A DNA stretch of 32,000 nt. It comes from Halomicronema hongdechloris C2206 (lineage in GTDB: Bacteria; Cyanobacteriota; Cyanobacteriia; Phormidesmidales; Phormidesmidaceae). Below are positions 1 to 32,000 of the stretch, piece after piece. The position numbers were made by a program, and so were the translations under genes. The notes beneath the pieces were generated by a model, which did no database searches, was not told the DNA's origin, and saw nothing but the letters and a program-made list of their open reading frames with translations. Location: positions 4,890,001 through 4,922,000 of the forward strand of contig NZ_CP021983.2 in assembly GCF_002075285.3 (NCBI RefSeq). Direction: 5' to 3'. Position 1 is the stretch's first letter. Every line of letters starts with the position of its first letter.

Positions 1-227
1 GGTTGCGATCGCCGCGCTTGATAGAGCGCCTTCAGATTCTCAGGCGATGGTCGTTGACGTAGTCGCCCCAGAGGGGCTAGACCGGCCCTTAAGGGCCATC
101 GCGAGGCGGAAATTTCCCAGTTCTGCCGGTCGGCTTCAGTGAGGTTGCTTGGTCCCAGAATTGCAGGTGGAAAGGGTAAGGGATTACGGCGCAGATCCAA
201 AATTTTGAGTTGGGGTAACTCTTCGAG
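1..227 (-). pseudogene. Leucine-rich-repeat (LRR) protein, distal part; open to the window edge. It is separated from its 5' part by the IS66 insertion and by an in-frame TGA at 228-230.
   Basis: The minus frame reads LEELPQLKILDLRRNPLPFPPAILGPSNL..., an LRR unit. This frame is continuous with ORF 1877-2399 once the IS and one target-duplication copy are removed. Confidence 0.6.
48..98 (+). repeat. HIP1-splitting mini-hairpin element, 51-nt variant with an enlarged or nested first loop
   Basis: GCGA(44-47) | T GGTC [27 nt containing GCCCC-aga-GGGGC] GACC GGCCC TTAA GGGCC A | TCGC(99-102). Deleting 48-98 recreates GCGATCGC and keeps the LRR frame (51 = 17 codons). Confidence 0.7.
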
Positions 228-252
228 TCAATCAGGGCAAGTTTCAATTTGG

Positions 253-1876
253 GTAAACGTTCACGTGAGGCGTAAAGGAATGTGAAATCCGGCCATGGTC
301 ATCCTCTGGTAATTTAAGGAACTATGGATGAGCAATATCTCAATCAGCCAGAGGGAATTCCTTTAGAAGACTGGGAGCGCACTCCAGTCAGCGTCAAGCA
401 ACTGGTTGGCCAGTTGAGTCAGCGCCTGGTGCAGTTAGAGCATCAATACCAGGACATGCAAGCGCAGATGCAGTTGCTGCAAGAGCAACTCAACCGGAAC
501 TCAACCAACTCATCGCAACCCCCGTCATCCGACCCGCCGCAGGTCGAGCCCCGTCGTCGTCGCCGCAACCGAGGTCGAGGCCGAGGCGGTCACCCCGGCC
601 ATCCCGGCCACCATCGCCGGTTGTTTGCGCCTGAGGCGTGTGAGACTATCAGCGATCATTATCCCGAGACCTGCGCCAACTGTGGTGCGGCCTTGAGCGG
701 AGAAGACCCGAATCCCTATCGGCATCAAACCGTGGAGATGCCACCGGTCGTCCCTCAAGTGAAGGAATATCGCTTGCACCAACGGGTCTGTCCCCAGTGT
801 GGTCATCGGACTCGTGCCAAATTGCCAACCGGTGTTTCTAGTCACGTTTATGGGCCTCGAGTCGTCGCTACGGTCGGTGTGCTCAGTAGTCTGTATCGCC
901 CTCACAGCGCCTGGTGCAACAGGCCATGGCCGATTTATTCGGCCTCCCAATAGCCCTGGGCAGTGTCAATAATCTGCGCCAACAAGCCAGCGAGGCGGTG
1001 GCTGAACCGGTCGAGGTCGCCAAGACCTATGCTCGCCAACAACCGATTGTGGGCTCAGATGAAACCAGTTTTTCCCAAGGCAATGTGGATGGTCACAATC
1101 CTGAGGGACGTCAAGGTTGGCTCTGGGTGGTGGTGACGCCCTGGGTGAGCGTCTTTGAGGTGTTTCTCCATCACTCCCAACAGTCCGCCCAGGCCCTCTT
1201 AGGCGCAACGTTCGATGGCATTTTGATTTCAGATCGCCACAGCGCCTACACCTGGGTGGCCTTGGAGCGTCGGCAGCTCTGTTGGGCGCACTTGAAACGA
1301 GACTTCACCAAAATTGCCGAGCGCACAGGGGTGTCTCAAGGTTTAGGTGAGGCGCTGCTCGAGCAAGAACAGGCGTTATTTAAGCTCTGGTATCAGGTTC
1401 GAGATGGCACCTTAGCGCGTCCACAGTTTATCGAGGCGGTGAAGCCGATTCGCGAGCAGGTGAAGGCCCTGCTCACCGAAGGCGCTAGCTATGCCATCGG
1501 CCCTAAAGAGAAGACGCCGTTGGCGAAAACGGTGCGCACCTGTCAACGCTTATTAACGGTGGAACCGGCCCTCTGGCTCTTTATCACAGTGGAGGGGGTG
1601 GAACCGACTAATAATGATTCTGAGCGAGCGTTGCGACCAGCGGTCATCTGGAGAGGCATTAGTTTTGGCTCCCAGACGAAGGCCGGCAGTACCTTTGTGG
1701 CTCGAATGCTGACGGTGATAGCAACACTACGTTCTCAAAATCGCAGTATCCTCGAGTACATGACTGAGGCCTGTCGGGCAGCCCGTGAGGGGAAACCGGC
1801 TCCTTCATTATTGCCGCAAACTCCTAATACACAAGAGCGGGACTCACTTGCGGCTTAATACCCACTGGTCGATTAC
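253..1876 (+). mobile_element. IS66-family insertion sequence, single-transposase type, about 1.6 kb
   Basis: The termini are imperfect inverted repeats: GTAAACGTTCACGTG... at 253 and ...CCACTGGTCGATTAC ending at 1876 (reverse complement GTAATCGACCAGTGG). They are flanked by the 8-bp direct repeat CAATTTGG at 245-252 and 1877-1884. An 8-bp duplication is typical of IS66. Confidence 0.8.
324..1858 (+). pseudogene. IS66-family transposase (TnpC-like) split by a 1-nt frameshift near 898-913
   Basis: ORFs 324-953 and 914-1858 are two halves of one protein. The N-terminal half has a coiled coil and a CxxC...CPxCG zinc finger. The C-terminal half has DETSF, HSAYTW and CWAHLKRDF. The frames switch at ...LSSLYR / SQRLVQQAMADLFG around a CCC run. 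Confidence 0.8.
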
Positions 1877-2399
1877 CAATTTGGTTATTCTCAAGGTCTA
1901 ATTTTTCTAGCTCAATGAGCTGGCCGATGCACTCGGGTATCGTCGTGATTTGATTGCTATCGAGCCTAAGCTGAGTGAGATTGGCGATCTGGCCGAGGCT
2001 CTCGGGAATCTCAGATAAGTTAACGGCGATCGCGTTGAGTTTTGTGAGTGATTTGAGTTGAAAAATAATCTCTGGCAACTGTCCTAACGGGTTACCGCTT
2101 AGATTCAGCACTTTCAAATGCTCTAAAGCAGCCAATTCGGACGGTAAATTACTCAGGGCATTGGTTGTCAATTTTGGGGTAGGTTGCCCATCTGGAAATT
2201 CCCAAATACAAACGCTCAGGCGTTGGCGTAGCCGCTCCAAAGGAGCATCGCCAATGACATTCTCCAATTGGGGCGGCAGGCTGAAGAGCAAACCGTCGCT
2301 CAATAGGACTGTGGCAGGTGATTGATGGCTGTCGTTCGGTTGGGATTTTAGAAAACGACAAAATGGCAAGAGTTTGCGAAGTGGTAGGCCCACAGGCAT
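1877..2399 (-). pseudogene. LRR protein, N-terminal part, truncated by the IS66 insertion
   Basis: Repeated LxxLxLxxNxIxxIPExIGQL units end at ...LDLENNQI exactly at the target duplication. The ORF tail GNRPVGIKPQVSPALVY is read from IS sequence. Confidence 0.7.
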
Positions 2400-2441
2400 G
2401 AAGATAACATGAATAGCAGTGAGTTGGCTGTGCCCAGAAAG

Positions 2442-2804
2442 TCAGTCATCATCGTTGGGTTCATCCAAATGCTCTGAGGCTTCCCGATAAAGATTGAAAA
2501 TGTGCTTGTCTTTCAAGCAATAGTAAACATTGCGTCCTCGTTTGCGGTAGCTGACTAGCCGCATGGTGCGTAGCACTCGTAATTGATGGGAAACAGCGGA
2601 TTCAGTCATCTCAACCGCCTCAGCCAGTTCGCCTACCCGCAATTCCCGAGAGGCGAGTGCTGACAGAATACGCCAGCGATTCGGATCGCCCAGCACGCCA
2701 AAAAACTCGGCCATCCGCTGGGCCTTCTCAACACTCAGGATCCCACTGACGGGAGCATCGGCCCCGATCGCCTGCATCGCTTTTTCTTCAGAGTCCGACA
2801 TCAA
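2442..2804 (-). CDS. smtB: ArsR/SmtB-family zinc-sensing repressor
   Basis: Winged HTH ELAEAVEMTESAVSHQLRVLRTMRLVSYRKRGRNVYY. The C-terminal D-x-H...H-x-x-E pattern (LKDKH...EHLDE) matches the alpha5 metal site of SmtB. The gene is divergent from a metallothionein gene. Confidence 0.85.
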   Translation of the reverse strand: MMSDSEEKAMQAIGADAPVSGILSVEKAQRMAEFFGVLGDPNRWRILSALASRELRVGELAEAVEMTESAVSHQLRVLRTMRLVSYRKRGRNVYYCLKDKHIFNLYREASEHLDEPNDDD

Positions 2805-2887
2805 TCAGCCGATATCCAGCAGCAACAGCAGCACCTTTAGCGATCGCTCAACAACCCCAGCCAAAGCTAAAGATTTTATAGCTTTAA

Positions 2888-2941
2888 TACCTGAACAAGC
2901 ATTCAAGTGTTATGGTGATACCTGAACAAGTGTTCAAGTGT
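2888..2941. promoter_or_regulatory. smtB/smtA operator-promoter: two 23-nt direct repeats, each holding a TGAACA-type inverted repeat
   Basis: TACCTGAACAAGCATTCAAGTGT (2888-2910) and TACCTGAACAAGTGTTCAAGTGT (2919-2941). The second contains the perfect 6-2-6 palindrome TGAACA-AG-TGTTCA (2923-2936). This resembles the 12-2-12 operators of SmtB/CzrA-type repressors. Confidence 0.65.
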
Positions 2942-2972
2942 TTGTGTCATTCTATCGGTTTAGGATATTGCC

Positions 2973-3140
2973 ATGACGACTGTTACTCAAATGAAATGTG
3001 CCTGTGACTCTTGCCTGTGCATTGTGGACACCAGCAAGGCGGTTGAAAAAGAGGGTCACTACTATTGCAGCGAGGCCTGTGCGAATGGCCATCCTGAAGG
3101 ATCGGGGTGTGGTCATACGGGCTGTACGTGTCACAGCTAA
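2973..3140 (+). CDS. smtA: Bacterial metallothionein (SmtA/BmtA family), 55 aa
   Basis: Absent from the supplied ORF track because it is under 60 aa. ATG at 2973, TAA at 3138-3140. The translation is MTTVTQMKCACDSCLCIVDTSKAVEKEGHYYCSEACANGHPEGSGCGHTGCTCHS. It shows the SmtA Cys/His pattern KCAC..CLC...YYCSEAC..GH...GCGHTGC.CH. Confidence 0.9.
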   Translation: MTTVTQMKCACDSCLCIVDTSKAVEKEGHYYCSEACANGHPEGSGCGHTGCTCHS

Positions 3141-3183
3141 GTTTTTGGCAGGCAGCAGCGGTTGTGCTGGCTGTATAGGCTGC

Positions 3184-3795
3184 TTACGCGATCGCACGCC
3201 AGGATTGCGACAGGACTGTTCCGGCAGAACGGGCAAAAACGACGGTGAGCAGCAGACCCACTAACAAATCCGGTATGGGAGACTGGGTGAGCAACACCAG
3301 TCCCGCAGCGACCAAAACGGATGTGTTGGCAATGATGTCATTGCGGGAGCAGAGCCAAACAGAAGACATGTTCAAGTTGTCCTGGCGATGGCGGGTGAGC
3401 AGCAACAGGCAGATCAGGTTAGCCACCAGCGCCAGCAAGCCCACGAAGCCCATGATTTCTGCTGTGGGTGCAGCCTCGGTCACAAACTGGTAAACGGCAC
3501 GGGCGAAGACCGCGATCGCAAATCCAAACATAATCACACCCTTCAGCAAAGCCGCCCCAGCCTGAGCCTTAACGCTGCGGTGAATCACATAGAGGCTGGT
3601 GCCATAGACCAAAGCGTCTCCCAACATATCCAGGGAATCCCCTGTGAGGGAAAGGGAATCGGCTCGCAGCCCCGCCCCAAACTCGACGACAAACATCGCG
3701 AGATTAATCCCCAACACCGCCCAAAGCACCCGAGCCTGACGCTTTTTGAGTTGAGTCAGGGCTTCGGCCTTGTGCTGACAACAGTGATCGGCCAT
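3184..3795 (-). CDS. Cation-diffusion-facilitator-like metal transporter, membrane domain only
   Basis: It has several hydrophobic helices, the motifs DSLDMLGD and NDIIAN, and a Cys/His-rich N-terminus MADHCCQH. I chose the start at Met8 (3795) because the longer ORF start lies inside the upstream palindrome. Confidence 0.6.
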   Translation of the reverse strand: MADHCCQHKAEALTQLKKRQARVLWAVLGINLAMFVVEFGAGLRADSLSLTGDSLDMLGDALVYGTSLYVIHRSVKAQAGAALLKGVIMFGFAIAVFARAVYQFVTEAAPTAEIMGFVGLLALVANLICLLLLTRHRQDNLNMSSVWLCSRNDIIANTSVLVAAGLVLLTQSPIPDLLVGLLLTVVFARSAGTVLSQSWRAIA

Positions 3796-3810
3796 TGCTT
3801 TCACCCAAAC

Positions 3811-3830
3811 ATTCAAATGAACGTTTGAAT
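3811..3830. promoter_or_regulatory. Candidate ArsR/SmtB-type operator upstream of the CDF gene
   Basis: Inverted repeat ATTCAAA-tgaacg-TTTGAAT sits directly 5' of the CDF start. A further half-site, CATTTGAATG, lies at 3854-3863. Confidence 0.5.
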
Positions 3831-4012
3831 AAAGGATAAAACATTATGACGTCCATTTGAATGTTTTCAGGAAATCCAGCGAGGTTCGGTTACAGTGATG
3901 GGAGATTGGCGCTTCAGGATTGATACTTGTCTTTAGGGAAGAGAGCAAGGGGGTTGCAGCGCGGCGTGAATTCTCAAGAGCACGAGGTTATGATCCGTAG
4001 GGGCGTCACATT

Positions 4013-4110
4013 CTGCCTAAGTGCCCAGCCTGAGAAGTCATCAAATCCCATTGAAGGCCTTATGATATGGGTGTTTTGATGGGTTTGAAAGCCTATCGCA
4101 TTAGGTAGAA
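4013..4110 (+). mobile_element. Possible degenerate attC site at the proximal edge of island 1
   Basis: GCCTAAG...ATTAGGT termini with partial arm complementarity (CCTAA/TGC/GC-CT). Both core sites deviate from RYYYAAC/GTTRRRY. Confidence 0.3.
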
Positions 4111-4327
4111 CGATTCTTTCTAATTAGTTGTTAGCAGTCTAGATGCGGTAACCTGCAACAAGCGTTAAGGCATTGTTACTTTTCTGAGAGTAATGTCTAC
4201 ATTCCAAGATATTGTGTCTTTAGTTTCTCAGTAGTTCCCTTTACTGCTGCATGAAAGATGTTGTTTCCAGCATGACTTCATTTATATCTCAAACAGTTTA
4301 TTGATTTACAAATTCAGTTAATCACCG

Positions 4328-5161
4328 ATGAATGATCCACAGAATCACTTTGACTGGGAAAGATTTATAGGATTACTTTTAGCTATTGGTGTCGTTATAG
4401 TCTTTGTATTTTTTTTATTTCTCCCCCCAGACATAAACCAGCTCACGTTACCTATCATTAGATTTTTAGCTGCTCTTGCAGCCGGGCTTTCAGCATACTT
4501 GTTTGCAGGCAGCTTAGATTTTGTGGGTTCACTTTCTAATCGAATACAAGTTAAGGCAGCGGGGGCATTTGCTGCATTTATAGCTGTTTTCTTCCTTTTC
4601 AGCCATGGTCTTCCCCAAAATCCAGTTGTCTCTGACCCTCAAGCTCCACCTACGTCTATCCCAGAGGATCAAACACTTTCTGATTTCTCTACTTTGGAAA
4701 GTCTTCTAAGTTCCGGTAATTGGAGAGAATCAGATCGAGAAACTGGTAAAGTAATGCTTGATATTATGGGAAGGGCTCAGCAAGGAACGATAGAACCTGG
4801 TAACATATCAAGCTTTCCCTGTGAGGAATTACGAGAAATTGACTCGCTTTGGGTCAAGTATAGCAACGGGAAATTTGGTTTCAGTGTTCAAGAGGAAATA
4901 TGGGCAGGCTTAGGAAGTCCAACGGTAGTAATTCCAGGTAAGATTTCAGAACTCAATACATTCATGACATTTGTTGGTTGGGGATTTGCTGATAGCATTT
5001 TCAGCTATGAGGATTTCGATTTTGATATTGAACAAGCTCCAAAAGGGCATCTTCCAGCGTGGCTTCACGATGTTTATTGTTTTGGTGAAAGTGAGAAGTG
5101 CTTCTGGGAAGTAATTGTAGCTCCTCTAGTTCGTACAGAAATTTGTATTTCTGGTACATAG
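4328..5161 (+). CDS. Membrane-anchored GUN4-domain protein
   Basis: An N-terminal hydrophobic region is followed by GNWRESDRETGKVML...FPCEELREIDSLWVKYSNGKFGFSVQ, the GUN4 signature. The gene lies in a visibly AT-richer segment. Confidence 0.7.
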   Translation: MNDPQNHFDWERFIGLLLAIGVVIVFVFFLFLPPDINQLTLPIIRFLAALAAGLSAYLFAGSLDFVGSLSNRIQVKAAGAFAAFIAVFFLFSHGLPQNPVVSDPQAPPTSIPEDQTLSDFSTLESLLSSGNWRESDRETGKVMLDIMGRAQQGTIEPGNISSFPCEELREIDSLWVKYSNGKFGFSVQEEIWAGLGSPTVVIPGKISELNTFMTFVGWGFADSIFSYEDFDFDIEQAPKGHLPAWLHDVYCFGESEKCFWEVIVAPLVRTEICISGT

Positions 5162-5344
5162 GTTTCTATAAGTTAAGTCAGTGTAATTAAGCTTGCTTTA
5201 GATTAGGCTGAAGTATAACACCTGGCATTGACAAGTCTTTGCAGGTCTCTCAAGTCGCTGATTGATTGGTCATTCTTCAAACCTCTTATGTTCTGGAGGT
5301 TGCAGCATACTTTCTGCCGAGATGTTTGCATGGCATGCGTGAGT

Positions 5345-5375
5345 GGCTAACAACTCAGTGCGATTGCCGATCTTG
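5345..5375 (+). mobile_element. attC remnant, 5' arm only
   Basis: GGCTAACAACTCAGTGCGATTGCCGATC aligns with the 5' arms of the attC sites at 5468 and 19313. Only a short complementary stretch (GCACTG) lies downstream, and there is no GTTRRRY. Confidence 0.35.
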
Positions 5376-5467
5376 TAGAATACGTTCCCTACTATAACTT
5401 ATACTACCCCACCGATAGATTTTGGGAAATGCACTGTGCTCATAAATTATTTAAAGCAAGCGGTCGC

Positions 5468-5555
5468 CGCTAACAACGCCCATGCACGCCGACCGTCGAA
5501 AAGCTATCTATTGGATTCAAAATTAATTTGCGGCGGGTGATGGGCACCGTTAGGC
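5468..5555 (+). mobile_element. Integron-type attC recombination site, 88 nt
   Basis: 5' CGCTAACAACGCCCATGCACGCCGACCG ... GCGGCGGGTGATGGGCACCGTTAGGC 3'. The arms pair imperfectly (CTAAC/GTTAG, GCCCAT/ATGGGC, CAC, CCG, CCG) with unpaired bases. The 3' core GTTAGGC fits GTTRRRY. Confidence 0.75.
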
Positions 5556-5684
5556 CGCAAGGTTATCTTTGGAGGCGTTCATCAATCTCATCTGTTGGAA
5601 TTCAGCTGAAAACTAACTATAGAGCACTAATTTCCAGATGTCGTTGCAAGTTAAACTAGAGGTAGATAAGCAGCGTTCTCACTA

Positions 5685-5921
5685 ATGCCTACAGTTCTTC
5701 AGGTTGGTCCCTACAGTTTCATCTTTTTCAGCTCTGATAGAGGCGAACCTGCTCACATCCACGTGAAGCGTGATCGGCAGCTAGCTAAATTTTGGCTTGA
5801 TTCTGTTTCTTTAGGAAAGAATCGAGGGTTTAAGGACCACGAATTGAACGATATTTCTCGGCTGGTGGAGGAACACGAACAAATACTGTTGGAGGCTTGG
5901 CATGACTACTTTGACGCTTGA
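5685..5921 (+). CDS. DUF4160-family protein
   Basis: FFSSDRGEPAHIHVKRD...AKFWL is typical of DUF4160. It overlaps the next ORF by 20 nt. Confidence 0.65.
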   Translation: MPTVLQVGPYSFIFFSSDRGEPAHIHVKRDRQLAKFWLDSVSLGKNRGFKDHELNDISRLVEEHEQILLEAWHDYFDA

Positions 5922-6243
5922 AACAGAACCCCTTGCATTACAAGTCAGCGTGACCGATAAAAATTTAATAGTGGACTTGGTCGATGGACGCAGTTTAATA
6001 GTTCCCTTATCTTGGTATCCTCGCTTATTGCAAGCATCTCAAAAGGAACGGCAAAACTGGCAACTCTTAGGAGACGGTTATGCAATTGAGTGGGTTGATT
6101 TAGACGAACATATTGGTATTGAAGGTTTGCTAGCTGGTAGAAAAAGTGGTGAAAGCAATAATTCTTTTGAACGTTGGCTGGCGACACGAGGCACTTCTTC
6201 ACAGAATGAGCAGGCTAAAAATTCAAATGTAGCGGACAGTTAA
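5902..6243 (+). CDS. DUF2442-family protein, the usual partner of DUF4160
   Basis: LIVDLVDGRSLIVPLSWYPRLL...GYAIEWVDLDEHIGIEGLLAG matches the DUF2442 pattern. Confidence 0.65.
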   Translation: MTTLTLETEPLALQVSVTDKNLIVDLVDGRSLIVPLSWYPRLLQASQKERQNWQLLGDGYAIEWVDLDEHIGIEGLLAGRKSGESNNSFERWLATRGTSSQNEQAKNSNVADS

Positions 6244-6321
6244 GAGCCTTTGGCGTTGAGTTTAAGGTGATCTGCCGCCGCTAATTTGAGCCGTTACAGA
6301 CCTTCCCAATCCCTAAAATCC

Positions 6322-6687
6322 CTAATCCACCAACTGCTTCAGCGAATAACTGAGAATTTCGGATACCCGCCGATCGCGCAGTGAATAGTAGGCCAGCTTG
6401 CCATCATTGCGATATTTGAGAATCTTCAAGTCCCGCAGTTTGCGTAGGTGATGGGAGGCGGTCGCGACTTTAACGTCTAGCAGGGTGGCGATATCGCAGA
6501 CGCAGAGTTCCTGGTCATGGCTCAGGGCATAGAGAATTTTCAGTCGAGAGCGGTCAGCTAAGGCTCCAAAGATGATTTGGGCTATTTCCAGGGTGTCATC
6601 ACTGGGCAGCGTGTTTTGGACATGGTGAACTAACTCGGTGTTGAAGCACCGAATCTGGCAAATGTCCTTGGGCTTGGAGTTGCTCAC
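6322..6687 (-). CDS. ArsR-family metal sensor with alpha3N-type cysteines
   Basis: It has the HTH ...ATASHHLRKLRDLKILKYRNDGKLAYY and an ELCVCD motif in alpha3. N-terminal Cys10 and Cys14 (CQIRC) are present. It lacks a C-terminal His/Asp alpha5 site. Confidence 0.75.
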   Translation of the reverse strand: MSNSKPKDICQIRCFNTELVHHVQNTLPSDDTLEIAQIIFGALADRSRLKILYALSHDQELCVCDIATLLDVKVATASHHLRKLRDLKILKYRNDGKLAYYSLRDRRVSEILSYSLKQLVD

Positions 6688-6798
6688 GAGTGGATCAGGG
6701 ATTGTATGGGCTCATTATGGCCTATGGGCTGTGGTTCAGGGTGGGTGGATGGTTAGGCGAACGATAGGGTGGCTTTGGTCAGGGCAGGTACGATGCGA

Positions 6799-6824
6799 TG
6801 GCCGAAGGCCGGTCCTTTGGACCA
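6799..6824 (+). repeat. HIP1-splitting mini-hairpin element, 26 nt
   Basis: GCGA | T GGCC GAA GGCC GGTCC TTT GGACC A | TCGC. Removing it recreates GCGATCGC and extends the oxidoreductase frame to ...LACDRIVPALTKATLSFA*. Confidence 0.8.
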
Positions 6825-7821
6825 TCGCAGGCTAGTTTCCCTCCAAACAAGTTTCGGGCTACCGGGCCGATGTGCAACGCCGCCCACGGTCCCATCAAAA
6901 ACAGTTCGCAGCCCGGCCAGCGCAGGTGTTCATCCAAAACGGGCAAGCCGTTGATAGTTGCGATGGGATATTGCGCTAACACGTCCGTCAATAAGGGATG
7001 AGATCGGATATCCAGGGTCGTTCCCGTGGCGAGCCAGATGCGGTGAATCGGTTGATGGGTGATGCAATCATGCACCGAGTGGTGTCGCAGCACACCTTCC
7101 AGGCGTCCCCTTGCCACTGGGCATCCGCGACCTGACAGTGCTCGTAAAAGGTGATGTGCCCTTGCCGCTGGAGTTGCCGCAGGCGCGTCATCATCGCGGG
7201 CGTGAGCGAGCCGCCATTGCGGGCTTGCTGTACCATCTGCCAGCGGGCCTGCATATCCGCTTCCTCGTGGAAACCTTTCAGATACTTCGGCCCCAGCCAC
7301 CCCGGTTCGGCATCGAACAGCTTTTCCTGAAACGTGCGTCGCGCCATCATCACCACTTTCGCGCCGCGCTTCACAGCCCCGACCGCCAGGTGCCCGCTGG
7401 TCAAGCCACTGCCCACAATGAGCACCGTTTCACCTTTGAGTGAATTCAAGGCAGGCAGCCGGATTTGGTTGGCATGGCACAACCTTTCCGGCGGATAGGT
7501 GGCACTGATTTGCTTGCCCCAATCGGGTAGGTAGGGCTGCCCACCTCCCATGGCTAGCACGACCCGCCGCGCCAGCACCGTATTCCCTGTCGATAAAGTC
7601 AACCGAAATCGGAAAGGTCTTTTCTGCAAGGTCTCCAATCGTGTAACTGCTGCGGTCACCACATGATTTTGCAACTGCCAACGCTGCACCACCGTGTCGC
7701 AGAACTCTTGAAACAGGCGCGTGCCGGGACGGTCGTAGGGCGGGTGCAGTTTGTCATAGCGCCCTTCGGCAAAGGTGCGCAGAGCGTGGGCATTGGGGTC
7801 CGGATGATGGACGGCGGGCGA

Positions 7822-7847
7822 TGGTCGAAGACCGGTCCTTTGGACCA
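7822..7847 (+). repeat. HIP1-splitting mini-hairpin element, 26 nt
   Basis: GCGA | T GGTC GAA GACC GGTCC TTT GGACC A | TCGC. Removing it joins ...QQQFAAQEIAELR to SPAVHHPDPNAHAL... in one frame. Confidence 0.85.
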
Positions 7848-8069
7848 TCGCAGTTCGGCAATTTCTTGTGCCGCAAACTGTTGCTGCCACTGGGTCATCC
7901 AGGCACCACTGGGGTCAAATACCTGGATGCGATCGCACAGTTTCGCCTTCTTTTGCAACACATGGGTGACCAGGGTGAGGGCCTGCGGTCCGGCCCAATG
8001 ACGGCAATATCGGTCTGCGACTGAGCCATAACGGTTGACTGAGGTTGCTCAAATAGGATGCAAGCAATA

Positions 8070-8084
8070 TGATAATGATTATCG
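8070..8084. promoter_or_regulatory. Zur/Fur-type palindrome in a divergent promoter
   Basis: TGATAATGATTATCG contains the perfect 6-1-6 palindrome GATAAT-G-ATTATC. It lies between the oxidoreductase start (8029, minus) and the ORF starting at 8103 (plus). Confidence 0.7.
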
Positions 8085-8102
8085 TTACCACGTTGCAAGC
8101 CT

Positions 8103-8852
8103 ATGATCACCGTCGTCGCTGGCCCCTGTGGCGCAGGCAAAACGACCTGGATTCTGCAGGAACTGGCTCAGATGCCGACGCCTGCGGTTTACGTCACGCC
8201 GGGAGTTGGTACGGTGCCCATTGATGCGACTCGCGTGACGGCGCGGTTTCCCAAAGTCGAAATCTTCCATCGCCAGCCTGAAACGGAACTGCTGCAACGC
8301 CTATCAGCTGGGATACCCGTCTATTTTGAGTTGGGCTTTCAGCTAGAAACGGATATCCCATTGTTGGAAAATCGACCTCACCGCCGGGTGGCGCTGGTGG
8401 CTCAGGAGAATCGCGATGCGGGCTGGCAACTGTGGGCCAATGCGGTGATTCAGGGCAATCAATCGACCCTTGACCTGCAAGCGGCTCAGATGTGGCGGGC
8501 ACCGTTGAGCGGTCAGGTGTTCGACCCGCCCAGCCTGGATACCTTCTGGCAGGAGTTGACCCAGGGTGCCTATGGCGAGGTGCATCGGGCCAAAGGCATT
8601 TTTGAGCTGGCCGATGGTCAAGCGTTCCATTTTGATTTTGTGAACAGCCTGCCCGGTAGCGCCTACACCGAACTCAATCTACCCCGCTGGGTACAGGGGC
8701 GTCCCAATCGATTCAGTGGCATTGAGGTCGTGGGGCAGGGGCTGGATGAAGGGGCAATCGCCACCACCCTGAAGGACTGCTATTTATCCGACTCGCTCCT
8801 GGCCTCCTATCAGGCATCCCTGCAAGATTCTCACTCTCTGGAGGTGGCATGA
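8103..8852 (+). CDS. Divergent CobW/COG0523-like P-loop protein lacking the CxCC motif
   Basis: It has the Walker A motif GPCGAGKTT and a CobW_C-like C-terminus, EVHRAKGIFELADGQAFHFDFV. There is no GCICC motif, and the G domain is shortened. Confidence 0.55.
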   Translation: MITVVAGPCGAGKTTWILQELAQMPTPAVYVTPGVGTVPIDATRVTARFPKVEIFHRQPETELLQRLSAGIPVYFELGFQLETDIPLLENRPHRRVALVAQENRDAGWQLWANAVIQGNQSTLDLQAAQMWRAPLSGQVFDPPSLDTFWQELTQGAYGEVHRAKGIFELADGQAFHFDFVNSLPGSAYTELNLPRWVQGRPNRFSGIEVVGQGLDEGAIATTLKDCYLSDSLLASYQASLQDSHSLEVA

Positions 8853-9667
8853 ATATCGCCGTTCTGTCCTGCATCCACGGCAACCTGGAAGCGTTGGAAG
8901 CCGTCCTGCGGGAGATTGACCAGCAGGACGTTGACCAGATCTACTGTCTGGGCGATCTAGTGGGTTATGGCCCTTACCCTAACGAAGTCGTCGCCCGCAT
9001 TCGCGCACTCAACATTCCCACCTGTCAGGGCTGTTGGGATGAAGACATCGTTGACGGGCTAAATGCCTGCGACTGTAGCTATCCTTCCCTGCTGGCCGAA
9101 ACCCGAGGTCACCGAGCCCACGAGTGGACGAATCGCGAAGTCACCCTCGAAACCCGCACCTATTTGGCCAGTCTGCCCCTGATCCTGCAGCAGGAGAATC
9201 TGTGCTTCGTCCACGGCAGTCCCCACAGCCAGCACGAATATTTGCTGCCCGACACCAGTGCTTTCGTAGCTCTAGAACGAGTCCTCTTCACTGGAGCTGA
9301 TACCCTCTTCTGCGGTCACACCCACATTCCCTACGTGCGTCATCTGGAAAACAGTCACCTCACCCTCAAAGTTGCTTCCCCATCTACCCAGTCACCCACC
9401 TACTCTTCTAACACTCCATCCTCTCTCAAGCACATCATCAACGCCGGTTCCGTCGGAGAACCCCGCCATGGACGCCCCAACGCCACCTACGTCATCTACA
9501 ACACGGATGCCCAACAGGTAAAACTCCGCGAAGTCGAATACGACTTCACCAAAACTTGTGCCGCTATTCTCGAAAAAGGACTCCCTGCTATCTTCGCCTG
9601 GCGACTTTCAAAGGGGTTGGAATACGCCGAAAAAGCCGATGATCCAACTCACGTGTGTGAACGATAG
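8849..9667 (+). CDS. Metallophosphoesterase-family protein (YfcE/MJ0936-like) with Cys at usual metal-ligand positions
   Basis: Motifs LSCIHGN (usually SDIHGN), CLGDLVGYGP, QGCWDED (usually GN[HY]D), VHGSP, GHTH and INAGSVG. Its start overlaps the upstream stop (ATGA). Confidence 0.7.
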   Translation: MNIAVLSCIHGNLEALEAVLREIDQQDVDQIYCLGDLVGYGPYPNEVVARIRALNIPTCQGCWDEDIVDGLNACDCSYPSLLAETRGHRAHEWTNREVTLETRTYLASLPLILQQENLCFVHGSPHSQHEYLLPDTSAFVALERVLFTGADTLFCGHTHIPYVRHLENSHLTLKVASPSTQSPTYSSNTPSSLKHIINAGSVGEPRHGRPNATYVIYNTDAQQVKLREVEYDFTKTCAAILEKGLPAIFAWRLSKGLEYAEKADDPTHVCER

Positions 9668-9669
9668 CG

Positions 9670-10419
9670 ATGACTCACTGGGCCATTCTCTCCGGCATCA
9701 ACGGCAACCTCCCCGCCTACGAAGCGGTGCTCGTTGACCTCAAACGGCTGCGCTGTGAGGTCGAAGCGCTTTATATTCTGGGCGATCTCGTCGGCCCTCA
9801 TTCACAATGTGAAGCGTTGGTGCAACGGGTGCGTCAGCCCCGCAAGCATGAACTCACGCCGCAGGTCTGTATCGGCTGGTGGGAGGAGCAGTGTTTCAAC
9901 TTGCACGGTATGGGCAATGATCCGGAGGCAACCGAGTTGTTGAAGCAGACTGGCACAGATGGGGTTGAACGCCTCTGGAAATCGGTGTCGCGGCAAACGG
10001 TGCAGTGGCTTAAGTCGCTGGATTTTGGCTTCTTTGAGCTGGATTGCCTGCTGATTCACGGCAGTACGGTGGGGTGCCATGACCGGCTGACGCCGGAAAC
10101 GCCGCCGATGCAACTGCTGGATCGACTGCTGCGGGCAGACGCCAAAACACTATTTTGTGGGCGATCTGGGTTAACGTTTCACCTGCAAATTCCAGAAGGG
10201 GCCGTGACCTCCACCGTGGCTACTCTAGATGCCCCAGCTCAGACAATGACTCAGACAGTACGCGATCGCCAGGTTGTTGGAGTTGGCAGTGTCGGCAAAG
10301 AACCGGGGAAGGCCACTTACACCCTGTACAGCCCATATACCAATGCAGTGAGTTTCAGAACGGTCCGCTATGGCGCCCAGGGTAAGGGATTTGGTTGGCA
10401 ATTGACAGACAAGAAGTGA
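9670..10419 (+). CDS. Degenerate metallophosphoesterase paralogue, probably non-catalytic
   Basis: It has the same fold markers (ILGDLVG, IHGS, GVGSVG). The metal ligands are replaced: LSGINGN for DxH, IGWWEE for GNxD, and CGRSG for GHTH. Confidence 0.6.
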   Translation: MTHWAILSGINGNLPAYEAVLVDLKRLRCEVEALYILGDLVGPHSQCEALVQRVRQPRKHELTPQVCIGWWEEQCFNLHGMGNDPEATELLKQTGTDGVERLWKSVSRQTVQWLKSLDFGFFELDCLLIHGSTVGCHDRLTPETPPMQLLDRLLRADAKTLFCGRSGLTFHLQIPEGAVTSTVATLDAPAQTMTQTVRDRQVVGVGSVGKEPGKATYTLYSPYTNAVSFRTVRYGAQGKGFGWQLTDKK

Positions 10420-10442
10420 ACCTCTAGCATGTTAAACGCATT

Positions 10443-10459
10443 AGAATAATAATCATTCT
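10443..10459. promoter_or_regulatory. Zur-type palindrome upstream of znuA
   Basis: AGAATAAT-A-ATCATTCT, 7 of 8 arm matches. It differs at one position from the box at 26636-26652. Confidence 0.75.
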
Positions 10460-10482
10460 CAAAAAAACAAGTCAGTTCTTTC

Positions 10483-11652
10483 ATGCATTTCAGGAGAACG
10501 CCCATGCCCCAGCTCTTCCCCTCTCGAACCGCTCTGTTGCTGGCAACCTCTGCGGCGATCACCCTTGGCCTGGGTAGTTGTGCCACCACCTCGCCTACCA
10601 GTGAGACGGAGTCTCCCGAATCTGAGGTGGCTGCCACTCCAGAAGATTCGTTGCAGGTGGTGACGACCATTCTGCCCATCACGCAGTTCACTACAGCGGT
10701 GGCGGGCGATCGCGCTGAGGTGGTGCAACTGCTTCCCACCAATGTGGGTCCCCACGAGTATCAGGCCAAACCCGGCGACGCCCAGGCGATCGCCAATGCC
10801 GACGTGCTGGTGAAAAATGGTCTGGAGATGGAATTCTTCCTGGATGACATGGTCGAGAACGCGGGAAATGCCGACCTGGTGGTCATCGACTCCAGCGAAG
10901 GCATTGCAACCCTGGCCAGTGCGGGTGACCACGGTCACGACCATGCCAAGGAAGACGGCCATGATCACGCTGAGGGTGAAGCCCACGATCATGCTGAAGG
11001 CGAAGCCCATGCCGAAGGCGAGGAGCATGATCACGCTGGCCACGGTCACGCCCATGGTGAATTTGATCCTCATGTTTGGCTAGATCCCAAACGGGCGATC
11101 GAGCAGGTAGAAAACATTCGGGATGGACTGATTGCGGCTGATCCAGGCGGCGAAGCCGAATATACCGCTAACGCTGAAGCCTTCATCGCCGAGTTAGAGA
11201 CTCTGGACACTGAAATTACTGAAAAGCTGGCTCCCTTTGCGGGACAGACCTTTGTGGTGTTCCACGACTTTGCCGCTTATTTTGCCGACAGTTATGGACT
11301 GCAAACCGAGACGCTGGTGGGTATTCCCGAAGAGAATCCGTCTCCTGAAGACGTGAAGCGAGTGATGGAAACGGTGCAGGCGGAAGGTCTGAAGACGATC
11401 CTAACGGAACCGCAGGCAGGACAGGAGTCTTTTGATGCGATCGCTAACGACCTCAACATCAAAGTCAGCGTATTCGACCCCCTTGAAACCGGGCCTGCCG
11501 ACGCGATTCAGCCTGACTACTACCTGAACACCATGCGCCAGAACGCCGATAATCTCGCGGCGTCCTTTGAGGCCTCTAATCAGGCGTGGCTAACGCTCTG
11601 GGTGCCCCAACCGGCGGCAGTTGTGCCCCAGCGGGTGGGTCTGCGGTTTTGA
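10483..11652 (+). CDS. znuA: Zinc ABC transporter substrate-binding lipoprotein with a His-rich loop
   Basis: It has the lipobox LGLGSC and the cluster-9 SBP motif FDPHVWLDP. The acidic/His loop is GDHGHDHAKEDGHDHAEGEAHDHAEGEAHAEGEEHDHAGHGHAHGE. The start could instead be Met8. Confidence 0.85.
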   Translation: MHFRRTPMPQLFPSRTALLLATSAAITLGLGSCATTSPTSETESPESEVAATPEDSLQVVTTILPITQFTTAVAGDRAEVVQLLPTNVGPHEYQAKPGDAQAIANADVLVKNGLEMEFFLDDMVENAGNADLVVIDSSEGIATLASAGDHGHDHAKEDGHDHAEGEAHDHAEGEAHAEGEEHDHAGHGHAHGEFDPHVWLDPKRAIEQVENIRDGLIAADPGGEAEYTANAEAFIAELETLDTEITEKLAPFAGQTFVVFHDFAAYFADSYGLQTETLVGIPEENPSPEDVKRVMETVQAEGLKTILTEPQAGQESFDAIANDLNIKVSVFDPLETGPADAIQPDYYLNTMRQNADNLAASFEASNQAWLTLWVPQPAAVVPQRVGLRF

Positions 11653-11683
11653 TGCCAGTTCAGTTCTGAGCAAGGAGCATGAC

Positions 11684-12448
11684 TTGAGCGATCCGGTTTT
11701 AGTTATTGAGGGGTTAACGGTTTACCGTGAAACTCACCGGGCTGTGGAGGATGTGTCTTTTGCGGTGCAACCCGGAACAGACACTGCCATCATCGGCCCC
11801 AACGGAGCCGGAAAAAGCACCCTGATTCAGGCGGTGCTGGGCATTTTGCCGCGCCAATCGGGGGACGTATTTGTGCTGGGGCATCCTCTATCTGCCAGGG
11901 GCTACTTACCGACAGCGGTGCGGCAACGCATTGCTTATTTGCCGCAAAACTTTTTGTTCGATCGTCGCATTCCCATCACCGCGTCTGAGCTGGTAGGGCT
12001 GGGCTGGGATCGGGTGGGACCACAATTCCCTTGGGTAGGCGGGCGAGCTCGTCGTCATGCGGTGCGAGCAGCGTTGTCGCAGGTGGAGGCCTGGCATCTG
12101 CGCGATCAACTGGTTAGTAGTCTATCGGGAGGAGAAACCAAACGGGTGCTGCTGGCCTATTGTCTGGTGCGTCCCCGCTCCCTGCTGATTTTGGATGAAG
12201 CTCCAGCAGGGTTGGATGCCCGCAGTGAATCTGATTTTTATCAGTTGCTCTATCAACTGAAGCAGGAACAGGGGTGGGCGATTTTGCAGATTTCCCATGA
12301 TCTGGATATGGTGCGTCGCAATTGCGATCGCGTCCTTTGCCTCAACCGCACCTTGCTTTGCCAAGGGGTTCCTGGTCACGCCCTCTCGCCGGAAAACCTG
12401 TCGCTGGCCTATGGTTCCGAGTTTGTTCGTTATCACCATCGTTGTTAG
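11684..12448 (+). CDS. znuC: Zinc ABC transporter ATPase
   Basis: Motifs GPNGAGKST, LSGGE and LLILDEA. I chose the TTG start at 11684 because AAGGAG lies 6 nt upstream. The ORF-track start at 11621 overlaps znuA. Confidence 0.8.
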   Translation: MSDPVLVIEGLTVYRETHRAVEDVSFAVQPGTDTAIIGPNGAGKSTLIQAVLGILPRQSGDVFVLGHPLSARGYLPTAVRQRIAYLPQNFLFDRRIPITASELVGLGWDRVGPQFPWVGGRARRHAVRAALSQVEAWHLRDQLVSSLSGGETKRVLLAYCLVRPRSLLILDEAPAGLDARSESDFYQLLYQLKQEQGWAILQISHDLDMVRRNCDRVLCLNRTLLCQGVPGHALSPENLSLAYGSEFVRYHHRC

Positions 12449-12497
12449 GGGAATTGGGGAATGGGGAATGGGGAATGGGGAATGGGGAATGGGGTTA
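12448..12497. repeat. Tandem heptamer array (GGGGAAT), six full units plus one partial unit; STRR-like
   Basis: Read directly in the znuC-znuB spacer: GGGGAAT t GGGGAAT x5 GGGGTTA. Confidence 0.9.
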
Positions 12498-12519
12498 TTG
12501 ATTTTTATGGAGGGCGCGT

Positions 12520-13353
12520 ATGCCTACCGAACTCACCCGCGTTATCGAACTCTTTCAACTGTCCTTCATGCAACGGGCGCTGATGGGCGGCGTTTTGAGC
12601 GGACTCATGGGCGGCTTGCTGGGCAGCTTTACTATTCTCCGGCAGCTTTCTTTCTTCAGCGAGGCACTGGGAGAGTCAGCGCTGCTTGGCATCGGCATTG
12701 GGGTGTTGTTGGACTTCAATCCCTCCTGGTCGCTGTTGCCCTTTGCGGTGCTGTTTGCCCTGGGGGTGGCCTACTTTCTAGAACACACTCACCTCTGGAG
12801 TGATGCCTTATTGCAAATCGTTTGTTCATCGTCCCTGGCGCTAGGCATTATTCTGCTTAGTTTTCGGGACGAGTATCAGGGGGGCATCGCCGATCTGTTG
12901 TTTGGCGATATTCTGGCCGTGCAAACCGCTGATCTGATCTTCAGCACCCTGCTGTTGGCAGTATGTGCGGCGTTCATTGGCTTGACGCTGCGATCGCAAA
13001 TTCTCCTCACCCTGAATGAACCGATGGCGATTGCCCGTGGCGTGTCTGTCTCCGCCCAGCGCACCGCCTTCATTGTGCTGCTGGCTCTGGTTGTTGGCAT
13101 CTCCATCAAGGCGATCGGCGTCTTACTCATCAGCGCCTTTGTGGTGATTCCCGCCTGCGCCGCCCGCCTCCTCAGCCGCAAATTTTCTCACTACATCCTC
13201 ATCTCTGCTGGTCTAGGGGCCTTAAGTGCGGTCATCGGCATGATGGTGTCTGCCCTATTCGATTTACCCTCCGGTCCCAGCATTGTCACCGTTCAACTGG
13301 CCATTTTTCTGCTGACCATTCTGATCTCCAAAGCCCGCGTTCTGGCTTCCTGA
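12520..13353 (+). CDS. znuB: Zinc ABC transporter permease (ABC-3 family)
   Basis: A 277-aa polytopic protein directly after znuA and znuC, with ABC-3-type hydrophobic repeats. Confidence 0.8.
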   Translation: MPTELTRVIELFQLSFMQRALMGGVLSGLMGGLLGSFTILRQLSFFSEALGESALLGIGIGVLLDFNPSWSLLPFAVLFALGVAYFLEHTHLWSDALLQIVCSSSLALGIILLSFRDEYQGGIADLLFGDILAVQTADLIFSTLLLAVCAAFIGLTLRSQILLTLNEPMAIARGVSVSAQRTAFIVLLALVVGISIKAIGVLLISAFVVIPACAARLLSRKFSHYILISAGLGALSAVIGMMVSALFDLPSGPSIVTVQLAIFLLTILISKARVLAS

Positions 13354-13356
13354 ACC

Positions 13357-13648
13357 ATGCCCCAAATTCTTGATGCCCTGCCAACCCAACAGCCAAACAG
13401 AATCCTGTGCAGCTATCACAATCCGTCAGCTGACGTACAAATTGCTCAGATTTCCAACATTCCCCATTGGTATTTCGACCGCGTTATCTTTCCTGGCGAT
13501 TCGCTCCTCTTCGAGGCTGTTGCAGAGGCAACCCTGGAAATCTATAGCGGTGATTGGCATCACGACACGACTGGCCGATCATATTCCTTGCGATCGCTTG
13601 CAGATGGCAACACCGATTTCATCCACTGTTTTGAGGTCGATGAAATGA
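13357..13648 (+). pseudogene. DUF1830-family protein with a 1-nt frameshift near 13550
   Basis: Frame 1 gives ILCSYHNPSADVQIAQISNIPHWYFDRVIFPGDSLLFEA...LEIYSG. Frame 2 then gives IGITTRLADHIPCDRLQMATPISSTVLRSMK*, the expected DUF1830 C-terminus, which ends at 13648. Confidence 0.6.
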
Positions 13649-14655
13649 CTGCTTCATTATCAGAACTGATGCCCAAACGGGGAATGCCAGTGACCCTGAT
13701 TACCGGATTTTTGGGGAGCGGCAAGACCACGCTGCTGAACCACATTTTGACTAACCGCCAAGAGTTGAAGGTAGCGGTGCTGGTGAATGAATTTGGTGAC
13801 ATCAACATCGATAGCCAGCTGTTGGCGTCGGTGGAAGAAAACATGGTGGAGCTGAGCAACGGCTGCATCTGCTGCACGATTAACGACAGCCTGGTGGATG
13901 CGGTGTATGCCGTGCTGGAACGGGAAGAGCGGATGGACTATCTGGTGGTAGAAACCACGGGACTGGCCGACCCGCTACCCATCATGGTGACGTTTCTGAG
14001 TACGGAGCTGAAAGCCTTCACTCACCTGGATTCTGTCATTACTGTGGTAGATGCGGAAGCCTTTACAGAAGATCACTTCAGCAGTGATGCGGCACTCAGT
14101 CAGTTAATCTACGGCGACATTATCTTGCTGAACAAGGCCGATTTAGTACCAGAGTCTAAGCTAACCCAGTTAGAAGCCTACATTCACAGCATCAAAGAGC
14201 AGGCACGATTCCTGCGGTGTTCGCTGACGGCAGAAGCCGATGGGCTGCCCCTTTCTGCCTTGCTAGATGTGGGTTTGGCAGAGCCCCCGGTGTTGAGTCT
14301 GGACGTAGAGGAATGTCAGACATTCAACAGCACATCCCCCCACCTTACTCAGGATGGCTTTGTCTCGGTGCCGTTTAAGAGCGATCGCCCCTTCAACCTG
14401 ACTAGGTTCGAGCATTTCTTGATGGCCCAGATGCCCGTCGATGTGTTCCGGGCCAAAGGCATTCTCTGGTTCGAGGGCGAGGAAGAGCGTTTTATCTTTC
14501 AGCTCAGCGGCAAACGGTGCAGCATTACCCCCGAACCCTGGACCACCCCACCCCAAAATCAACTCGTGTTCATTGGTCGTCAGTTGAACCTCCTGCAACT
14601 GCACCAACACCTCACCAATTGTTTGGCCGGTAGTCGAGTCTCCCTACTGTCCTAG
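13645..14655 (+). CDS. COG0523 (CobW/ZigA/YeiR-like) metal-chaperone GTPase
   Basis: Motifs GFLGSGKTT, NGCICCT, ETTGLADP, NKAD and a CobW_C domain. The ATG at 13645 overlaps the DUF1830 stop (ATGA). Confidence 0.8.
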   Translation: MTASLSELMPKRGMPVTLITGFLGSGKTTLLNHILTNRQELKVAVLVNEFGDINIDSQLLASVEENMVELSNGCICCTINDSLVDAVYAVLEREERMDYLVVETTGLADPLPIMVTFLSTELKAFTHLDSVITVVDAEAFTEDHFSSDAALSQLIYGDIILLNKADLVPESKLTQLEAYIHSIKEQARFLRCSLTAEADGLPLSALLDVGLAEPPVLSLDVEECQTFNSTSPHLTQDGFVSVPFKSDRPFNLTRFEHFLMAQMPVDVFRAKGILWFEGEEERFIFQLSGKRCSITPEPWTTPPQNQLVFIGRQLNLLQLHQHLTNCLAGSRVSLLS

Positions 14656-14788
14656 CGAGAAGTGGCCAAACCCCGCTTGGGTTCCCTCTGGCATTGCCGG
14701 AATTACCCAGTGTCCGTGCCCCAAAGGCGTGTCCCACCCACGGGGGGAGTGCAAGCTTCCCCTTTTCTACCGTAGTTAGGACTGATTT

Positions 14789-15427
14789 ATGACCTTATCG
14801 ATTTCTCGTGACGATATTCGTTCAGGAACACTCAAAACCAAAGCTGAGCCCCCCGTCTCCGATCAGGAGATGGAGCAGGCCGTCCGTACCCTGCTGCTAG
14901 GTTTGGGTGAAGACCCCGATCGCGAAGGGCTGATCGACACCCCCAAGCGGGTCGTCAAAGCCCTGAAATTTCTCACCTCGGGCTATCACCAATCCCTGGG
15001 TGACCTGCTCAACGGCGCTGTCTTCCACGAAAACACCAACGAAATGGTGCTGGTGCGCGACATCGACCTGTTCAGTTCCTGCGAACATCACATCTTGCCG
15101 ATTCTGGGTCGCGCCCATGTGGCCTATATTCCCAACGGCAAGGTGATCGGCCTCTCCAAAATTGCCCGCATCTGCGAAATGTATGCCCGGCGTCTGCAAG
15201 TCCAGGAACGGCTCACCGCCCAGATTGCTGATGCCCTGGAAGGTTTGCTAAAACCCCAGGGCGTTGCCGTCGTCGTCGAAGCGAGCCACATGTGCATGGT
15301 CATGCGCGGCGTCCAAAAGCCCGGCTCCTGGACCACCACCAGCGCCATGCGCGGCGTCTTCGCCGCAGACCCCAAAACCCGCCAGGAGTTCATGAGTTTA
15401 ATTCGTCATAGTCCGAGTTTCCATTAG
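14789..15427 (+). CDS. folE: GTP cyclohydrolase I, type IA (zinc-dependent form)
   Basis: Motifs [18 protein letters not shown] and [11 protein letters not shown]. The Cys/His/Cys zinc ligands are retained. Confidence 0.9.
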
Positions 15428-15438
15428 GGGAAAAAGGT

Positions 15439-15530
15439 CGGAGTGATGGAGTGATGGGGTGATGGAATAACTCCCCAACTCCCTTACTCCCTTACTCCCC
15501 GACTCCCCACCCATCCACCCATCCACCCTC
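15439..15530. repeat. Block of short tandem octamer repeats in the folE-COG0523 spacer
   Basis: GGAGTGAT x3, then CTCCC(C/T)NA x4-5, then CACCCATC x2-3, read directly. The C-rich motif CCCACCCATCCAC recurs before cysS at about 16700-16715. Confidence 0.8.
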
Positions 15531-15539
15531 ACTCTTCCC

Positions 15540-16613
15540 ATGCTAAAAACCTCCGACACCCACGACACCCGCCTCCCCGTCACCATCATCACGGGCTTTC
15601 TCGGCAGTGGCAAAACTACGCTGCTGAATCACATCCTCCAAAACTTCGATGCCTTTCGCGTTGCGGTGCTAGTGAATGAATTTGGTGACATCAATATCGA
15701 CAGTCAGTTTCTGGTCACCGTGGAGCAGGACATGGTGGAGCTGACCAACGGCTGCATCTGCTGCACCATCAACGATGACCTGATGCAAGCGGTATATCGA
15801 GTGCTGGAGAAACGGGACAGAATTGACTACCTTGTAGTCGAAACCACTGGCGTTGCCGACCCCCTACCCATTACCCTCACCTTCCTCGGCACCGAGCTGC
15901 GGGACATGACTCGACTCGACTCCATCCTGACGGTAATTGACGCCGAAACCTTTGAACCCGACTTATTCAACAGCCAGGCGGCGATGAGTCAGGTGGCCTA
16001 TGGCGATATTCTGCTGCTGAATAAAACCGACTTGGTCTCACCAGATCGTCTTGAGGCGGTGGAATCAGGGATTCGCACCTTCCGAGAAGATGTCAAGATT
16101 CTCCACGCTCAGCATGGCCGGGTACCCCTGCCGCTGATCATCGATGTGAAGGTGGGCGATCGCGGTCTGTATCAAGCCGTGGCCCAAGCTGATGCCGAGA
16201 AAGCGGCCCATGATCATGACCATCACTCCGAACACGAGGCTCACGACCACGGGCATCACGGGCATCATCACGACCACGATCATCCCCACGAACATCATCA
16301 CCATCACTCCGACCACCTGGATAACGATGGCTTTGTCTCGATGGCGTTCCGCTCCGATCAGCCCTTTGCCCTCAAGAAGTTTCAGCAGTTCCTTGACTAT
16401 CACTTGCCACCAGAACTGTTCCGCATGAAGGGGATTCTCTGGTTCAAAGAAAGCCCTGCCCGTCACTTTTTCCAGCTCACGGGTAAGCGGTTTCAGCTTG
16501 AAGACTCGGAATGGCCAGGATCACCCGGCACTCAACTCGTCTGCATTGGCCGAAATTTGGATCTCAAGGTGATGGAAGAAAAGTTGATGAACTGTGTTGC
16601 AGATGAGGATTAG
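15540..16613 (+). CDS. COG0523 metal-chaperone GTPase with a His-rich insert
   Basis: Motifs GFLGSGKTT and NGCICCT. The insert HDHDHHSEHEAHDHGHHGHHHDHDHPHEHHHHHSDH lies between the G domain and CobW_C. Confidence 0.85.
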   Translation: MLKTSDTHDTRLPVTIITGFLGSGKTTLLNHILQNFDAFRVAVLVNEFGDINIDSQFLVTVEQDMVELTNGCICCTINDDLMQAVYRVLEKRDRIDYLVVETTGVADPLPITLTFLGTELRDMTRLDSILTVIDAETFEPDLFNSQAAMSQVAYGDILLLNKTDLVSPDRLEAVESGIRTFREDVKILHAQHGRVPLPLIIDVKVGDRGLYQAVAQADAEKAAHDHDHHSEHEAHDHGHHGHHHDHDHPHEHHHHHSDHLDNDGFVSMAFRSDQPFALKKFQQFLDYHLPPELFRMKGILWFKESPARHFFQLTGKRFQLEDSEWPGSPGTQLVCIGRNLDLKVMEEKLMNCVADED

Positions 16614-16730
16614 GTTTTAGGTTCTGGGTTTCAGGTTTCAGGTTTTGGCTGGTATCAAGAAACCCGTTGCGGCATCTAGCACCCGATCCCCATCTACCCG
16701 CCCACCCATCCACTCGCCCACCTATTTCCC

Positions 16731-18200
16731 ATGTTCCTCACTTTCTACAACAGCCTCACCAAACGCAAACAACCCTTTACCCCCAGCCATCCAGGACGGG
16801 TAACTCTGTATTGCTGTGGGGTGACGGTTTATGACGATTGCCACCTGGGCCATGCCCGGTCATACCTGGGGTGGGATGTGCTGCGGCGATACCTGCGCTG
16901 GCGGGGGTACGTGGTTCATTACGTGCAAAACTTCACCGATATTGACGACAAAATCCTCAACCGGGCCAGAGCCGAGGGCACAACCATGGCGGCTATCTCA
17001 GAGCGCTACATCCAGCGCTACTTTGAAGACATGCACCGCCTGAATGTGATGGATGCCGATGAGTATCCCAGGGTGACGGAACATATTGAGGCGATTCATG
17101 AGTTGATTGGTCAGTTAGAGGCTAAGGGCTATGCCTACGCTGCCGGGGGCGATGTGTATTATCGGGTAGAGCAGTTTGCCGACTATGGCCAGCTTTCGGG
17201 GCGATCGCTGGCAACCCTGCAGGCGGGAGCGAGTGGTCGCGATCTGGCGGCTACCGCCAAGGCCAACCCAGCGGACTTTGCCCTCTGGAAGGGAGCCAAA
17301 CCCGACGAACCGGCGTGGGACTCTCCCTGGGGACCGGGCCGACCGGGCTGGCATATCGAATGTTCCGCGATGATTCGAGCCCGACTGGGGGCCACCATCG
17401 ATATCCACGGTGGTGGCGGCGACCTCGTGTTTCCCCACCACGAGAATGAAATCGCCCAATCCCAGGCCGCCAACGGCAAACCCCTGGCCAACTACTGGCT
17501 ACACAACGGCATGGTGACGGTGAAGGGCGAAAAGATGTCGAAATCCCTGGGCAACTTCACTACGATTCGCGATTTGCTAGAGGGTCGTTGGCCGGAGTAT
17601 CCGCAGCCGGTAGACCCGATGGTAGTGCGGCTGTTCGTGCTGCAGGGGCATTATCGGAAGCCACTGGATTTTACGAAAGATGCCATCGCAGCCGCGATCA
17701 ACAGTTGGCAAACCCTGAAAGCCGGACTCCTCTTTGGCGACCACCACGGAGCCGCGCTGGGATGGTCAGTCGCCCCCCTTCAATCTTCTCTTCAGGAACT
17801 CAGCCTAGACAACCCGTGGGTCGAAAGGTTCCAAACCGCCATGGATGATGACCTGAACACGCCGGGGGCTCTGGCAGTGCTGTTTGAGCTGGCCAAAGGG
17901 TTGCAGCGGGAGGGAAACCGTCTGGTTCACGAAGGGAAGCCCCAATCCAGACCTGATGTGCTCTTGCAGCAGTGGCAAACCCTGTTGCATCTATCCCAGG
18001 TTTTAGGATTTGAGGCTAAAGCAAACGGTACGGCGGGTGACTTGGATGAGGCTGCGATCGCTGATCTGATCCAGCAGCGTCAGGCGGCCCGGCAACAGCG
18101 CGACTTTGCTATGGCAGATGATATTCGCGATCGGCTTGCGGCGGGGGGGATTACGGTGGTTGACCAACCGGATGGCGAAGTCCGCTGGCATTGGCAGTGA
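16731..18200 (+). CDS. cysS: Cysteinyl-tRNA synthetase
   Basis: Class I signatures HLGH and KMSKS. The zinc-site residues are retained (YCCGVT, HIECSAM, HGGGGDLVFPHHENE). Confidence 0.9.
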   Translation: MFLTFYNSLTKRKQPFTPSHPGRVTLYCCGVTVYDDCHLGHARSYLGWDVLRRYLRWRGYVVHYVQNFTDIDDKILNRARAEGTTMAAISERYIQRYFEDMHRLNVMDADEYPRVTEHIEAIHELIGQLEAKGYAYAAGGDVYYRVEQFADYGQLSGRSLATLQAGASGRDLAATAKANPADFALWKGAKPDEPAWDSPWGPGRPGWHIECSAMIRARLGATIDIHGGGGDLVFPHHENEIAQSQAANGKPLANYWLHNGMVTVKGEKMSKSLGNFTTIRDLLEGRWPEYPQPVDPMVVRLFVLQGHYRKPLDFTKDAIAAAINSWQTLKAGLLFGDHHGAALGWSVAPLQSSLQELSLDNPWVERFQTAMDDDLNTPGALAVLFELAKGLQREGNRLVHEGKPQSRPDVLLQQWQTLLHLSQVLGFEAKANGTAGDLDEAAIADLIQQRQAARQQRDFAMADDIRDRLAAGGITVVDQPDGEVRWHWQ

Positions 18201-18417
18201 ATCAGCGCGGTCGGAGCAATGCTTTAAGCGAATCTAGTCTCTGACGTGGTCTGGTAGCTTTCGTGGTTGAATCCCTATAGGTGGTAGGCGCAGAATAAAT
18301 GTGTTTATCTTGACCTGCAACCAGAAAAACTTACTGAGAAAACTCGGCAGCTATACTGAAATTTTCAATATATTCATCCGATATGAGCGGACTATATGGA
18401 TAAATTGCAGCCTATCC

Positions 18418-18509
18418 ACCCAACTTGGTGAGATATACTGCGAATAATCAACATATCCACCCTGTTTCGGGCAGATAGACTGAAACTGTCGATCTAATAA
18501 GAGTTAGGC
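18418..18509 (+). mobile_element. Candidate attC site or array-proximal recombination site
   Basis: ACCCAAC (fits RYYYAAC) ... GTTAGGC (fits GTTRRRY, 18503-18509), 92 nt apart. It lies 37 nt upstream of the SDR start. Arm pairing is only moderate (AACT..T.AGAT). Confidence 0.4.
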
Positions 18510-18545
18510 AGAATTAAACTCAAGGAAAATGAGAAGTGTCAGACT

Positions 18546-19298
18546 GTGACTGAGAAGGGAAGCGAAAAGAGAGTTGCACTGGTGACGGGTTCGACATCAG
18601 GAATTGGGATGGCGATCGCAAAGCGGCTTGCTGAAGATGGGTTTACTGTTGTTTTTCATTCCAGGTCATCGGTGTCAGTTGGGCAGTCACTAGCGACAGC
18701 GTATCCTGGTGCATCTTATTTCCAAGCTGATTTGTCCGATCAAGGTCAGGCTCGTGATTTGATTGCTAGAGTCTTATCGCATCACAGGCGGATAGATGTG
18801 TTGGTCAATAATGCAGGGGTTAGTGCCACAATTCCACATACATCCCTTAAGGAAGCGACACCAGAGGTCTGGCGAGATCTGTATGAAGTCAACGTCATTG
18901 CACCTTGGACACTCATTGCAGAGGCTGAAAATGCGCTACGTCAGTCATCCAGCCCTGACTGTCCTAGTTGCATTCTCAATATTAGTTCTCATGCTGGGAT
19001 TCGCCCAAAAGGAGCCTCAATCCCATATTCTGCAAGTAAAGCTGCTCTAAACCACATGACGAAGCTGCTTGCATTGAGTCTTGCACCACAAATTCGTGTG
19101 AATGCGATCGCACCGGGTTTAGTTGAAACTCCAATGAGCAAAGATTGGACAGCAGCCCGAAAGTTGTGGGAAGAGCGATCGCCAATGGAGCGAGGAGCGC
19201 AGCCAGAAGAGATTGCACAGGTGGCTTCGATGCTGGTTACAAGCCATTATCTTACGGGTGAGATTATAATTTCAGACGGAGGATTGAACCTTACGTAG
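18546..19298 (+). CDS. Short-chain dehydrogenase/reductase (SDR) family oxidoreductase
   Basis: Motifs TGSTSGIG, NNAG and YSASKAA. It has a GTG start and lies in AT-richer sequence. Confidence 0.85.
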   Translation: MTEKGSEKRVALVTGSTSGIGMAIAKRLAEDGFTVVFHSRSSVSVGQSLATAYPGASYFQADLSDQGQARDLIARVLSHHRRIDVLVNNAGVSATIPHTSLKEATPEVWRDLYEVNVIAPWTLIAEAENALRQSSSPDCPSCILNISSHAGIRPKGASIPYSASKAALNHMTKLLALSLAPQIRVNAIAPGLVETPMSKDWTAARKLWEERSPMERGAQPEEIAQVASMLVTSHYLTGEIIISDGGLNLT

Positions 19299-19312
19299 TC
19301 TGTGAAAATCAT

Positions 19313-19401
19313 GCCTAACAATCCCGTTGCACACCGACCGAATCAAGTTGGTTGGTGAGTTCCGAGAGATGACTAGCGGCGGGTGAACGGGGTCGTTAGG
19401 C
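19313..19401 (+). mobile_element. Integron-type attC recombination site, 89 nt
   Basis: GCCTAACAATCCCGTTGCACACCGACCG ... GCGGCGGGTGAACGGGGTCGTTAGGC. The cores are exact RYYYAAC and GTTRRRY. The arms are imperfectly complementary, and the 5' arm closely resembles classical cassette attC sites (GCCTAACAAT.C.GTT.CA..CCGAC). Confidence 0.8.
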
Positions 19402-19599
19402 AGACTTCACCCTGGGCTGTACACTCTTTTTGACATAGCAATGGCGAGAAAAGTCTTGCAGCTAACGTGAATATGATTATCTGGAATTTTTATTGAAGCA
19501 CTTAATTTTGATTTTGCTGACTACTTCAGTGGGATAATCCCAAGCCTCCAAAATGAAGCAAAACTGGAGACTGTTTTTAAGTGTTTTATGATTTAAGGA

Positions 19600-22368
19600 A
19601 TGTACAGGCCAATTTTAACCAGCAAACTGTATATCCCTCCACCACGACCCAACGCTGTGGTGCGTCCACGCCTTATTGAACGACTGAATGCGGGGCTACA
19701 CTACAAGCTAACCCTCATTTCTGCTGCTGCTGGTTTTGGCAAAACAACTTTACTCAGCGAATGGATTGCCGTCTGTGAACAGCCGGTGGCATGGCTGTCA
19801 CTAGATGAGGAGCATAATGATCCAACTCGCTTTCTGATTTACGTTGTGTCTGCCTTGCAAACGCTCACCTTAAGCAAGGTTAAGGGGGAAACTCAACTCG
19901 GTGAGGGGGTTTTAAGAGCATTAAAATCACCCCAACCGCCCCCACTCAATTCGCTTCTAACGACGTTGATCAATGAAATTACGGCCGTTTCCGAAAACGT
20001 CATCCTCGTCCTTGATGACTACCACCGCATTGAATCCGAACCAGTGGATCAGGCAATGGAGTTTTGGGTCCAGCACCTGCCGCCATCTTGTATGCACCTT
20101 GTTATTGCCACCCGCGAAGACCCACCGCTGCCCCTAGCACGGCTGCGCGCGGGGGGTCAGTTGACCGAACTGCGTGCCCCCGATTTGCGCTTTACCCAAG
20201 TCGAAACGGCTGAATTTCTGAACCAGGTGATGGATCTCAATCTCTCGATAGAAGAGATTACCGCACTTGAAAATCGCACTGAAGGTTGGATTACCGGCCT
20301 GCAATTGGCAGCGATATCCTTACAAGGACGCCAAGACACAACCACCTTTATCAAATCTTTCTCCGGTAGTCATTATTTTGTGCTGGATTATCTAATTGAA
20401 GAAATTCTAGAACAACAGCCCGAAAGTATCCAGAACTTCCTATTATCCACATCTATTCTTGATCGCCTATGTGGCTCTCTTTGTGATGCTGTTCTGTCCC
20501 AAGCTTCTACCCCAGGCCAAGAAATCTTAGAGTATCTAGAACGCACAAATTTGCTGCTGGTTCCGCTAGATGACAAACGCGAGTGGTATCGCTACCATCA
20601 TCTTTTTACAGATGCTCTGCAAGTACGCTTAACTCAGGGGCACCCCGACCATGTAGCTGAGCTACATCTAAGAGCATGTGCATGGTACGAGCAGAATAAT
20701 TTGCGGCCTAATGCGATCCACCACGCCCTCGCTGCCCGACATTTCGAGCGCGCGGCGGATCTAATCGAACTGGAATGGTCAGCTAATAGTGGATCCTATT
20801 ATCAGAATGCAACCTGGACAGAATGGGTAAAGACACTGCCAAACGAGTTAGTCCGAACCCGGACTACGCTCAGTATTGGCCTTGCCTGGGAGTTGCTTTT
20901 CTCAGGTCAGTTGCAGGCTGCAGAGAACCGACTGAAGGACGCAGATCGTTTATTGGAACTGACAGTAAACACCCGTGATTCTCTGGAGACTTCGCCAAGC
21001 AGTCAGGATGAGAAAACATTCCGTTCGCAGCAAGGGTTATTAGGCGTTGCTTGGGCTTTTCATGCTCAGGCACTCAGCGATAATGCTGGCACTATCAAAC
21101 ATGCCCGGCAAACACTCAACCTCCTATCTGAGACGAACCATTATATCGCTGGCCTCGCAAGCTCTCTGCTAGGTCTGGCTTATTGGAGGGATGGGGATTT
21201 GGAGATGGCCGTTCAGTATATGTCCGATGCGATCGCACGCTTGCGGACGACAGGACATCTCCTTTTTGCAATCAGTGGAATCTATACATTGGCTGGTATT
21301 AAGATTGCCCAGGGGCGTCTTTTTGACGCAGTTAATCTCTATAAAGAGGCCTTACTCTTTGCAACAGCACAAGGCGAGCCAGTATTGCCGGGCACAACTG
21401 ACTTACATCTCGGGTTGAGCCAGCTTTATCATGAACAGGGCAACGAGGAAGCTGCTAAACAGCACCTGCAGAAATGCGAGACACTCGACAAACGAGCAGC
21501 ATTACCGGAATGGCCCTATGGCTTATATCTTTTTCAGGCTCAATTAAAGGTCGAGCAGGGAGAACTGGATGATGCCCTCAAGTTACTCGAAGAAGCGGGA
21601 CAACTCTACCGTAGAAGTCCTGTTCCCAATCTTTGCCCTGTAGCCGCCTTGAAAACGCGGGTATGGCTCCGACAAGGCAGGCTGGCAGAAGCTCTTAGTT
21701 GGGTGCGTGAGCAAGACCTGTCTATTGATGATAAGCTCAACTATTTGCAAGAATTCGAGTACATCACATTCGCTAGGGTACTCATTGTTCAGTATAGACG
21801 TGACCAAACAGACGAGACCTTTCAAAAAGCAATGAAACTTCTGACGCAACTATACTCAGCAGCAGAAGCAGGTGGCAGGTCAGGCAGCATGATTGAGATC
21901 CTCATCTTGCAAGCAATCATCAATGAAGCACAAGGCCATATCTCTTCCGCCCTCCAGTTTTTGGAACGCGCCCTCACACTAGCAGAAACTGAGGGTTACC
22001 TCCGTATCTTTGTAAATGAAGGCCAGCCCATGGCGCGTTTACTCTATGAGGCCCTTGCTCGCAAAATAACACCTAATTATGTACAGCGCGTGTTAACTGC
22101 GTTTCCTCTTAACGAGTTAGAACCCAAAAAATCGTTAAAAACGCAACCTCAAGCAGCCAGGTTGCTCGAACCATTGAGCAAGCGAGAAATCGAGGTGCTT
22201 CACCTGATAGCAGAGGGTCGAACCAATCAGGAAATTGCGACGATACTCTTTCTTTCGGTGAATACAGTGAAAGTGCATACTCGAAATATTTACGGCAAAC
22301 TCGATGCCCATCACCGGGCAGGCGCCGTTGCGAAGGCCCGTGCTTTGGGTGTTTTGTCCTCAACGTAG
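19600..22368 (+). CDS. MalT-like LuxR-family regulator (STAND ATPase, TPR-like repeats, C-terminal LuxR HTH)
   Basis: It has an N-terminal P-loop (AAAGFGKTT) and Walker B (VLDDYH), followed by a long helical repeat region. The C-terminal HTH is LSKREIEVLHLIAEGRTNQEIATILFLSVNTVKVHTRNIYGKL. Confidence 0.85.
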   Translation: MYRPILTSKLYIPPPRPNAVVRPRLIERLNAGLHYKLTLISAAAGFGKTTLLSEWIAVCEQPVAWLSLDEEHNDPTRFLIYVVSALQTLTLSKVKGETQLGEGVLRALKSPQPPPLNSLLTTLINEITAVSENVILVLDDYHRIESEPVDQAMEFWVQHLPPSCMHLVIATREDPPLPLARLRAGGQLTELRAPDLRFTQVETAEFLNQVMDLNLSIEEITALENRTEGWITGLQLAAISLQGRQDTTTFIKSFSGSHYFVLDYLIEEILEQQPESIQNFLLSTSILDRLCGSLCDAVLSQASTPGQEILEYLERTNLLLVPLDDKREWYRYHHLFTDALQVRLTQGHPDHVAELHLRACAWYEQNNLRPNAIHHALAARHFERAADLIELEWSANSGSYYQNATWTEWVKTLPNELVRTRTTLSIGLAWELLFSGQLQAAENRLKDADRLLELTVNTRDSLETSPSSQDEKTFRSQQGLLGVAWAFHAQALSDNAGTIKHARQTLNLLSETNHYIAGLASSLLGLAYWRDGDLEMAVQYMSDAIARLRTTGHLLFAISGIYTLAGIKIAQGRLFDAVNLYKEALLFATAQGEPVLPGTTDLHLGLSQLYHEQGNEEAAKQHLQKCETLDKRAALPEWPYGLYLFQAQLKVEQGELDDALKLLEEAGQLYRRSPVPNLCPVAALKTRVWLRQGRLAEALSWVREQDLSIDDKLNYLQEFEYITFARVLIVQYRRDQTDETFQKAMKLLTQLYSAAEAGGRSGSMIEILILQAIINEAQGHISSALQFLERALTLAETEGYLRIFVNEGQPMARLLYEALARKITPNYVQRVLTAFPLNELEPKKSLKTQPQAARLLEPLSKREIEVLHLIAEGRTNQEIATILFLSVNTVKVHTRNIYGKLDAHHRAGAVAKARALGVLSST

Positions 22369-22473
22369 TCATCAGGCTCCCCATCACCCAACTTCCCTTT
22401 ATTGATGGGTAATTACTCCTTGAATAATACTCCAGTGGTATGACCCTCATATCGTCTTGCCCATAAGCTTCTT

Positions 22474-23211
22474 GTGTCGGTGATAAATACTCACAACAGG
22501 AATGGAGTAATGAAAGAAATGATTGCAGAAGCTTCGTTGCCATTCAAAGCGAGAATGGGTGGCGTTTTATACTTAATCATTATCATTGGAGGACTCTTCG
22601 GTGCGGGCTATGTTCCTTCCACGATCGTCGTACATGGTGATGCAGCAGCTACGGTAAATAACATCCTGGCAAACGAATCGCTCTATAGATTCGGACTTAG
22701 CATTCACATCATCGTAGTTCTTTGTAATATCCCTCTAGCAGTCATCTTTTACGACCTATTCGAGCTTGCAAACAAAAGTCTCTCTCGACTAGTGATGCTT
22801 TTTATATTGGTAGCAGCGACTATTGAGGGTGTCAGCTTACTCAATCAATTTGTCCCTCTAATCCTTTTACAGAGTGCTGCCACAATAACCGCAGAACAGC
22901 TTCAGGCTACGACTTATATGCACTTCCTGCTACAAGTTATAGGGTTTAATCTCAGTCTTGCATTTTTTGGCTGCTTCTGTCTTCTGGCTGGTTATTTAAT
23001 TTTCAGATTAGGTGTCCTTCCTCGAATAATAGGTTTGCTTTTGGCGATAGGGGGAGCGTGTTACCTGATTAATAGTTTCGCCAACTTTCTAGTCCCTGAA
23101 TTCGCTGTTAGTTTGTCCCCTTATATCTTTATCCCATGTTTTTTGGGGGAGGCAACACTCTGTTTGTCGTTGTTGATTAAGGGTGTAAGTCTTGAACAGA
23201 AGGTCATCTAA
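22474..23211 (+). CDS. DUF4386-family membrane protein
   Basis: A polytopic protein whose sequence, YLIIIIGGLFGAGYVP...GDAAATVNNILANESLYRFG, is typical of DUF4386. The true start may be the ATG at 22510. Confidence 0.5.
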   Translation: MSVINTHNRNGVMKEMIAEASLPFKARMGGVLYLIIIIGGLFGAGYVPSTIVVHGDAAATVNNILANESLYRFGLSIHIIVVLCNIPLAVIFYDLFELANKSLSRLVMLFILVAATIEGVSLLNQFVPLILLQSAATITAEQLQATTYMHFLLQVIGFNLSLAFFGCFCLLAGYLIFRLGVLPRIIGLLLAIGGACYLINSFANFLVPEFAVSLSPYIFIPCFLGEATLCLSLLIKGVSLEQKVI

Positions 23212-24192
23212 ATGAAAAAGGTTGTATACACAAAGTATGGTTCCCCAGATGTCATTGAACTCATAGAGACCGAGAAACCGTTACCTAAGGATAATCAAGT
23301 TTTGCTAAAGGTTCATGCGGCATCTGTCAACATGTTGGATTGGTATCATCTAACAGGTCCTCCGGTGATCCGTTTAACAAACGGTACACTTTCCAAACCC
23401 AAAGAGACTTCACTTGGACTAGACGTGGCTGGTCAGGTTGAAGCTGTAGGCGATCGCGTAACCCAGTTGCAGCCAGGGGATGAAGTCTTTGGAATAGCCA
23501 AAGGTTCATTTGCAGACTATGCGTGCGCTGATGAACATGAGTTGGTACAGAAACCGGCCAACGTATCGTTTGAGGCTGCGGCTGCTACCCCTGTAGCAGC
23601 CTTGACAGCGCTACAAGGACTTCACAATAAAGGCCGAATCCAGCCAGGTCAAAAGGTTCTCATCAATGGAGCTTCTGGTGGCGTAGGGACGTTCGCTGTG
23701 CAGATAGCCAAATCCTTCGAGACCATCGTAACGGCTGTCTGTAGCACCCAAAACCTGGATATCGCTCGCTCAATGGGGGCAAACTACGCTATTGATTATA
23801 CGCGAGAAGATTTTACGACGAATGGACGGCAATTTGACTTGATCTTTGCTGTCAACGGCTACCACTCGATTTTTGATTATCGCAGGGCATTGAGTCCTAC
23901 GGGCATCTATGTCTCAGCTGGAGGGAAGCTGGCTCAAATTATTCAGGCAGCGCTTGTGGGACCCATACTATCGAAAGTTGGACGTCAGCAACTCTCATTT
24001 ATGGGGATAGCGCAAGTGAAGCAAAAGGACCTGTCTATTATTGGAGAGCTGCTTGAATCTGGCAAAATCATACCCGTAATTGATAGATGTTATCCGTTAA
24101 GAGCAACATCACATGCCCTTCAATATCTTGGGGCGGGGCATGCCAAAGGAAAAGTCATCATCACTATGAGACCTGATGATAACAGCTCGTAA
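23212..24192 (+). CDS. MDR-superfamily NAD(P)H quinone oxidoreductase / alcohol dehydrogenase-like protein
   Basis: It has a GroES-like N-domain and the Rossmann motif INGASGGVGTFAVQIAK. The C-terminus is GHAKGKVII. Confidence 0.8.
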   Translation: MKKVVYTKYGSPDVIELIETEKPLPKDNQVLLKVHAASVNMLDWYHLTGPPVIRLTNGTLSKPKETSLGLDVAGQVEAVGDRVTQLQPGDEVFGIAKGSFADYACADEHELVQKPANVSFEAAAATPVAALTALQGLHNKGRIQPGQKVLINGASGGVGTFAVQIAKSFETIVTAVCSTQNLDIARSMGANYAIDYTREDFTTNGRQFDLIFAVNGYHSIFDYRRALSPTGIYVSAGGKLAQIIQAALVGPILSKVGRQQLSFMGIAQVKQKDLSIIGELLESGKIIPVIDRCYPLRATSHALQYLGAGHAKGKVIITMRPDDNSS

Positions 24193-24212
24193 GGCGCGAA
24201 TTCTCTCTAGCT

Positions 24213-24298
24213 GCCTAACACTACGCCGGAGCGGACGGATGACAAAATCTGAGTATTGACACGAAAACATTGACCGCCGTTCAGCTTCACCGTTAGGC
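24213..24298 (+). mobile_element. Integron-type attC recombination site, 86 nt
   Basis: GCCTAACACTACGCCGGAGCGGACGG ... GACCGCCGTTCAGCTTCACCGTTAGGC. The core sites are exact, and the arms pair imperfectly with bulges. Confidence 0.7.
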
Positions 24299-24532
24299 GA
24301 TTCTATTCTGGAGATGAATGAAGCTATTTTTTGCCAAGTCCTTGACAAGTTTCTCTATTTAGGCTATCAAGCTTATTTCCTAAGCATCCAAAAGCCTTAG
24401 AGCACTTACATAATTGCTCTATCAATGACCCTGACGACCATTTGCGAGAATGGGCAAGAAGACAACTTTTATAATGAGAACAGGTGAATTGAGCTTCAGC
24501 TTACATCGGTAGATAAAGTAAGAAGAGGTTTT

Positions 24533-24787
24533 ATGAGTATCAGTCTAACCCCCGACCAGGAACGCTTCATCCAAACCAAGCTTCAAGCTGGCAAATATCG
24601 CTCTGCCGAAGAAGTCTTAGAAATCGCCCTGCGGTTACTGGATGAGTACGATCGCTCTGAAGCTGAATGGGTTGAAGAAGTTCGAGCCAAGATTGACGCG
24701 GCGATTGAAGCTTCTGAAAATACCGCCCCGATCGATGGTGAAACATTTGTTAACGGCATCCTGGAACGATTCCAGCAGGCAAAGTAA
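24533..24787 (+). CDS. ParD/RHH-type type II antitoxin
   Basis: MSISLTPDQERFIQTKLQAGKYRSAEEVLEIALRLL is the ParD-like antitoxin signature. A ParE-like ORF follows 2 nt later. Confidence 0.75.
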   Translation: MSISLTPDQERFIQTKLQAGKYRSAEEVLEIALRLLDEYDRSEAEWVEEVRAKIDAAIEASENTAPIDGETFVNGILERFQQAK

Positions 24788-24789
24788 CC

Positions 24790-24948
24790 ATGAGTCGCTA
24801 TGTCATCAACGTTCTTGCCAGTCAAGACCTGAATGAAATTGCTGACTATTTTGCTGGAAACAATATTGAAGCCGGGGAGCGGTTCTTTCAGGCATTTAAC
24901 CGTAAATGCCAGCAGCTTGTTGCCTTCCCCAATAGCGGCAAGAGCTAA
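24790..24948 (+). pseudogene. ParE/RelE-family toxin, 3'-truncated (52 codons)
   Basis: MSRYVINVLASQDLNEIADYFAGNNIEAGERFFQAFNRKCQQLVAFPNSGKS* stops right after the conserved FP..G motif, where roughly the C-terminal half of a ParE toxin should follow. Not in the ORF track because it is under 60 aa. Confidence 0.65.
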
Positions 24949-24991
24949 AAACTGCAAGCCACACACTGGTGCCAGATTTGATTTTTAAGGC

Positions 24992-25950
24992 TCACTCTGG
25001 CTTCTGAATCAGACTCTCCCATTGCCGCTGTTTCACTTTGGGGTCAATGCCCAGCAAACGCACATAGTCGCCGGGATGATCTGCCAAGAACTGCTCCACC
25101 TGGGTCAGCACCTGGGCCTCGTGGTTACTCGCAATGGTCGGGCCATTCTGCCAGGAACCTGCCTTAAATCGCCGGATATCGGCGAATTCCAGGCCAATGT
25201 GGTGCCCCTGACGGAGTTTTTGCCGGATTCGTCCACAATTTCTGCCCGCAAAGGGTGAGCTACCTGACCATTGTGATGCATAGACTGGAAGCCATTACTG
25301 GAGATAGGATTCTGCAAAGACCTGAGGCAGGCGATATCGTCAGCACAGCGATATCCGGCTCGCAGGGCCTGGTTGATTTCGACCACGTGATGAGAGAAGG
25401 TGCGATGGTCAAAGACCGGCCTCCGGCCATCGCTATCGTTAGCATCCGGTAACCGATCGGCAGCTTGCTGGGTCGTAATCACTGCTCCTGAGGGCACATA
25501 CTTACCGGGGGGAATCTCCACATCTTGAATCAGGGCATGCATCATCACAATGCACCCGTGACCCACCTGGGCATTAAACACCGTCGAGCGAAAGCCAATA
25601 AAACACTCATTCCCAACGTAAGCGGGGCCATGAATCAACGCCATGTGGGTAATGCAGGTGTCGTGGCCAATCCACACAGAGTAGGCTTGCTGATCATCCC
25701 CTAAGACTCGTCCCTGCTCTAACCCATGAATGACCACCCCATCCTGAATGTTGGTATTCACCCCGATATAAAAGGGAGTCCCTTCATCCGCTCGAATGGA
25801 GGTATTGGGGGCGATAATCACATTTTCGCCCAGCTGCACATCACCAATCAGACTGCACTGGGGATGAACATAGGCAGAAGCTGCAATTGTAGGCTGATCT
25901 AGGTCATGGTCCCAGGGAGTGGGTGGGGCGGGTTGACGACGGAGCGGCAT
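24992..25950 (-). pseudogene. Gamma-carbonic-anhydrase / CcmM-like protein with one RbcS-like (SSLD) module; 1-nt frameshift near 25227-25230
   Basis: ORF 25105-25950 holds a left-handed beta-helix gamma-CA domain with the His ligands retained ([13 protein letters not shown]). A second minus frame from about 25228 to 24992 gives [78 protein letters not shown]. That is a typical CcmM small-subunit-like domain. Confidence 0.75.
25406..25429 (+). repeat. HIP1-splitting mini-hairpin element, 24 nt, in frame
   Basis: GCGA | T GGTC AAA GACC GGCC TCC GGCC A | TCGC. It adds GRRPVFDH within ...LPDANDSD[..][18 protein letters not shown]. Confidence 0.8.
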
Positions 25951-25965
25951 GGTACCTTCCTTGAT

Positions 25966-26589
25966 TCAAAGTTGAGTGGGATTGGGAGCACCCCCGTAGA
26001 CGGTGGCGGGGTCAAAGGTCTTGGTCTTTTCCGTAAACGTGAGCGCAATGGGCCGATTAACCTCAACCCCCTCGTCGCCAGGGGAAATCTGGCGGTAAAA
26101 GCAAGAGCGATAGCCCACATGGCAACTGGCTCCTGACCCAAATACCTTGACCTTCATCAACAGGCAATCCTGGTCATCATCAATCAGCAATTGCTGCACG
26201 GTCTGCACCAGGCCGCTGGTCGCACCTTTATGCCAGAGCTGCTGACGGCTGCGACTGTAGTAGTGGGCTTCGCCCGTTTCGAGGGTTTTCAGCAATGCTA
26301 CTTCATTCATGTAGGCGTGCATCAGCACCTCGCCGGTTGCAGCATCCGTGGTGACGACGGGGATGAGCCCATGGGCGTCAAACTTAGGGGCCAGAAGCAT
26401 TCCTTCTTCGACAGCTTCAACCGAGGTACGGGCGGCAAAGGGTGATGACATAGGGCAGAGAGTAACAATGACAAGCGCTGGTCTAGGGCAAATAGGTGGC
26501 CTCAGCTGGGCCTGAGAGCGTCGACTGGTGGTTGATTCGGGAACTGCGGCAGCCTCTTTCTCGGTTTGCTCTAAATTTGCAGACATCAA
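25966..26589 (-). CDS. hisI: Monofunctional phosphoribosyl-AMP cyclohydrolase
   Basis: Motifs [52 protein letters not shown] and [10 protein letters not shown]. The N-terminal 46 aa may not be translated; an alternative ATG lies at 26451. Confidence 0.8.
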
Positions 26590-26635
26590 CTTTACCGAGA
26601 CTTTATATCTGTCTCAGTATATATCCCATAAGGTG

Positions 26636-26652
26636 AGAATGATAATCATTCT
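26636..26652. promoter_or_regulatory. Zur-type palindrome, perfect 8-1-8, in the hisI / PEP-CTERM divergent promoter
   Basis: AGAATGAT-A-ATCATTCT, read directly. Confidence 0.8.
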
Positions 26653-26673
26653 GGTCGAATTGAGGTTTTCTCT

Positions 26674-27474
26674 ATGCTCAGTTTTGGCAAGTCAATCATT
26701 GCGATCGCCCACAAAAAGGGGGGCGCGATGGTCCTCCGGACCGGCTCCGCCATCGCAGCCGGCACAACCCTGAGTCTACTTACCATTAATCCTGCCCAAG
26801 CAGCTACCTTTGAGATTTCATGGACGGGACAAATTCTGGGCTACAGTGCCGAGGGTCGTTTCAGCTACGACGACACCCAAACCTTTGAAGATGGAATTGT
26901 GCGAGGTGACGATTTAGACGCGTTTGACATTGCCTTCTTCGACCCGCAGGGCAATCTGATCCAAGAATTTGAGGATAACCACCTTACCTATCCAGAGTTC
27001 AACTTTAATTTCGACACCCAAACGGGTGAAATTCTGCAAGATGGCTTTTTCGATGAGCCGAATGGCATTAACGTTGGAGAATTTACGGTTCTGTTCGATG
27101 ACGCGGGGGACACTATTGGGGCAACGGGACTGAACTTCTGGTCGGCGGCTCCCGTTGAAGATGGAGAACCTGTCCCCCATGTTCACCTAACCGATTTTGG
27201 CAATAACTTTCCTGACCTGCCGATAGGCTTCGTCCCCCCCGAGTTTGTCGAGGAGTCCCCCAATTTGTCGGTACGCGTTCGTCCCCATCTCGATGTCGCT
27301 TTCTTTACCCGCACACAGGCACAGCTTTTGGATGATCCAGATGCAGGTGATCAGCTCGGCCAGAGGATGGTTGCAACCCCGGTACCTGAACCGGGTGCTT
27401 TAGTCGGACTGGGTGCGATCGCATTGCTAGCCGCTCGTTTGCGGAGAAAATCTGGTGCGATTGACTCGATATGA
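26674..27474 (+). CDS. PEP-CTERM-anchored secreted protein
   Basis: It has an N-terminal signal peptide. The C-terminus is VPEPGALVGLGAIALLAARLRRK, that is, a PEP motif, a TM helix and a basic tail. Confidence 0.8.
   Translation: MLSFGKSIIAIAHKKGGAMVLRTGSAIAAGTTLSLLTINPAQAATFEISWTGQILGYSAEGRFSYDDTQTFEDGIVRGDDLDAFDIAFFDPQGNLIQEFEDNHLTYPEFNFNFDTQTGEILQDGFFDEPNGINVGEFTVLFDDAGDTIGATGLNFWSAAPVEDGEPVPHVHLTDFGNNFPDLPIGFVPPEFVEESPNLSVRVRPHLDVAFFTRTQAQLLDDPDAGDQLGQRMVATPVPEPGALVGLGAIALLAARLRRKSGAIDSI
26729..26752 (-). repeat. HIP1-splitting mini-hairpin element, 24 nt, inverted orientation, in frame
   Basis: GCGA | T GGTCC TCC GGACC GGC TCC GCC A | TCGC. It adds MVLRTGSA inside the signal peptide (..HKKGGA[..]IAAGTTLSLL). 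Confidence 0.75.
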
Positions 27475-27526
27475 TTTGCTCGTCCCAGACACTGACCTAA
27501 AAATCTCACACACATCCTTTAAATCC

Positions 27527-28492
27527 ATGCTGACATTCCTACTTAAGCTCTCCGCCTGGAGCGTCGTTCCCCTGCTCGGTACGTTGCTGCTGCCTGCATC
27601 CGTCGAAGCAGCCCTCTTTTACGCTACAGGACAGCGTCTGACCCAAGCTGTTCCAGGCGTTCACGATGATATCCGTGAAAACTTTTTGTTTGCGGTGGAT
27701 TCAACAACAGGCATTGCCACCCCCGTTTCACCTGAGACCAGCGGATTACCGTCAGCCTTAGCGGGGACAGCGGAGCAGCGACTGTTGGGCTATCAATTTA
27801 GCGGCCAACTAGTGGAGATTGATCTAAACTCTGCCACCCAAACCCCCATCGGTGAACCCACCGACCTAGCTGCCACCAGTTTTGACGTCCTGGAGGATGG
27901 TAGAGGATTTATTGTGCCTTTTGATGAGAGTTTCAATACTCAACAACTCCATCAAATTGACGTAACCACAGGAGCAGCCATTCCTCTGGGCTCATCTCAG
28001 GCGGTTGGCGATGCGGTTGACAATGCCCGCAGTACTCAACTGGGCACAGCCAACCCTTTTGTAATTAGTCTGGGGTCGGTTGATAATAGCCTCTATGGCA
28101 TCGACCTCGATACTGAGTCCTTGATTCAGTTTGATCCAGAGACGGGAGACGCTGCTGTTGTCGGCGAGGTGGGCGCTGTAACCGCAGACGATCGCGCTGT
28201 ATTTAGCGGTTTTGCGGCGTTGACAGGGGTTGACACCGATACTGATGGCCAGTTTGATGCTCTCTTTGGCAATGTCAACTTTATCGATGATGACAACGAT
28301 CCGGCAACGCCGGTTCAGCGTCTGGGTGGGATTGCTCGCTACGACCTGAGCGATGGCTCTTGGGATCTAGTGGGGACTAACCCCGGCGTTATTTTCTTTG
28401 GATTTGGGGCCTCTCCTGCTGCTGTCCCTGAACCGGGTGTTCTACTGGGCCTTCTCAGTCTCGGATTCTTGGGCGGGTGGAAGAGGCGGTAA
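27527..28492 (+). CDS. PEP-CTERM-anchored secreted protein
   Basis: The signal peptide MLTFLLKLSAWSVVPLLGTLLLPASVEA starts at the ATG at 27527. The C-terminus is VPEPGVLLGLLSLGFLGGWKRR. Confidence 0.75.
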   Translation: MLTFLLKLSAWSVVPLLGTLLLPASVEAALFYATGQRLTQAVPGVHDDIRENFLFAVDSTTGIATPVSPETSGLPSALAGTAEQRLLGYQFSGQLVEIDLNSATQTPIGEPTDLAATSFDVLEDGRGFIVPFDESFNTQQLHQIDVTTGAAIPLGSSQAVGDAVDNARSTQLGTANPFVISLGSVDNSLYGIDLDTESLIQFDPETGDAAVVGEVGAVTADDRAVFSGFAALTGVDTDTDGQFDALFGNVNFIDDDNDPATPVQRLGGIARYDLSDGSWDLVGTNPGVIFFGFGASPAAVPEPGVLLGLLSLGFLGGWKRR

Positions 28493-28686
28493 CTCCCTGA
28501 ACTCAGCCACCTCGAAAGGATCATTGGCAGCGGTTCGGGCAGTACGTTGCTATGGGTTTCATGACTTGCCAATCGTCAAATACAGAATTCGACCCGAATT
28601 TTTGAAGAGGGGCAGGGAGCATCTCATTTTTGCGAGAACCCAGCATCTGTGCTGAGATGAAAGGGTAGTCTCTACCCCAAAAGCTC

Positions 28687-29755
28687 TTGTCCCCCGAAGA
28701 CCAAGCCGCCTTAGCCCAGCATAGCCGCGAGATTGCCAAGATTCTGCATCGCAATAGCCCTCCTGAAGCCGTTGACACACTTGAAGGCATTGAAACGACG
28801 GTGCGGCAGCAGATGCTGGAGCACGTCAGTCCCGAAGTGGGAATTTTTTTGTCGAAGCGTGCACCCAAACCCAACGGGGACGCCCCCGGCAGCTAAAAAG
28901 TGTTCTGGGGACCCTCCCGATTCGGGAACAGCAAGCCCAGCGGTTGGGCCTCGAACCCCACGGTTCGTCTCAGCCCGCTCTTTGAGAAATGTGCGTTGCG
29001 GGTTGCGGCCTGCCAAAGCTATGGGAAAAGGCGAAACCGACGTGTCCGTTTTAACGGGGATGTCGTTGAGTCATTCAACGCTGCAACGCCTCGTGCAACG
29101 CCAACGTGAGACCCCACCGGAGGCGAAGCAGACGGTCACCGAGATCAGTGTCGATGGCGGTAAAGTGCGCCTGCGGCATCCGGAAAAAGGCGAACCCAGT
29201 TACTGGAAAGAATACAAGAGTGCTCGGGTCGAGAATCTGTACTATGGGGCGGCGTTTCAGGCAAATGACTGGCTGCAAGACTGGCTAAATAGCCAACCGT
29301 TAGCGAACCCCATCATCTGCCTTGGCGATGGGCATCGGGGCGTCTGGGCGGTGTTTCGTCCCATCGCCACCGTGGAAACCCGTTTAGAAATTCTCGATTG
29401 GTACCACTTGGTCGAAAACCTCTATGGAGTTGGGGGCTCATTAAAACGGCTGAAACAAGCCAAAGCTCTGTTATGGGAAGGGCGGGTTGATGAAACCCAG
29501 GCGTTATTTACCGACTGCGCTCTGGAGCAAGCCCGGCGATTCTGTGATTACTTGGAGCGACATCGTCACCGAATTGTGAATTACGGCTATTTTCAAGCTG
29601 AACAAATCTGTTCGATTGGCTCAGGTGCAGTTGAGTCAGCCATCAAGCAGATTGACCATCGCATGAAACTCCCAGGCGCTCAATGGGTGCCCGACAATGT
29701 TCAGCAAGCCTTGCAGGTGCGATGTGCCTATCTGAATAGAGCCTACGATTGTTGA
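28687..29755 (+). pseudogene. ISKra4-like transposase, decayed by an in-frame TAA at 28894-28896 and a frameshift near 29025-29035
   Basis: Three ORF pieces (28687-28896, 28900-29109, 28733-29755) tile one protein: ...EDQAALAQHSREIAKIL...LSPLFEKCALRVAACQSYGK / GETDVSVLTGMSLSHSTLQRLV...ILDWYHLVENLY. The frame switch sits at an A run (GGGAAAAGG). My family assignment is from memory of ISKra4-type sequences. Confidence 0.6.
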
Positions 29756-30573
29756 TGTTTTTGCAACTTTGAGATGCTCCCGAGGGGCACCATGATAAAG
29801 GACAGCGTTCTCGCCCAAAGCGGCAGACGTTTGGGATAGTTGGCAAACTGAGCCAGGTAGTAAACTTCGTCTTTGAGGGTAATGCCATCCGCCCAGGTCT
29901 CTACTTCTCTGCCGCTGTCGATACCTGACTTGAATTCGGCGTCTGTTTTGGAAACAGTATCGTGGCGGGCGGTATGGTTTGCTGATTTGCGGTTCAGTAC
30001 ATCAAATACAAATTCTGCGGGAGCCAGGCGATCGCGGATTTGCAGGATCAGCGATCGATTTTCTGCCTCACTTAAATAAGGAGACACCCCTTCCATCAGG
30101 ATCAGCAGGGGCTGATCGACAGAGTGCTGGATCTGATCGATCCAGGAAAAATCGAGAATTGACGCTGGAATGAACCGATAGCGATCATTTTCTTGAAAAA
30201 ACCTCTGGCGAAACTCAATCACTTCAGGAAAGTCAACGTCATACCAACGCACGCCGCCGTTATCCAGGCGGGTAAAGCGAGTACACAATCCGCAGCCCAG
30301 GTTGACTACAACGGCATTGGGATGAGCCTTAAGGAATTGTTGGGTTATGTGATCGTATTCCTGCACTCGAACCACAACACCCAGTTGGGAAGCCCAGCCC
30401 TTGGCATATTTGTCAAAGTCATAATTCGTTCGCTCGACAATTTCAACTGCTTCAGGATCTTGAAAAAAGCTATCCGAGCGCTGGGTCTCAACGTAGCGAG
30501 CATACAGGGTAATCATTAGGGTTTCGGCTACCCCAGTTAATGGATCTGCGGATTCTTTCTGAGTGCTAGTCAT
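29743..30573 (-). CDS. Class I SAM-dependent methyltransferase (COG3315/TcmP-like O-methyltransferase family)
   Basis: VVNLGCGLCTRF (SAM motif I) and LLILMEGVSPYL match the Leu-carboxyl/polyketide O-methyltransferase family pattern. Confidence 0.7.
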   Translation of the reverse strand: MTSTQKESADPLTGVAETLMITLYARYVETQRSDSFFQDPEAVEIVERTNYDFDKYAKGWASQLGVVVRVQEYDHITQQFLKAHPNAVVVNLGCGLCTRFTRLDNGGVRWYDVDFPEVIEFRQRFFQENDRYRFIPASILDFSWIDQIQHSVDQPLLILMEGVSPYLSEAENRSLILQIRDRLAPAEFVFDVLNRKSANHTARHDTVSKTDAEFKSGIDSGREVETWADGITLKDEVYYLAQFANYPKRLPLWARTLSFIMVPLGSISKLQKHQQS

Positions 30574-30703
30574 GGGTATTCACCGTTGTTTAGGTAGTGC
30601 GATCGCAAGCCGACATGGGTCAAATCAGCCGTCTCAGGTCTGTATCATGCCCTTCTCTCAAGACCCGGTGCTTGGAAAAGCGCTGGATGGGCCTGATTAT
30701 TAA

Positions 30704-30718
30704 TGAGAATATCTCTCA
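30704..30718. promoter_or_regulatory. Weak Fur/Zur-like inverted repeat upstream of the methyltransferase gene
   Basis: TGAGA-ATATC-TCTCA shares the GAGAAT half-site with the Zur-type boxes but is otherwise divergent. Confidence 0.3.
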
Positions 30719-30781
30719 ATAGTTTAGGGATATTGTAACTTGACTAACGGTCAGTAGGGGCTCACAAACCATGACTCTGCT

Positions 30782-32000
30782 TCAGGTAGATGTCCCAAAA
30801 ACTGCGCCTCCCCAGGCCAACAGCATTGAAAACGCGATCGCGGCGATCGCCTGGCGAGCCATCAGCCCCACTGCAAACCGCATCGACTGTTCGCGGGCAA
30901 TGGTGAGTGCAGTGACCAAGCAGGGCAGCAACACCCCGGCCAGGTACACCCCCGTCAAGATTTGCAGGGGGGTGAGTACTGCCAATGTGTCTGGTTCGGC
31001 AAAGAGCAGCAGTCCGTCTTTGCGAATCGAGGCCAAGATCACAGGTACAGCCGCCTCTGGAGGCAGACCAAACAACCCCATCAGGGGATTGATCCAGCCT
31101 GCTAGAGCAATGATCAGACCGAGCCAGTCCAACACTGAAGCGATGACAGTAATCACTAAAAAGATGGGAATCGCATTGGTGAAAAACTGGCTGAGGGTGC
31201 TTTGGGTTTCGCGCCAGATGGCCGACCAGCGGGGCATTTCCAAAAAGGTGCGCCGCTCAATCATCAGGGCGTTGTGGGGAGAGCGGGCGGCTTTAGGCGC
31301 AATCAGGCGGGTGTAGATCAGCGTGGTCAGGGTCAAATAGCCCAGGTAGGGCACCACTAAACCGGGCAAATTGGCAGCGCTGAAGACCCCCAGGGTGGCC
31401 CCGAACTGGTAAGAACAGGCGGAGCCAAAAGCGATCGCACTCACACAGGTCTGCCGGGAACAACTGGAACAGGCGCGAGTGCTGATCACGGCGGGCACAT
31501 TGCAGCCAAACCCCATAATTACCCGCACCAAATCTCGCCCGGATAGGCCAAACGGTCTCAGGAGTGGATGCAGCGCTACGGTAAGGCGCTCCACCAATCC
31601 GCTGGCCTTGTATGCGCCTAGAAACAGGGCATACAGCATCACCGTCGGCACCGCCCAGACGAATAACAGCGGCCCCATGGTGACTAAGCCATAGCGGCCA
31701 ATCAAAATCGCCTCTAGCAGCGAGGGGGCCTGAGCTAGGACATTGACCAAAGGGGCTAATCCGGCTTGTATCAGTGGATCGAGCAGGCCCGCGACGCCAT
31801 TGGCAACCCAAACGGCAATGACCGCAGGCAACAGCAGCAATAGGATGGCCAGCAACCCACCCCAGCGGGGATGTTCCAACCAGGTGGGCGCGGGCTCGAT
31901 TCGCCAGCCCGCCGGAATCGGGTGCCATTGCTGGGGGAAGGGAACTGGAGTCTGCAACCCCTCTAGAATCTGCTGGCGTTGTCCTGGGCTTAAATGACGG
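30782..32000 (-). CDS. feoB: FeoB-type ferrous iron transporter, membrane (nucleoside-recognition/gate) domains; 5' end outside the window
   Basis: A polytopic protein with GFGCNVPAV and SIRKDG-type motifs. The frame stays open upstream of the TTG at 31957 to the window edge (..RHLSPGQRQQILEGL..). Confidence 0.7.
   Translation of the reverse strand, partial: RHLSPGQRQQILEGLQTPVPFPQQWHPIPAGWRIEPAPTWLEHPRWGGLLAILLLLLPAVIAVWVANGVAGLLDPLIQAGLAPLVNVLAQAPSLLEAILIGRYGLVTMGPLLFVWAVPTVMLYALFLGAYKASGLVERLTVALHPLLRPFGLSGRDLVRVIMGFGCNVPAVISTRACSSCSRQTCVSAIAFGSACSYQFGATLGVFSAANLPGLVVPYLGYLTLTTLIYTRLIAPKAARSPHNALMIERRTFLEMPRWSAIWRETQSTLSQFFTNAIPIFLVITVIASVLDWLGLIIALAGWINPLMGLFGLPPEAAVPVILASIRKDGLLLFAEPDTLAVLTPLQILTGVYLAGVLLPCLVTALTIAREQSMRFAVGLMARQAIAAIAFSMLLAWGGAVFGTST

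What the first reader, a model, noticed from the sequence alone, without database searches (positions are those of the whole stretch)
48..26752. A family of 24-51 nt double-hairpin mini-insertions, each splitting a HIP1 octamer (GCGA|TCGC) inside an ORF
There are five copies, at 48-98, 6799-6824, 7822-7847, 25406-25429 and 26729-26752 (the last one inverted). All share the layout T-[GGYC loop GRCC]-[GG(Y)CC loop GG(R)CC]-A. Each is flanked by exactly GCGA on one side and TCGC on the other, so deleting it recreates a perfect HIP1 site GCGATCGC.

The stems differ between copies only by paired changes: GGTC/GACC versus GGCC/GGCC, and GGTCC/GGACC versus GGCCC/GGGCC versus GGCC/GGCC. The loops vary freely (GAA, AAA, TTT, TCC, TTAA). 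That is the signature of selection on a hairpin structure. All five copies lie inside reading frames.

Very small mobile repeats have been described for heterocyst-forming cyanobacteria (the small dispersed repeats). I cannot tell from here whether this HIP1-targeting double hairpin belongs to a described family.
Basis: seen in the sequence. Interest (0 to 1): 0.8.

Follow-up and report, generated by a model that had tools for sequence, protein, structure and literature searches.

The report
Tiny mobile double-hairpins splitting HIP1 sites
The five short sequences are real copies of a 24-51 base mobile DNA element that inserts exactly into the middle of the cyanobacterial palindrome GCGATCGC; this kind of element was described in 2008 as "SDR5" in Nostoc relatives, and here it turns up in a different cyanobacterial lineage.

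Summary
All five copies sit at the stated coordinates. The flank pattern occurs 5 times against 0.01 expected. A covariance model built mostly from other genomes finds exactly these five copies in the window.

They are true insertions. Orthologous genes in related cyanobacteria carry an uninterrupted GCGATCGC at the sites of copies 3, 4 and 5, and a gap of exactly 26 nt at copy 2. At copy 1 a relative has the simple 27-nt element, without the extra 24 nt nested in one hairpin loop.

At the copy-5 site, different species are empty, occupied, or occupied in the opposite orientation. Identical copies, loops included, lie at unrelated loci within one genome. Stems show compensatory changes (0 of 500 shuffles reach the observed score).

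Added lengths are mostly 24 or 27 nt, and such copies are often in open frames. The two 26-nt copies lie in a frame-broken oxidoreductase gene.

The window comes from Halomicronema hongdechloris. The family is also present in Leptolyngbya, Nodosilinea, Acaryochloris, Thermosynechococcaceae, Spirulina and some Nostocales.

It matches what citing papers report for SDR5 (Elhai 2008), which was said to be absent outside Nostocaceae. It is a known kind with a wider host range. The enzyme that moves it is unknown.

The parts
44..102 (+). Copy c1 with its HIP1 halves. GCGAT 44-48; hairpin 1 stem GGTC 49-52 / GACC 80-83; hairpin 2 GGCCC TTAA GGGCC 84-97; ATCGC 98-102. The added DNA is 48-98 (51 nt = 17 codons).
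   Evidence: The orthologous site in metagenome loci L129/L130 has the simple 27-nt element.
53..79 (+). Nested unit in the loop of c1 hairpin 1: GTT [GAC GTA GTC][GCCCC AGA GGGGC] TA. It is a second double-hairpin repeat ('family B'). Net addition is 24 nt.
   Evidence: It is absent from L129/L130 at the same site. The same 51-nt composite occurs in an unrelated gene in L094, with the compensatory change GAC/GTC to GGC/GCC. The unit is dispersed in 35 metagenome contigs, usually inside the loop of a host hairpin.
1..200 (-). Host of c1: a short ORF that runs off the left edge of the window. It is identical to an 83-aa hypothetical protein of Halomicronema hongdechloris, looks like a leucine-rich-repeat remnant, and sits next to an IS66 transposase at 324-1858.
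6795..6828 (+). Copy c2 with its HIP1 halves. The added DNA is 6799-6824 (26 nt).
   Evidence: L041 has a gap of exactly 26 nt here, and both genomes encode C-D-R at the site.
7818..7851 (+). Copy c3 with its HIP1 halves. The added DNA is 7822-7847 (26 nt). It is 94% identical to c2 and differs from it by one compensatory pair in hairpin 1.
   Evidence: L041 has an empty perfect GCGATCGC at this site.
6753..8029 (-). Host of c2 and c3: a FAD/NAD(P)-dependent oxidoreductase gene (Lys/Orn monooxygenase-like). It is broken by the two 26-nt insertions and by two 1-nt deletions near 7995 and 7085. The orthologue in L041 is an intact 408-aa ORF.
25402..25433 (+). Copy c4 with its HIP1 halves. The added DNA is 25406-25429 (24 nt). 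It is read on the minus strand as [11 protein letters not shown].
24992..25950 (-). Host of c4: a ccmM-like gene (gamma-carbonic-anhydrase domain plus one RbcS-like domain). It has a 1-nt deletion near 25230, which may be an assembly error.
26725..26756 (+). Copy c5 with its HIP1 halves. The added DNA is 26729-26752 (24 nt), with the hairpins in the opposite order. It is read as A-MVLRTGSA-IA.
26674..27474 (+). Host of c5: a PEP-CTERM sorting-domain protein. The element lies in the N-terminal signal-peptide region.

Best explanation
**What it is.** These are copies of a very small, non-autonomous mobile DNA element of the 'small dispersed repeat' kind, most probably the SDR5 family or a close sister of it.

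**Anatomy.** A copy is a 22-25 nt core made of two abutting G+C-rich hairpins. Each hairpin starts with GG and ends with CC, has a 3-6 bp stem and a 3-4 nt loop. The core sits in the exact centre of the palindrome GCGATCGC. The dinucleotide AT is present on both sides, so removing the core plus one AT restores HIP1. The two HIP1 halves can pair with each other, so on a single strand the whole unit is a Y-shaped three-way junction.

**Shown here.**
- Copies are insertions relative to orthologues.
- The target is essentially always HIP1.
- Specific variants, loops included, are copied to unrelated loci.
- The same site can be empty, filled, or filled in the inverse orientation.
- Composite (nested) copies spread as units.
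- Stems covary.
- Lengths divisible by 3 predominate and are often found inside genes. Other lengths are mostly outside long open frames, break the gene, or are compensated by a nearby 1-nt change.

**Inferred mechanism.** A trans-acting host or transposon enzyme recognises the folded hairpins on single-stranded DNA. It inserts a copy at the apex of a palindrome, either the centre of HIP1 or the loop of another hairpin. Two routes fit the junction equally well: a 2-nt staggered cut (GCG^AT^CGC) that duplicates AT, or an IS200/IS605-type insertion 3' of GCGAT with no duplication. Selection on the host then removes most frame-breaking copies. The elements are best seen as selfish passengers that genes tolerate as 8-, 9- or 17-residue loops. 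They do not look like host functions.
For: **Empty sites**
- c3: L041 reads GGCGATCGCAG with a gap of exactly 26 nt.
- c2: L041 has a 26-nt gap, and the encoded C-D-R is conserved.
- c4: 19 of the 20 closest homologues aligned lack exactly 8 residues. The DNA of L122-L124 and L126-L128 shows a perfect HIP1 at the site.
- c5: L124 reads GGTGCGATCGCTG.

**Mobility**
- At the c5 site, L128 carries the identical element. L126 and L127 carry it reverse-complemented.
- The c4 site is also filled in Leptothoe spongobia (L121). That organism is no closer to the window than the relatives with an empty site.
- A second copy is present in L069 and absent from L122 at one orthologous locus.
- In Leptolyngbya PCC 6406, two different variants each occur three times with identical sequence, loops included, in unrelated flanks.
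- The 51-nt composite of c1 recurs in an unrelated ThrRS-like ORF in L094. The un-nested 27-nt form sits at the orthologous site of c1.

**Target specificity**
- In 789 kb of HIP1-rich loci, 87 of 90 perfect adjacent double hairpins are HIP1-split. One of the other three is a copy with mutated flanks.

**Structure**
- In the 24-nt class, pair 19-25 is CG 22, GC 6, UA 3, with none unpaired. The covariation score is 0.182 against 0.060 in shuffles (0 of 500 reach it).
- In the 27-nt class, the corresponding pair is CG 18, UA 11 (0 of 500).

**Selection filter**
- Added lengths are 24 nt (50 copies), 25 (4), 26 (13), 27 (36) and 28 (2).
- Of copies whose length is a multiple of 3, 51 of 93 lie in frames open for at least 50 codons on both sides. 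Copies of other lengths rarely do.
- One 26-nt copy in L041 is rescued by an adjacent +1 nt.

**Palindrome-apex idea**
- The nested family-B unit usually lies between short inverted repeats.
Against: - No enzyme has been identified. In about 0.9 Mb of loci there is no longer element that has these hairpins as its ends, and there are no copies in viral contigs.
- The published SDR5 consensus could not be read because the paper is not held, so identity with SDR5 rests on descriptions in citing papers. One of those papers gives 21 nt for SDR5, against 24-27 nt added here.
- Energy minimisation of single copies prefers one extended hairpin to the Y shape. Only covariation favours the two-hairpin fold.
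- The loci were chosen by a pattern that required HIP1 flanks. This biases the target-specificity count.
- The data cannot separate repeated insertion at a site from precise loss.
- The three 1-nt frameshifts in host genes may be homopolymer errors of a 454/PacBio assembly. The 'dead gene' reading for the host of c2 and c3 therefore rests mainly on the 26-nt insertions themselves.
Confidence: 0.82

Rival explanations
1. The elements move through an RNA intermediate. A small structured transcript would be reverse-transcribed, or reverse-spliced, into HIP1 sites, rather than moving by a DNA cut-or-copy reaction.
For: The unit folds stably as RNA, at -14 to -31 kcal/mol with z-scores of -1.9 to -4.5. 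G-U-compatible changes occur in the stems (UG cells; GGC/GTC in L127). Copies lie in transcribed genes in both orientations.
Against: No Rfam family matches. No reverse transcriptase or intron is seen nearby. Both orientations relative to transcription are common, so many copies would be transcribed only as the complement. The 24-nt size and the 2-nt AT ambiguity have no known retro-element precedent.
Confidence: 0.08
2. The elements are not mobile. They arise locally at HIP1 sites through a repair or replication side-reaction at the palindrome, such as snap-back or template-switch synthesis, or gene conversion between HIP1 sites.
For: The association with HIP1 is absolute. The units are palindromic. 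The loops are variable.
Against: Identical variants, including 6-7 loop bases, occur at unrelated loci and in different genomes. The inserted stems are not complementary to the flanks, as snap-back synthesis would require. Composite 51-nt units recur. The same stems recur across cyanobacterial orders.
Confidence: 0.04
3. The elements are kept by the host for a function. For example, they might switch individual HIP1 sites off for methylation, cutting or recombination, or act as structured signals in DNA or mRNA.
For: Insertion destroys the CGATCG and GATC methylation sites of HIP1 and adds GGCC-type sites (read directly from the sequence; the enzymes are described). The c5 insertion is retained in many orthologues. 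At the c5 and c4 sites the element is 100% and 96% identical between genomes whose flanks have diverged by 10-20%.
Against: Positions are patchy among close relatives. Both orientations and all three reading frames occur. Copies disrupt genes. Decayed copies exist.
Confidence: 0.05
4. The extra bases are ordinary conserved coding sequence, and the resemblance to split HIP1 sites is chance.
For: The c5 residues (MVLRTGSA) are shared by many homologues.
Against: The pattern occurs 5 times against 0.01 expected. Empty HIP1 sites exist in orthologues for c3, c4 and c5. The same DNA occurs in non-homologous genes.
Confidence: 0.01

Closest known systems
SDR5 (small dispersed repeat 5) of Nostoc punctiforme and relatives; Elhai, Kato, Cousins, Lindblad and Costa, Genome Res 2008;18:1484
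   Same: [quoted passage not shown] Because AT is present on both sides, this is the same junction as seen here. From my memory of the abstract: SDR families are 21-27 nt; SDR4, SDR5 and SDR6 share a secondary structure supported by compensatory mutations; nested insertions occur in some SDR families; mobility was inferred from presence/absence between close genomes. Copies with the same layout are present in Nostocales (Brunnivagina, Plectonema radiosum NIES-515, a Nostocaceae MAG, a Calothrix PCC 6303 plasmid).
   Different: The host is Halomicronema hongdechloris, and many other non-heterocystous cyanobacteria carry the family. A later paper states that no SDR-like repeat was found outside Nostocaceae. 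Hairpin 2 here is GGCC, GGCCC or GGTCC rather than the GGGC TTT GCCC typical of the Nostocales copies. Size classes of 24, 26, 27 and 51 nt are seen here, while one citing paper gives 21 nt. The published consensus could not be compared.
REP / REPIN elements mobilised by RAYT (Y1 HUH) transposases, and IS200/IS605-derived palindrome-associated elements
   Same: Short hairpin-forming repeats that are non-autonomous and presumably recognised as folded single-stranded DNA. IS200/IS605 elements insert 3' of a fixed 4-5 nt target without duplicating it and excise seamlessly. That would fit both GCGAT|[GG...CCAT]|CGC and the perfect HIP1 found at empty sites.
   Different: REPs are extragenic and are usually paired as REPINs of about 100 nt. 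No RAYT or TnpA was identified here. These elements are 24-27 nt and are often inside genes. The REPIN paper lists the origin of SDRs as an open problem.
Rickettsia palindromic elements (RPE)
   Same: Palindromic selfish repeats that are inserted in-frame into protein-coding genes and tolerated as extra peptide segments (from my own knowledge of Ogata et al. 2000).
   Different: RPEs are about 100-150 bp, have no HIP1-like fixed target, and occur in an unrelated host group.
MITEs with a 2-bp target duplication (Tc1/IS630-derived elements, Correia/NEMIS elements)
   Same: Non-autonomous elements with terminal inverted symmetry and a dinucleotide repeated on both sides.
   Different: Those elements duplicate TA, are at least 100 bp long, and carry recognisable terminal inverted repeats of a parent transposon. 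Here the repeated dinucleotide is AT within an 8-bp palindrome, and the element is only two hairpins.

Membership tests
SDR5 (Elhai et al. 2008) | Found within HIP1, inserted between nucleotides 3 and 4 of GCGATCGC | tested here: met
   All five window copies read GCG-AT-[core]-AT-CGC. 87 of 90 perfect double hairpins in 789 kb of HIP1-rich loci are HIP1-split. Empty orthologous sites are perfect HIP1. Definition taken.
SDR5 (Elhai et al. 2008) | Very small size (SDR families 21-27 nt) | tested here: met
   Added DNA is 24, 26 or 27 nt, with a 22-25 nt core, plus a 51-nt nested composite. One secondary source gives 21 nt for SDR5, so the match is approximate.
SDR5 (Elhai et al. 2008) | Predicted hairpin secondary structure supported by compensatory changes (recalled from the abstract; not re-read) | tested here: met
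   98.4% and 98.6% of cells are paired, with CG/GC/UA alternation and 0 of 500 shuffles reaching the score. The alternative fold is not supported.
SDR5 (Elhai et al. 2008) | Mobile: present or absent between related genomes | tested here: met
SDR5 (Elhai et al. 2008) | Restricted to heterocyst-forming cyanobacteria (Nostocaceae) | tested here: not met
   The window is Halomicronema hongdechloris. Copies occur in Leptolyngbya PCC 6406, Nodosilinea PCC 7104, Acaryochloris marina, Thermosynechococcaceae and Spirulina. This is a reported distribution rather than a structural definition, so the result extends the family rather than excluding membership.
SDR5 (Elhai et al. 2008) | Sequence match to the published SDR5 consensus | not testable with these tools
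   PMC2527708 is not held. No held paper contains the Nostocales-type sequence.
REP/REPIN-RAYT | Extragenic location and association with a RAYT (Y1 transposase) gene | tested here: not met
   Copies lie inside genes. The only transposase identified among the 10 window ORFs scanned is IS66. A whole-genome search for RAYT genes was not possible.
IS200/IS605-derived palindromic elements | Hairpins at both ends, a fixed short target 5' of the element, no target duplication, seamless excision, strand-biased orientation | tested here: inconclusive
   The layout and the perfect empty sites are compatible. No parent element was found. In PCC 6406, 9 of 10 27-nt copies share one orientation, but the sample is small and the replication origin is unknown.
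Rfam RNA families | Match to any curated structured-RNA model | tested here: not met
   No hits at gathering threshold in the window.

The most novel reading that the evidence does not exclude
Double-hairpin modules of 22-25 nt (family A in HIP1, family B in other hairpin loops) could be the smallest mobile DNAs known. An as-yet unidentified enzyme would insert them, and also precisely excise or flip them, at the apex of palindromes. The hyper-abundant HIP1 palindrome would then be the landing pad of an active recombination system, and in-frame copies would act as reversible 8-9 residue peptide insertions. A more extreme variant is that the copies whose length is not a multiple of 3, sitting in otherwise intact genes, are removed or bypassed at the RNA or translation level.
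Probability: 0.12. Interest if true: 0.85.

Novelty: new member of a known kind. Interest (0 to 1): 0.45.

Why it matters
HIP1 is one of the most over-represented words in any bacterial genome, and its function has been debated for 30 years. An element that targets its exact centre is a natural probe of what happens at HIP1: cutting, extrusion as a hairpin, or recombination.

The family turns out to be widespread outside Nostocaceae. It shows three states at a single orthologous site (empty, forward, inverted). It also nests inside hairpin loops. Together these observations narrow the possible mechanisms to ones that act at palindrome centres. They also give concrete sites where insertion, excision or inversion could be looked for experimentally.

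There is a practical consequence too. These 24-27 nt insertions add 8-9 residues to conserved proteins such as CcmM-like proteins and threonyl-tRNA synthetase, and the 25-26 nt forms create frameshifts. Genome annotators and people making protein alignments of cyanobacteria should be aware of this.

Tried and rejected
- **Sixth pattern hit (29325-29367).** It has no proper hairpins, scores E = 0.07 with the model, and lies in a long ORF. I rejected it as a member.
- **Single extended hairpin.** Energy minimisation predicts this fold for single copies. I rejected it as the conserved fold because it shows no covariation (487 of 500 shuffles reach its score).
- **Autonomous parent element.** I looked for HIP1 half plus hairpin 1 and hairpin 2 plus HIP1 half separated by other sequence. 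Only decayed or nested copies turned up.
- **Viral contigs.** No matches.
- **Rfam.** No matches.
- **Reading Elhai 2008.** The paper is not held. A full-text search for the Nostocales-type sequence found no paper, and no held paper describes HIP1-splitting hairpins in other cyanobacteria.
- **First attempt to identify the source.** An exact protein look-up failed, and the look-up of P0237 also failed. Identification came from the name and contig length attached to P0237.
- **Compensation of c3 by the 1-nt deletions.** The 1-nt deletions around c3 do give -1 +26 -1 = +24, but they are about 900 nt apart, so the stretch between them would be out of frame. I rejected this idea.
- **Reading-frame or orientation preference of coding copies.** All classes occur, so I found no clear preference.

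Full report
**1. The observation**

The five sequences are present exactly as described. Each has GCGA on one side and TCGC on the other. The DNA between them begins with T and ends with A, and consists of two abutting G+C-rich hairpins. The added lengths are 51 nt (c1), 26 nt (c2 and c3) and 24 nt (c4 and c5).

The flank pattern GCGATGG...CCATCGC occurs 5 times in the window against 0.01 expected from shuffles. Four of these hits are c2-c5. c1 is too long for that pattern. The fifth hit (29325-29367) has no real hairpins and I do not count it as a member.

HIP1 itself occurs 29 times against 0.59 expected. So about 15% of HIP1-type sites in this window (5 of 34) are split.

I built a covariance model from 31 distinct 24-nt copies, 30 of them from other genomes. 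Run over the whole window without filters, it returns c1-c5 at E <= 0.005. The rejected 29325 hit follows at E = 0.07, and after that only weak matches, mostly bare HIP1 sites. c2 and c3 are 94% identical and differ by one compensatory pair.

**2. Source and gene context**

The host ORF of c1 is identical to an 83-aa hypothetical protein of Halomicronema hongdechloris. That protein lies on a contig of 5,577,845 bp, which is the published genome size. G+C content is about 55%. The organism is therefore not a heterocyst-former.

- **c1** lies in-frame (17 codons) in a short leucine-rich-repeat-like gene remnant next to an IS66 transposase.
- **c2 and c3** lie in a FAD-dependent oxidoreductase gene on the minus strand (6753-8029). 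The reading frame changes at each 26-nt insertion and at two 1-nt deletions. The orthologue in locus L041 is an intact 408-aa ORF.
- **c4** lies in-frame in a ccmM-like gene and encodes [11 protein letters not shown].
- **c5** lies in-frame in the signal-peptide region of a PEP-CTERM protein and encodes A-MVLRTGSA-IA.

The genome was assembled from 454, PacBio and Solexa reads. The three 1-nt deletions I saw in host genes all fit homopolymer-length changes (read from the alignments) and may be assembly errors. I do not lean on them.

**3. The copies are insertions**

- **c3.** L041, a Leptolyngbyaceae MAG that is 74-77% identical over the region, reads GGCGATCGCAG with a gap of exactly 26 nt.
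- **c2.** L041 has a 26-nt gap. Its sequence there is TGC GAC AGA, where the window without the element would read TGC GAT CGC. Both encode C-D-R.
- **c4.** Of the 20 closest homologues I aligned, 19 lack exactly the 8 residues. DNA from six relatives shows a perfect HIP1 at the site.
- **c5.** The closest relative at this locus, a metagenome contig (L124), reads GGTGCGATCGCTG.
- **c1.** The orthologous site in a metagenome (L129, L130) carries a simple 27-nt element, [GGCCC TTAA GGGCC][GGTC TTC GACC]. The window has 24 further nucleotides inside the GGTC hairpin loop. c1 is therefore an element within an element.

**4. The copies belong to a mobile family**

Most hits are cyanobacteria: Leptolyngbya PCC 6406 (many copies), Nodosilinea PCC 7104, Acaryochloris marina, Thermosynechococcaceae, Spirulina, Phormidesmidales, Petrachloros, and a few Nostocales. 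About 20 hits in G+C-rich non-cyanobacteria lack the second hairpin and serve as a chance control. A BLAST search of plasmids adds a Calothrix PCC 6303 plasmid (an exact Nostocales-type copy inside parB), Acaryochloris plasmids and Nodularia.

Within PCC 6406, two different variants each occur three times with identical sequence, loops included, in unrelated flanks. This shows templated copying of particular variants.

At the c5 site there are three states. The site is empty in L124 and L125. It is filled with the identical element in Leptolyngbya Heron Island J (L128). It is filled with the reverse complement of that element in Nodosilinea LEGE 07088 and Leptolyngbya PCC 7375.

The c4 site is filled only in the window and in Leptothoe spongobia. 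The two copies differ by one loop base. Leptothoe is no closer to the window than the relatives with an empty site. The explanation is either repeated insertion at the same HIP1 or precise loss. The data cannot separate the two.

The 51-nt composite of c1 recurs, 88% identical, inside a ThrRS-like ORF in L094. It carries a compensatory change in the nested hairpin, GAC/GTC to GGC/GCC.

Target specificity is nearly absolute. In 789 kb of HIP1-rich loci, 87 of 90 perfect adjacent double hairpins are HIP1-split, and one of the three exceptions is a copy with mutated flanks. The loci were selected for HIP1-flanked copies, which inflates this figure to some degree.

**5. Structure**

In the 24-nt class (31 distinct sequences), the third pair of hairpin 2 is CG in 22, GC in 6 and UA in 3, with none unpaired. 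Overall 98.4% of cells are paired against 92.2% in shuffles. The covariation score is 0.182 against 0.060, and 0 of 500 shuffles reach it. The 27-nt class gives CG 18 and UA 11 at the corresponding pair, again with 0 of 500.

The search pattern fixed the outer GG/CC of each stem but left these inner positions free.

Energy minimisation of single copies, as DNA or RNA, prefers one extended hairpin in which the outer arms of the two hairpins pair with each other. That fold shows no covariation (487 of 500 shuffles reach its score). So the conserved architecture is two separate hairpins, closed by the HIP1 halves GCGAT/ATCGC.

**6. Filtering by the host**

Among 114 double-hairpin copies, the added lengths are 24 nt (50 copies), 25 (4), 26 (13), 27 (36) and 28 (2). 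Of the copies whose length is a multiple of 3, 51 of 93 lie in frames open for at least 50 codons on both sides.

Copies of other lengths are mostly outside long open frames. A few break a gene: the window oxidoreductase, and an ABC transporter in L070. One 26-nt copy in L041 is put back in frame by an extra base next to it.

Coding copies occur in both orientations and in all three HIP1 reading frames.

This is the pattern expected from indiscriminate insertion into HIP1 followed by purifying selection. It does not require any removal at the RNA level.

**7. How it probably works**

Shown: the elements are site-specific, templated and orientation-free insertions of a double hairpin at the centre of HIP1, with AT on both sides.

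Inferred: a trans-acting enzyme recognises the folded unit and inserts it at the apex of a palindrome.

Two observations point to 'palindrome apex' as the real target. First, the HIP1 halves form the closing stem of the Y-shaped structure. Second, the unit nested in c1 (family B: GTT[GRC N3 GYC][GCCCC N3 GGGGC]TA) is itself dispersed. It occurs in 35 metagenome contigs and twice in PCC 6406. In most of these places it lies between short inverted repeats, that is, in the loop of some host hairpin.

The junction can be read in two ways. It may be a 2-bp duplication of AT after a staggered cut, GCG^AT^CGC. This is the position given for SDR5. Or it may be an IS200/IS605-style insertion 3' of GCGAT without duplication, which would also explain seamless empty sites.

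I found no parent element, no copies in viral contigs and no Rfam match. The enzyme remains unknown. I give the general mobile-element reading about 0.8, and the single-stranded-DNA, palindrome-apex mechanism roughly 0.3-0.4.

**8. Comparison with what is known**

The closest described entity is SDR5 of Elhai et al. 2008. [quoted passage not shown] One of them states that no SDR-like repeat was found outside Nostocaceae. From memory of the abstract, SDR families are 21-27 nt, SDR4, SDR5 and SDR6 share a structure supported by compensatory mutations, and nested insertions occur.

All the structural features I could test are met. The host range is not. The published consensus could not be compared because the paper is not held. 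Copies in Nostocales share hairpin 1 and the HIP1 junction, and have GGGC TTT GCCC as hairpin 2. The simplest reading is one family with lineage-specific variants.

REP/REPIN-RAYT elements, IS200/IS605-derived palindromic elements, TA-duplicating MITEs and Rickettsia palindromic elements are functional analogies only.

**9. Verdict**

The thing is real, mobile and structurally constrained. But it is a known kind, which lowers the novelty.

What is new relative to the literature I could reach:
- the wide distribution outside Nostocaceae;
- the 26-, 27- and 51-nt variants;
- direct evidence for three states at one orthologous site;
- the indication that these modules target palindrome centres in general.

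Interest is moderate.

Noticed in passing
window 53-79; L064:6430, L091:4658, L094:175; L131-L165: A second dispersed double-hairpin repeat, GTT[GRC N3 GYC][GCCCC N3 GGGGC]TA. It occurs inside c1 and in 35 metagenome contigs. It usually sits in the loop of a host hairpin (flanks such as ggtc..gacc, ctcc..ggag, gtgc..gcac, cccc..gggg). This suggests that such modules insert at palindrome centres in general.
   Followed up: partly
window ~7995, ~7085 (minus-strand oxidoreductase gene) and ~25230 (ccmM-like gene): Three 1-nt deletions relative to orthologues shift the reading frame. All are compatible with homopolymer-length errors, and the genome was assembled from 454, PacBio and Solexa reads. 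They may be assembly artefacts rather than real pseudogene lesions.
   Followed up: partly
window 324-1858: An IS66-family transposase is split into two overlapping ORFs (DUF6444 + zf-IS66, then DDE_Tnp_IS66). It sits immediately next to the truncated leucine-rich-repeat-like remnant that hosts c1. The IS probably truncated that gene.
   Followed up: no
window 12449-12497; 9377-9405, 15496-15532, 16687-16727: Heptamer tandem repeats (GGGGAAT; CCCAYCC-type) lie between genes. They resemble the short tandemly repeated sequences known from filamentous cyanobacteria.
   Followed up: no
Leptolyngbya PCC 6406 scaffold 1 (loci L029, L042, L044, L045, L088, L091, L096, L106, L110): Nine of the ten 27-nt copies sampled have the same orientation on the scaffold. 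The 24-nt copies are mixed. The sample is small and the replication origin is unknown. An orientation bias would be expected for single-strand transposition.
   Followed up: partly
L041:3833-3866 (orthologue of window ~8730, C-terminus of a CobW-like gene): A 26-nt copy is kept in frame by one extra base just upstream, giving a net 27 nt (9 residues). The window has a near-HIP1 (GCAATCGC) at this position and no element.
   Followed up: yes
L069 (minus strand) around 6996 versus L122:6947: A decayed copy is followed by a HIP1-like site. That site is empty in L122 and filled by a second copy in L069, which gives an apparent tandem pair of elements.
   Followed up: partly
window 13357-14655 and 15540-16613: Two paralogous cobW-type GTPase genes (149-nt and 59-nt repeats at 76-81% identity) lie in what looks like a metal-homeostasis cluster, with an ArsR-family regulator at 6322-6687.
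   Followed up: no

Follow-up and report, generated by a model that had tools for sequence, protein, structure and literature searches.

The AT-rich island at positions 3883-6299 of the window, i.e., of the whole 32-kb stretch of DNA that was analysed, is very probably a sedentary chromosomal integron remnant that has no integrase gene (intI), carries two cassettes and is inserted between an arsR gene and a gene for a cation diffusion facilitator (CDF) (Table 1). The pair of attC sites, the attI-like platform and the integrase relics and junctions in relatives together characterise the island as an intI-less integron remnant (CALIN). The element is real but of an ordinary kind, found here in a cyanobacterium. 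The G+C content of the island is 0.424 compared to 0.536 and 0.561 in its flanks, in agreement with the AT-rich block claimed in an earlier interpretation of the letters alone (the sequence-only reading). This reading had also placed the block between a CDF gene and an arsR gene of the alpha3N type and had assigned GUN4, DUF4160 and DUF2442 ORFs to it; both were borne out by the Pfam matches of the five genes and by the alignment of the repressor with CadC. Inspection of ORFs, repeats and Pfam matches revealed neither a transposase nor terminal inverted repeats in the island.

Table 1. Features of the island and of its flanks (positions in the window).
Feature	Position	Strand	Basis
Short CDF gene	3184-3795	-	Pfam Cation_efflux, E 1e-15
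CDF promoter/operator	3811-3870	-	palindrome 3811-3830, half-site 3855-3864, -35/-10-like pair 3870..3843
Integron platform remnant, former intI position	3883-4129	+	similarity to relatives' loci
attI-like site TTAGGTAGAACGATTCTTTCTAATTAGTTGTTAGCA	4101-4136	+	motif common to intI-adjacent sequence; function inferred
Cassette 1: GUN4 ORF, non-coding tail, attC A	4131-5549	+	boundaries inferred (attI core, attC A R' box)
GUN4-domain membrane protein ORF	4328-5161	+	Pfam GUN4, E 1e-34
attC A	5466-5557	+	covariance model
Cassette 2: DUF4160, DUF2442, attC D	5550-6293	+	Pfam, attC D, L016 junction
DUF4160 ORF	5685-5921	+	Pfam, E 1e-16
DUF2442 ORF	5902-6243	+	Pfam, E 1e-18
attC D	6211-6299	+	covariance model
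CadC-like (alpha3N) ArsR/SmtB-family repressor gene	6322-6687	-	Pfam HTH_5; CadC 1U2W

To be classed as a CALIN, a region must carry two or more attC sites on the same strand, spaced within 4 kb, and have no intI nearby. In the island, attC A and attC D, as identified with an attC model built here, are located 650 bp apart on the plus strand, and the window contains no IntI. Two covariance models (R1 and R2) were built with training sequences from the same loci and validated on independent integrase-linked contigs. They replaced a simple scan for core boxes and folding, which returned mostly chance matches and, the R'' boxes of attC A and attC D being imperfect, overlooked both sites. The model finds four plus-strand attC sites in the window (5466-5557, 6211-6299, 19311-19403 and 24211-24300), all of them just after plus-strand ORFs and with far lower scores on the minus strand; attC A follows the GUN4 ORF and attC B starts 13 nt after an SDR ORF. 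attC A scores 94.8 bits with R1 and 77 bits (E 5e-19) with R2 versus 9 bits on the minus strand, and the attC site that had been proposed at 5468-5555 is thereby accepted. attC D was not listed in the sequence-only reading; it scored 41.8 bits with R1 before it was used for training and 73.7 bits (E 4e-18) with R2, overlaps the DUF2442 stop codon and closes the second cassette. With respect to the core-box consensus (R'' RYYYAAC, R' GTTRRRY), attC A combines an imperfect R'' box, GCCGCTAAC (5466-5474; CTAAC pairs), with a perfect R' box, GTTAGGC (5549-5555); two to three bases bulge from its R''-L'' arm. attC D shows a degenerate R'' box, GGCTAAA (6213-6219), and its R' box GTTACAG (6293-6299) departs from GTTRRRY. 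Both boxes are perfect (GCCTAAC/GTTAGGC) in the sister sites at 19313 and 24213. The attC sites are 89-93 nt long, the expected range being about 57-141 nt.

The arms of attC A resemble those of the site at 19311-19403 and differ by compensatory changes (GCCCAT/ATGGGC versus CCCGTT/AACGGG), so that the relatedness of the attC sites in the two islands of the window, which had been noticed before, can be extended to one structurally covarying family. In the family alignment 85.8% of the cells are paired, compared to 24-42% with the partners slid, compensatory changes occur in 10 of the 15 inner-helix pairs and the covariation score was reached by none of 500 shuffles. Moreover, every member of the family has a conserved unpaired G and A, with an optional third base, on the coding strand's 5' arm; extrahelical bases on the R''-L'' arm make attC sites strand-selective. 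The structural support for the attC sites comes from this covariation, since the single-sequence folds of the candidates have unimpressive z-scores (-1.4). Two further features had been put forward as attC-derived. The weak candidate at 4013-4110 gives no match to the attC model at E ≤ 10 when the filters are switched off; it was rejected as an attC site and reassigned as a conserved long hairpin within the attI-like platform. The supposed 5'-arm remnant at 5345-5375 is a plausible but unproven attC half-site: the half-site can be recognised, but its GSCTAACAA motif occurs twice in the window with 0.56 occurrences expected, which was equalled by 10 of 100 shuffles.

Hairpins behind ORFs could also represent a cyanobacterial REP/MITE-like or terminator repeat family in an island of a generic kind, acquired horizontally and with no relation to integrons. 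No integrase is encoded within the window, and the sites have part of their loop region conserved (TTCAAGGTGATCTG), which attC sites of mobile integrons do not usually show; both would fit a repeat family, and the lack of matches in an Rfam scan of the window was counted in the same direction, with Rfam having no attC family. However, homogeneous attC sequences are typical of sedentary integrons (PMC8618304), and the canonical core boxes, the one-arm bulges, the strict orientation behind ORFs and the strand asymmetry (77 vs. 9 bits and 84 vs. 24 bits) speak against a repeat family, as does the lack of a transposase and of terminal inverted repeats. Furthermore, in independent metagenome contigs the same model selects attC arrays that are divergent from bona fide intI genes: 24 of the 26 model matches in a sample of 81 loci, 80 of which were fetched with an integron-integrase query, are located upstream of intI on the opposite strand. 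In L084, for example, three attC sites (46-80 bits) accompany an IntI whose TIGR02249 score of 322 bits exceeds the cutoff of 265. No matches of the model were obtained in approximately 300 kb of proteobacterial loci. A repeat family is therefore hardly credible as the source of the hairpins.

The second line of evidence for an integron remnant is the platform to the left of the first cassette. The sequence 3883-4129 is 77-80% identical to the sequence at the same position in L001, L002, L006, L013 and L058; it contains the conserved imperfect hairpin of about 110 nt and a GTTACAG motif (3889-3895). Across six related genomes about 250 bp left of the first cassette are conserved and end at the attI core GTTAG, beyond which the sequences differ. 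The attI-like motif itself ends with GTTAGCA (4130-4136), and the crossover would be placed between G4130 and T4131. It occurs 11 times in 1.64 Mb and not at all in shuffled sequence, although the motif was defined after the fact; three copies are found immediately upstream of bona fide intI genes (L082, L083 and L084) and the remaining copies at relic platforms. This suggests that 4101-4136 is an attI-like site homologous to the intI-proximal region of integrons. A sigma-70-like promoter on the plus strand, including a Pc, was not found in 3700-6900, and the TATACT element of the L038 and L082 platforms is absent from the arsR-CDF island. Cassettes 1 and 2 may for this reason be poorly expressed.

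The integrase gene has left no detectable trace in the window. A tblastn search of the 32 kb with an IntI1 query sequence gave no match at E ≤ 1, and a more sensitive tblastn search of the arsR-CDF gap gave no relic at E ≤ 10. Three relatives (L009, L038 and L024) have kept integron-integrase fragments at this locus, at its end next to CDF; the fragments match TIGR02249 best (E about 1e-11), and the L024 relic includes the C-terminus THVLNRGGQGVRSPLD. A search for protein homologues with a chimeric relic query retrieved only proteins of 213 aa or less. One protein (P0001) adjoins a transposase in an unrelated context, and a truncated IntI (P0003) is assigned to Halomicronema hongdechloris. A tyrosine recombinase upstream of arsR in L005 was considered as well and turned out to be Xer-like and not an IntI.

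The third line of evidence comes from the arsR-CDF locus in other genomes. The sequence-only reading had proposed looking for an uninterrupted arsR-CDF arrangement in related genomes, and indeed the gap measures 80-350 bp in 34 of the 47 cyanobacterial loci examined, including 85-90 bp in the distant genera Acaryochloris and Calothrix. Gaps of 0.9-4.8 kb were found in 12 loci, 11 of them in the clade of the window, i.e., they are almost confined to its closest relatives. There, other intervening genes with attC sites occupy the same place, and the long gaps hold differing genes of cassette type (TIR, DUF433/DUF5615, PIN, GNAT, OsmC, GFA and Uma2). Five genomes (the window, L016, L002, L006 and L058) have in common the junction of an attC site with the arsR flank, G/TTACAG-AyCTkCCCAATCC (the slash marks the crossover), behind different attC sites. 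Excision of 5550-6293 would leave a junction of ...GGGCACCG with TTACAGACC, and the junction in L016 is exactly the product expected from such an excision of the window's cassette 2.

Alternatively, an integrase encoded elsewhere might have inserted the cassettes singly at GTTACAG, a secondary site in the chromosome, and the locus would never have had a platform of its own. Integron integrases are able to insert cassettes at secondary sites, and this is described as one origin of CALINs (PMC4889954; bioRxiv 10.1101/2022.09.11.507474). The array ends in the non-consensus R' box GTTACAG, the same heptamer is located at 3889-3895, and in L015 it is present once at an apparently empty site, all of which would agree with such insertions. 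Against them speak the homology of the window's attI-like motif to intI-adjacent sequence, the integrase relics that three relatives have at the corresponding end of this locus, and the conservation, in six genomes, of the sequence left of the first cassette up to the attI core, which makes one-by-one insertion very unlikely.

For the integron remnant the following history is proposed. An integron would have entered the short arsR-CDF spacer in an ancestor of the Nodosilinea/Halomicronema-like clade, with its integrase gene oriented towards the CDF gene and divergent from the cassettes. The integrase gene would later have been destroyed by deletions that differ between lineages, and completely so in the genome of the window. 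The attI-like site would have stayed at the head, followed by the two plus-strand cassettes, each closed by an attC R' box. Cassettes would have been exchanged by site-specific recombination at attC sites between the G and the first T of GTT, and those of the window would now be mobile only with an integron integrase supplied from elsewhere.

It is also conceivable, albeit unlikely, that the arsR-CDF integron is a secondary copy of the cysS-linked integron (island 2, 18.2-24.3 kb), the platform and the array having moved as a unit into a secondary GTTACAG site. Several hints point in this direction. In L009 and L010 a C-terminal CysRS fragment separates the CDF promoter from the intI relic, the left edge of the island reads GTTAYGG and the right edge GTTACAG, and there is the single GTTACAG of L015. 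Moreover, two different lineages of platform and IntI are found in the same arsR-CDF spacer (L024 versus L009/L038), and the cassette content differs among genomes without a working intI at this position. If true, this would mean that the integron platform, and not only the cassettes, can be relocated within a genome, and the question is raised whether whole platforms are copied between loci.

With regard to the cassette contents, the GUN4 ORF in cassette 1 (G+C 0.41) encodes a product with hydrophobic N-terminal segments. In cassette 2 the DUF4160 and DUF2442 ORFs overlap by 20 nt, with DUF4160 first. DhiTA, a validated system of Dickeya, has the same two domains and the same gene order (PMC8198452), and the pair in the window is a putative type II toxin-antitoxin system of the DhiTA type. 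The sampled relatives do not have the window's cassettes: a search of the other 161 loci for GUN4, DUF4160 and DUF2442 returned only one weak GUN4 match (L056). A typical role of toxin-antitoxin pairs is to stabilise cassette arrays.

Cyanobacteria are known to contain integrons and CALINs (PMC4889954; PMC8618304). The island resembles the CALINs defined with IntegronFinder (Cury et al., 2016; PMC4889954) in its two same-strand attC sites 650 bp apart behind ORFs without intI in the 32-kb window, in cassettes of the unknown-function or toxin-antitoxin type and in attC sites that are homogeneous as in sedentary integrons. It differs from them in that it keeps an attI-like site and that integrase pseudogene fragments are present at the orthologous locus of relatives; a recognisable intI pseudogene was located nearby in only 15 of 279 CALINs surveyed (PMC4889954). 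Furthermore, its host is a filamentous cyanobacterium, a member of a phylum for which integrons are recorded but little described. The chromosomal integrons of Xanthomonas, located at ilvD, reportedly often have an inactivated integrase and arrays that vary by lineage (Gillings et al., 2005). A fixed chromosomal position within a clade, integrase inactivation and lineage-specific arrays are thus common to both systems; however, the phylum is a different one, the anchors here are arsR/CDF and cysS instead of ilvD, the attC and attI sequences belong to another family and the arrays are very short (1-4 cassettes). The Vibrio cholerae superintegron with its VCR-type attC sites is similar in its clade- or species-specific homogeneous attC sites and its toxin-antitoxin cassettes, the DUF4160/DUF2442 pair being listed for V. 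cholerae as well (PMC12654330), but its IntIA is active and its cassettes number more than 100, compared to two cassettes and no integrase here.

These data document at junction level a chromosomal integron lineage of filamentous cyanobacteria, members of a phylum whose integrons are recorded but barely characterised, and add a family of attC sites specific to the clade, a candidate attI architecture and a fixed insertion point in a zinc/cadmium homeostasis cluster. The integrase gene appears to have decayed repeatedly and independently, while cassette content still differs between relatives, providing a natural system, comparable to Xanthomonas, for array turnover after integrase loss. For annotation, both AT-rich islands of the window are explained as cassette arrays, and the separation of arsR and CDF should not be taken as a regulatory change.

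The latter concerns the hedged suggestion of the sequence-only reading that the insertion may have rewired metal regulation. The CDF product (203 aa) has a Cys-rich N-terminus, MADHCCQH, and orthologues with 70-96% identity in about 60 cyanobacterial loci. The best solved relative of the ArsR protein is CadC (1U2W, E 1.5e-26). Its Cys10 aligns with Cys7 of CadC, Cys14 aligns with the CadC Cys11 position (Gly in the 1U2W chain), the CVC motif is aligned to CadC with ELCVCD conserved, and the alpha5 His is absent, the DxH motif reading DRR. The protein is thus a predicted metal sensor of the CadC-like alpha3N type. Upstream of CDF, the palindrome that had been noticed at 3811-3830 is present and perfect (ATTCAAATGAACGTTTGAAT, 7-6-7), and a second half-site, CATTTGAATG, is located at 3855-3864. 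Almost every cyanobacterial locus, whether interrupted or not, has the motif TTCwAA-N6-TTwGAA conserved upstream of CDF; the proteobacterial loci examined lack it. The ArsR protein would bind this operator; regulation of CDF through an SmtB operator was rejected, the smtA/smtB operator (2890-2945) being different in sequence.

The ancestral arsR and CDF genes are co-directional and 85-350 bp apart, so that some read-through was possible, and an insertion with convergent cassettes would end it. Such a loss of co-transcription, or a transfer of CDF to integron-derived transcription, would amount to functional rewiring, and in L016 the first 28 codons of CDF and its operator have indeed been lost to the array. 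In the window, however, the CDF promoter/operator lies between the CDF gene and the insertion, is intact and is nearly identical to that of uninterrupted relatives such as L004. The conservation of the motif across genera indicates that CDF has its own regulated promoter, which is kept in interrupted and uninterrupted loci alike, and rewiring is hence unsupported and improbable. ArsR-family repressors such as CadC and SmtB act in trans, and most likely ArsR still controls CDF in this way despite the insertion. The pair resembles CadC-CadA, AztR-AztA and ZiaR-ZiaA in that an alpha3N repressor is encoded beside a metal exporter gene with an inverted-repeat operator. It differs in that the exporter is a short CDF protein consisting of the membrane domain only instead of a P-type ATPase, and in that the two genes are parted by a 2.5 kb integron remnant.

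The AT-rich block between the ArsR-family gene and the gene of the cation diffusion facilitator (CDF) is a cluster of attC sites lacking an integrase (CALIN) or a decayed sedentary integron. The sequence-only reading, in which an attC-bearing island splits an ArsR-sensor/CDF pair, proved correct, as the attC model and the corresponding spacers of related genomes agree. The block has a G+C content of 0.424 (3883-6299), compared with 0.536 to its left and 0.561 to its right, and the plus-strand GUN4 and DUF4160/DUF2442 ORFs encode genuine domain proteins (E 1e-34; 1e-16; 1e-18). CALINs and sedentary integrons were already recorded in Cyanobacteria by surveys (PMC4889954); most worth pursuing here are the junctions as compared between genomes and a possible duplication of an entire platform. 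The host is a filamentous cyanobacterium, and a metal-homeostasis cluster occupies the first 18 kb of the window. Its CDF gene is closest to that of Nodosilinea sp. LEGE 07088 among public sequences (96% amino-acid identity), followed by MAGs labelled Halomicronema and Leptolyngbya (~92-93%). The ArsR protein, proposed to be of the alpha3N type, is indeed CadC-like: its N-terminal cysteines and CVC motif align with CadC (1U2W, E 1.5e-26), and the alpha5 histidine is absent from it in this alignment.

Features of the metal-homeostasis cluster and of the two integron-like islands in the window
Feature	Position	Strand	Remarks
SmtB	2442-2804	-	alpha5 motif DxHx10HxxE present
Metallothionein SmtA	2973-3140	+	
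Short CDF	3184-3795	-	
Cassette 1	4131-5549	+	GUN4 ORF and attC A
attC A	5466-5557	+	R2 77 bits; site of the sequence-only reading
Cassette 2	5550-6293	+	DUF4160/DUF2442 and attC D
attC D	6211-6299	+	R2 73.7 bits; overlaps DUF2442 stop codon; overlooked by the sequence-only reading
ArsR-family gene	6322-6687	-	
Further genes of the 18-kb cluster			Oxidoreductase, several CobW/COG0523 paralogues, CysRS paralogue
attI-like site, second island	18474-18507		GATAGACTGAAACTGTCGATCTAATAAGAGTTAG, just past cysS
SDR cassette, second island			Ends in attC B
attC B	19311-19403	+	R2 84.3 bits
4.9-kb segment after SDR cassette			MalT/LuxR-type regulator, DUF4386, Zn-ADH; unusually long; ends in attC C
attC C	24211-24300	+	R2 39.2 bits; outside training set

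Two covariance models were built, R1 from four and R2 from twelve attC sites. Over the twelve sequences, the proposed structure pairs 85.8% of cells compared with 24-42% when the partners are slid, 10 of 15 inner-helix pairs show compensatory changes and none of 500 shuffles reached the observed covariation score. An unfiltered R2 search of the whole window returned four sites, all on the plus strand and each directly behind plus-strand ORFs. The attC noticed at 5468-5555 was among them, and its arms are, as suggested, near-identical to those of attC B, with compensatory differences. attC D scored 41.8 bits with R1 before entering any training set. On the opposite strands, scores drop to 9-24 bits, consistent with bulged bases on the R''-L'' arm. 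An attC 5' half-site suggested at 5345-5375 is weakly supported.

The training loci of the models had no integrase, and an independent test was therefore sought. With a fragment of a cyanobacterial integron integrase as query, 80 integrase loci were retrieved from metagenomes and searched with R2 together with L081 (81 loci). Of the 26 matches, 24 sit on the strand opposite intI and upstream of it, which is the canonical integron geometry. As an example, contig L084 carries three R2 sites (46-80 bits) beside an IntI scoring 322 bits against TIGR02249 (cutoff 265); the IntI of L082 reaches 417 bits. No R2 match was found in ~300 kb of proteobacterial loci. Both the arrays divergent from intI and the lack of proteobacterial matches argue for a bona fide attC family. 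Homogeneous attC sites are expected for sedentary chromosomal integrons (PMC8618304), and the internal homogeneity of the R2 family fits this expectation.

With an IntI1 sequence serving as probe only, tblastn revealed IntI fragments that adjoin the CDF promoter and share the strand of the CDF gene in three related loci (L009, L038, L024). The top NCBIfam match of these relics is the integron integrase TIGR02249 (E ~1e-11), with Xer models worse by four orders of magnitude or more, and in L024 the N-terminus is fused to the characteristic THVLNRGGQGVRSPLD C-terminus. The deletions vary among genomes, suggesting that integrase decay at this locus arose independently. The closely related integrase genes of L082 (307-1194) and L083 (513-1316) carry different premature in-frame stops within the same WIW(Q) motif and are 83-86% identical to a truncated Halomicronema hongdechloris protein. 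All copies complete enough for judgement are broken; that of L084 is uninterrupted over 245 sequenced codons, where the contig ends. Integrase decay seems to run throughout this cyanobacterial lineage, and such breakage recalls the Xanthomonas ilvD integrons. Two integrase lineages and two attI-platform variants occur in the arsR-CDF spacer of different genomes (L024 9340-9791 versus L009 3675-4087 and L038 9556-9917), which could reflect acquisition more than once, recombinational replacement or a hotspot.

The 250 bp left of cassette 1 (3883-4129) are common to the window and L001, L002, L006, L013 and L058, and these loci part immediately past a GTTAG core (4130-4134). Moreover, the final 35 nt of this platform (TTAGGTAGAACGATTCTTTCTAATTAGTTGTTAG) fit a motif present directly upstream of the L082, L083 and L084 intI genes and at the relic platforms, with 11 copies in 1.64 Mb and none in shuffled sequence. 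Because of the shared motif and the divergence after the core, 4101-4136 is read by homology as a putative attI-like site with crossover at G4130|TT. A weak attC candidate proposed at 4013-4110 was rejected, being undetected by R2 at E<=10; its long hairpin was assigned to the attI-like platform and corresponds to one short inverted-repeat unit present three times in L011, L038 and L084. Given its attI-like and attC sites, the island can be divided into two cassettes. Sedentary integrons typically carry toxin-antitoxin cassettes, and the overlapping DUF4160/DUF2442 genes, in the gene order of DhiTA, are predicted to form a DhiTA type II toxin-antitoxin. This system was validated in Dickeya (PMC8198452).

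An uninterrupted arrangement was found in related genomes: among 47 cyanobacterial loci in which arsR precedes a co-oriented CDF gene, 34 have spacers of at most 350 bp (85-90 bp in Acaryochloris and Calothrix). In L004, whose CDF is 94% identical, the spacer measures 146 bp and its ends match window 3796-3914 and 6303-6321. Spacers above 800 bp occur in 12 of the 47 loci, 11 of them from the closest relatives. Spacers with the same intervening genes at native G+C and no attC, which would have refuted the sequence-only reading, are not what the relatives show: the enlarged spacers carry R2 sites, all oriented like the window plus strand, and genes that differ between loci: TIR (L001), DUF433/DUF5615 (L016, L002), GNAT (L006), PIN (L009, L038), OsmC and nucleotidyltransferase (L003), GFA (L007) and Uma2 (L007, L013, L024). 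A partial arsR 3'-end duplicate lies inside some spacers (L006 8345-8593, L007 8574-8754, L013 8128-8349, L024 8418-8583), and the copies of L006 and L013 include the GTTACAG junction; the duplicate is followed by a Uma2-family gene and then full arsR in L007, L013 and L024, and by a reversed DUF433/DUF5615 pair in L006.

The right junction beside arsR, ...attC-G|TTACAG-AyCTkCCCAATCC, is common to the window, L016, L002, L006 and L058, and the attC sites preceding its G differ among them. In L016, an attC sharing 79% identity with attC A abuts TTACAG directly, as expected of the product of excising window cassette 2 at the canonical G|TT; this comparison between genomes supports integrase-type recombination at these sites. 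GTTACAG also stands at both outer island edges (3889-3895, 6293-6299; the left one is GTTAYGG in relatives) and a single copy lies in the short L015 spacer; the edge heptamers could be a footprint of whole-element site-specific integration or a coincidence. In L016 (9120-10010), the array stands in place of the CDF operator and first 28 codons, and the exporter gene is damaged by the integron region.

The second island, just past cysS, opens with the same platform type (18335-18510), homologous to the intI-attI spacer of L082, L083 and L024, and 18200-24300 is a second intI-less integron remnant. Furthermore, inside the arsR-CDF integron of two relatives, a piece of the CysRS C-terminus (L009 4041-4190, L010 2473-2577; 72-77% identity to residues 440-489 of window CysRS) separates the CDF promoter from the intI relic. 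Its presence there suggests that the arsR-CDF integron was copied from the cysS-linked one.

Finally, the proposed regulatory rewiring is unsupported. The palindrome noted at 3811-3830 is perfect; promoter and operator (3811-3870) lie between CDF and the insertion and are near-identical between interrupted and uninterrupted relatives, and TTCwAA-N6-TTwGAA is kept upstream of CDF across cyanobacterial genera. ArsR-family repressors act in trans, and therefore the simplest expectation is that CDF control is unaltered; the sole loss would be a possible read-through from arsR. No palindrome resembling the CDF operator was found upstream of arsR. The CDF operator is also unlike the two tandem SmtB-type operator repeats (ACCTGAACAAGyrTTCAAGTGTT) in the divergent smtB/smtA spacer (2885-2945). 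Elsewhere, about seven tandem copies of the heptamer GGGGAAT lie in an intergenic region of the CobW/zinc gene cluster (12449-12497). A ~36-nt palindromic repeat family (GCGATGGCCGAAGGCCGGTCCTTTGGACCATCGCAG) has four copies (6795-6830, 7818-7853, 25411-25433, 26725-26745), two of which flank the region of the oxidoreductase gene, with one copy just downstream of the gene and the other within its 5' end.

Follow-up and report, generated by a model that had tools for sequence, protein, structure and literature searches.

We found that the block at 18201-24946 of the Halomicronema hongdechloris DNA is very probably a decayed sedentary chromosomal integron, which has lost its integrase gene (intI) and kept the attI region and three cassettes. 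Positions refer to the window, the whole stretch of 32,000 nucleotides that was analysed. The kind of element (degraded sedentary chromosomal integron, CALIN) is already known, and in cyanobacteria it is seldom described. Most of what is known about integrons comes from Proteobacteria and antibiotic resistance; the literature that we searched names Cyanobacteria only in lists of integron-carrying phyla, and an integron in Halomicronema hongdechloris was not mentioned. A preliminary description had proposed an integron-type cassette array without an integrase, to be given up if no attC model matched, and the two main elements matched our attC model R1 with E 2e-19 and 2e-8. The AT-richer block that it had seen between two backbone genes is also real (GC 0.469 in 18201-24946 vs 0.562 in the left flank and 0.539 in the right flank), and its placing of all ORFs on the + strand is true for every long ORF with a Pfam match. 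The end of the block, previously set at 24991, has to be moved, since the backbone homology to relatives resumes at 24947 and the array thus ends at 24946. The proposed cargo was confirmed by Pfam, with ParE truncated, and is listed here together with the other features of the array and its two backbone genes.

16731-18200, + strand: cysS, the left backbone gene (Pfam tRNA-synt_1e, 429 bits)
18201-18278, - strand: intI remnant (delta-intI), the first 26 codons, with the start codon lost and one in-frame stop
18279-18503, + strand: putative attI region, by homology to the segment from intI to the first cassette in loci L124, L125 and L046
18504-19395, + strand: cassette 1, an SDR gene (ORF 18546-19298; Pfam adh_short_C2, 172 bits) and attC
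19313-19401, + strand: attC of cassette 1 (R'' GCCTAAC, R' GTTAGGC; model R1 73.5 bits, E 2e-19)
19396-24292, + strand: cassette 2, 4.9 kb, three genes (Pfam) and attC
19600-22368, + strand: MalT/LuxR-type STAND regulator (Pfam), cassette 2
22510-23211, + strand: DUF4386 membrane protein (Pfam), cassette 2
23212-24192, + strand: zinc-type alcohol dehydrogenase/quinone reductase (Zn-ADH; Pfam), cassette 2
24213-24298, + strand: attC of cassette 2 (perfect R boxes; model R1 36.1 bits, E 2e-8)
24293-24946, + strand: cassette 3, decayed, with parD and truncated parE (Pfam ParD_antitoxin, ParE_toxin); end of the array
24533-24787, + strand: parD antitoxin (Pfam ParD_antitoxin)
24790-24948, + strand: parE, truncated, 52 codons (Pfam ParE_toxin, profile positions 3-48 of 89)
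24995-25950, - strand: gamma-carbonic-anhydrase (gamma-CA)/CcmM-like gene, the right backbone gene (Pfam Hexapep; frameshift near 25204-25264)

Model R1 is a covariance model made from 22 attCs, all from other genomes, and was used as a substitute for the curated attC_4 model of IntegronFinder. On the opposite (-) strand, the two elements scored far lower, at 24.3 bits for 19313-19401 and 11.9 bits for 24213-24298. The exact pattern GCCTAAC...GTTAGGC has two matches, which are these same two elements, vs 0.01 expected by chance, and both lie directly 3' of ORFs (end of the SDR gene at 19298, of the Zn-ADH gene at 24192). When the bottom strands were folded, a check suggested in advance, 19313-19401 gave a clear result (-17.6 kcal/mol, z -3.1, three single-base bulges on the 3' arm), and 24213-24298 folded weakly as a single sequence (z -0.64); the L-box arms of the latter are of a complementary sequence type (CGG-A-CGG / CCG-CCG). 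Perfect R boxes contribute part of the R1 score of 24213-24298. A scan of the window at the Rfam gathering thresholds matched no family. The preliminary description had counted three attC sites, the third with less certainty, each directly after an ORF, and this stands on both points for the two main elements and fails for 18418-18509, the ends of which are unpaired, which no ORF precedes and in which the terminal GTTAGGC is all that R1 picks up (7.4 bits, E 5.4). Judged by its sequence, this third element appears to be part of attI, comprising two 41-nt repeats and the crossover point.

The attC family to which these sites belong was gathered across genomes with a pattern for the 3' arm only, and the 5' arms proved to be conserved although they had no part in the search. 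A free 7-nt stretch covaries with the 5' arms (GC:10/CG:9 at one pair), paired cells make up 92.5% vs 86.1% in shuffled data (0/500) and 31-51% when the partners were slid, and 26 cells are altered on both sides of the stem in a compensatory manner vs 12.3 in shuffled data (0/500). This attC type adjoins integrases in cyanobacterial chromosomes, MAGs and a plasmid. TIGR02249 integrases above the cutoff were found beside it in L124 (466 bits), L046 (462), L016 (392) and L125 (319), and Kovacikia plasmid pB carries an annotated integron integrase together with the same attC type. These integrase calls rest on NCBIfam TIGR02249, and an IntI1 sequence served only as a lead for locating integrases. 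The elements were seen in Cyanobacteria, Acidobacteria, Armatimonadota and Chloroflexota. The likeness to classical resistance-cassette attCs that had been noted earlier holds for the architecture and does not extend to the sequence: a BLAST search against 72,556 plasmids gave no specific homology to resistance-cassette attCs, and the attC type matched on two cyanobacterial plasmids only.

The left end of the array retains traces of the integron platform. In relatives, cysS lies tail-to-tail with intI, and in the window, the intI remnant abuts the cysS stop codon and is fused to it. Its translation, IGIQPRKLPDHVRD*IRLKHCSDRAD, can be aligned with the IntI N-terminus of Nodosilinea sp. E11, MESRPRKLLDQVRDAIRLKHYSYRTEQ; by tblastn, the identity is 65% over 23 aa (E 0.001), which is the sole match in the window below E 0.1, and the DNA local alignment score is 110 vs a shuffle maximum of 59. 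No other IntI-like sequence and no intact intI were found within the 32-kb window. To our knowledge, no general attI model exists; the attI region was delimited by homology. The similarity of the junction segment reached z values of 13-16 with L121, 8 with L026, ~5 with L125 and ~4.6 with L046. The region contains two 41-nt tandem repeats (18408-18448 and 18449-18489) with the motif ..ATCCACCC..GGGCAGATAGACTGA.., and the repeat period is the same in L124, whose intI is intact. The predicted crossover point lies between G18503 and TTAGGC. The earlier statement that the window has neither an intI gene nor an attI site is thus correct in that no intact intI is present, and has to be revised in that 18201-18278 (- strand) holds the 26-codon remnant and 18279-18503 the putative attI region.

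The same site was then compared in relatives, as had been recommended for cysS and the gamma-CA gene, and an integron or its remains was found there in three of them. Nodosilinea sp. E11 (L124; cysS 83% identical) has cysS, SelO, intI (- strand) and then three attCs (+ strand), with a full-length TIGR02249 integrase (466 bits). A TARA scaffold (L125) has cysS, an intI pseudogene, two attCs, gamma-CA and hisI. In the closest relative (L121; cysS 90% identical), the order is cysS, a 46-nt attI stub, SelO/APH, attC, ParD and gamma-CA, and intI has been wholly lost. Counting the window, four genomes thus carry an integron or a remnant downstream of cysS, with cassettes that differ among them, and in three of the four (window, L121 and L125) gamma-CA and hisI follow. 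The arrays of the clade are short (2-5 attCs seen per locus), with 2 attCs here and 1-3 at the loci of the relatives. L041 was also considered as a relative with the same site occupied and was rejected, as it shows only gamma-CA-region fragments beside unrelated genes and a single cassette elsewhere. Since the relatives, too, have an integron there, the array is better explained by decay in place than by insertion of an integrase-less block; throughout the clade, the integron is a resident of the cysS/gamma-CA site, where it has decayed, and the earlier wording, an array inserted between the two genes, is misleading. The right backbone gene carries a frameshift: with the 311-aa L121 homologue as a query, the tblastn alignment of gamma-CA splits into frames -3 and -2.

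From sequence comparison, the cassettes appear to be mobile units, as other genomes have them as cassettes too. Cassette 1 has a counterpart in Calothrix sp. CSU_2_0 (L120 2158-3040; 83% DNA and 90.4% protein identity), where it sits between attCs at 1998-2085 and 2958-3047; by comparison, cysS is only ~64% identical to its Calothrix homologues, vs 90% for the SDR cassette protein. This contrast documents cassette exchange between distant cyanobacteria. Cassette 2 is 92% identical over 4,899 bp of DNA to a segment of Oscillatoria sp. CS-180 (L132 4874-9762), and the copy there, part of an array with four or more attCs, starts immediately behind one of them (4813-4889). With filters off, model R1 found no internal attC in cassette 2, and Zn-ADH alone forms a single cassette in a Fraserbacteria MAG (61% protein identity). 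Cassette 3 is without attC, and its ParD shares 89% protein identity with that of the last cassette of L121, which likewise abuts the gamma-CA gene.

These observations can be arranged into a putative course of events. In the clade, the integron platform sits tail-to-tail with cysS, upstream of the CcmM-like gamma-CA gene and hisI. A deletion in H. hongdechloris would have removed intI except for its first 26 codons, with attI surviving. The putative attI is followed, in canonical orientation, by the SDR cassette, the 4.9-kb STAND regulator/DUF4386/Zn-ADH unit and a parDE cassette minus half of parE and its attC. By the known integron mechanism, each cassette would have entered as a circle, with IntI recombining the folded attC bottom strand with attI between G and TT. 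With such an attI x attC crossover, every cassette is expected to begin with TTAGGC and to end with an attC whose R'' box (GCCTAAC) complements that start, and GTTAGGC indeed occurs at 18503, 19395 and 24292, and each cassette start is the complement of the R'' box in the same cassette. As IntI is missing in cis, the array would now be frozen, and it could change only through an integrase supplied by a plasmid or by another place in the genome. For cassette expression, putative routes are promoters in the attI region, cassette-internal promoters or read-through from cysS; a promoter and terminator scan of the block gave nothing above shuffles, and we claim no Pc promoter. A candidate for a cassette-internal promoter is TTGACA-17-TATCAA, upstream of parD at about 24344-24372. 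With intI deleted, the first cassettes lie immediately downstream of cysS and share its strand, and one could imagine, more speculatively, that they are co-transcribed with the zinc cluster.

The window also contains a second cassette block (3934-6317), which lies 12 kb from the cysS-linked array and is flanked by a cation-efflux gene and the gene of an ArsR/SmtB regulator; both cassette sites are embedded in a zinc-homeostasis cluster. Its features are as follows.

4328-5161: GUN4-like ORF (Pfam GUN4)
5466-5555, + strand: attC after the GUN4-like ORF (model R1 62.4 bits, E 3.8e-16)
5685-6243: DUF4160/DUF2442 gene pair, preceding the terminal attC
6213-6301, + strand: degenerate terminal attC (model R1 19.7 bits, E 0.0013)

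Folded as the bottom strand, 5466-5555 (z -2.0) shows a 3' arm with three bulges of one base each; its R'' box is degenerate (CGCTAAC). The R boxes of 6213-6301 are degenerate, and its homologues are attCs in the arrays of L017 and L104 and in the complete integron of L046. To the left of the block, neither intI nor significant attI homology was found, as local alignments stayed within the shuffle range. A 40-nt resemblance to one attI, unproven, was seen there (z 4.6). Compared with the TARA relative, the second site holds different attC-bearing inserts within identical backbone boundaries, and in Leptolyngbya PCC 7375 its two backbone genes (CDF, ArsR) are adjacent. An exact insertion point was not found by comparison with PCC 7375, the CDF-ArsR intergenic region being too divergent. 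The junctions are not those of a clean insertion of one cassette between G and WT, with ~200 nt extra before the first cassette boundary. One could imagine that a single integrase has been trafficking cassettes between the cysS-linked platform and this second, integrase-less docking site, which would then be a natural secondary attachment site in repeated use, either a hot spot of the attG kind or a second, cryptic attI, and we consider this idea speculative and on balance unlikely.

Two readings would remove the main array from the history of a resident integron. As the earlier wording implied, a trans-acting integrase could have inserted a ready-made CALIN or single cassettes at a secondary genomic site (attG, 5'-GWT-3'), and cassette insertion at non-att genomic sites has been shown experimentally (bioRxiv 10.1101/2022.09.11.507474); the block is compositionally distinct, and the 3934-6317 block bears attC with no recognisable intI or significant attI homology. 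Against this, the left end of the array coincides exactly with the intI 5' stub and an attI region with the 41-nt repeats of the clade, three relatives harbour an integron, or what is left of one, at this site, one of them with intact intI, and the right junction and the ParD cassette are common to the window and its closest relative. For 18201-24946, integrase-less insertion is therefore already largely refuted, and we regard it as highly improbable. The other reading takes the GCCTAAC...GTTAGGC elements as REP- or MITE-like intergenic palindromes with no relation to integrons. They are imperfect palindromes in intergenic DNA, with at least four in 32 kb, and an unrelated 34-nt palindromic repeat family does occur in the window. 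The elements are, however, strand-specific and co-oriented with the ORFs, scoring far higher on the + strand than on the - strand, and there is one element per ORF unit. They have TIGR02249 integrases as neighbours, in several genomes and also on a plasmid, are common to several phyla and travel between genomes with their ORFs. A generic REP family had been named beforehand as the other finding that would overturn the cassette interpretation, and what we found instead is a family that adjoins these integrases, covaries and bounds ORF units recurring as cassettes, which leaves the repeat reading with a negligible chance.

A resident integron that has decayed might still be active, if its cassettes are excised and shuffled by an intact IntI whose gene lies on a plasmid or at another place in the genome. 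An integron integrase from a different locus may excise CALIN cassettes (Cury et al. 2016, PMC4889954), cyanobacterial plasmid integrons with this attC type exist, and the differing inserts at the second site, 12 kb away, together with the adjacency of its backbone genes in Leptolyngbya PCC 7375, suggest cassette traffic at an integrase-less site. Yet the 26-codon stub is the only integrase trace in the 32-kb window, the terminal cassette is decaying (parE truncated, attC lost), and the same locus has decayed further in the closest relative. We thus find present activity rather doubtful, while giving it some weight.

Compared with known systems, the array is close to a CALIN, i.e., a group of clustered attC sites that has no integron integrase, for which intI loss is among the possible origins (Cury et al. 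2016, PMC4889954). It resembles CALINs in its attCs with R''/R' boxes and bulged hairpins, its co-oriented cassettes, the lack of a functional intI nearby and cargo largely unrelated to antibiotic resistance, and it fits the origin by intI loss. The difference is that in 95% of CALINs, an intI pseudogene cannot be recognised in the vicinity (PMC4889954), whereas here the 26-codon stub and attI remain, and the origin can be read directly. Under the 4-kb threshold for a cluster of at least two attCs (PMC4889954), the standard definition may split the array into two single sites, as the gap between its attCs (19401 to 24213) is 4.8 kb, and arrays of this kind may consequently be under-counted by IntegronFinder; the 3934-6317 block (5555 to 6213) stays within the threshold if its weak site is accepted. 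No intact intI adjoins the array, as it would in a complete integron. With sedentary chromosomal integrons (Vibrio superintegrons, Xanthomonas), the array shares a fixed position conserved in relatives, variable cassettes, related attCs, a toxin-antitoxin cassette and integrase decay in some lineages. Those integrons have tens to hundreds of attCs, whereas the arrays of the H. hongdechloris clade are very short and remain below a large array (>10-19 attC sites). Further differences are that the host is a filamentous cyanobacterium, that the platform lies inside a zinc-homeostasis cluster (znuABC, COG0523, folE) and that one cassette is unusually large, a 4.9-kb unit of three genes carrying its own regulator. 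Cassette insertion of the SALIN/attG kind (Loot et al., bioRxiv 10.1101/2022.09.11.507474) resembles the cassettes seen outside the platform, such as 3934-6317 and the Fraserbacteria ADH cassette, although the 3934-6317 junctions differ from a clean single-cassette insertion between G and WT; 18201-24946 does not belong here, since it starts at attI beside the intI stub.

While our understanding of how integrons work is unchanged by these results, one small clade shows an integron life cycle, with intI intact, pseudogenised, reduced to a stub and gone. Taxon-typed attC families include Cyanobacteria and Acidobacteria models, and attCs are reported to cluster by environment rather than by host phylogeny (Ghaly et al. 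2021, PMC8352920). Our family is likewise conserved enough in sequence and structure to be modelled, and the clustering by environment matches the occurrence of the same arm type in Cyanobacteria, Pyrinomonadaceae, Abditibacteria and Chloroflexota.

The AT-richer block at 18201-24946 is a decayed chromosomal integron. The preliminary description had presented it as an integrase-less integron-like array with three attC sites; that description is confirmed in part as an observation, and its interpretation, after some corrections, is supported. Model R1, a covariance model built from 22 attC sites of other genomes, was applied to the window with its filters switched off; it gave the matches listed below, and its reverse-strand scores were far below the + strand scores at all four sites.

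attC sites matched by model R1
19313-19401, + strand: attC, 73.5 bits, E 2e-19
5466-5555, + strand: attC, 62.4 bits, E 3.8e-16
24213-24298, + strand: attC, 36.1 bits, E 2e-8
6213-6301, + strand: degenerate attC, 19.7 bits, E 1.3e-3

Thus, two of the three proposed attC sites are real, and two further ones lie in a second AT-rich block. The two real sites of the array also account for both matches of GCCTAAC-N(45-75)-GTTAGGC in the window (0.01 expected). When the bottom strand was folded as single-stranded DNA, 19313-19401 formed a long hairpin with imperfect pairing (-17.6 kcal/mol, z -3.1) and three single-base bulges, all on the 3' arm, where the extrahelical bases of an attC are expected. 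Folding support was weak for 24213-24298, in which the R boxes pair and a CGG/CCG L-box-like stem is present, with a stability that is not unusual (z -0.64). The remaining proposed site, 18418-18509, showed no end-to-end pairing and was rejected as an attC; the model matched only its terminal GTTAGGC (18492-18509, 7.4 bits, E 5.4).

The same attC type occurs widely. Scanning one genome per prokaryotic species with the 3' arm pattern only (GCGGCGGGTGA-N7-CGTTAGGC) returned at least 120 loci, and the hosts among the matches listed include Leptolyngbya, Nodosilinea, Nostoc, Calothrix, Microcystis, Spirulina and Acaryochloris as well as Pyrinomonadaceae and other Acidobacteria, Abditibacteria/Armatimonadota and Chloroflexota. 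The 5' arms (..YTAACAA..TGCAC(A)CCGACCG) were conserved though absent from the search pattern, and the seven free bases covary with them (e.g. GGCAT/ATGCC, CCCGTT/AACGGG, CCGCCT/AGGCGG). For 22 aligned non-redundant sites, all from other genomes, RNAalifold reported pairs with GC:10/CG:9 and CG:14/GC:3/AU:2; in our own structure, 92.5% of cells were paired (shuffles 86.1%; 0/500), covariation scored 0.176 versus 0.080 (0/500), and pairing fell to 31-51% when partners were slid by 1-3 columns. Taxon-typed attC models exist, Cyanobacteria and Acidobacteria included, and attC sites are reported to group by environment rather than phylogeny (PMC8352920), with which the cross-phylum spread of this family agrees. 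The suggested likeness to resistance-cassette attC sites holds for the architecture but is not specific homology, since BLAST against 72,556 plasmids matched this attC type to none of the resistance plasmids. A palindromic short intergenic repeat, GCGATGGCCGAAGGCCGGTCCTTTGGACCATCGC, is found in the window at 6795-6830, 7818-7853, 25411-25433 (-) and 26725-26745 (-), and at 13318-13357 of the Nodosilinea sp. E11 locus beside the intI 3' end; it is a REP-like family with no relation to attC sites.

The composition and cargo of the block are as originally described. Its GC content is 0.469, versus 0.562 in the left and 0.539 in the right backbone, and every Pfam-matching ORF in it is on the + strand.

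Pfam-matching ORFs of the block and its flanks
16731-18200, + strand: cysS (left flank)
18546-19298, + strand: SDR
19600-22368, + strand: MalT/LuxR-type STAND regulator, 922 aa
about 22510-23211, + strand: DUF4386 membrane protein
23212-24192, + strand: zinc-type alcohol dehydrogenase (ADH)
24533-24787, + strand: ParD
24790-24948, + strand: ParE, truncated to 52 codons
24995-25950, - strand: gamma-CA gene, hexapeptide type (right flank)

Compared with its 311-aa homologue in the closest (uncultured) relative, the flanking gamma-CA/CcmM-like gene has its reading frame split at 25204-25264, and its RuBisCO-small-subunit-like C-terminal part is out of frame; the split is either a frameshift (pseudogene) or a sequencing error.

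Cassette boundaries follow from GTTAGGC at 18503-18509, 19395-19401 and 24292-24298, with the crossover set between G and TT.

Cassettes of the array
18504-19395: cassette 1, 892 bp
19396-24292: cassette 2, 4,897 bp
24293 onward: cassette 3

Both complete cassettes start with TTAGGC, and the attC at their end has an R'' box (GCCTAAC) exactly complementary to that start, which is the pattern expected of a circularising unit. Cassette 1 shares 83% DNA and 90.4% protein identity with a Calothrix sp. CSU_2_0 cassette that is flanked by two attC sites, whereas identity between the cysS product and Calothrix cysS proteins is only about 64%; this cassette has therefore moved horizontally. Cassette 2 has a copy in Oscillatoria sp. 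CS-180 with 92% identity over 4,899 bp. That copy starts right after an attC (4813-4889), its array has at least four attC sites, and the similarity stops inside the terminal attC. Remnants of the unit are present in Leptolyngbya sp. PCC 7375, and a Fraserbacteria MAG carries the ADH by itself as a single attC-linked cassette (61% protein identity). As model R1 with filters off found no internal attC, we take cassette 2 as one large three-gene cassette, with earlier loss of internal attC sites possible. Cassette 3 (parDE) is decayed: parE ends after 52 codons, no attC lies downstream, and backbone homology restarts at 24947 in both the window and the closest relative, which has a different, larger deletion within its parDE cassette.

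The left end of the block carries an intI stub and a putative attI. Segment 18201-18512 aligns to the Nodosilinea sp. E11 region from the intI 5' end up to the first cassette (score 110; shuffles mean 37, maximum 59), and also to the equivalent regions of a TARA ocean scaffold (L125) and a cyanobacterial MAG (L046). Translated on the - strand, 18201-18278 reads IGIQPRKLPDHVRD*IRLKHCSDRAD, against MESRPRKLLDQVRDAIRLKHYSYRTEQ at the N-terminus of the Nodosilinea IntI. This stub was the sole window match under E 0.1 in a tblastn search with that IntI (65% identity over 23 residues, E 0.001); its start codon is gone, it has one in-frame stop, and its frame continues straight into the cysS stop codon. 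In the following region, 18279-18503, a 41-nt unit occurs as two tandem copies (18408-18448 and 18449-18489); their motif, ..ATCCACCC..GGGCAGATAGACTGA.., and period match two repeats beside the intact Nodosilinea intI, and the region ends at G18503|TTAGGC. The 40 nt leading up to this junction are similar to the corresponding junction segments of the closest relative (z 13-16), L026 (another locus compared; z 8), L125 (z about 5) and L046 (z about 4.6), with intI directly upstream in the latter two. Accessory direct repeats are known from attI sites, and from these sequence features we read 18279-18503 as a putative attI site; the third 'attC' of the preliminary description is part of this predicted structure. 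The statement that the window lacks intI and attI is therefore correct for an intact intI but overlooked the stub and the predicted attI.

Synteny in relatives whose cysS is 90% (closest relative), 89% (TARA scaffold) and 83% (Nodosilinea sp. E11) identical places an integron or its remains downstream of cysS in all three. Nodosilinea sp. E11 has cysS, SelO, a duplicated cysS 3' end and, on the - strand, a full-length intI that matches TIGR02249 at 466.5 bits over profile positions 1-314 of 315; cassettes follow. On the TARA scaffold the order is cysS, methyltransferase, intI pseudogene (319 bits, profile 41-277), two attC sites, M23 peptidase, gamma-CA gene and hisI. In the closest relative, a 46-nt stretch equal to window 18461-18506 directly follows the cysS stop and precedes SelO and APH genes, an attC, a ParD gene whose DNA is 88% identical to window 24531-24810, the gamma-CA gene and hisI.

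attC sites at this chromosomal position in relatives
Nodosilinea sp. E11, + strand: 15709-15794, 16826-16912, 18317-18404
TARA scaffold: 14244-14342, 15906-15994
closest relative: 12136-12223

From these gene orders, the interval downstream of cysS is a resident integron site, with gamma-CA/hisI as its far border in the window, the closest relative and the TARA scaffold; its cassettes vary between strains, and intI is at differing stages of loss. SelO lies upstream of intI in Nodosilinea sp. E11 (11610-13494, between cysS and the duplicated cysS 3' end), and with APH it occupies a cassette position in the closest relative (within 8891-12223, after the attI stub and before the attC). This suggests either a shift of SelO from one side of the platform to the other or a rearrangement of the locus.

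Integrases accompany this attC type elsewhere. An IntI1 query, used as a lead only, pointed to integrase-like genes beside such arrays at seven loci, and NCBIfam TIGR02249 (cutoff 265 bits) confirmed integron integrases in L046 (462 bits; intI on the - strand, five attC sites on the + strand) and in L016, another locus compared (392 bits). The type is also carried by the cyanobacterial plasmids Kovacikia minuta pB (NZ_CP083584.1) and Acaryochloris marina NC_009929.1; in pB, an annotated integron integrase is followed downstream by an array of co-oriented cassettes, and this plasmid is a possible vehicle of cassette exchange.

Anatomy, orientation, conservation, integrase association and horizontal cassette spread are demonstrated. 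By the established integron mechanism, IntI would have captured the cassettes by recombining attI with the folded bottom strand of attC, and the array would now be immobile in cis because intI is gone. Since the intI deletion put the array after cysS on the same strand, read-through from cysS is possible. A promoter consensus scan of the block did not exceed shuffles; TTGACA-17-TATCAA was spotted by eye upstream of parD.

The locus broadly fits the CALIN type; loss of intI has been proposed as one way in which such loci arise, and Cyanobacteria are listed among integron-encoding phyla (Cury et al., PMC4889954). Unlike 95% of CALIN, which have no recognisable intI remnant (PMC4889954), it retains one. 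In position it corresponds to sedentary chromosomal integrons; its arrays, however, are short. The two good attC sites (19401-24213) are 4.8 kb apart, beyond the 4-kb IntegronFinder clustering threshold (PMC4889954), so a default run might drop both as singletons. The literature searched had nothing connecting integrons with Halomicronema hongdechloris; a single 100%-identical protein makes strain C2206 of this species the probable source organism. The value of the locus is mainly as a well-resolved cyanobacterial example of a decayed chromosomal integron, and its interest is modest.

In the second block, 3934-6317 (GC 0.424), the strong attC 5466-5555 comes after a GUN4-like ORF, and the degenerate attC 6213-6301 after a DUF4160/DUF2442 gene pair. 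The block is flanked by a cation-efflux gene and an ArsR-family gene, which are adjacent in Leptolyngbya sp. PCC 7375; the TARA relative has, at exactly the same backbone boundaries, a different 2.5-kb insert, whose attC points the same way (25.5 bits, E 2e-5). No intI remnant and no significant attI homology were found in this block, which may reflect an integrase acting in trans or an old rearrangement.

Further features were noted nearby. IS66-family transposase domains in two overlapping ORFs at 324-1858 (DUF6444 with zf-IS66, and DDE_Tnp_IS66) mark an insertion-sequence copy, possibly frameshifted, at the zinc cluster edge. Segment 26452-30805 (about 4.35 kb), in which no attC was found, is missing from the closest relative, whereas Leptolyngbya sp. 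PCC 7375 has part of it, with homology as far as 28511; it contains two ORFs, 26674-27474 and 27455-28492, with hydrophobic and basic C-terminal tails. Both cassette sites are surrounded by a typical gene cluster for zinc limitation, made up of znuABC-like, folE and hisI genes and two COG0523/CobW GTPase paralogues (13687-13919 versus 15576-15808; 16190-16330), one of them with a long His-rich HxH repeat stretch.
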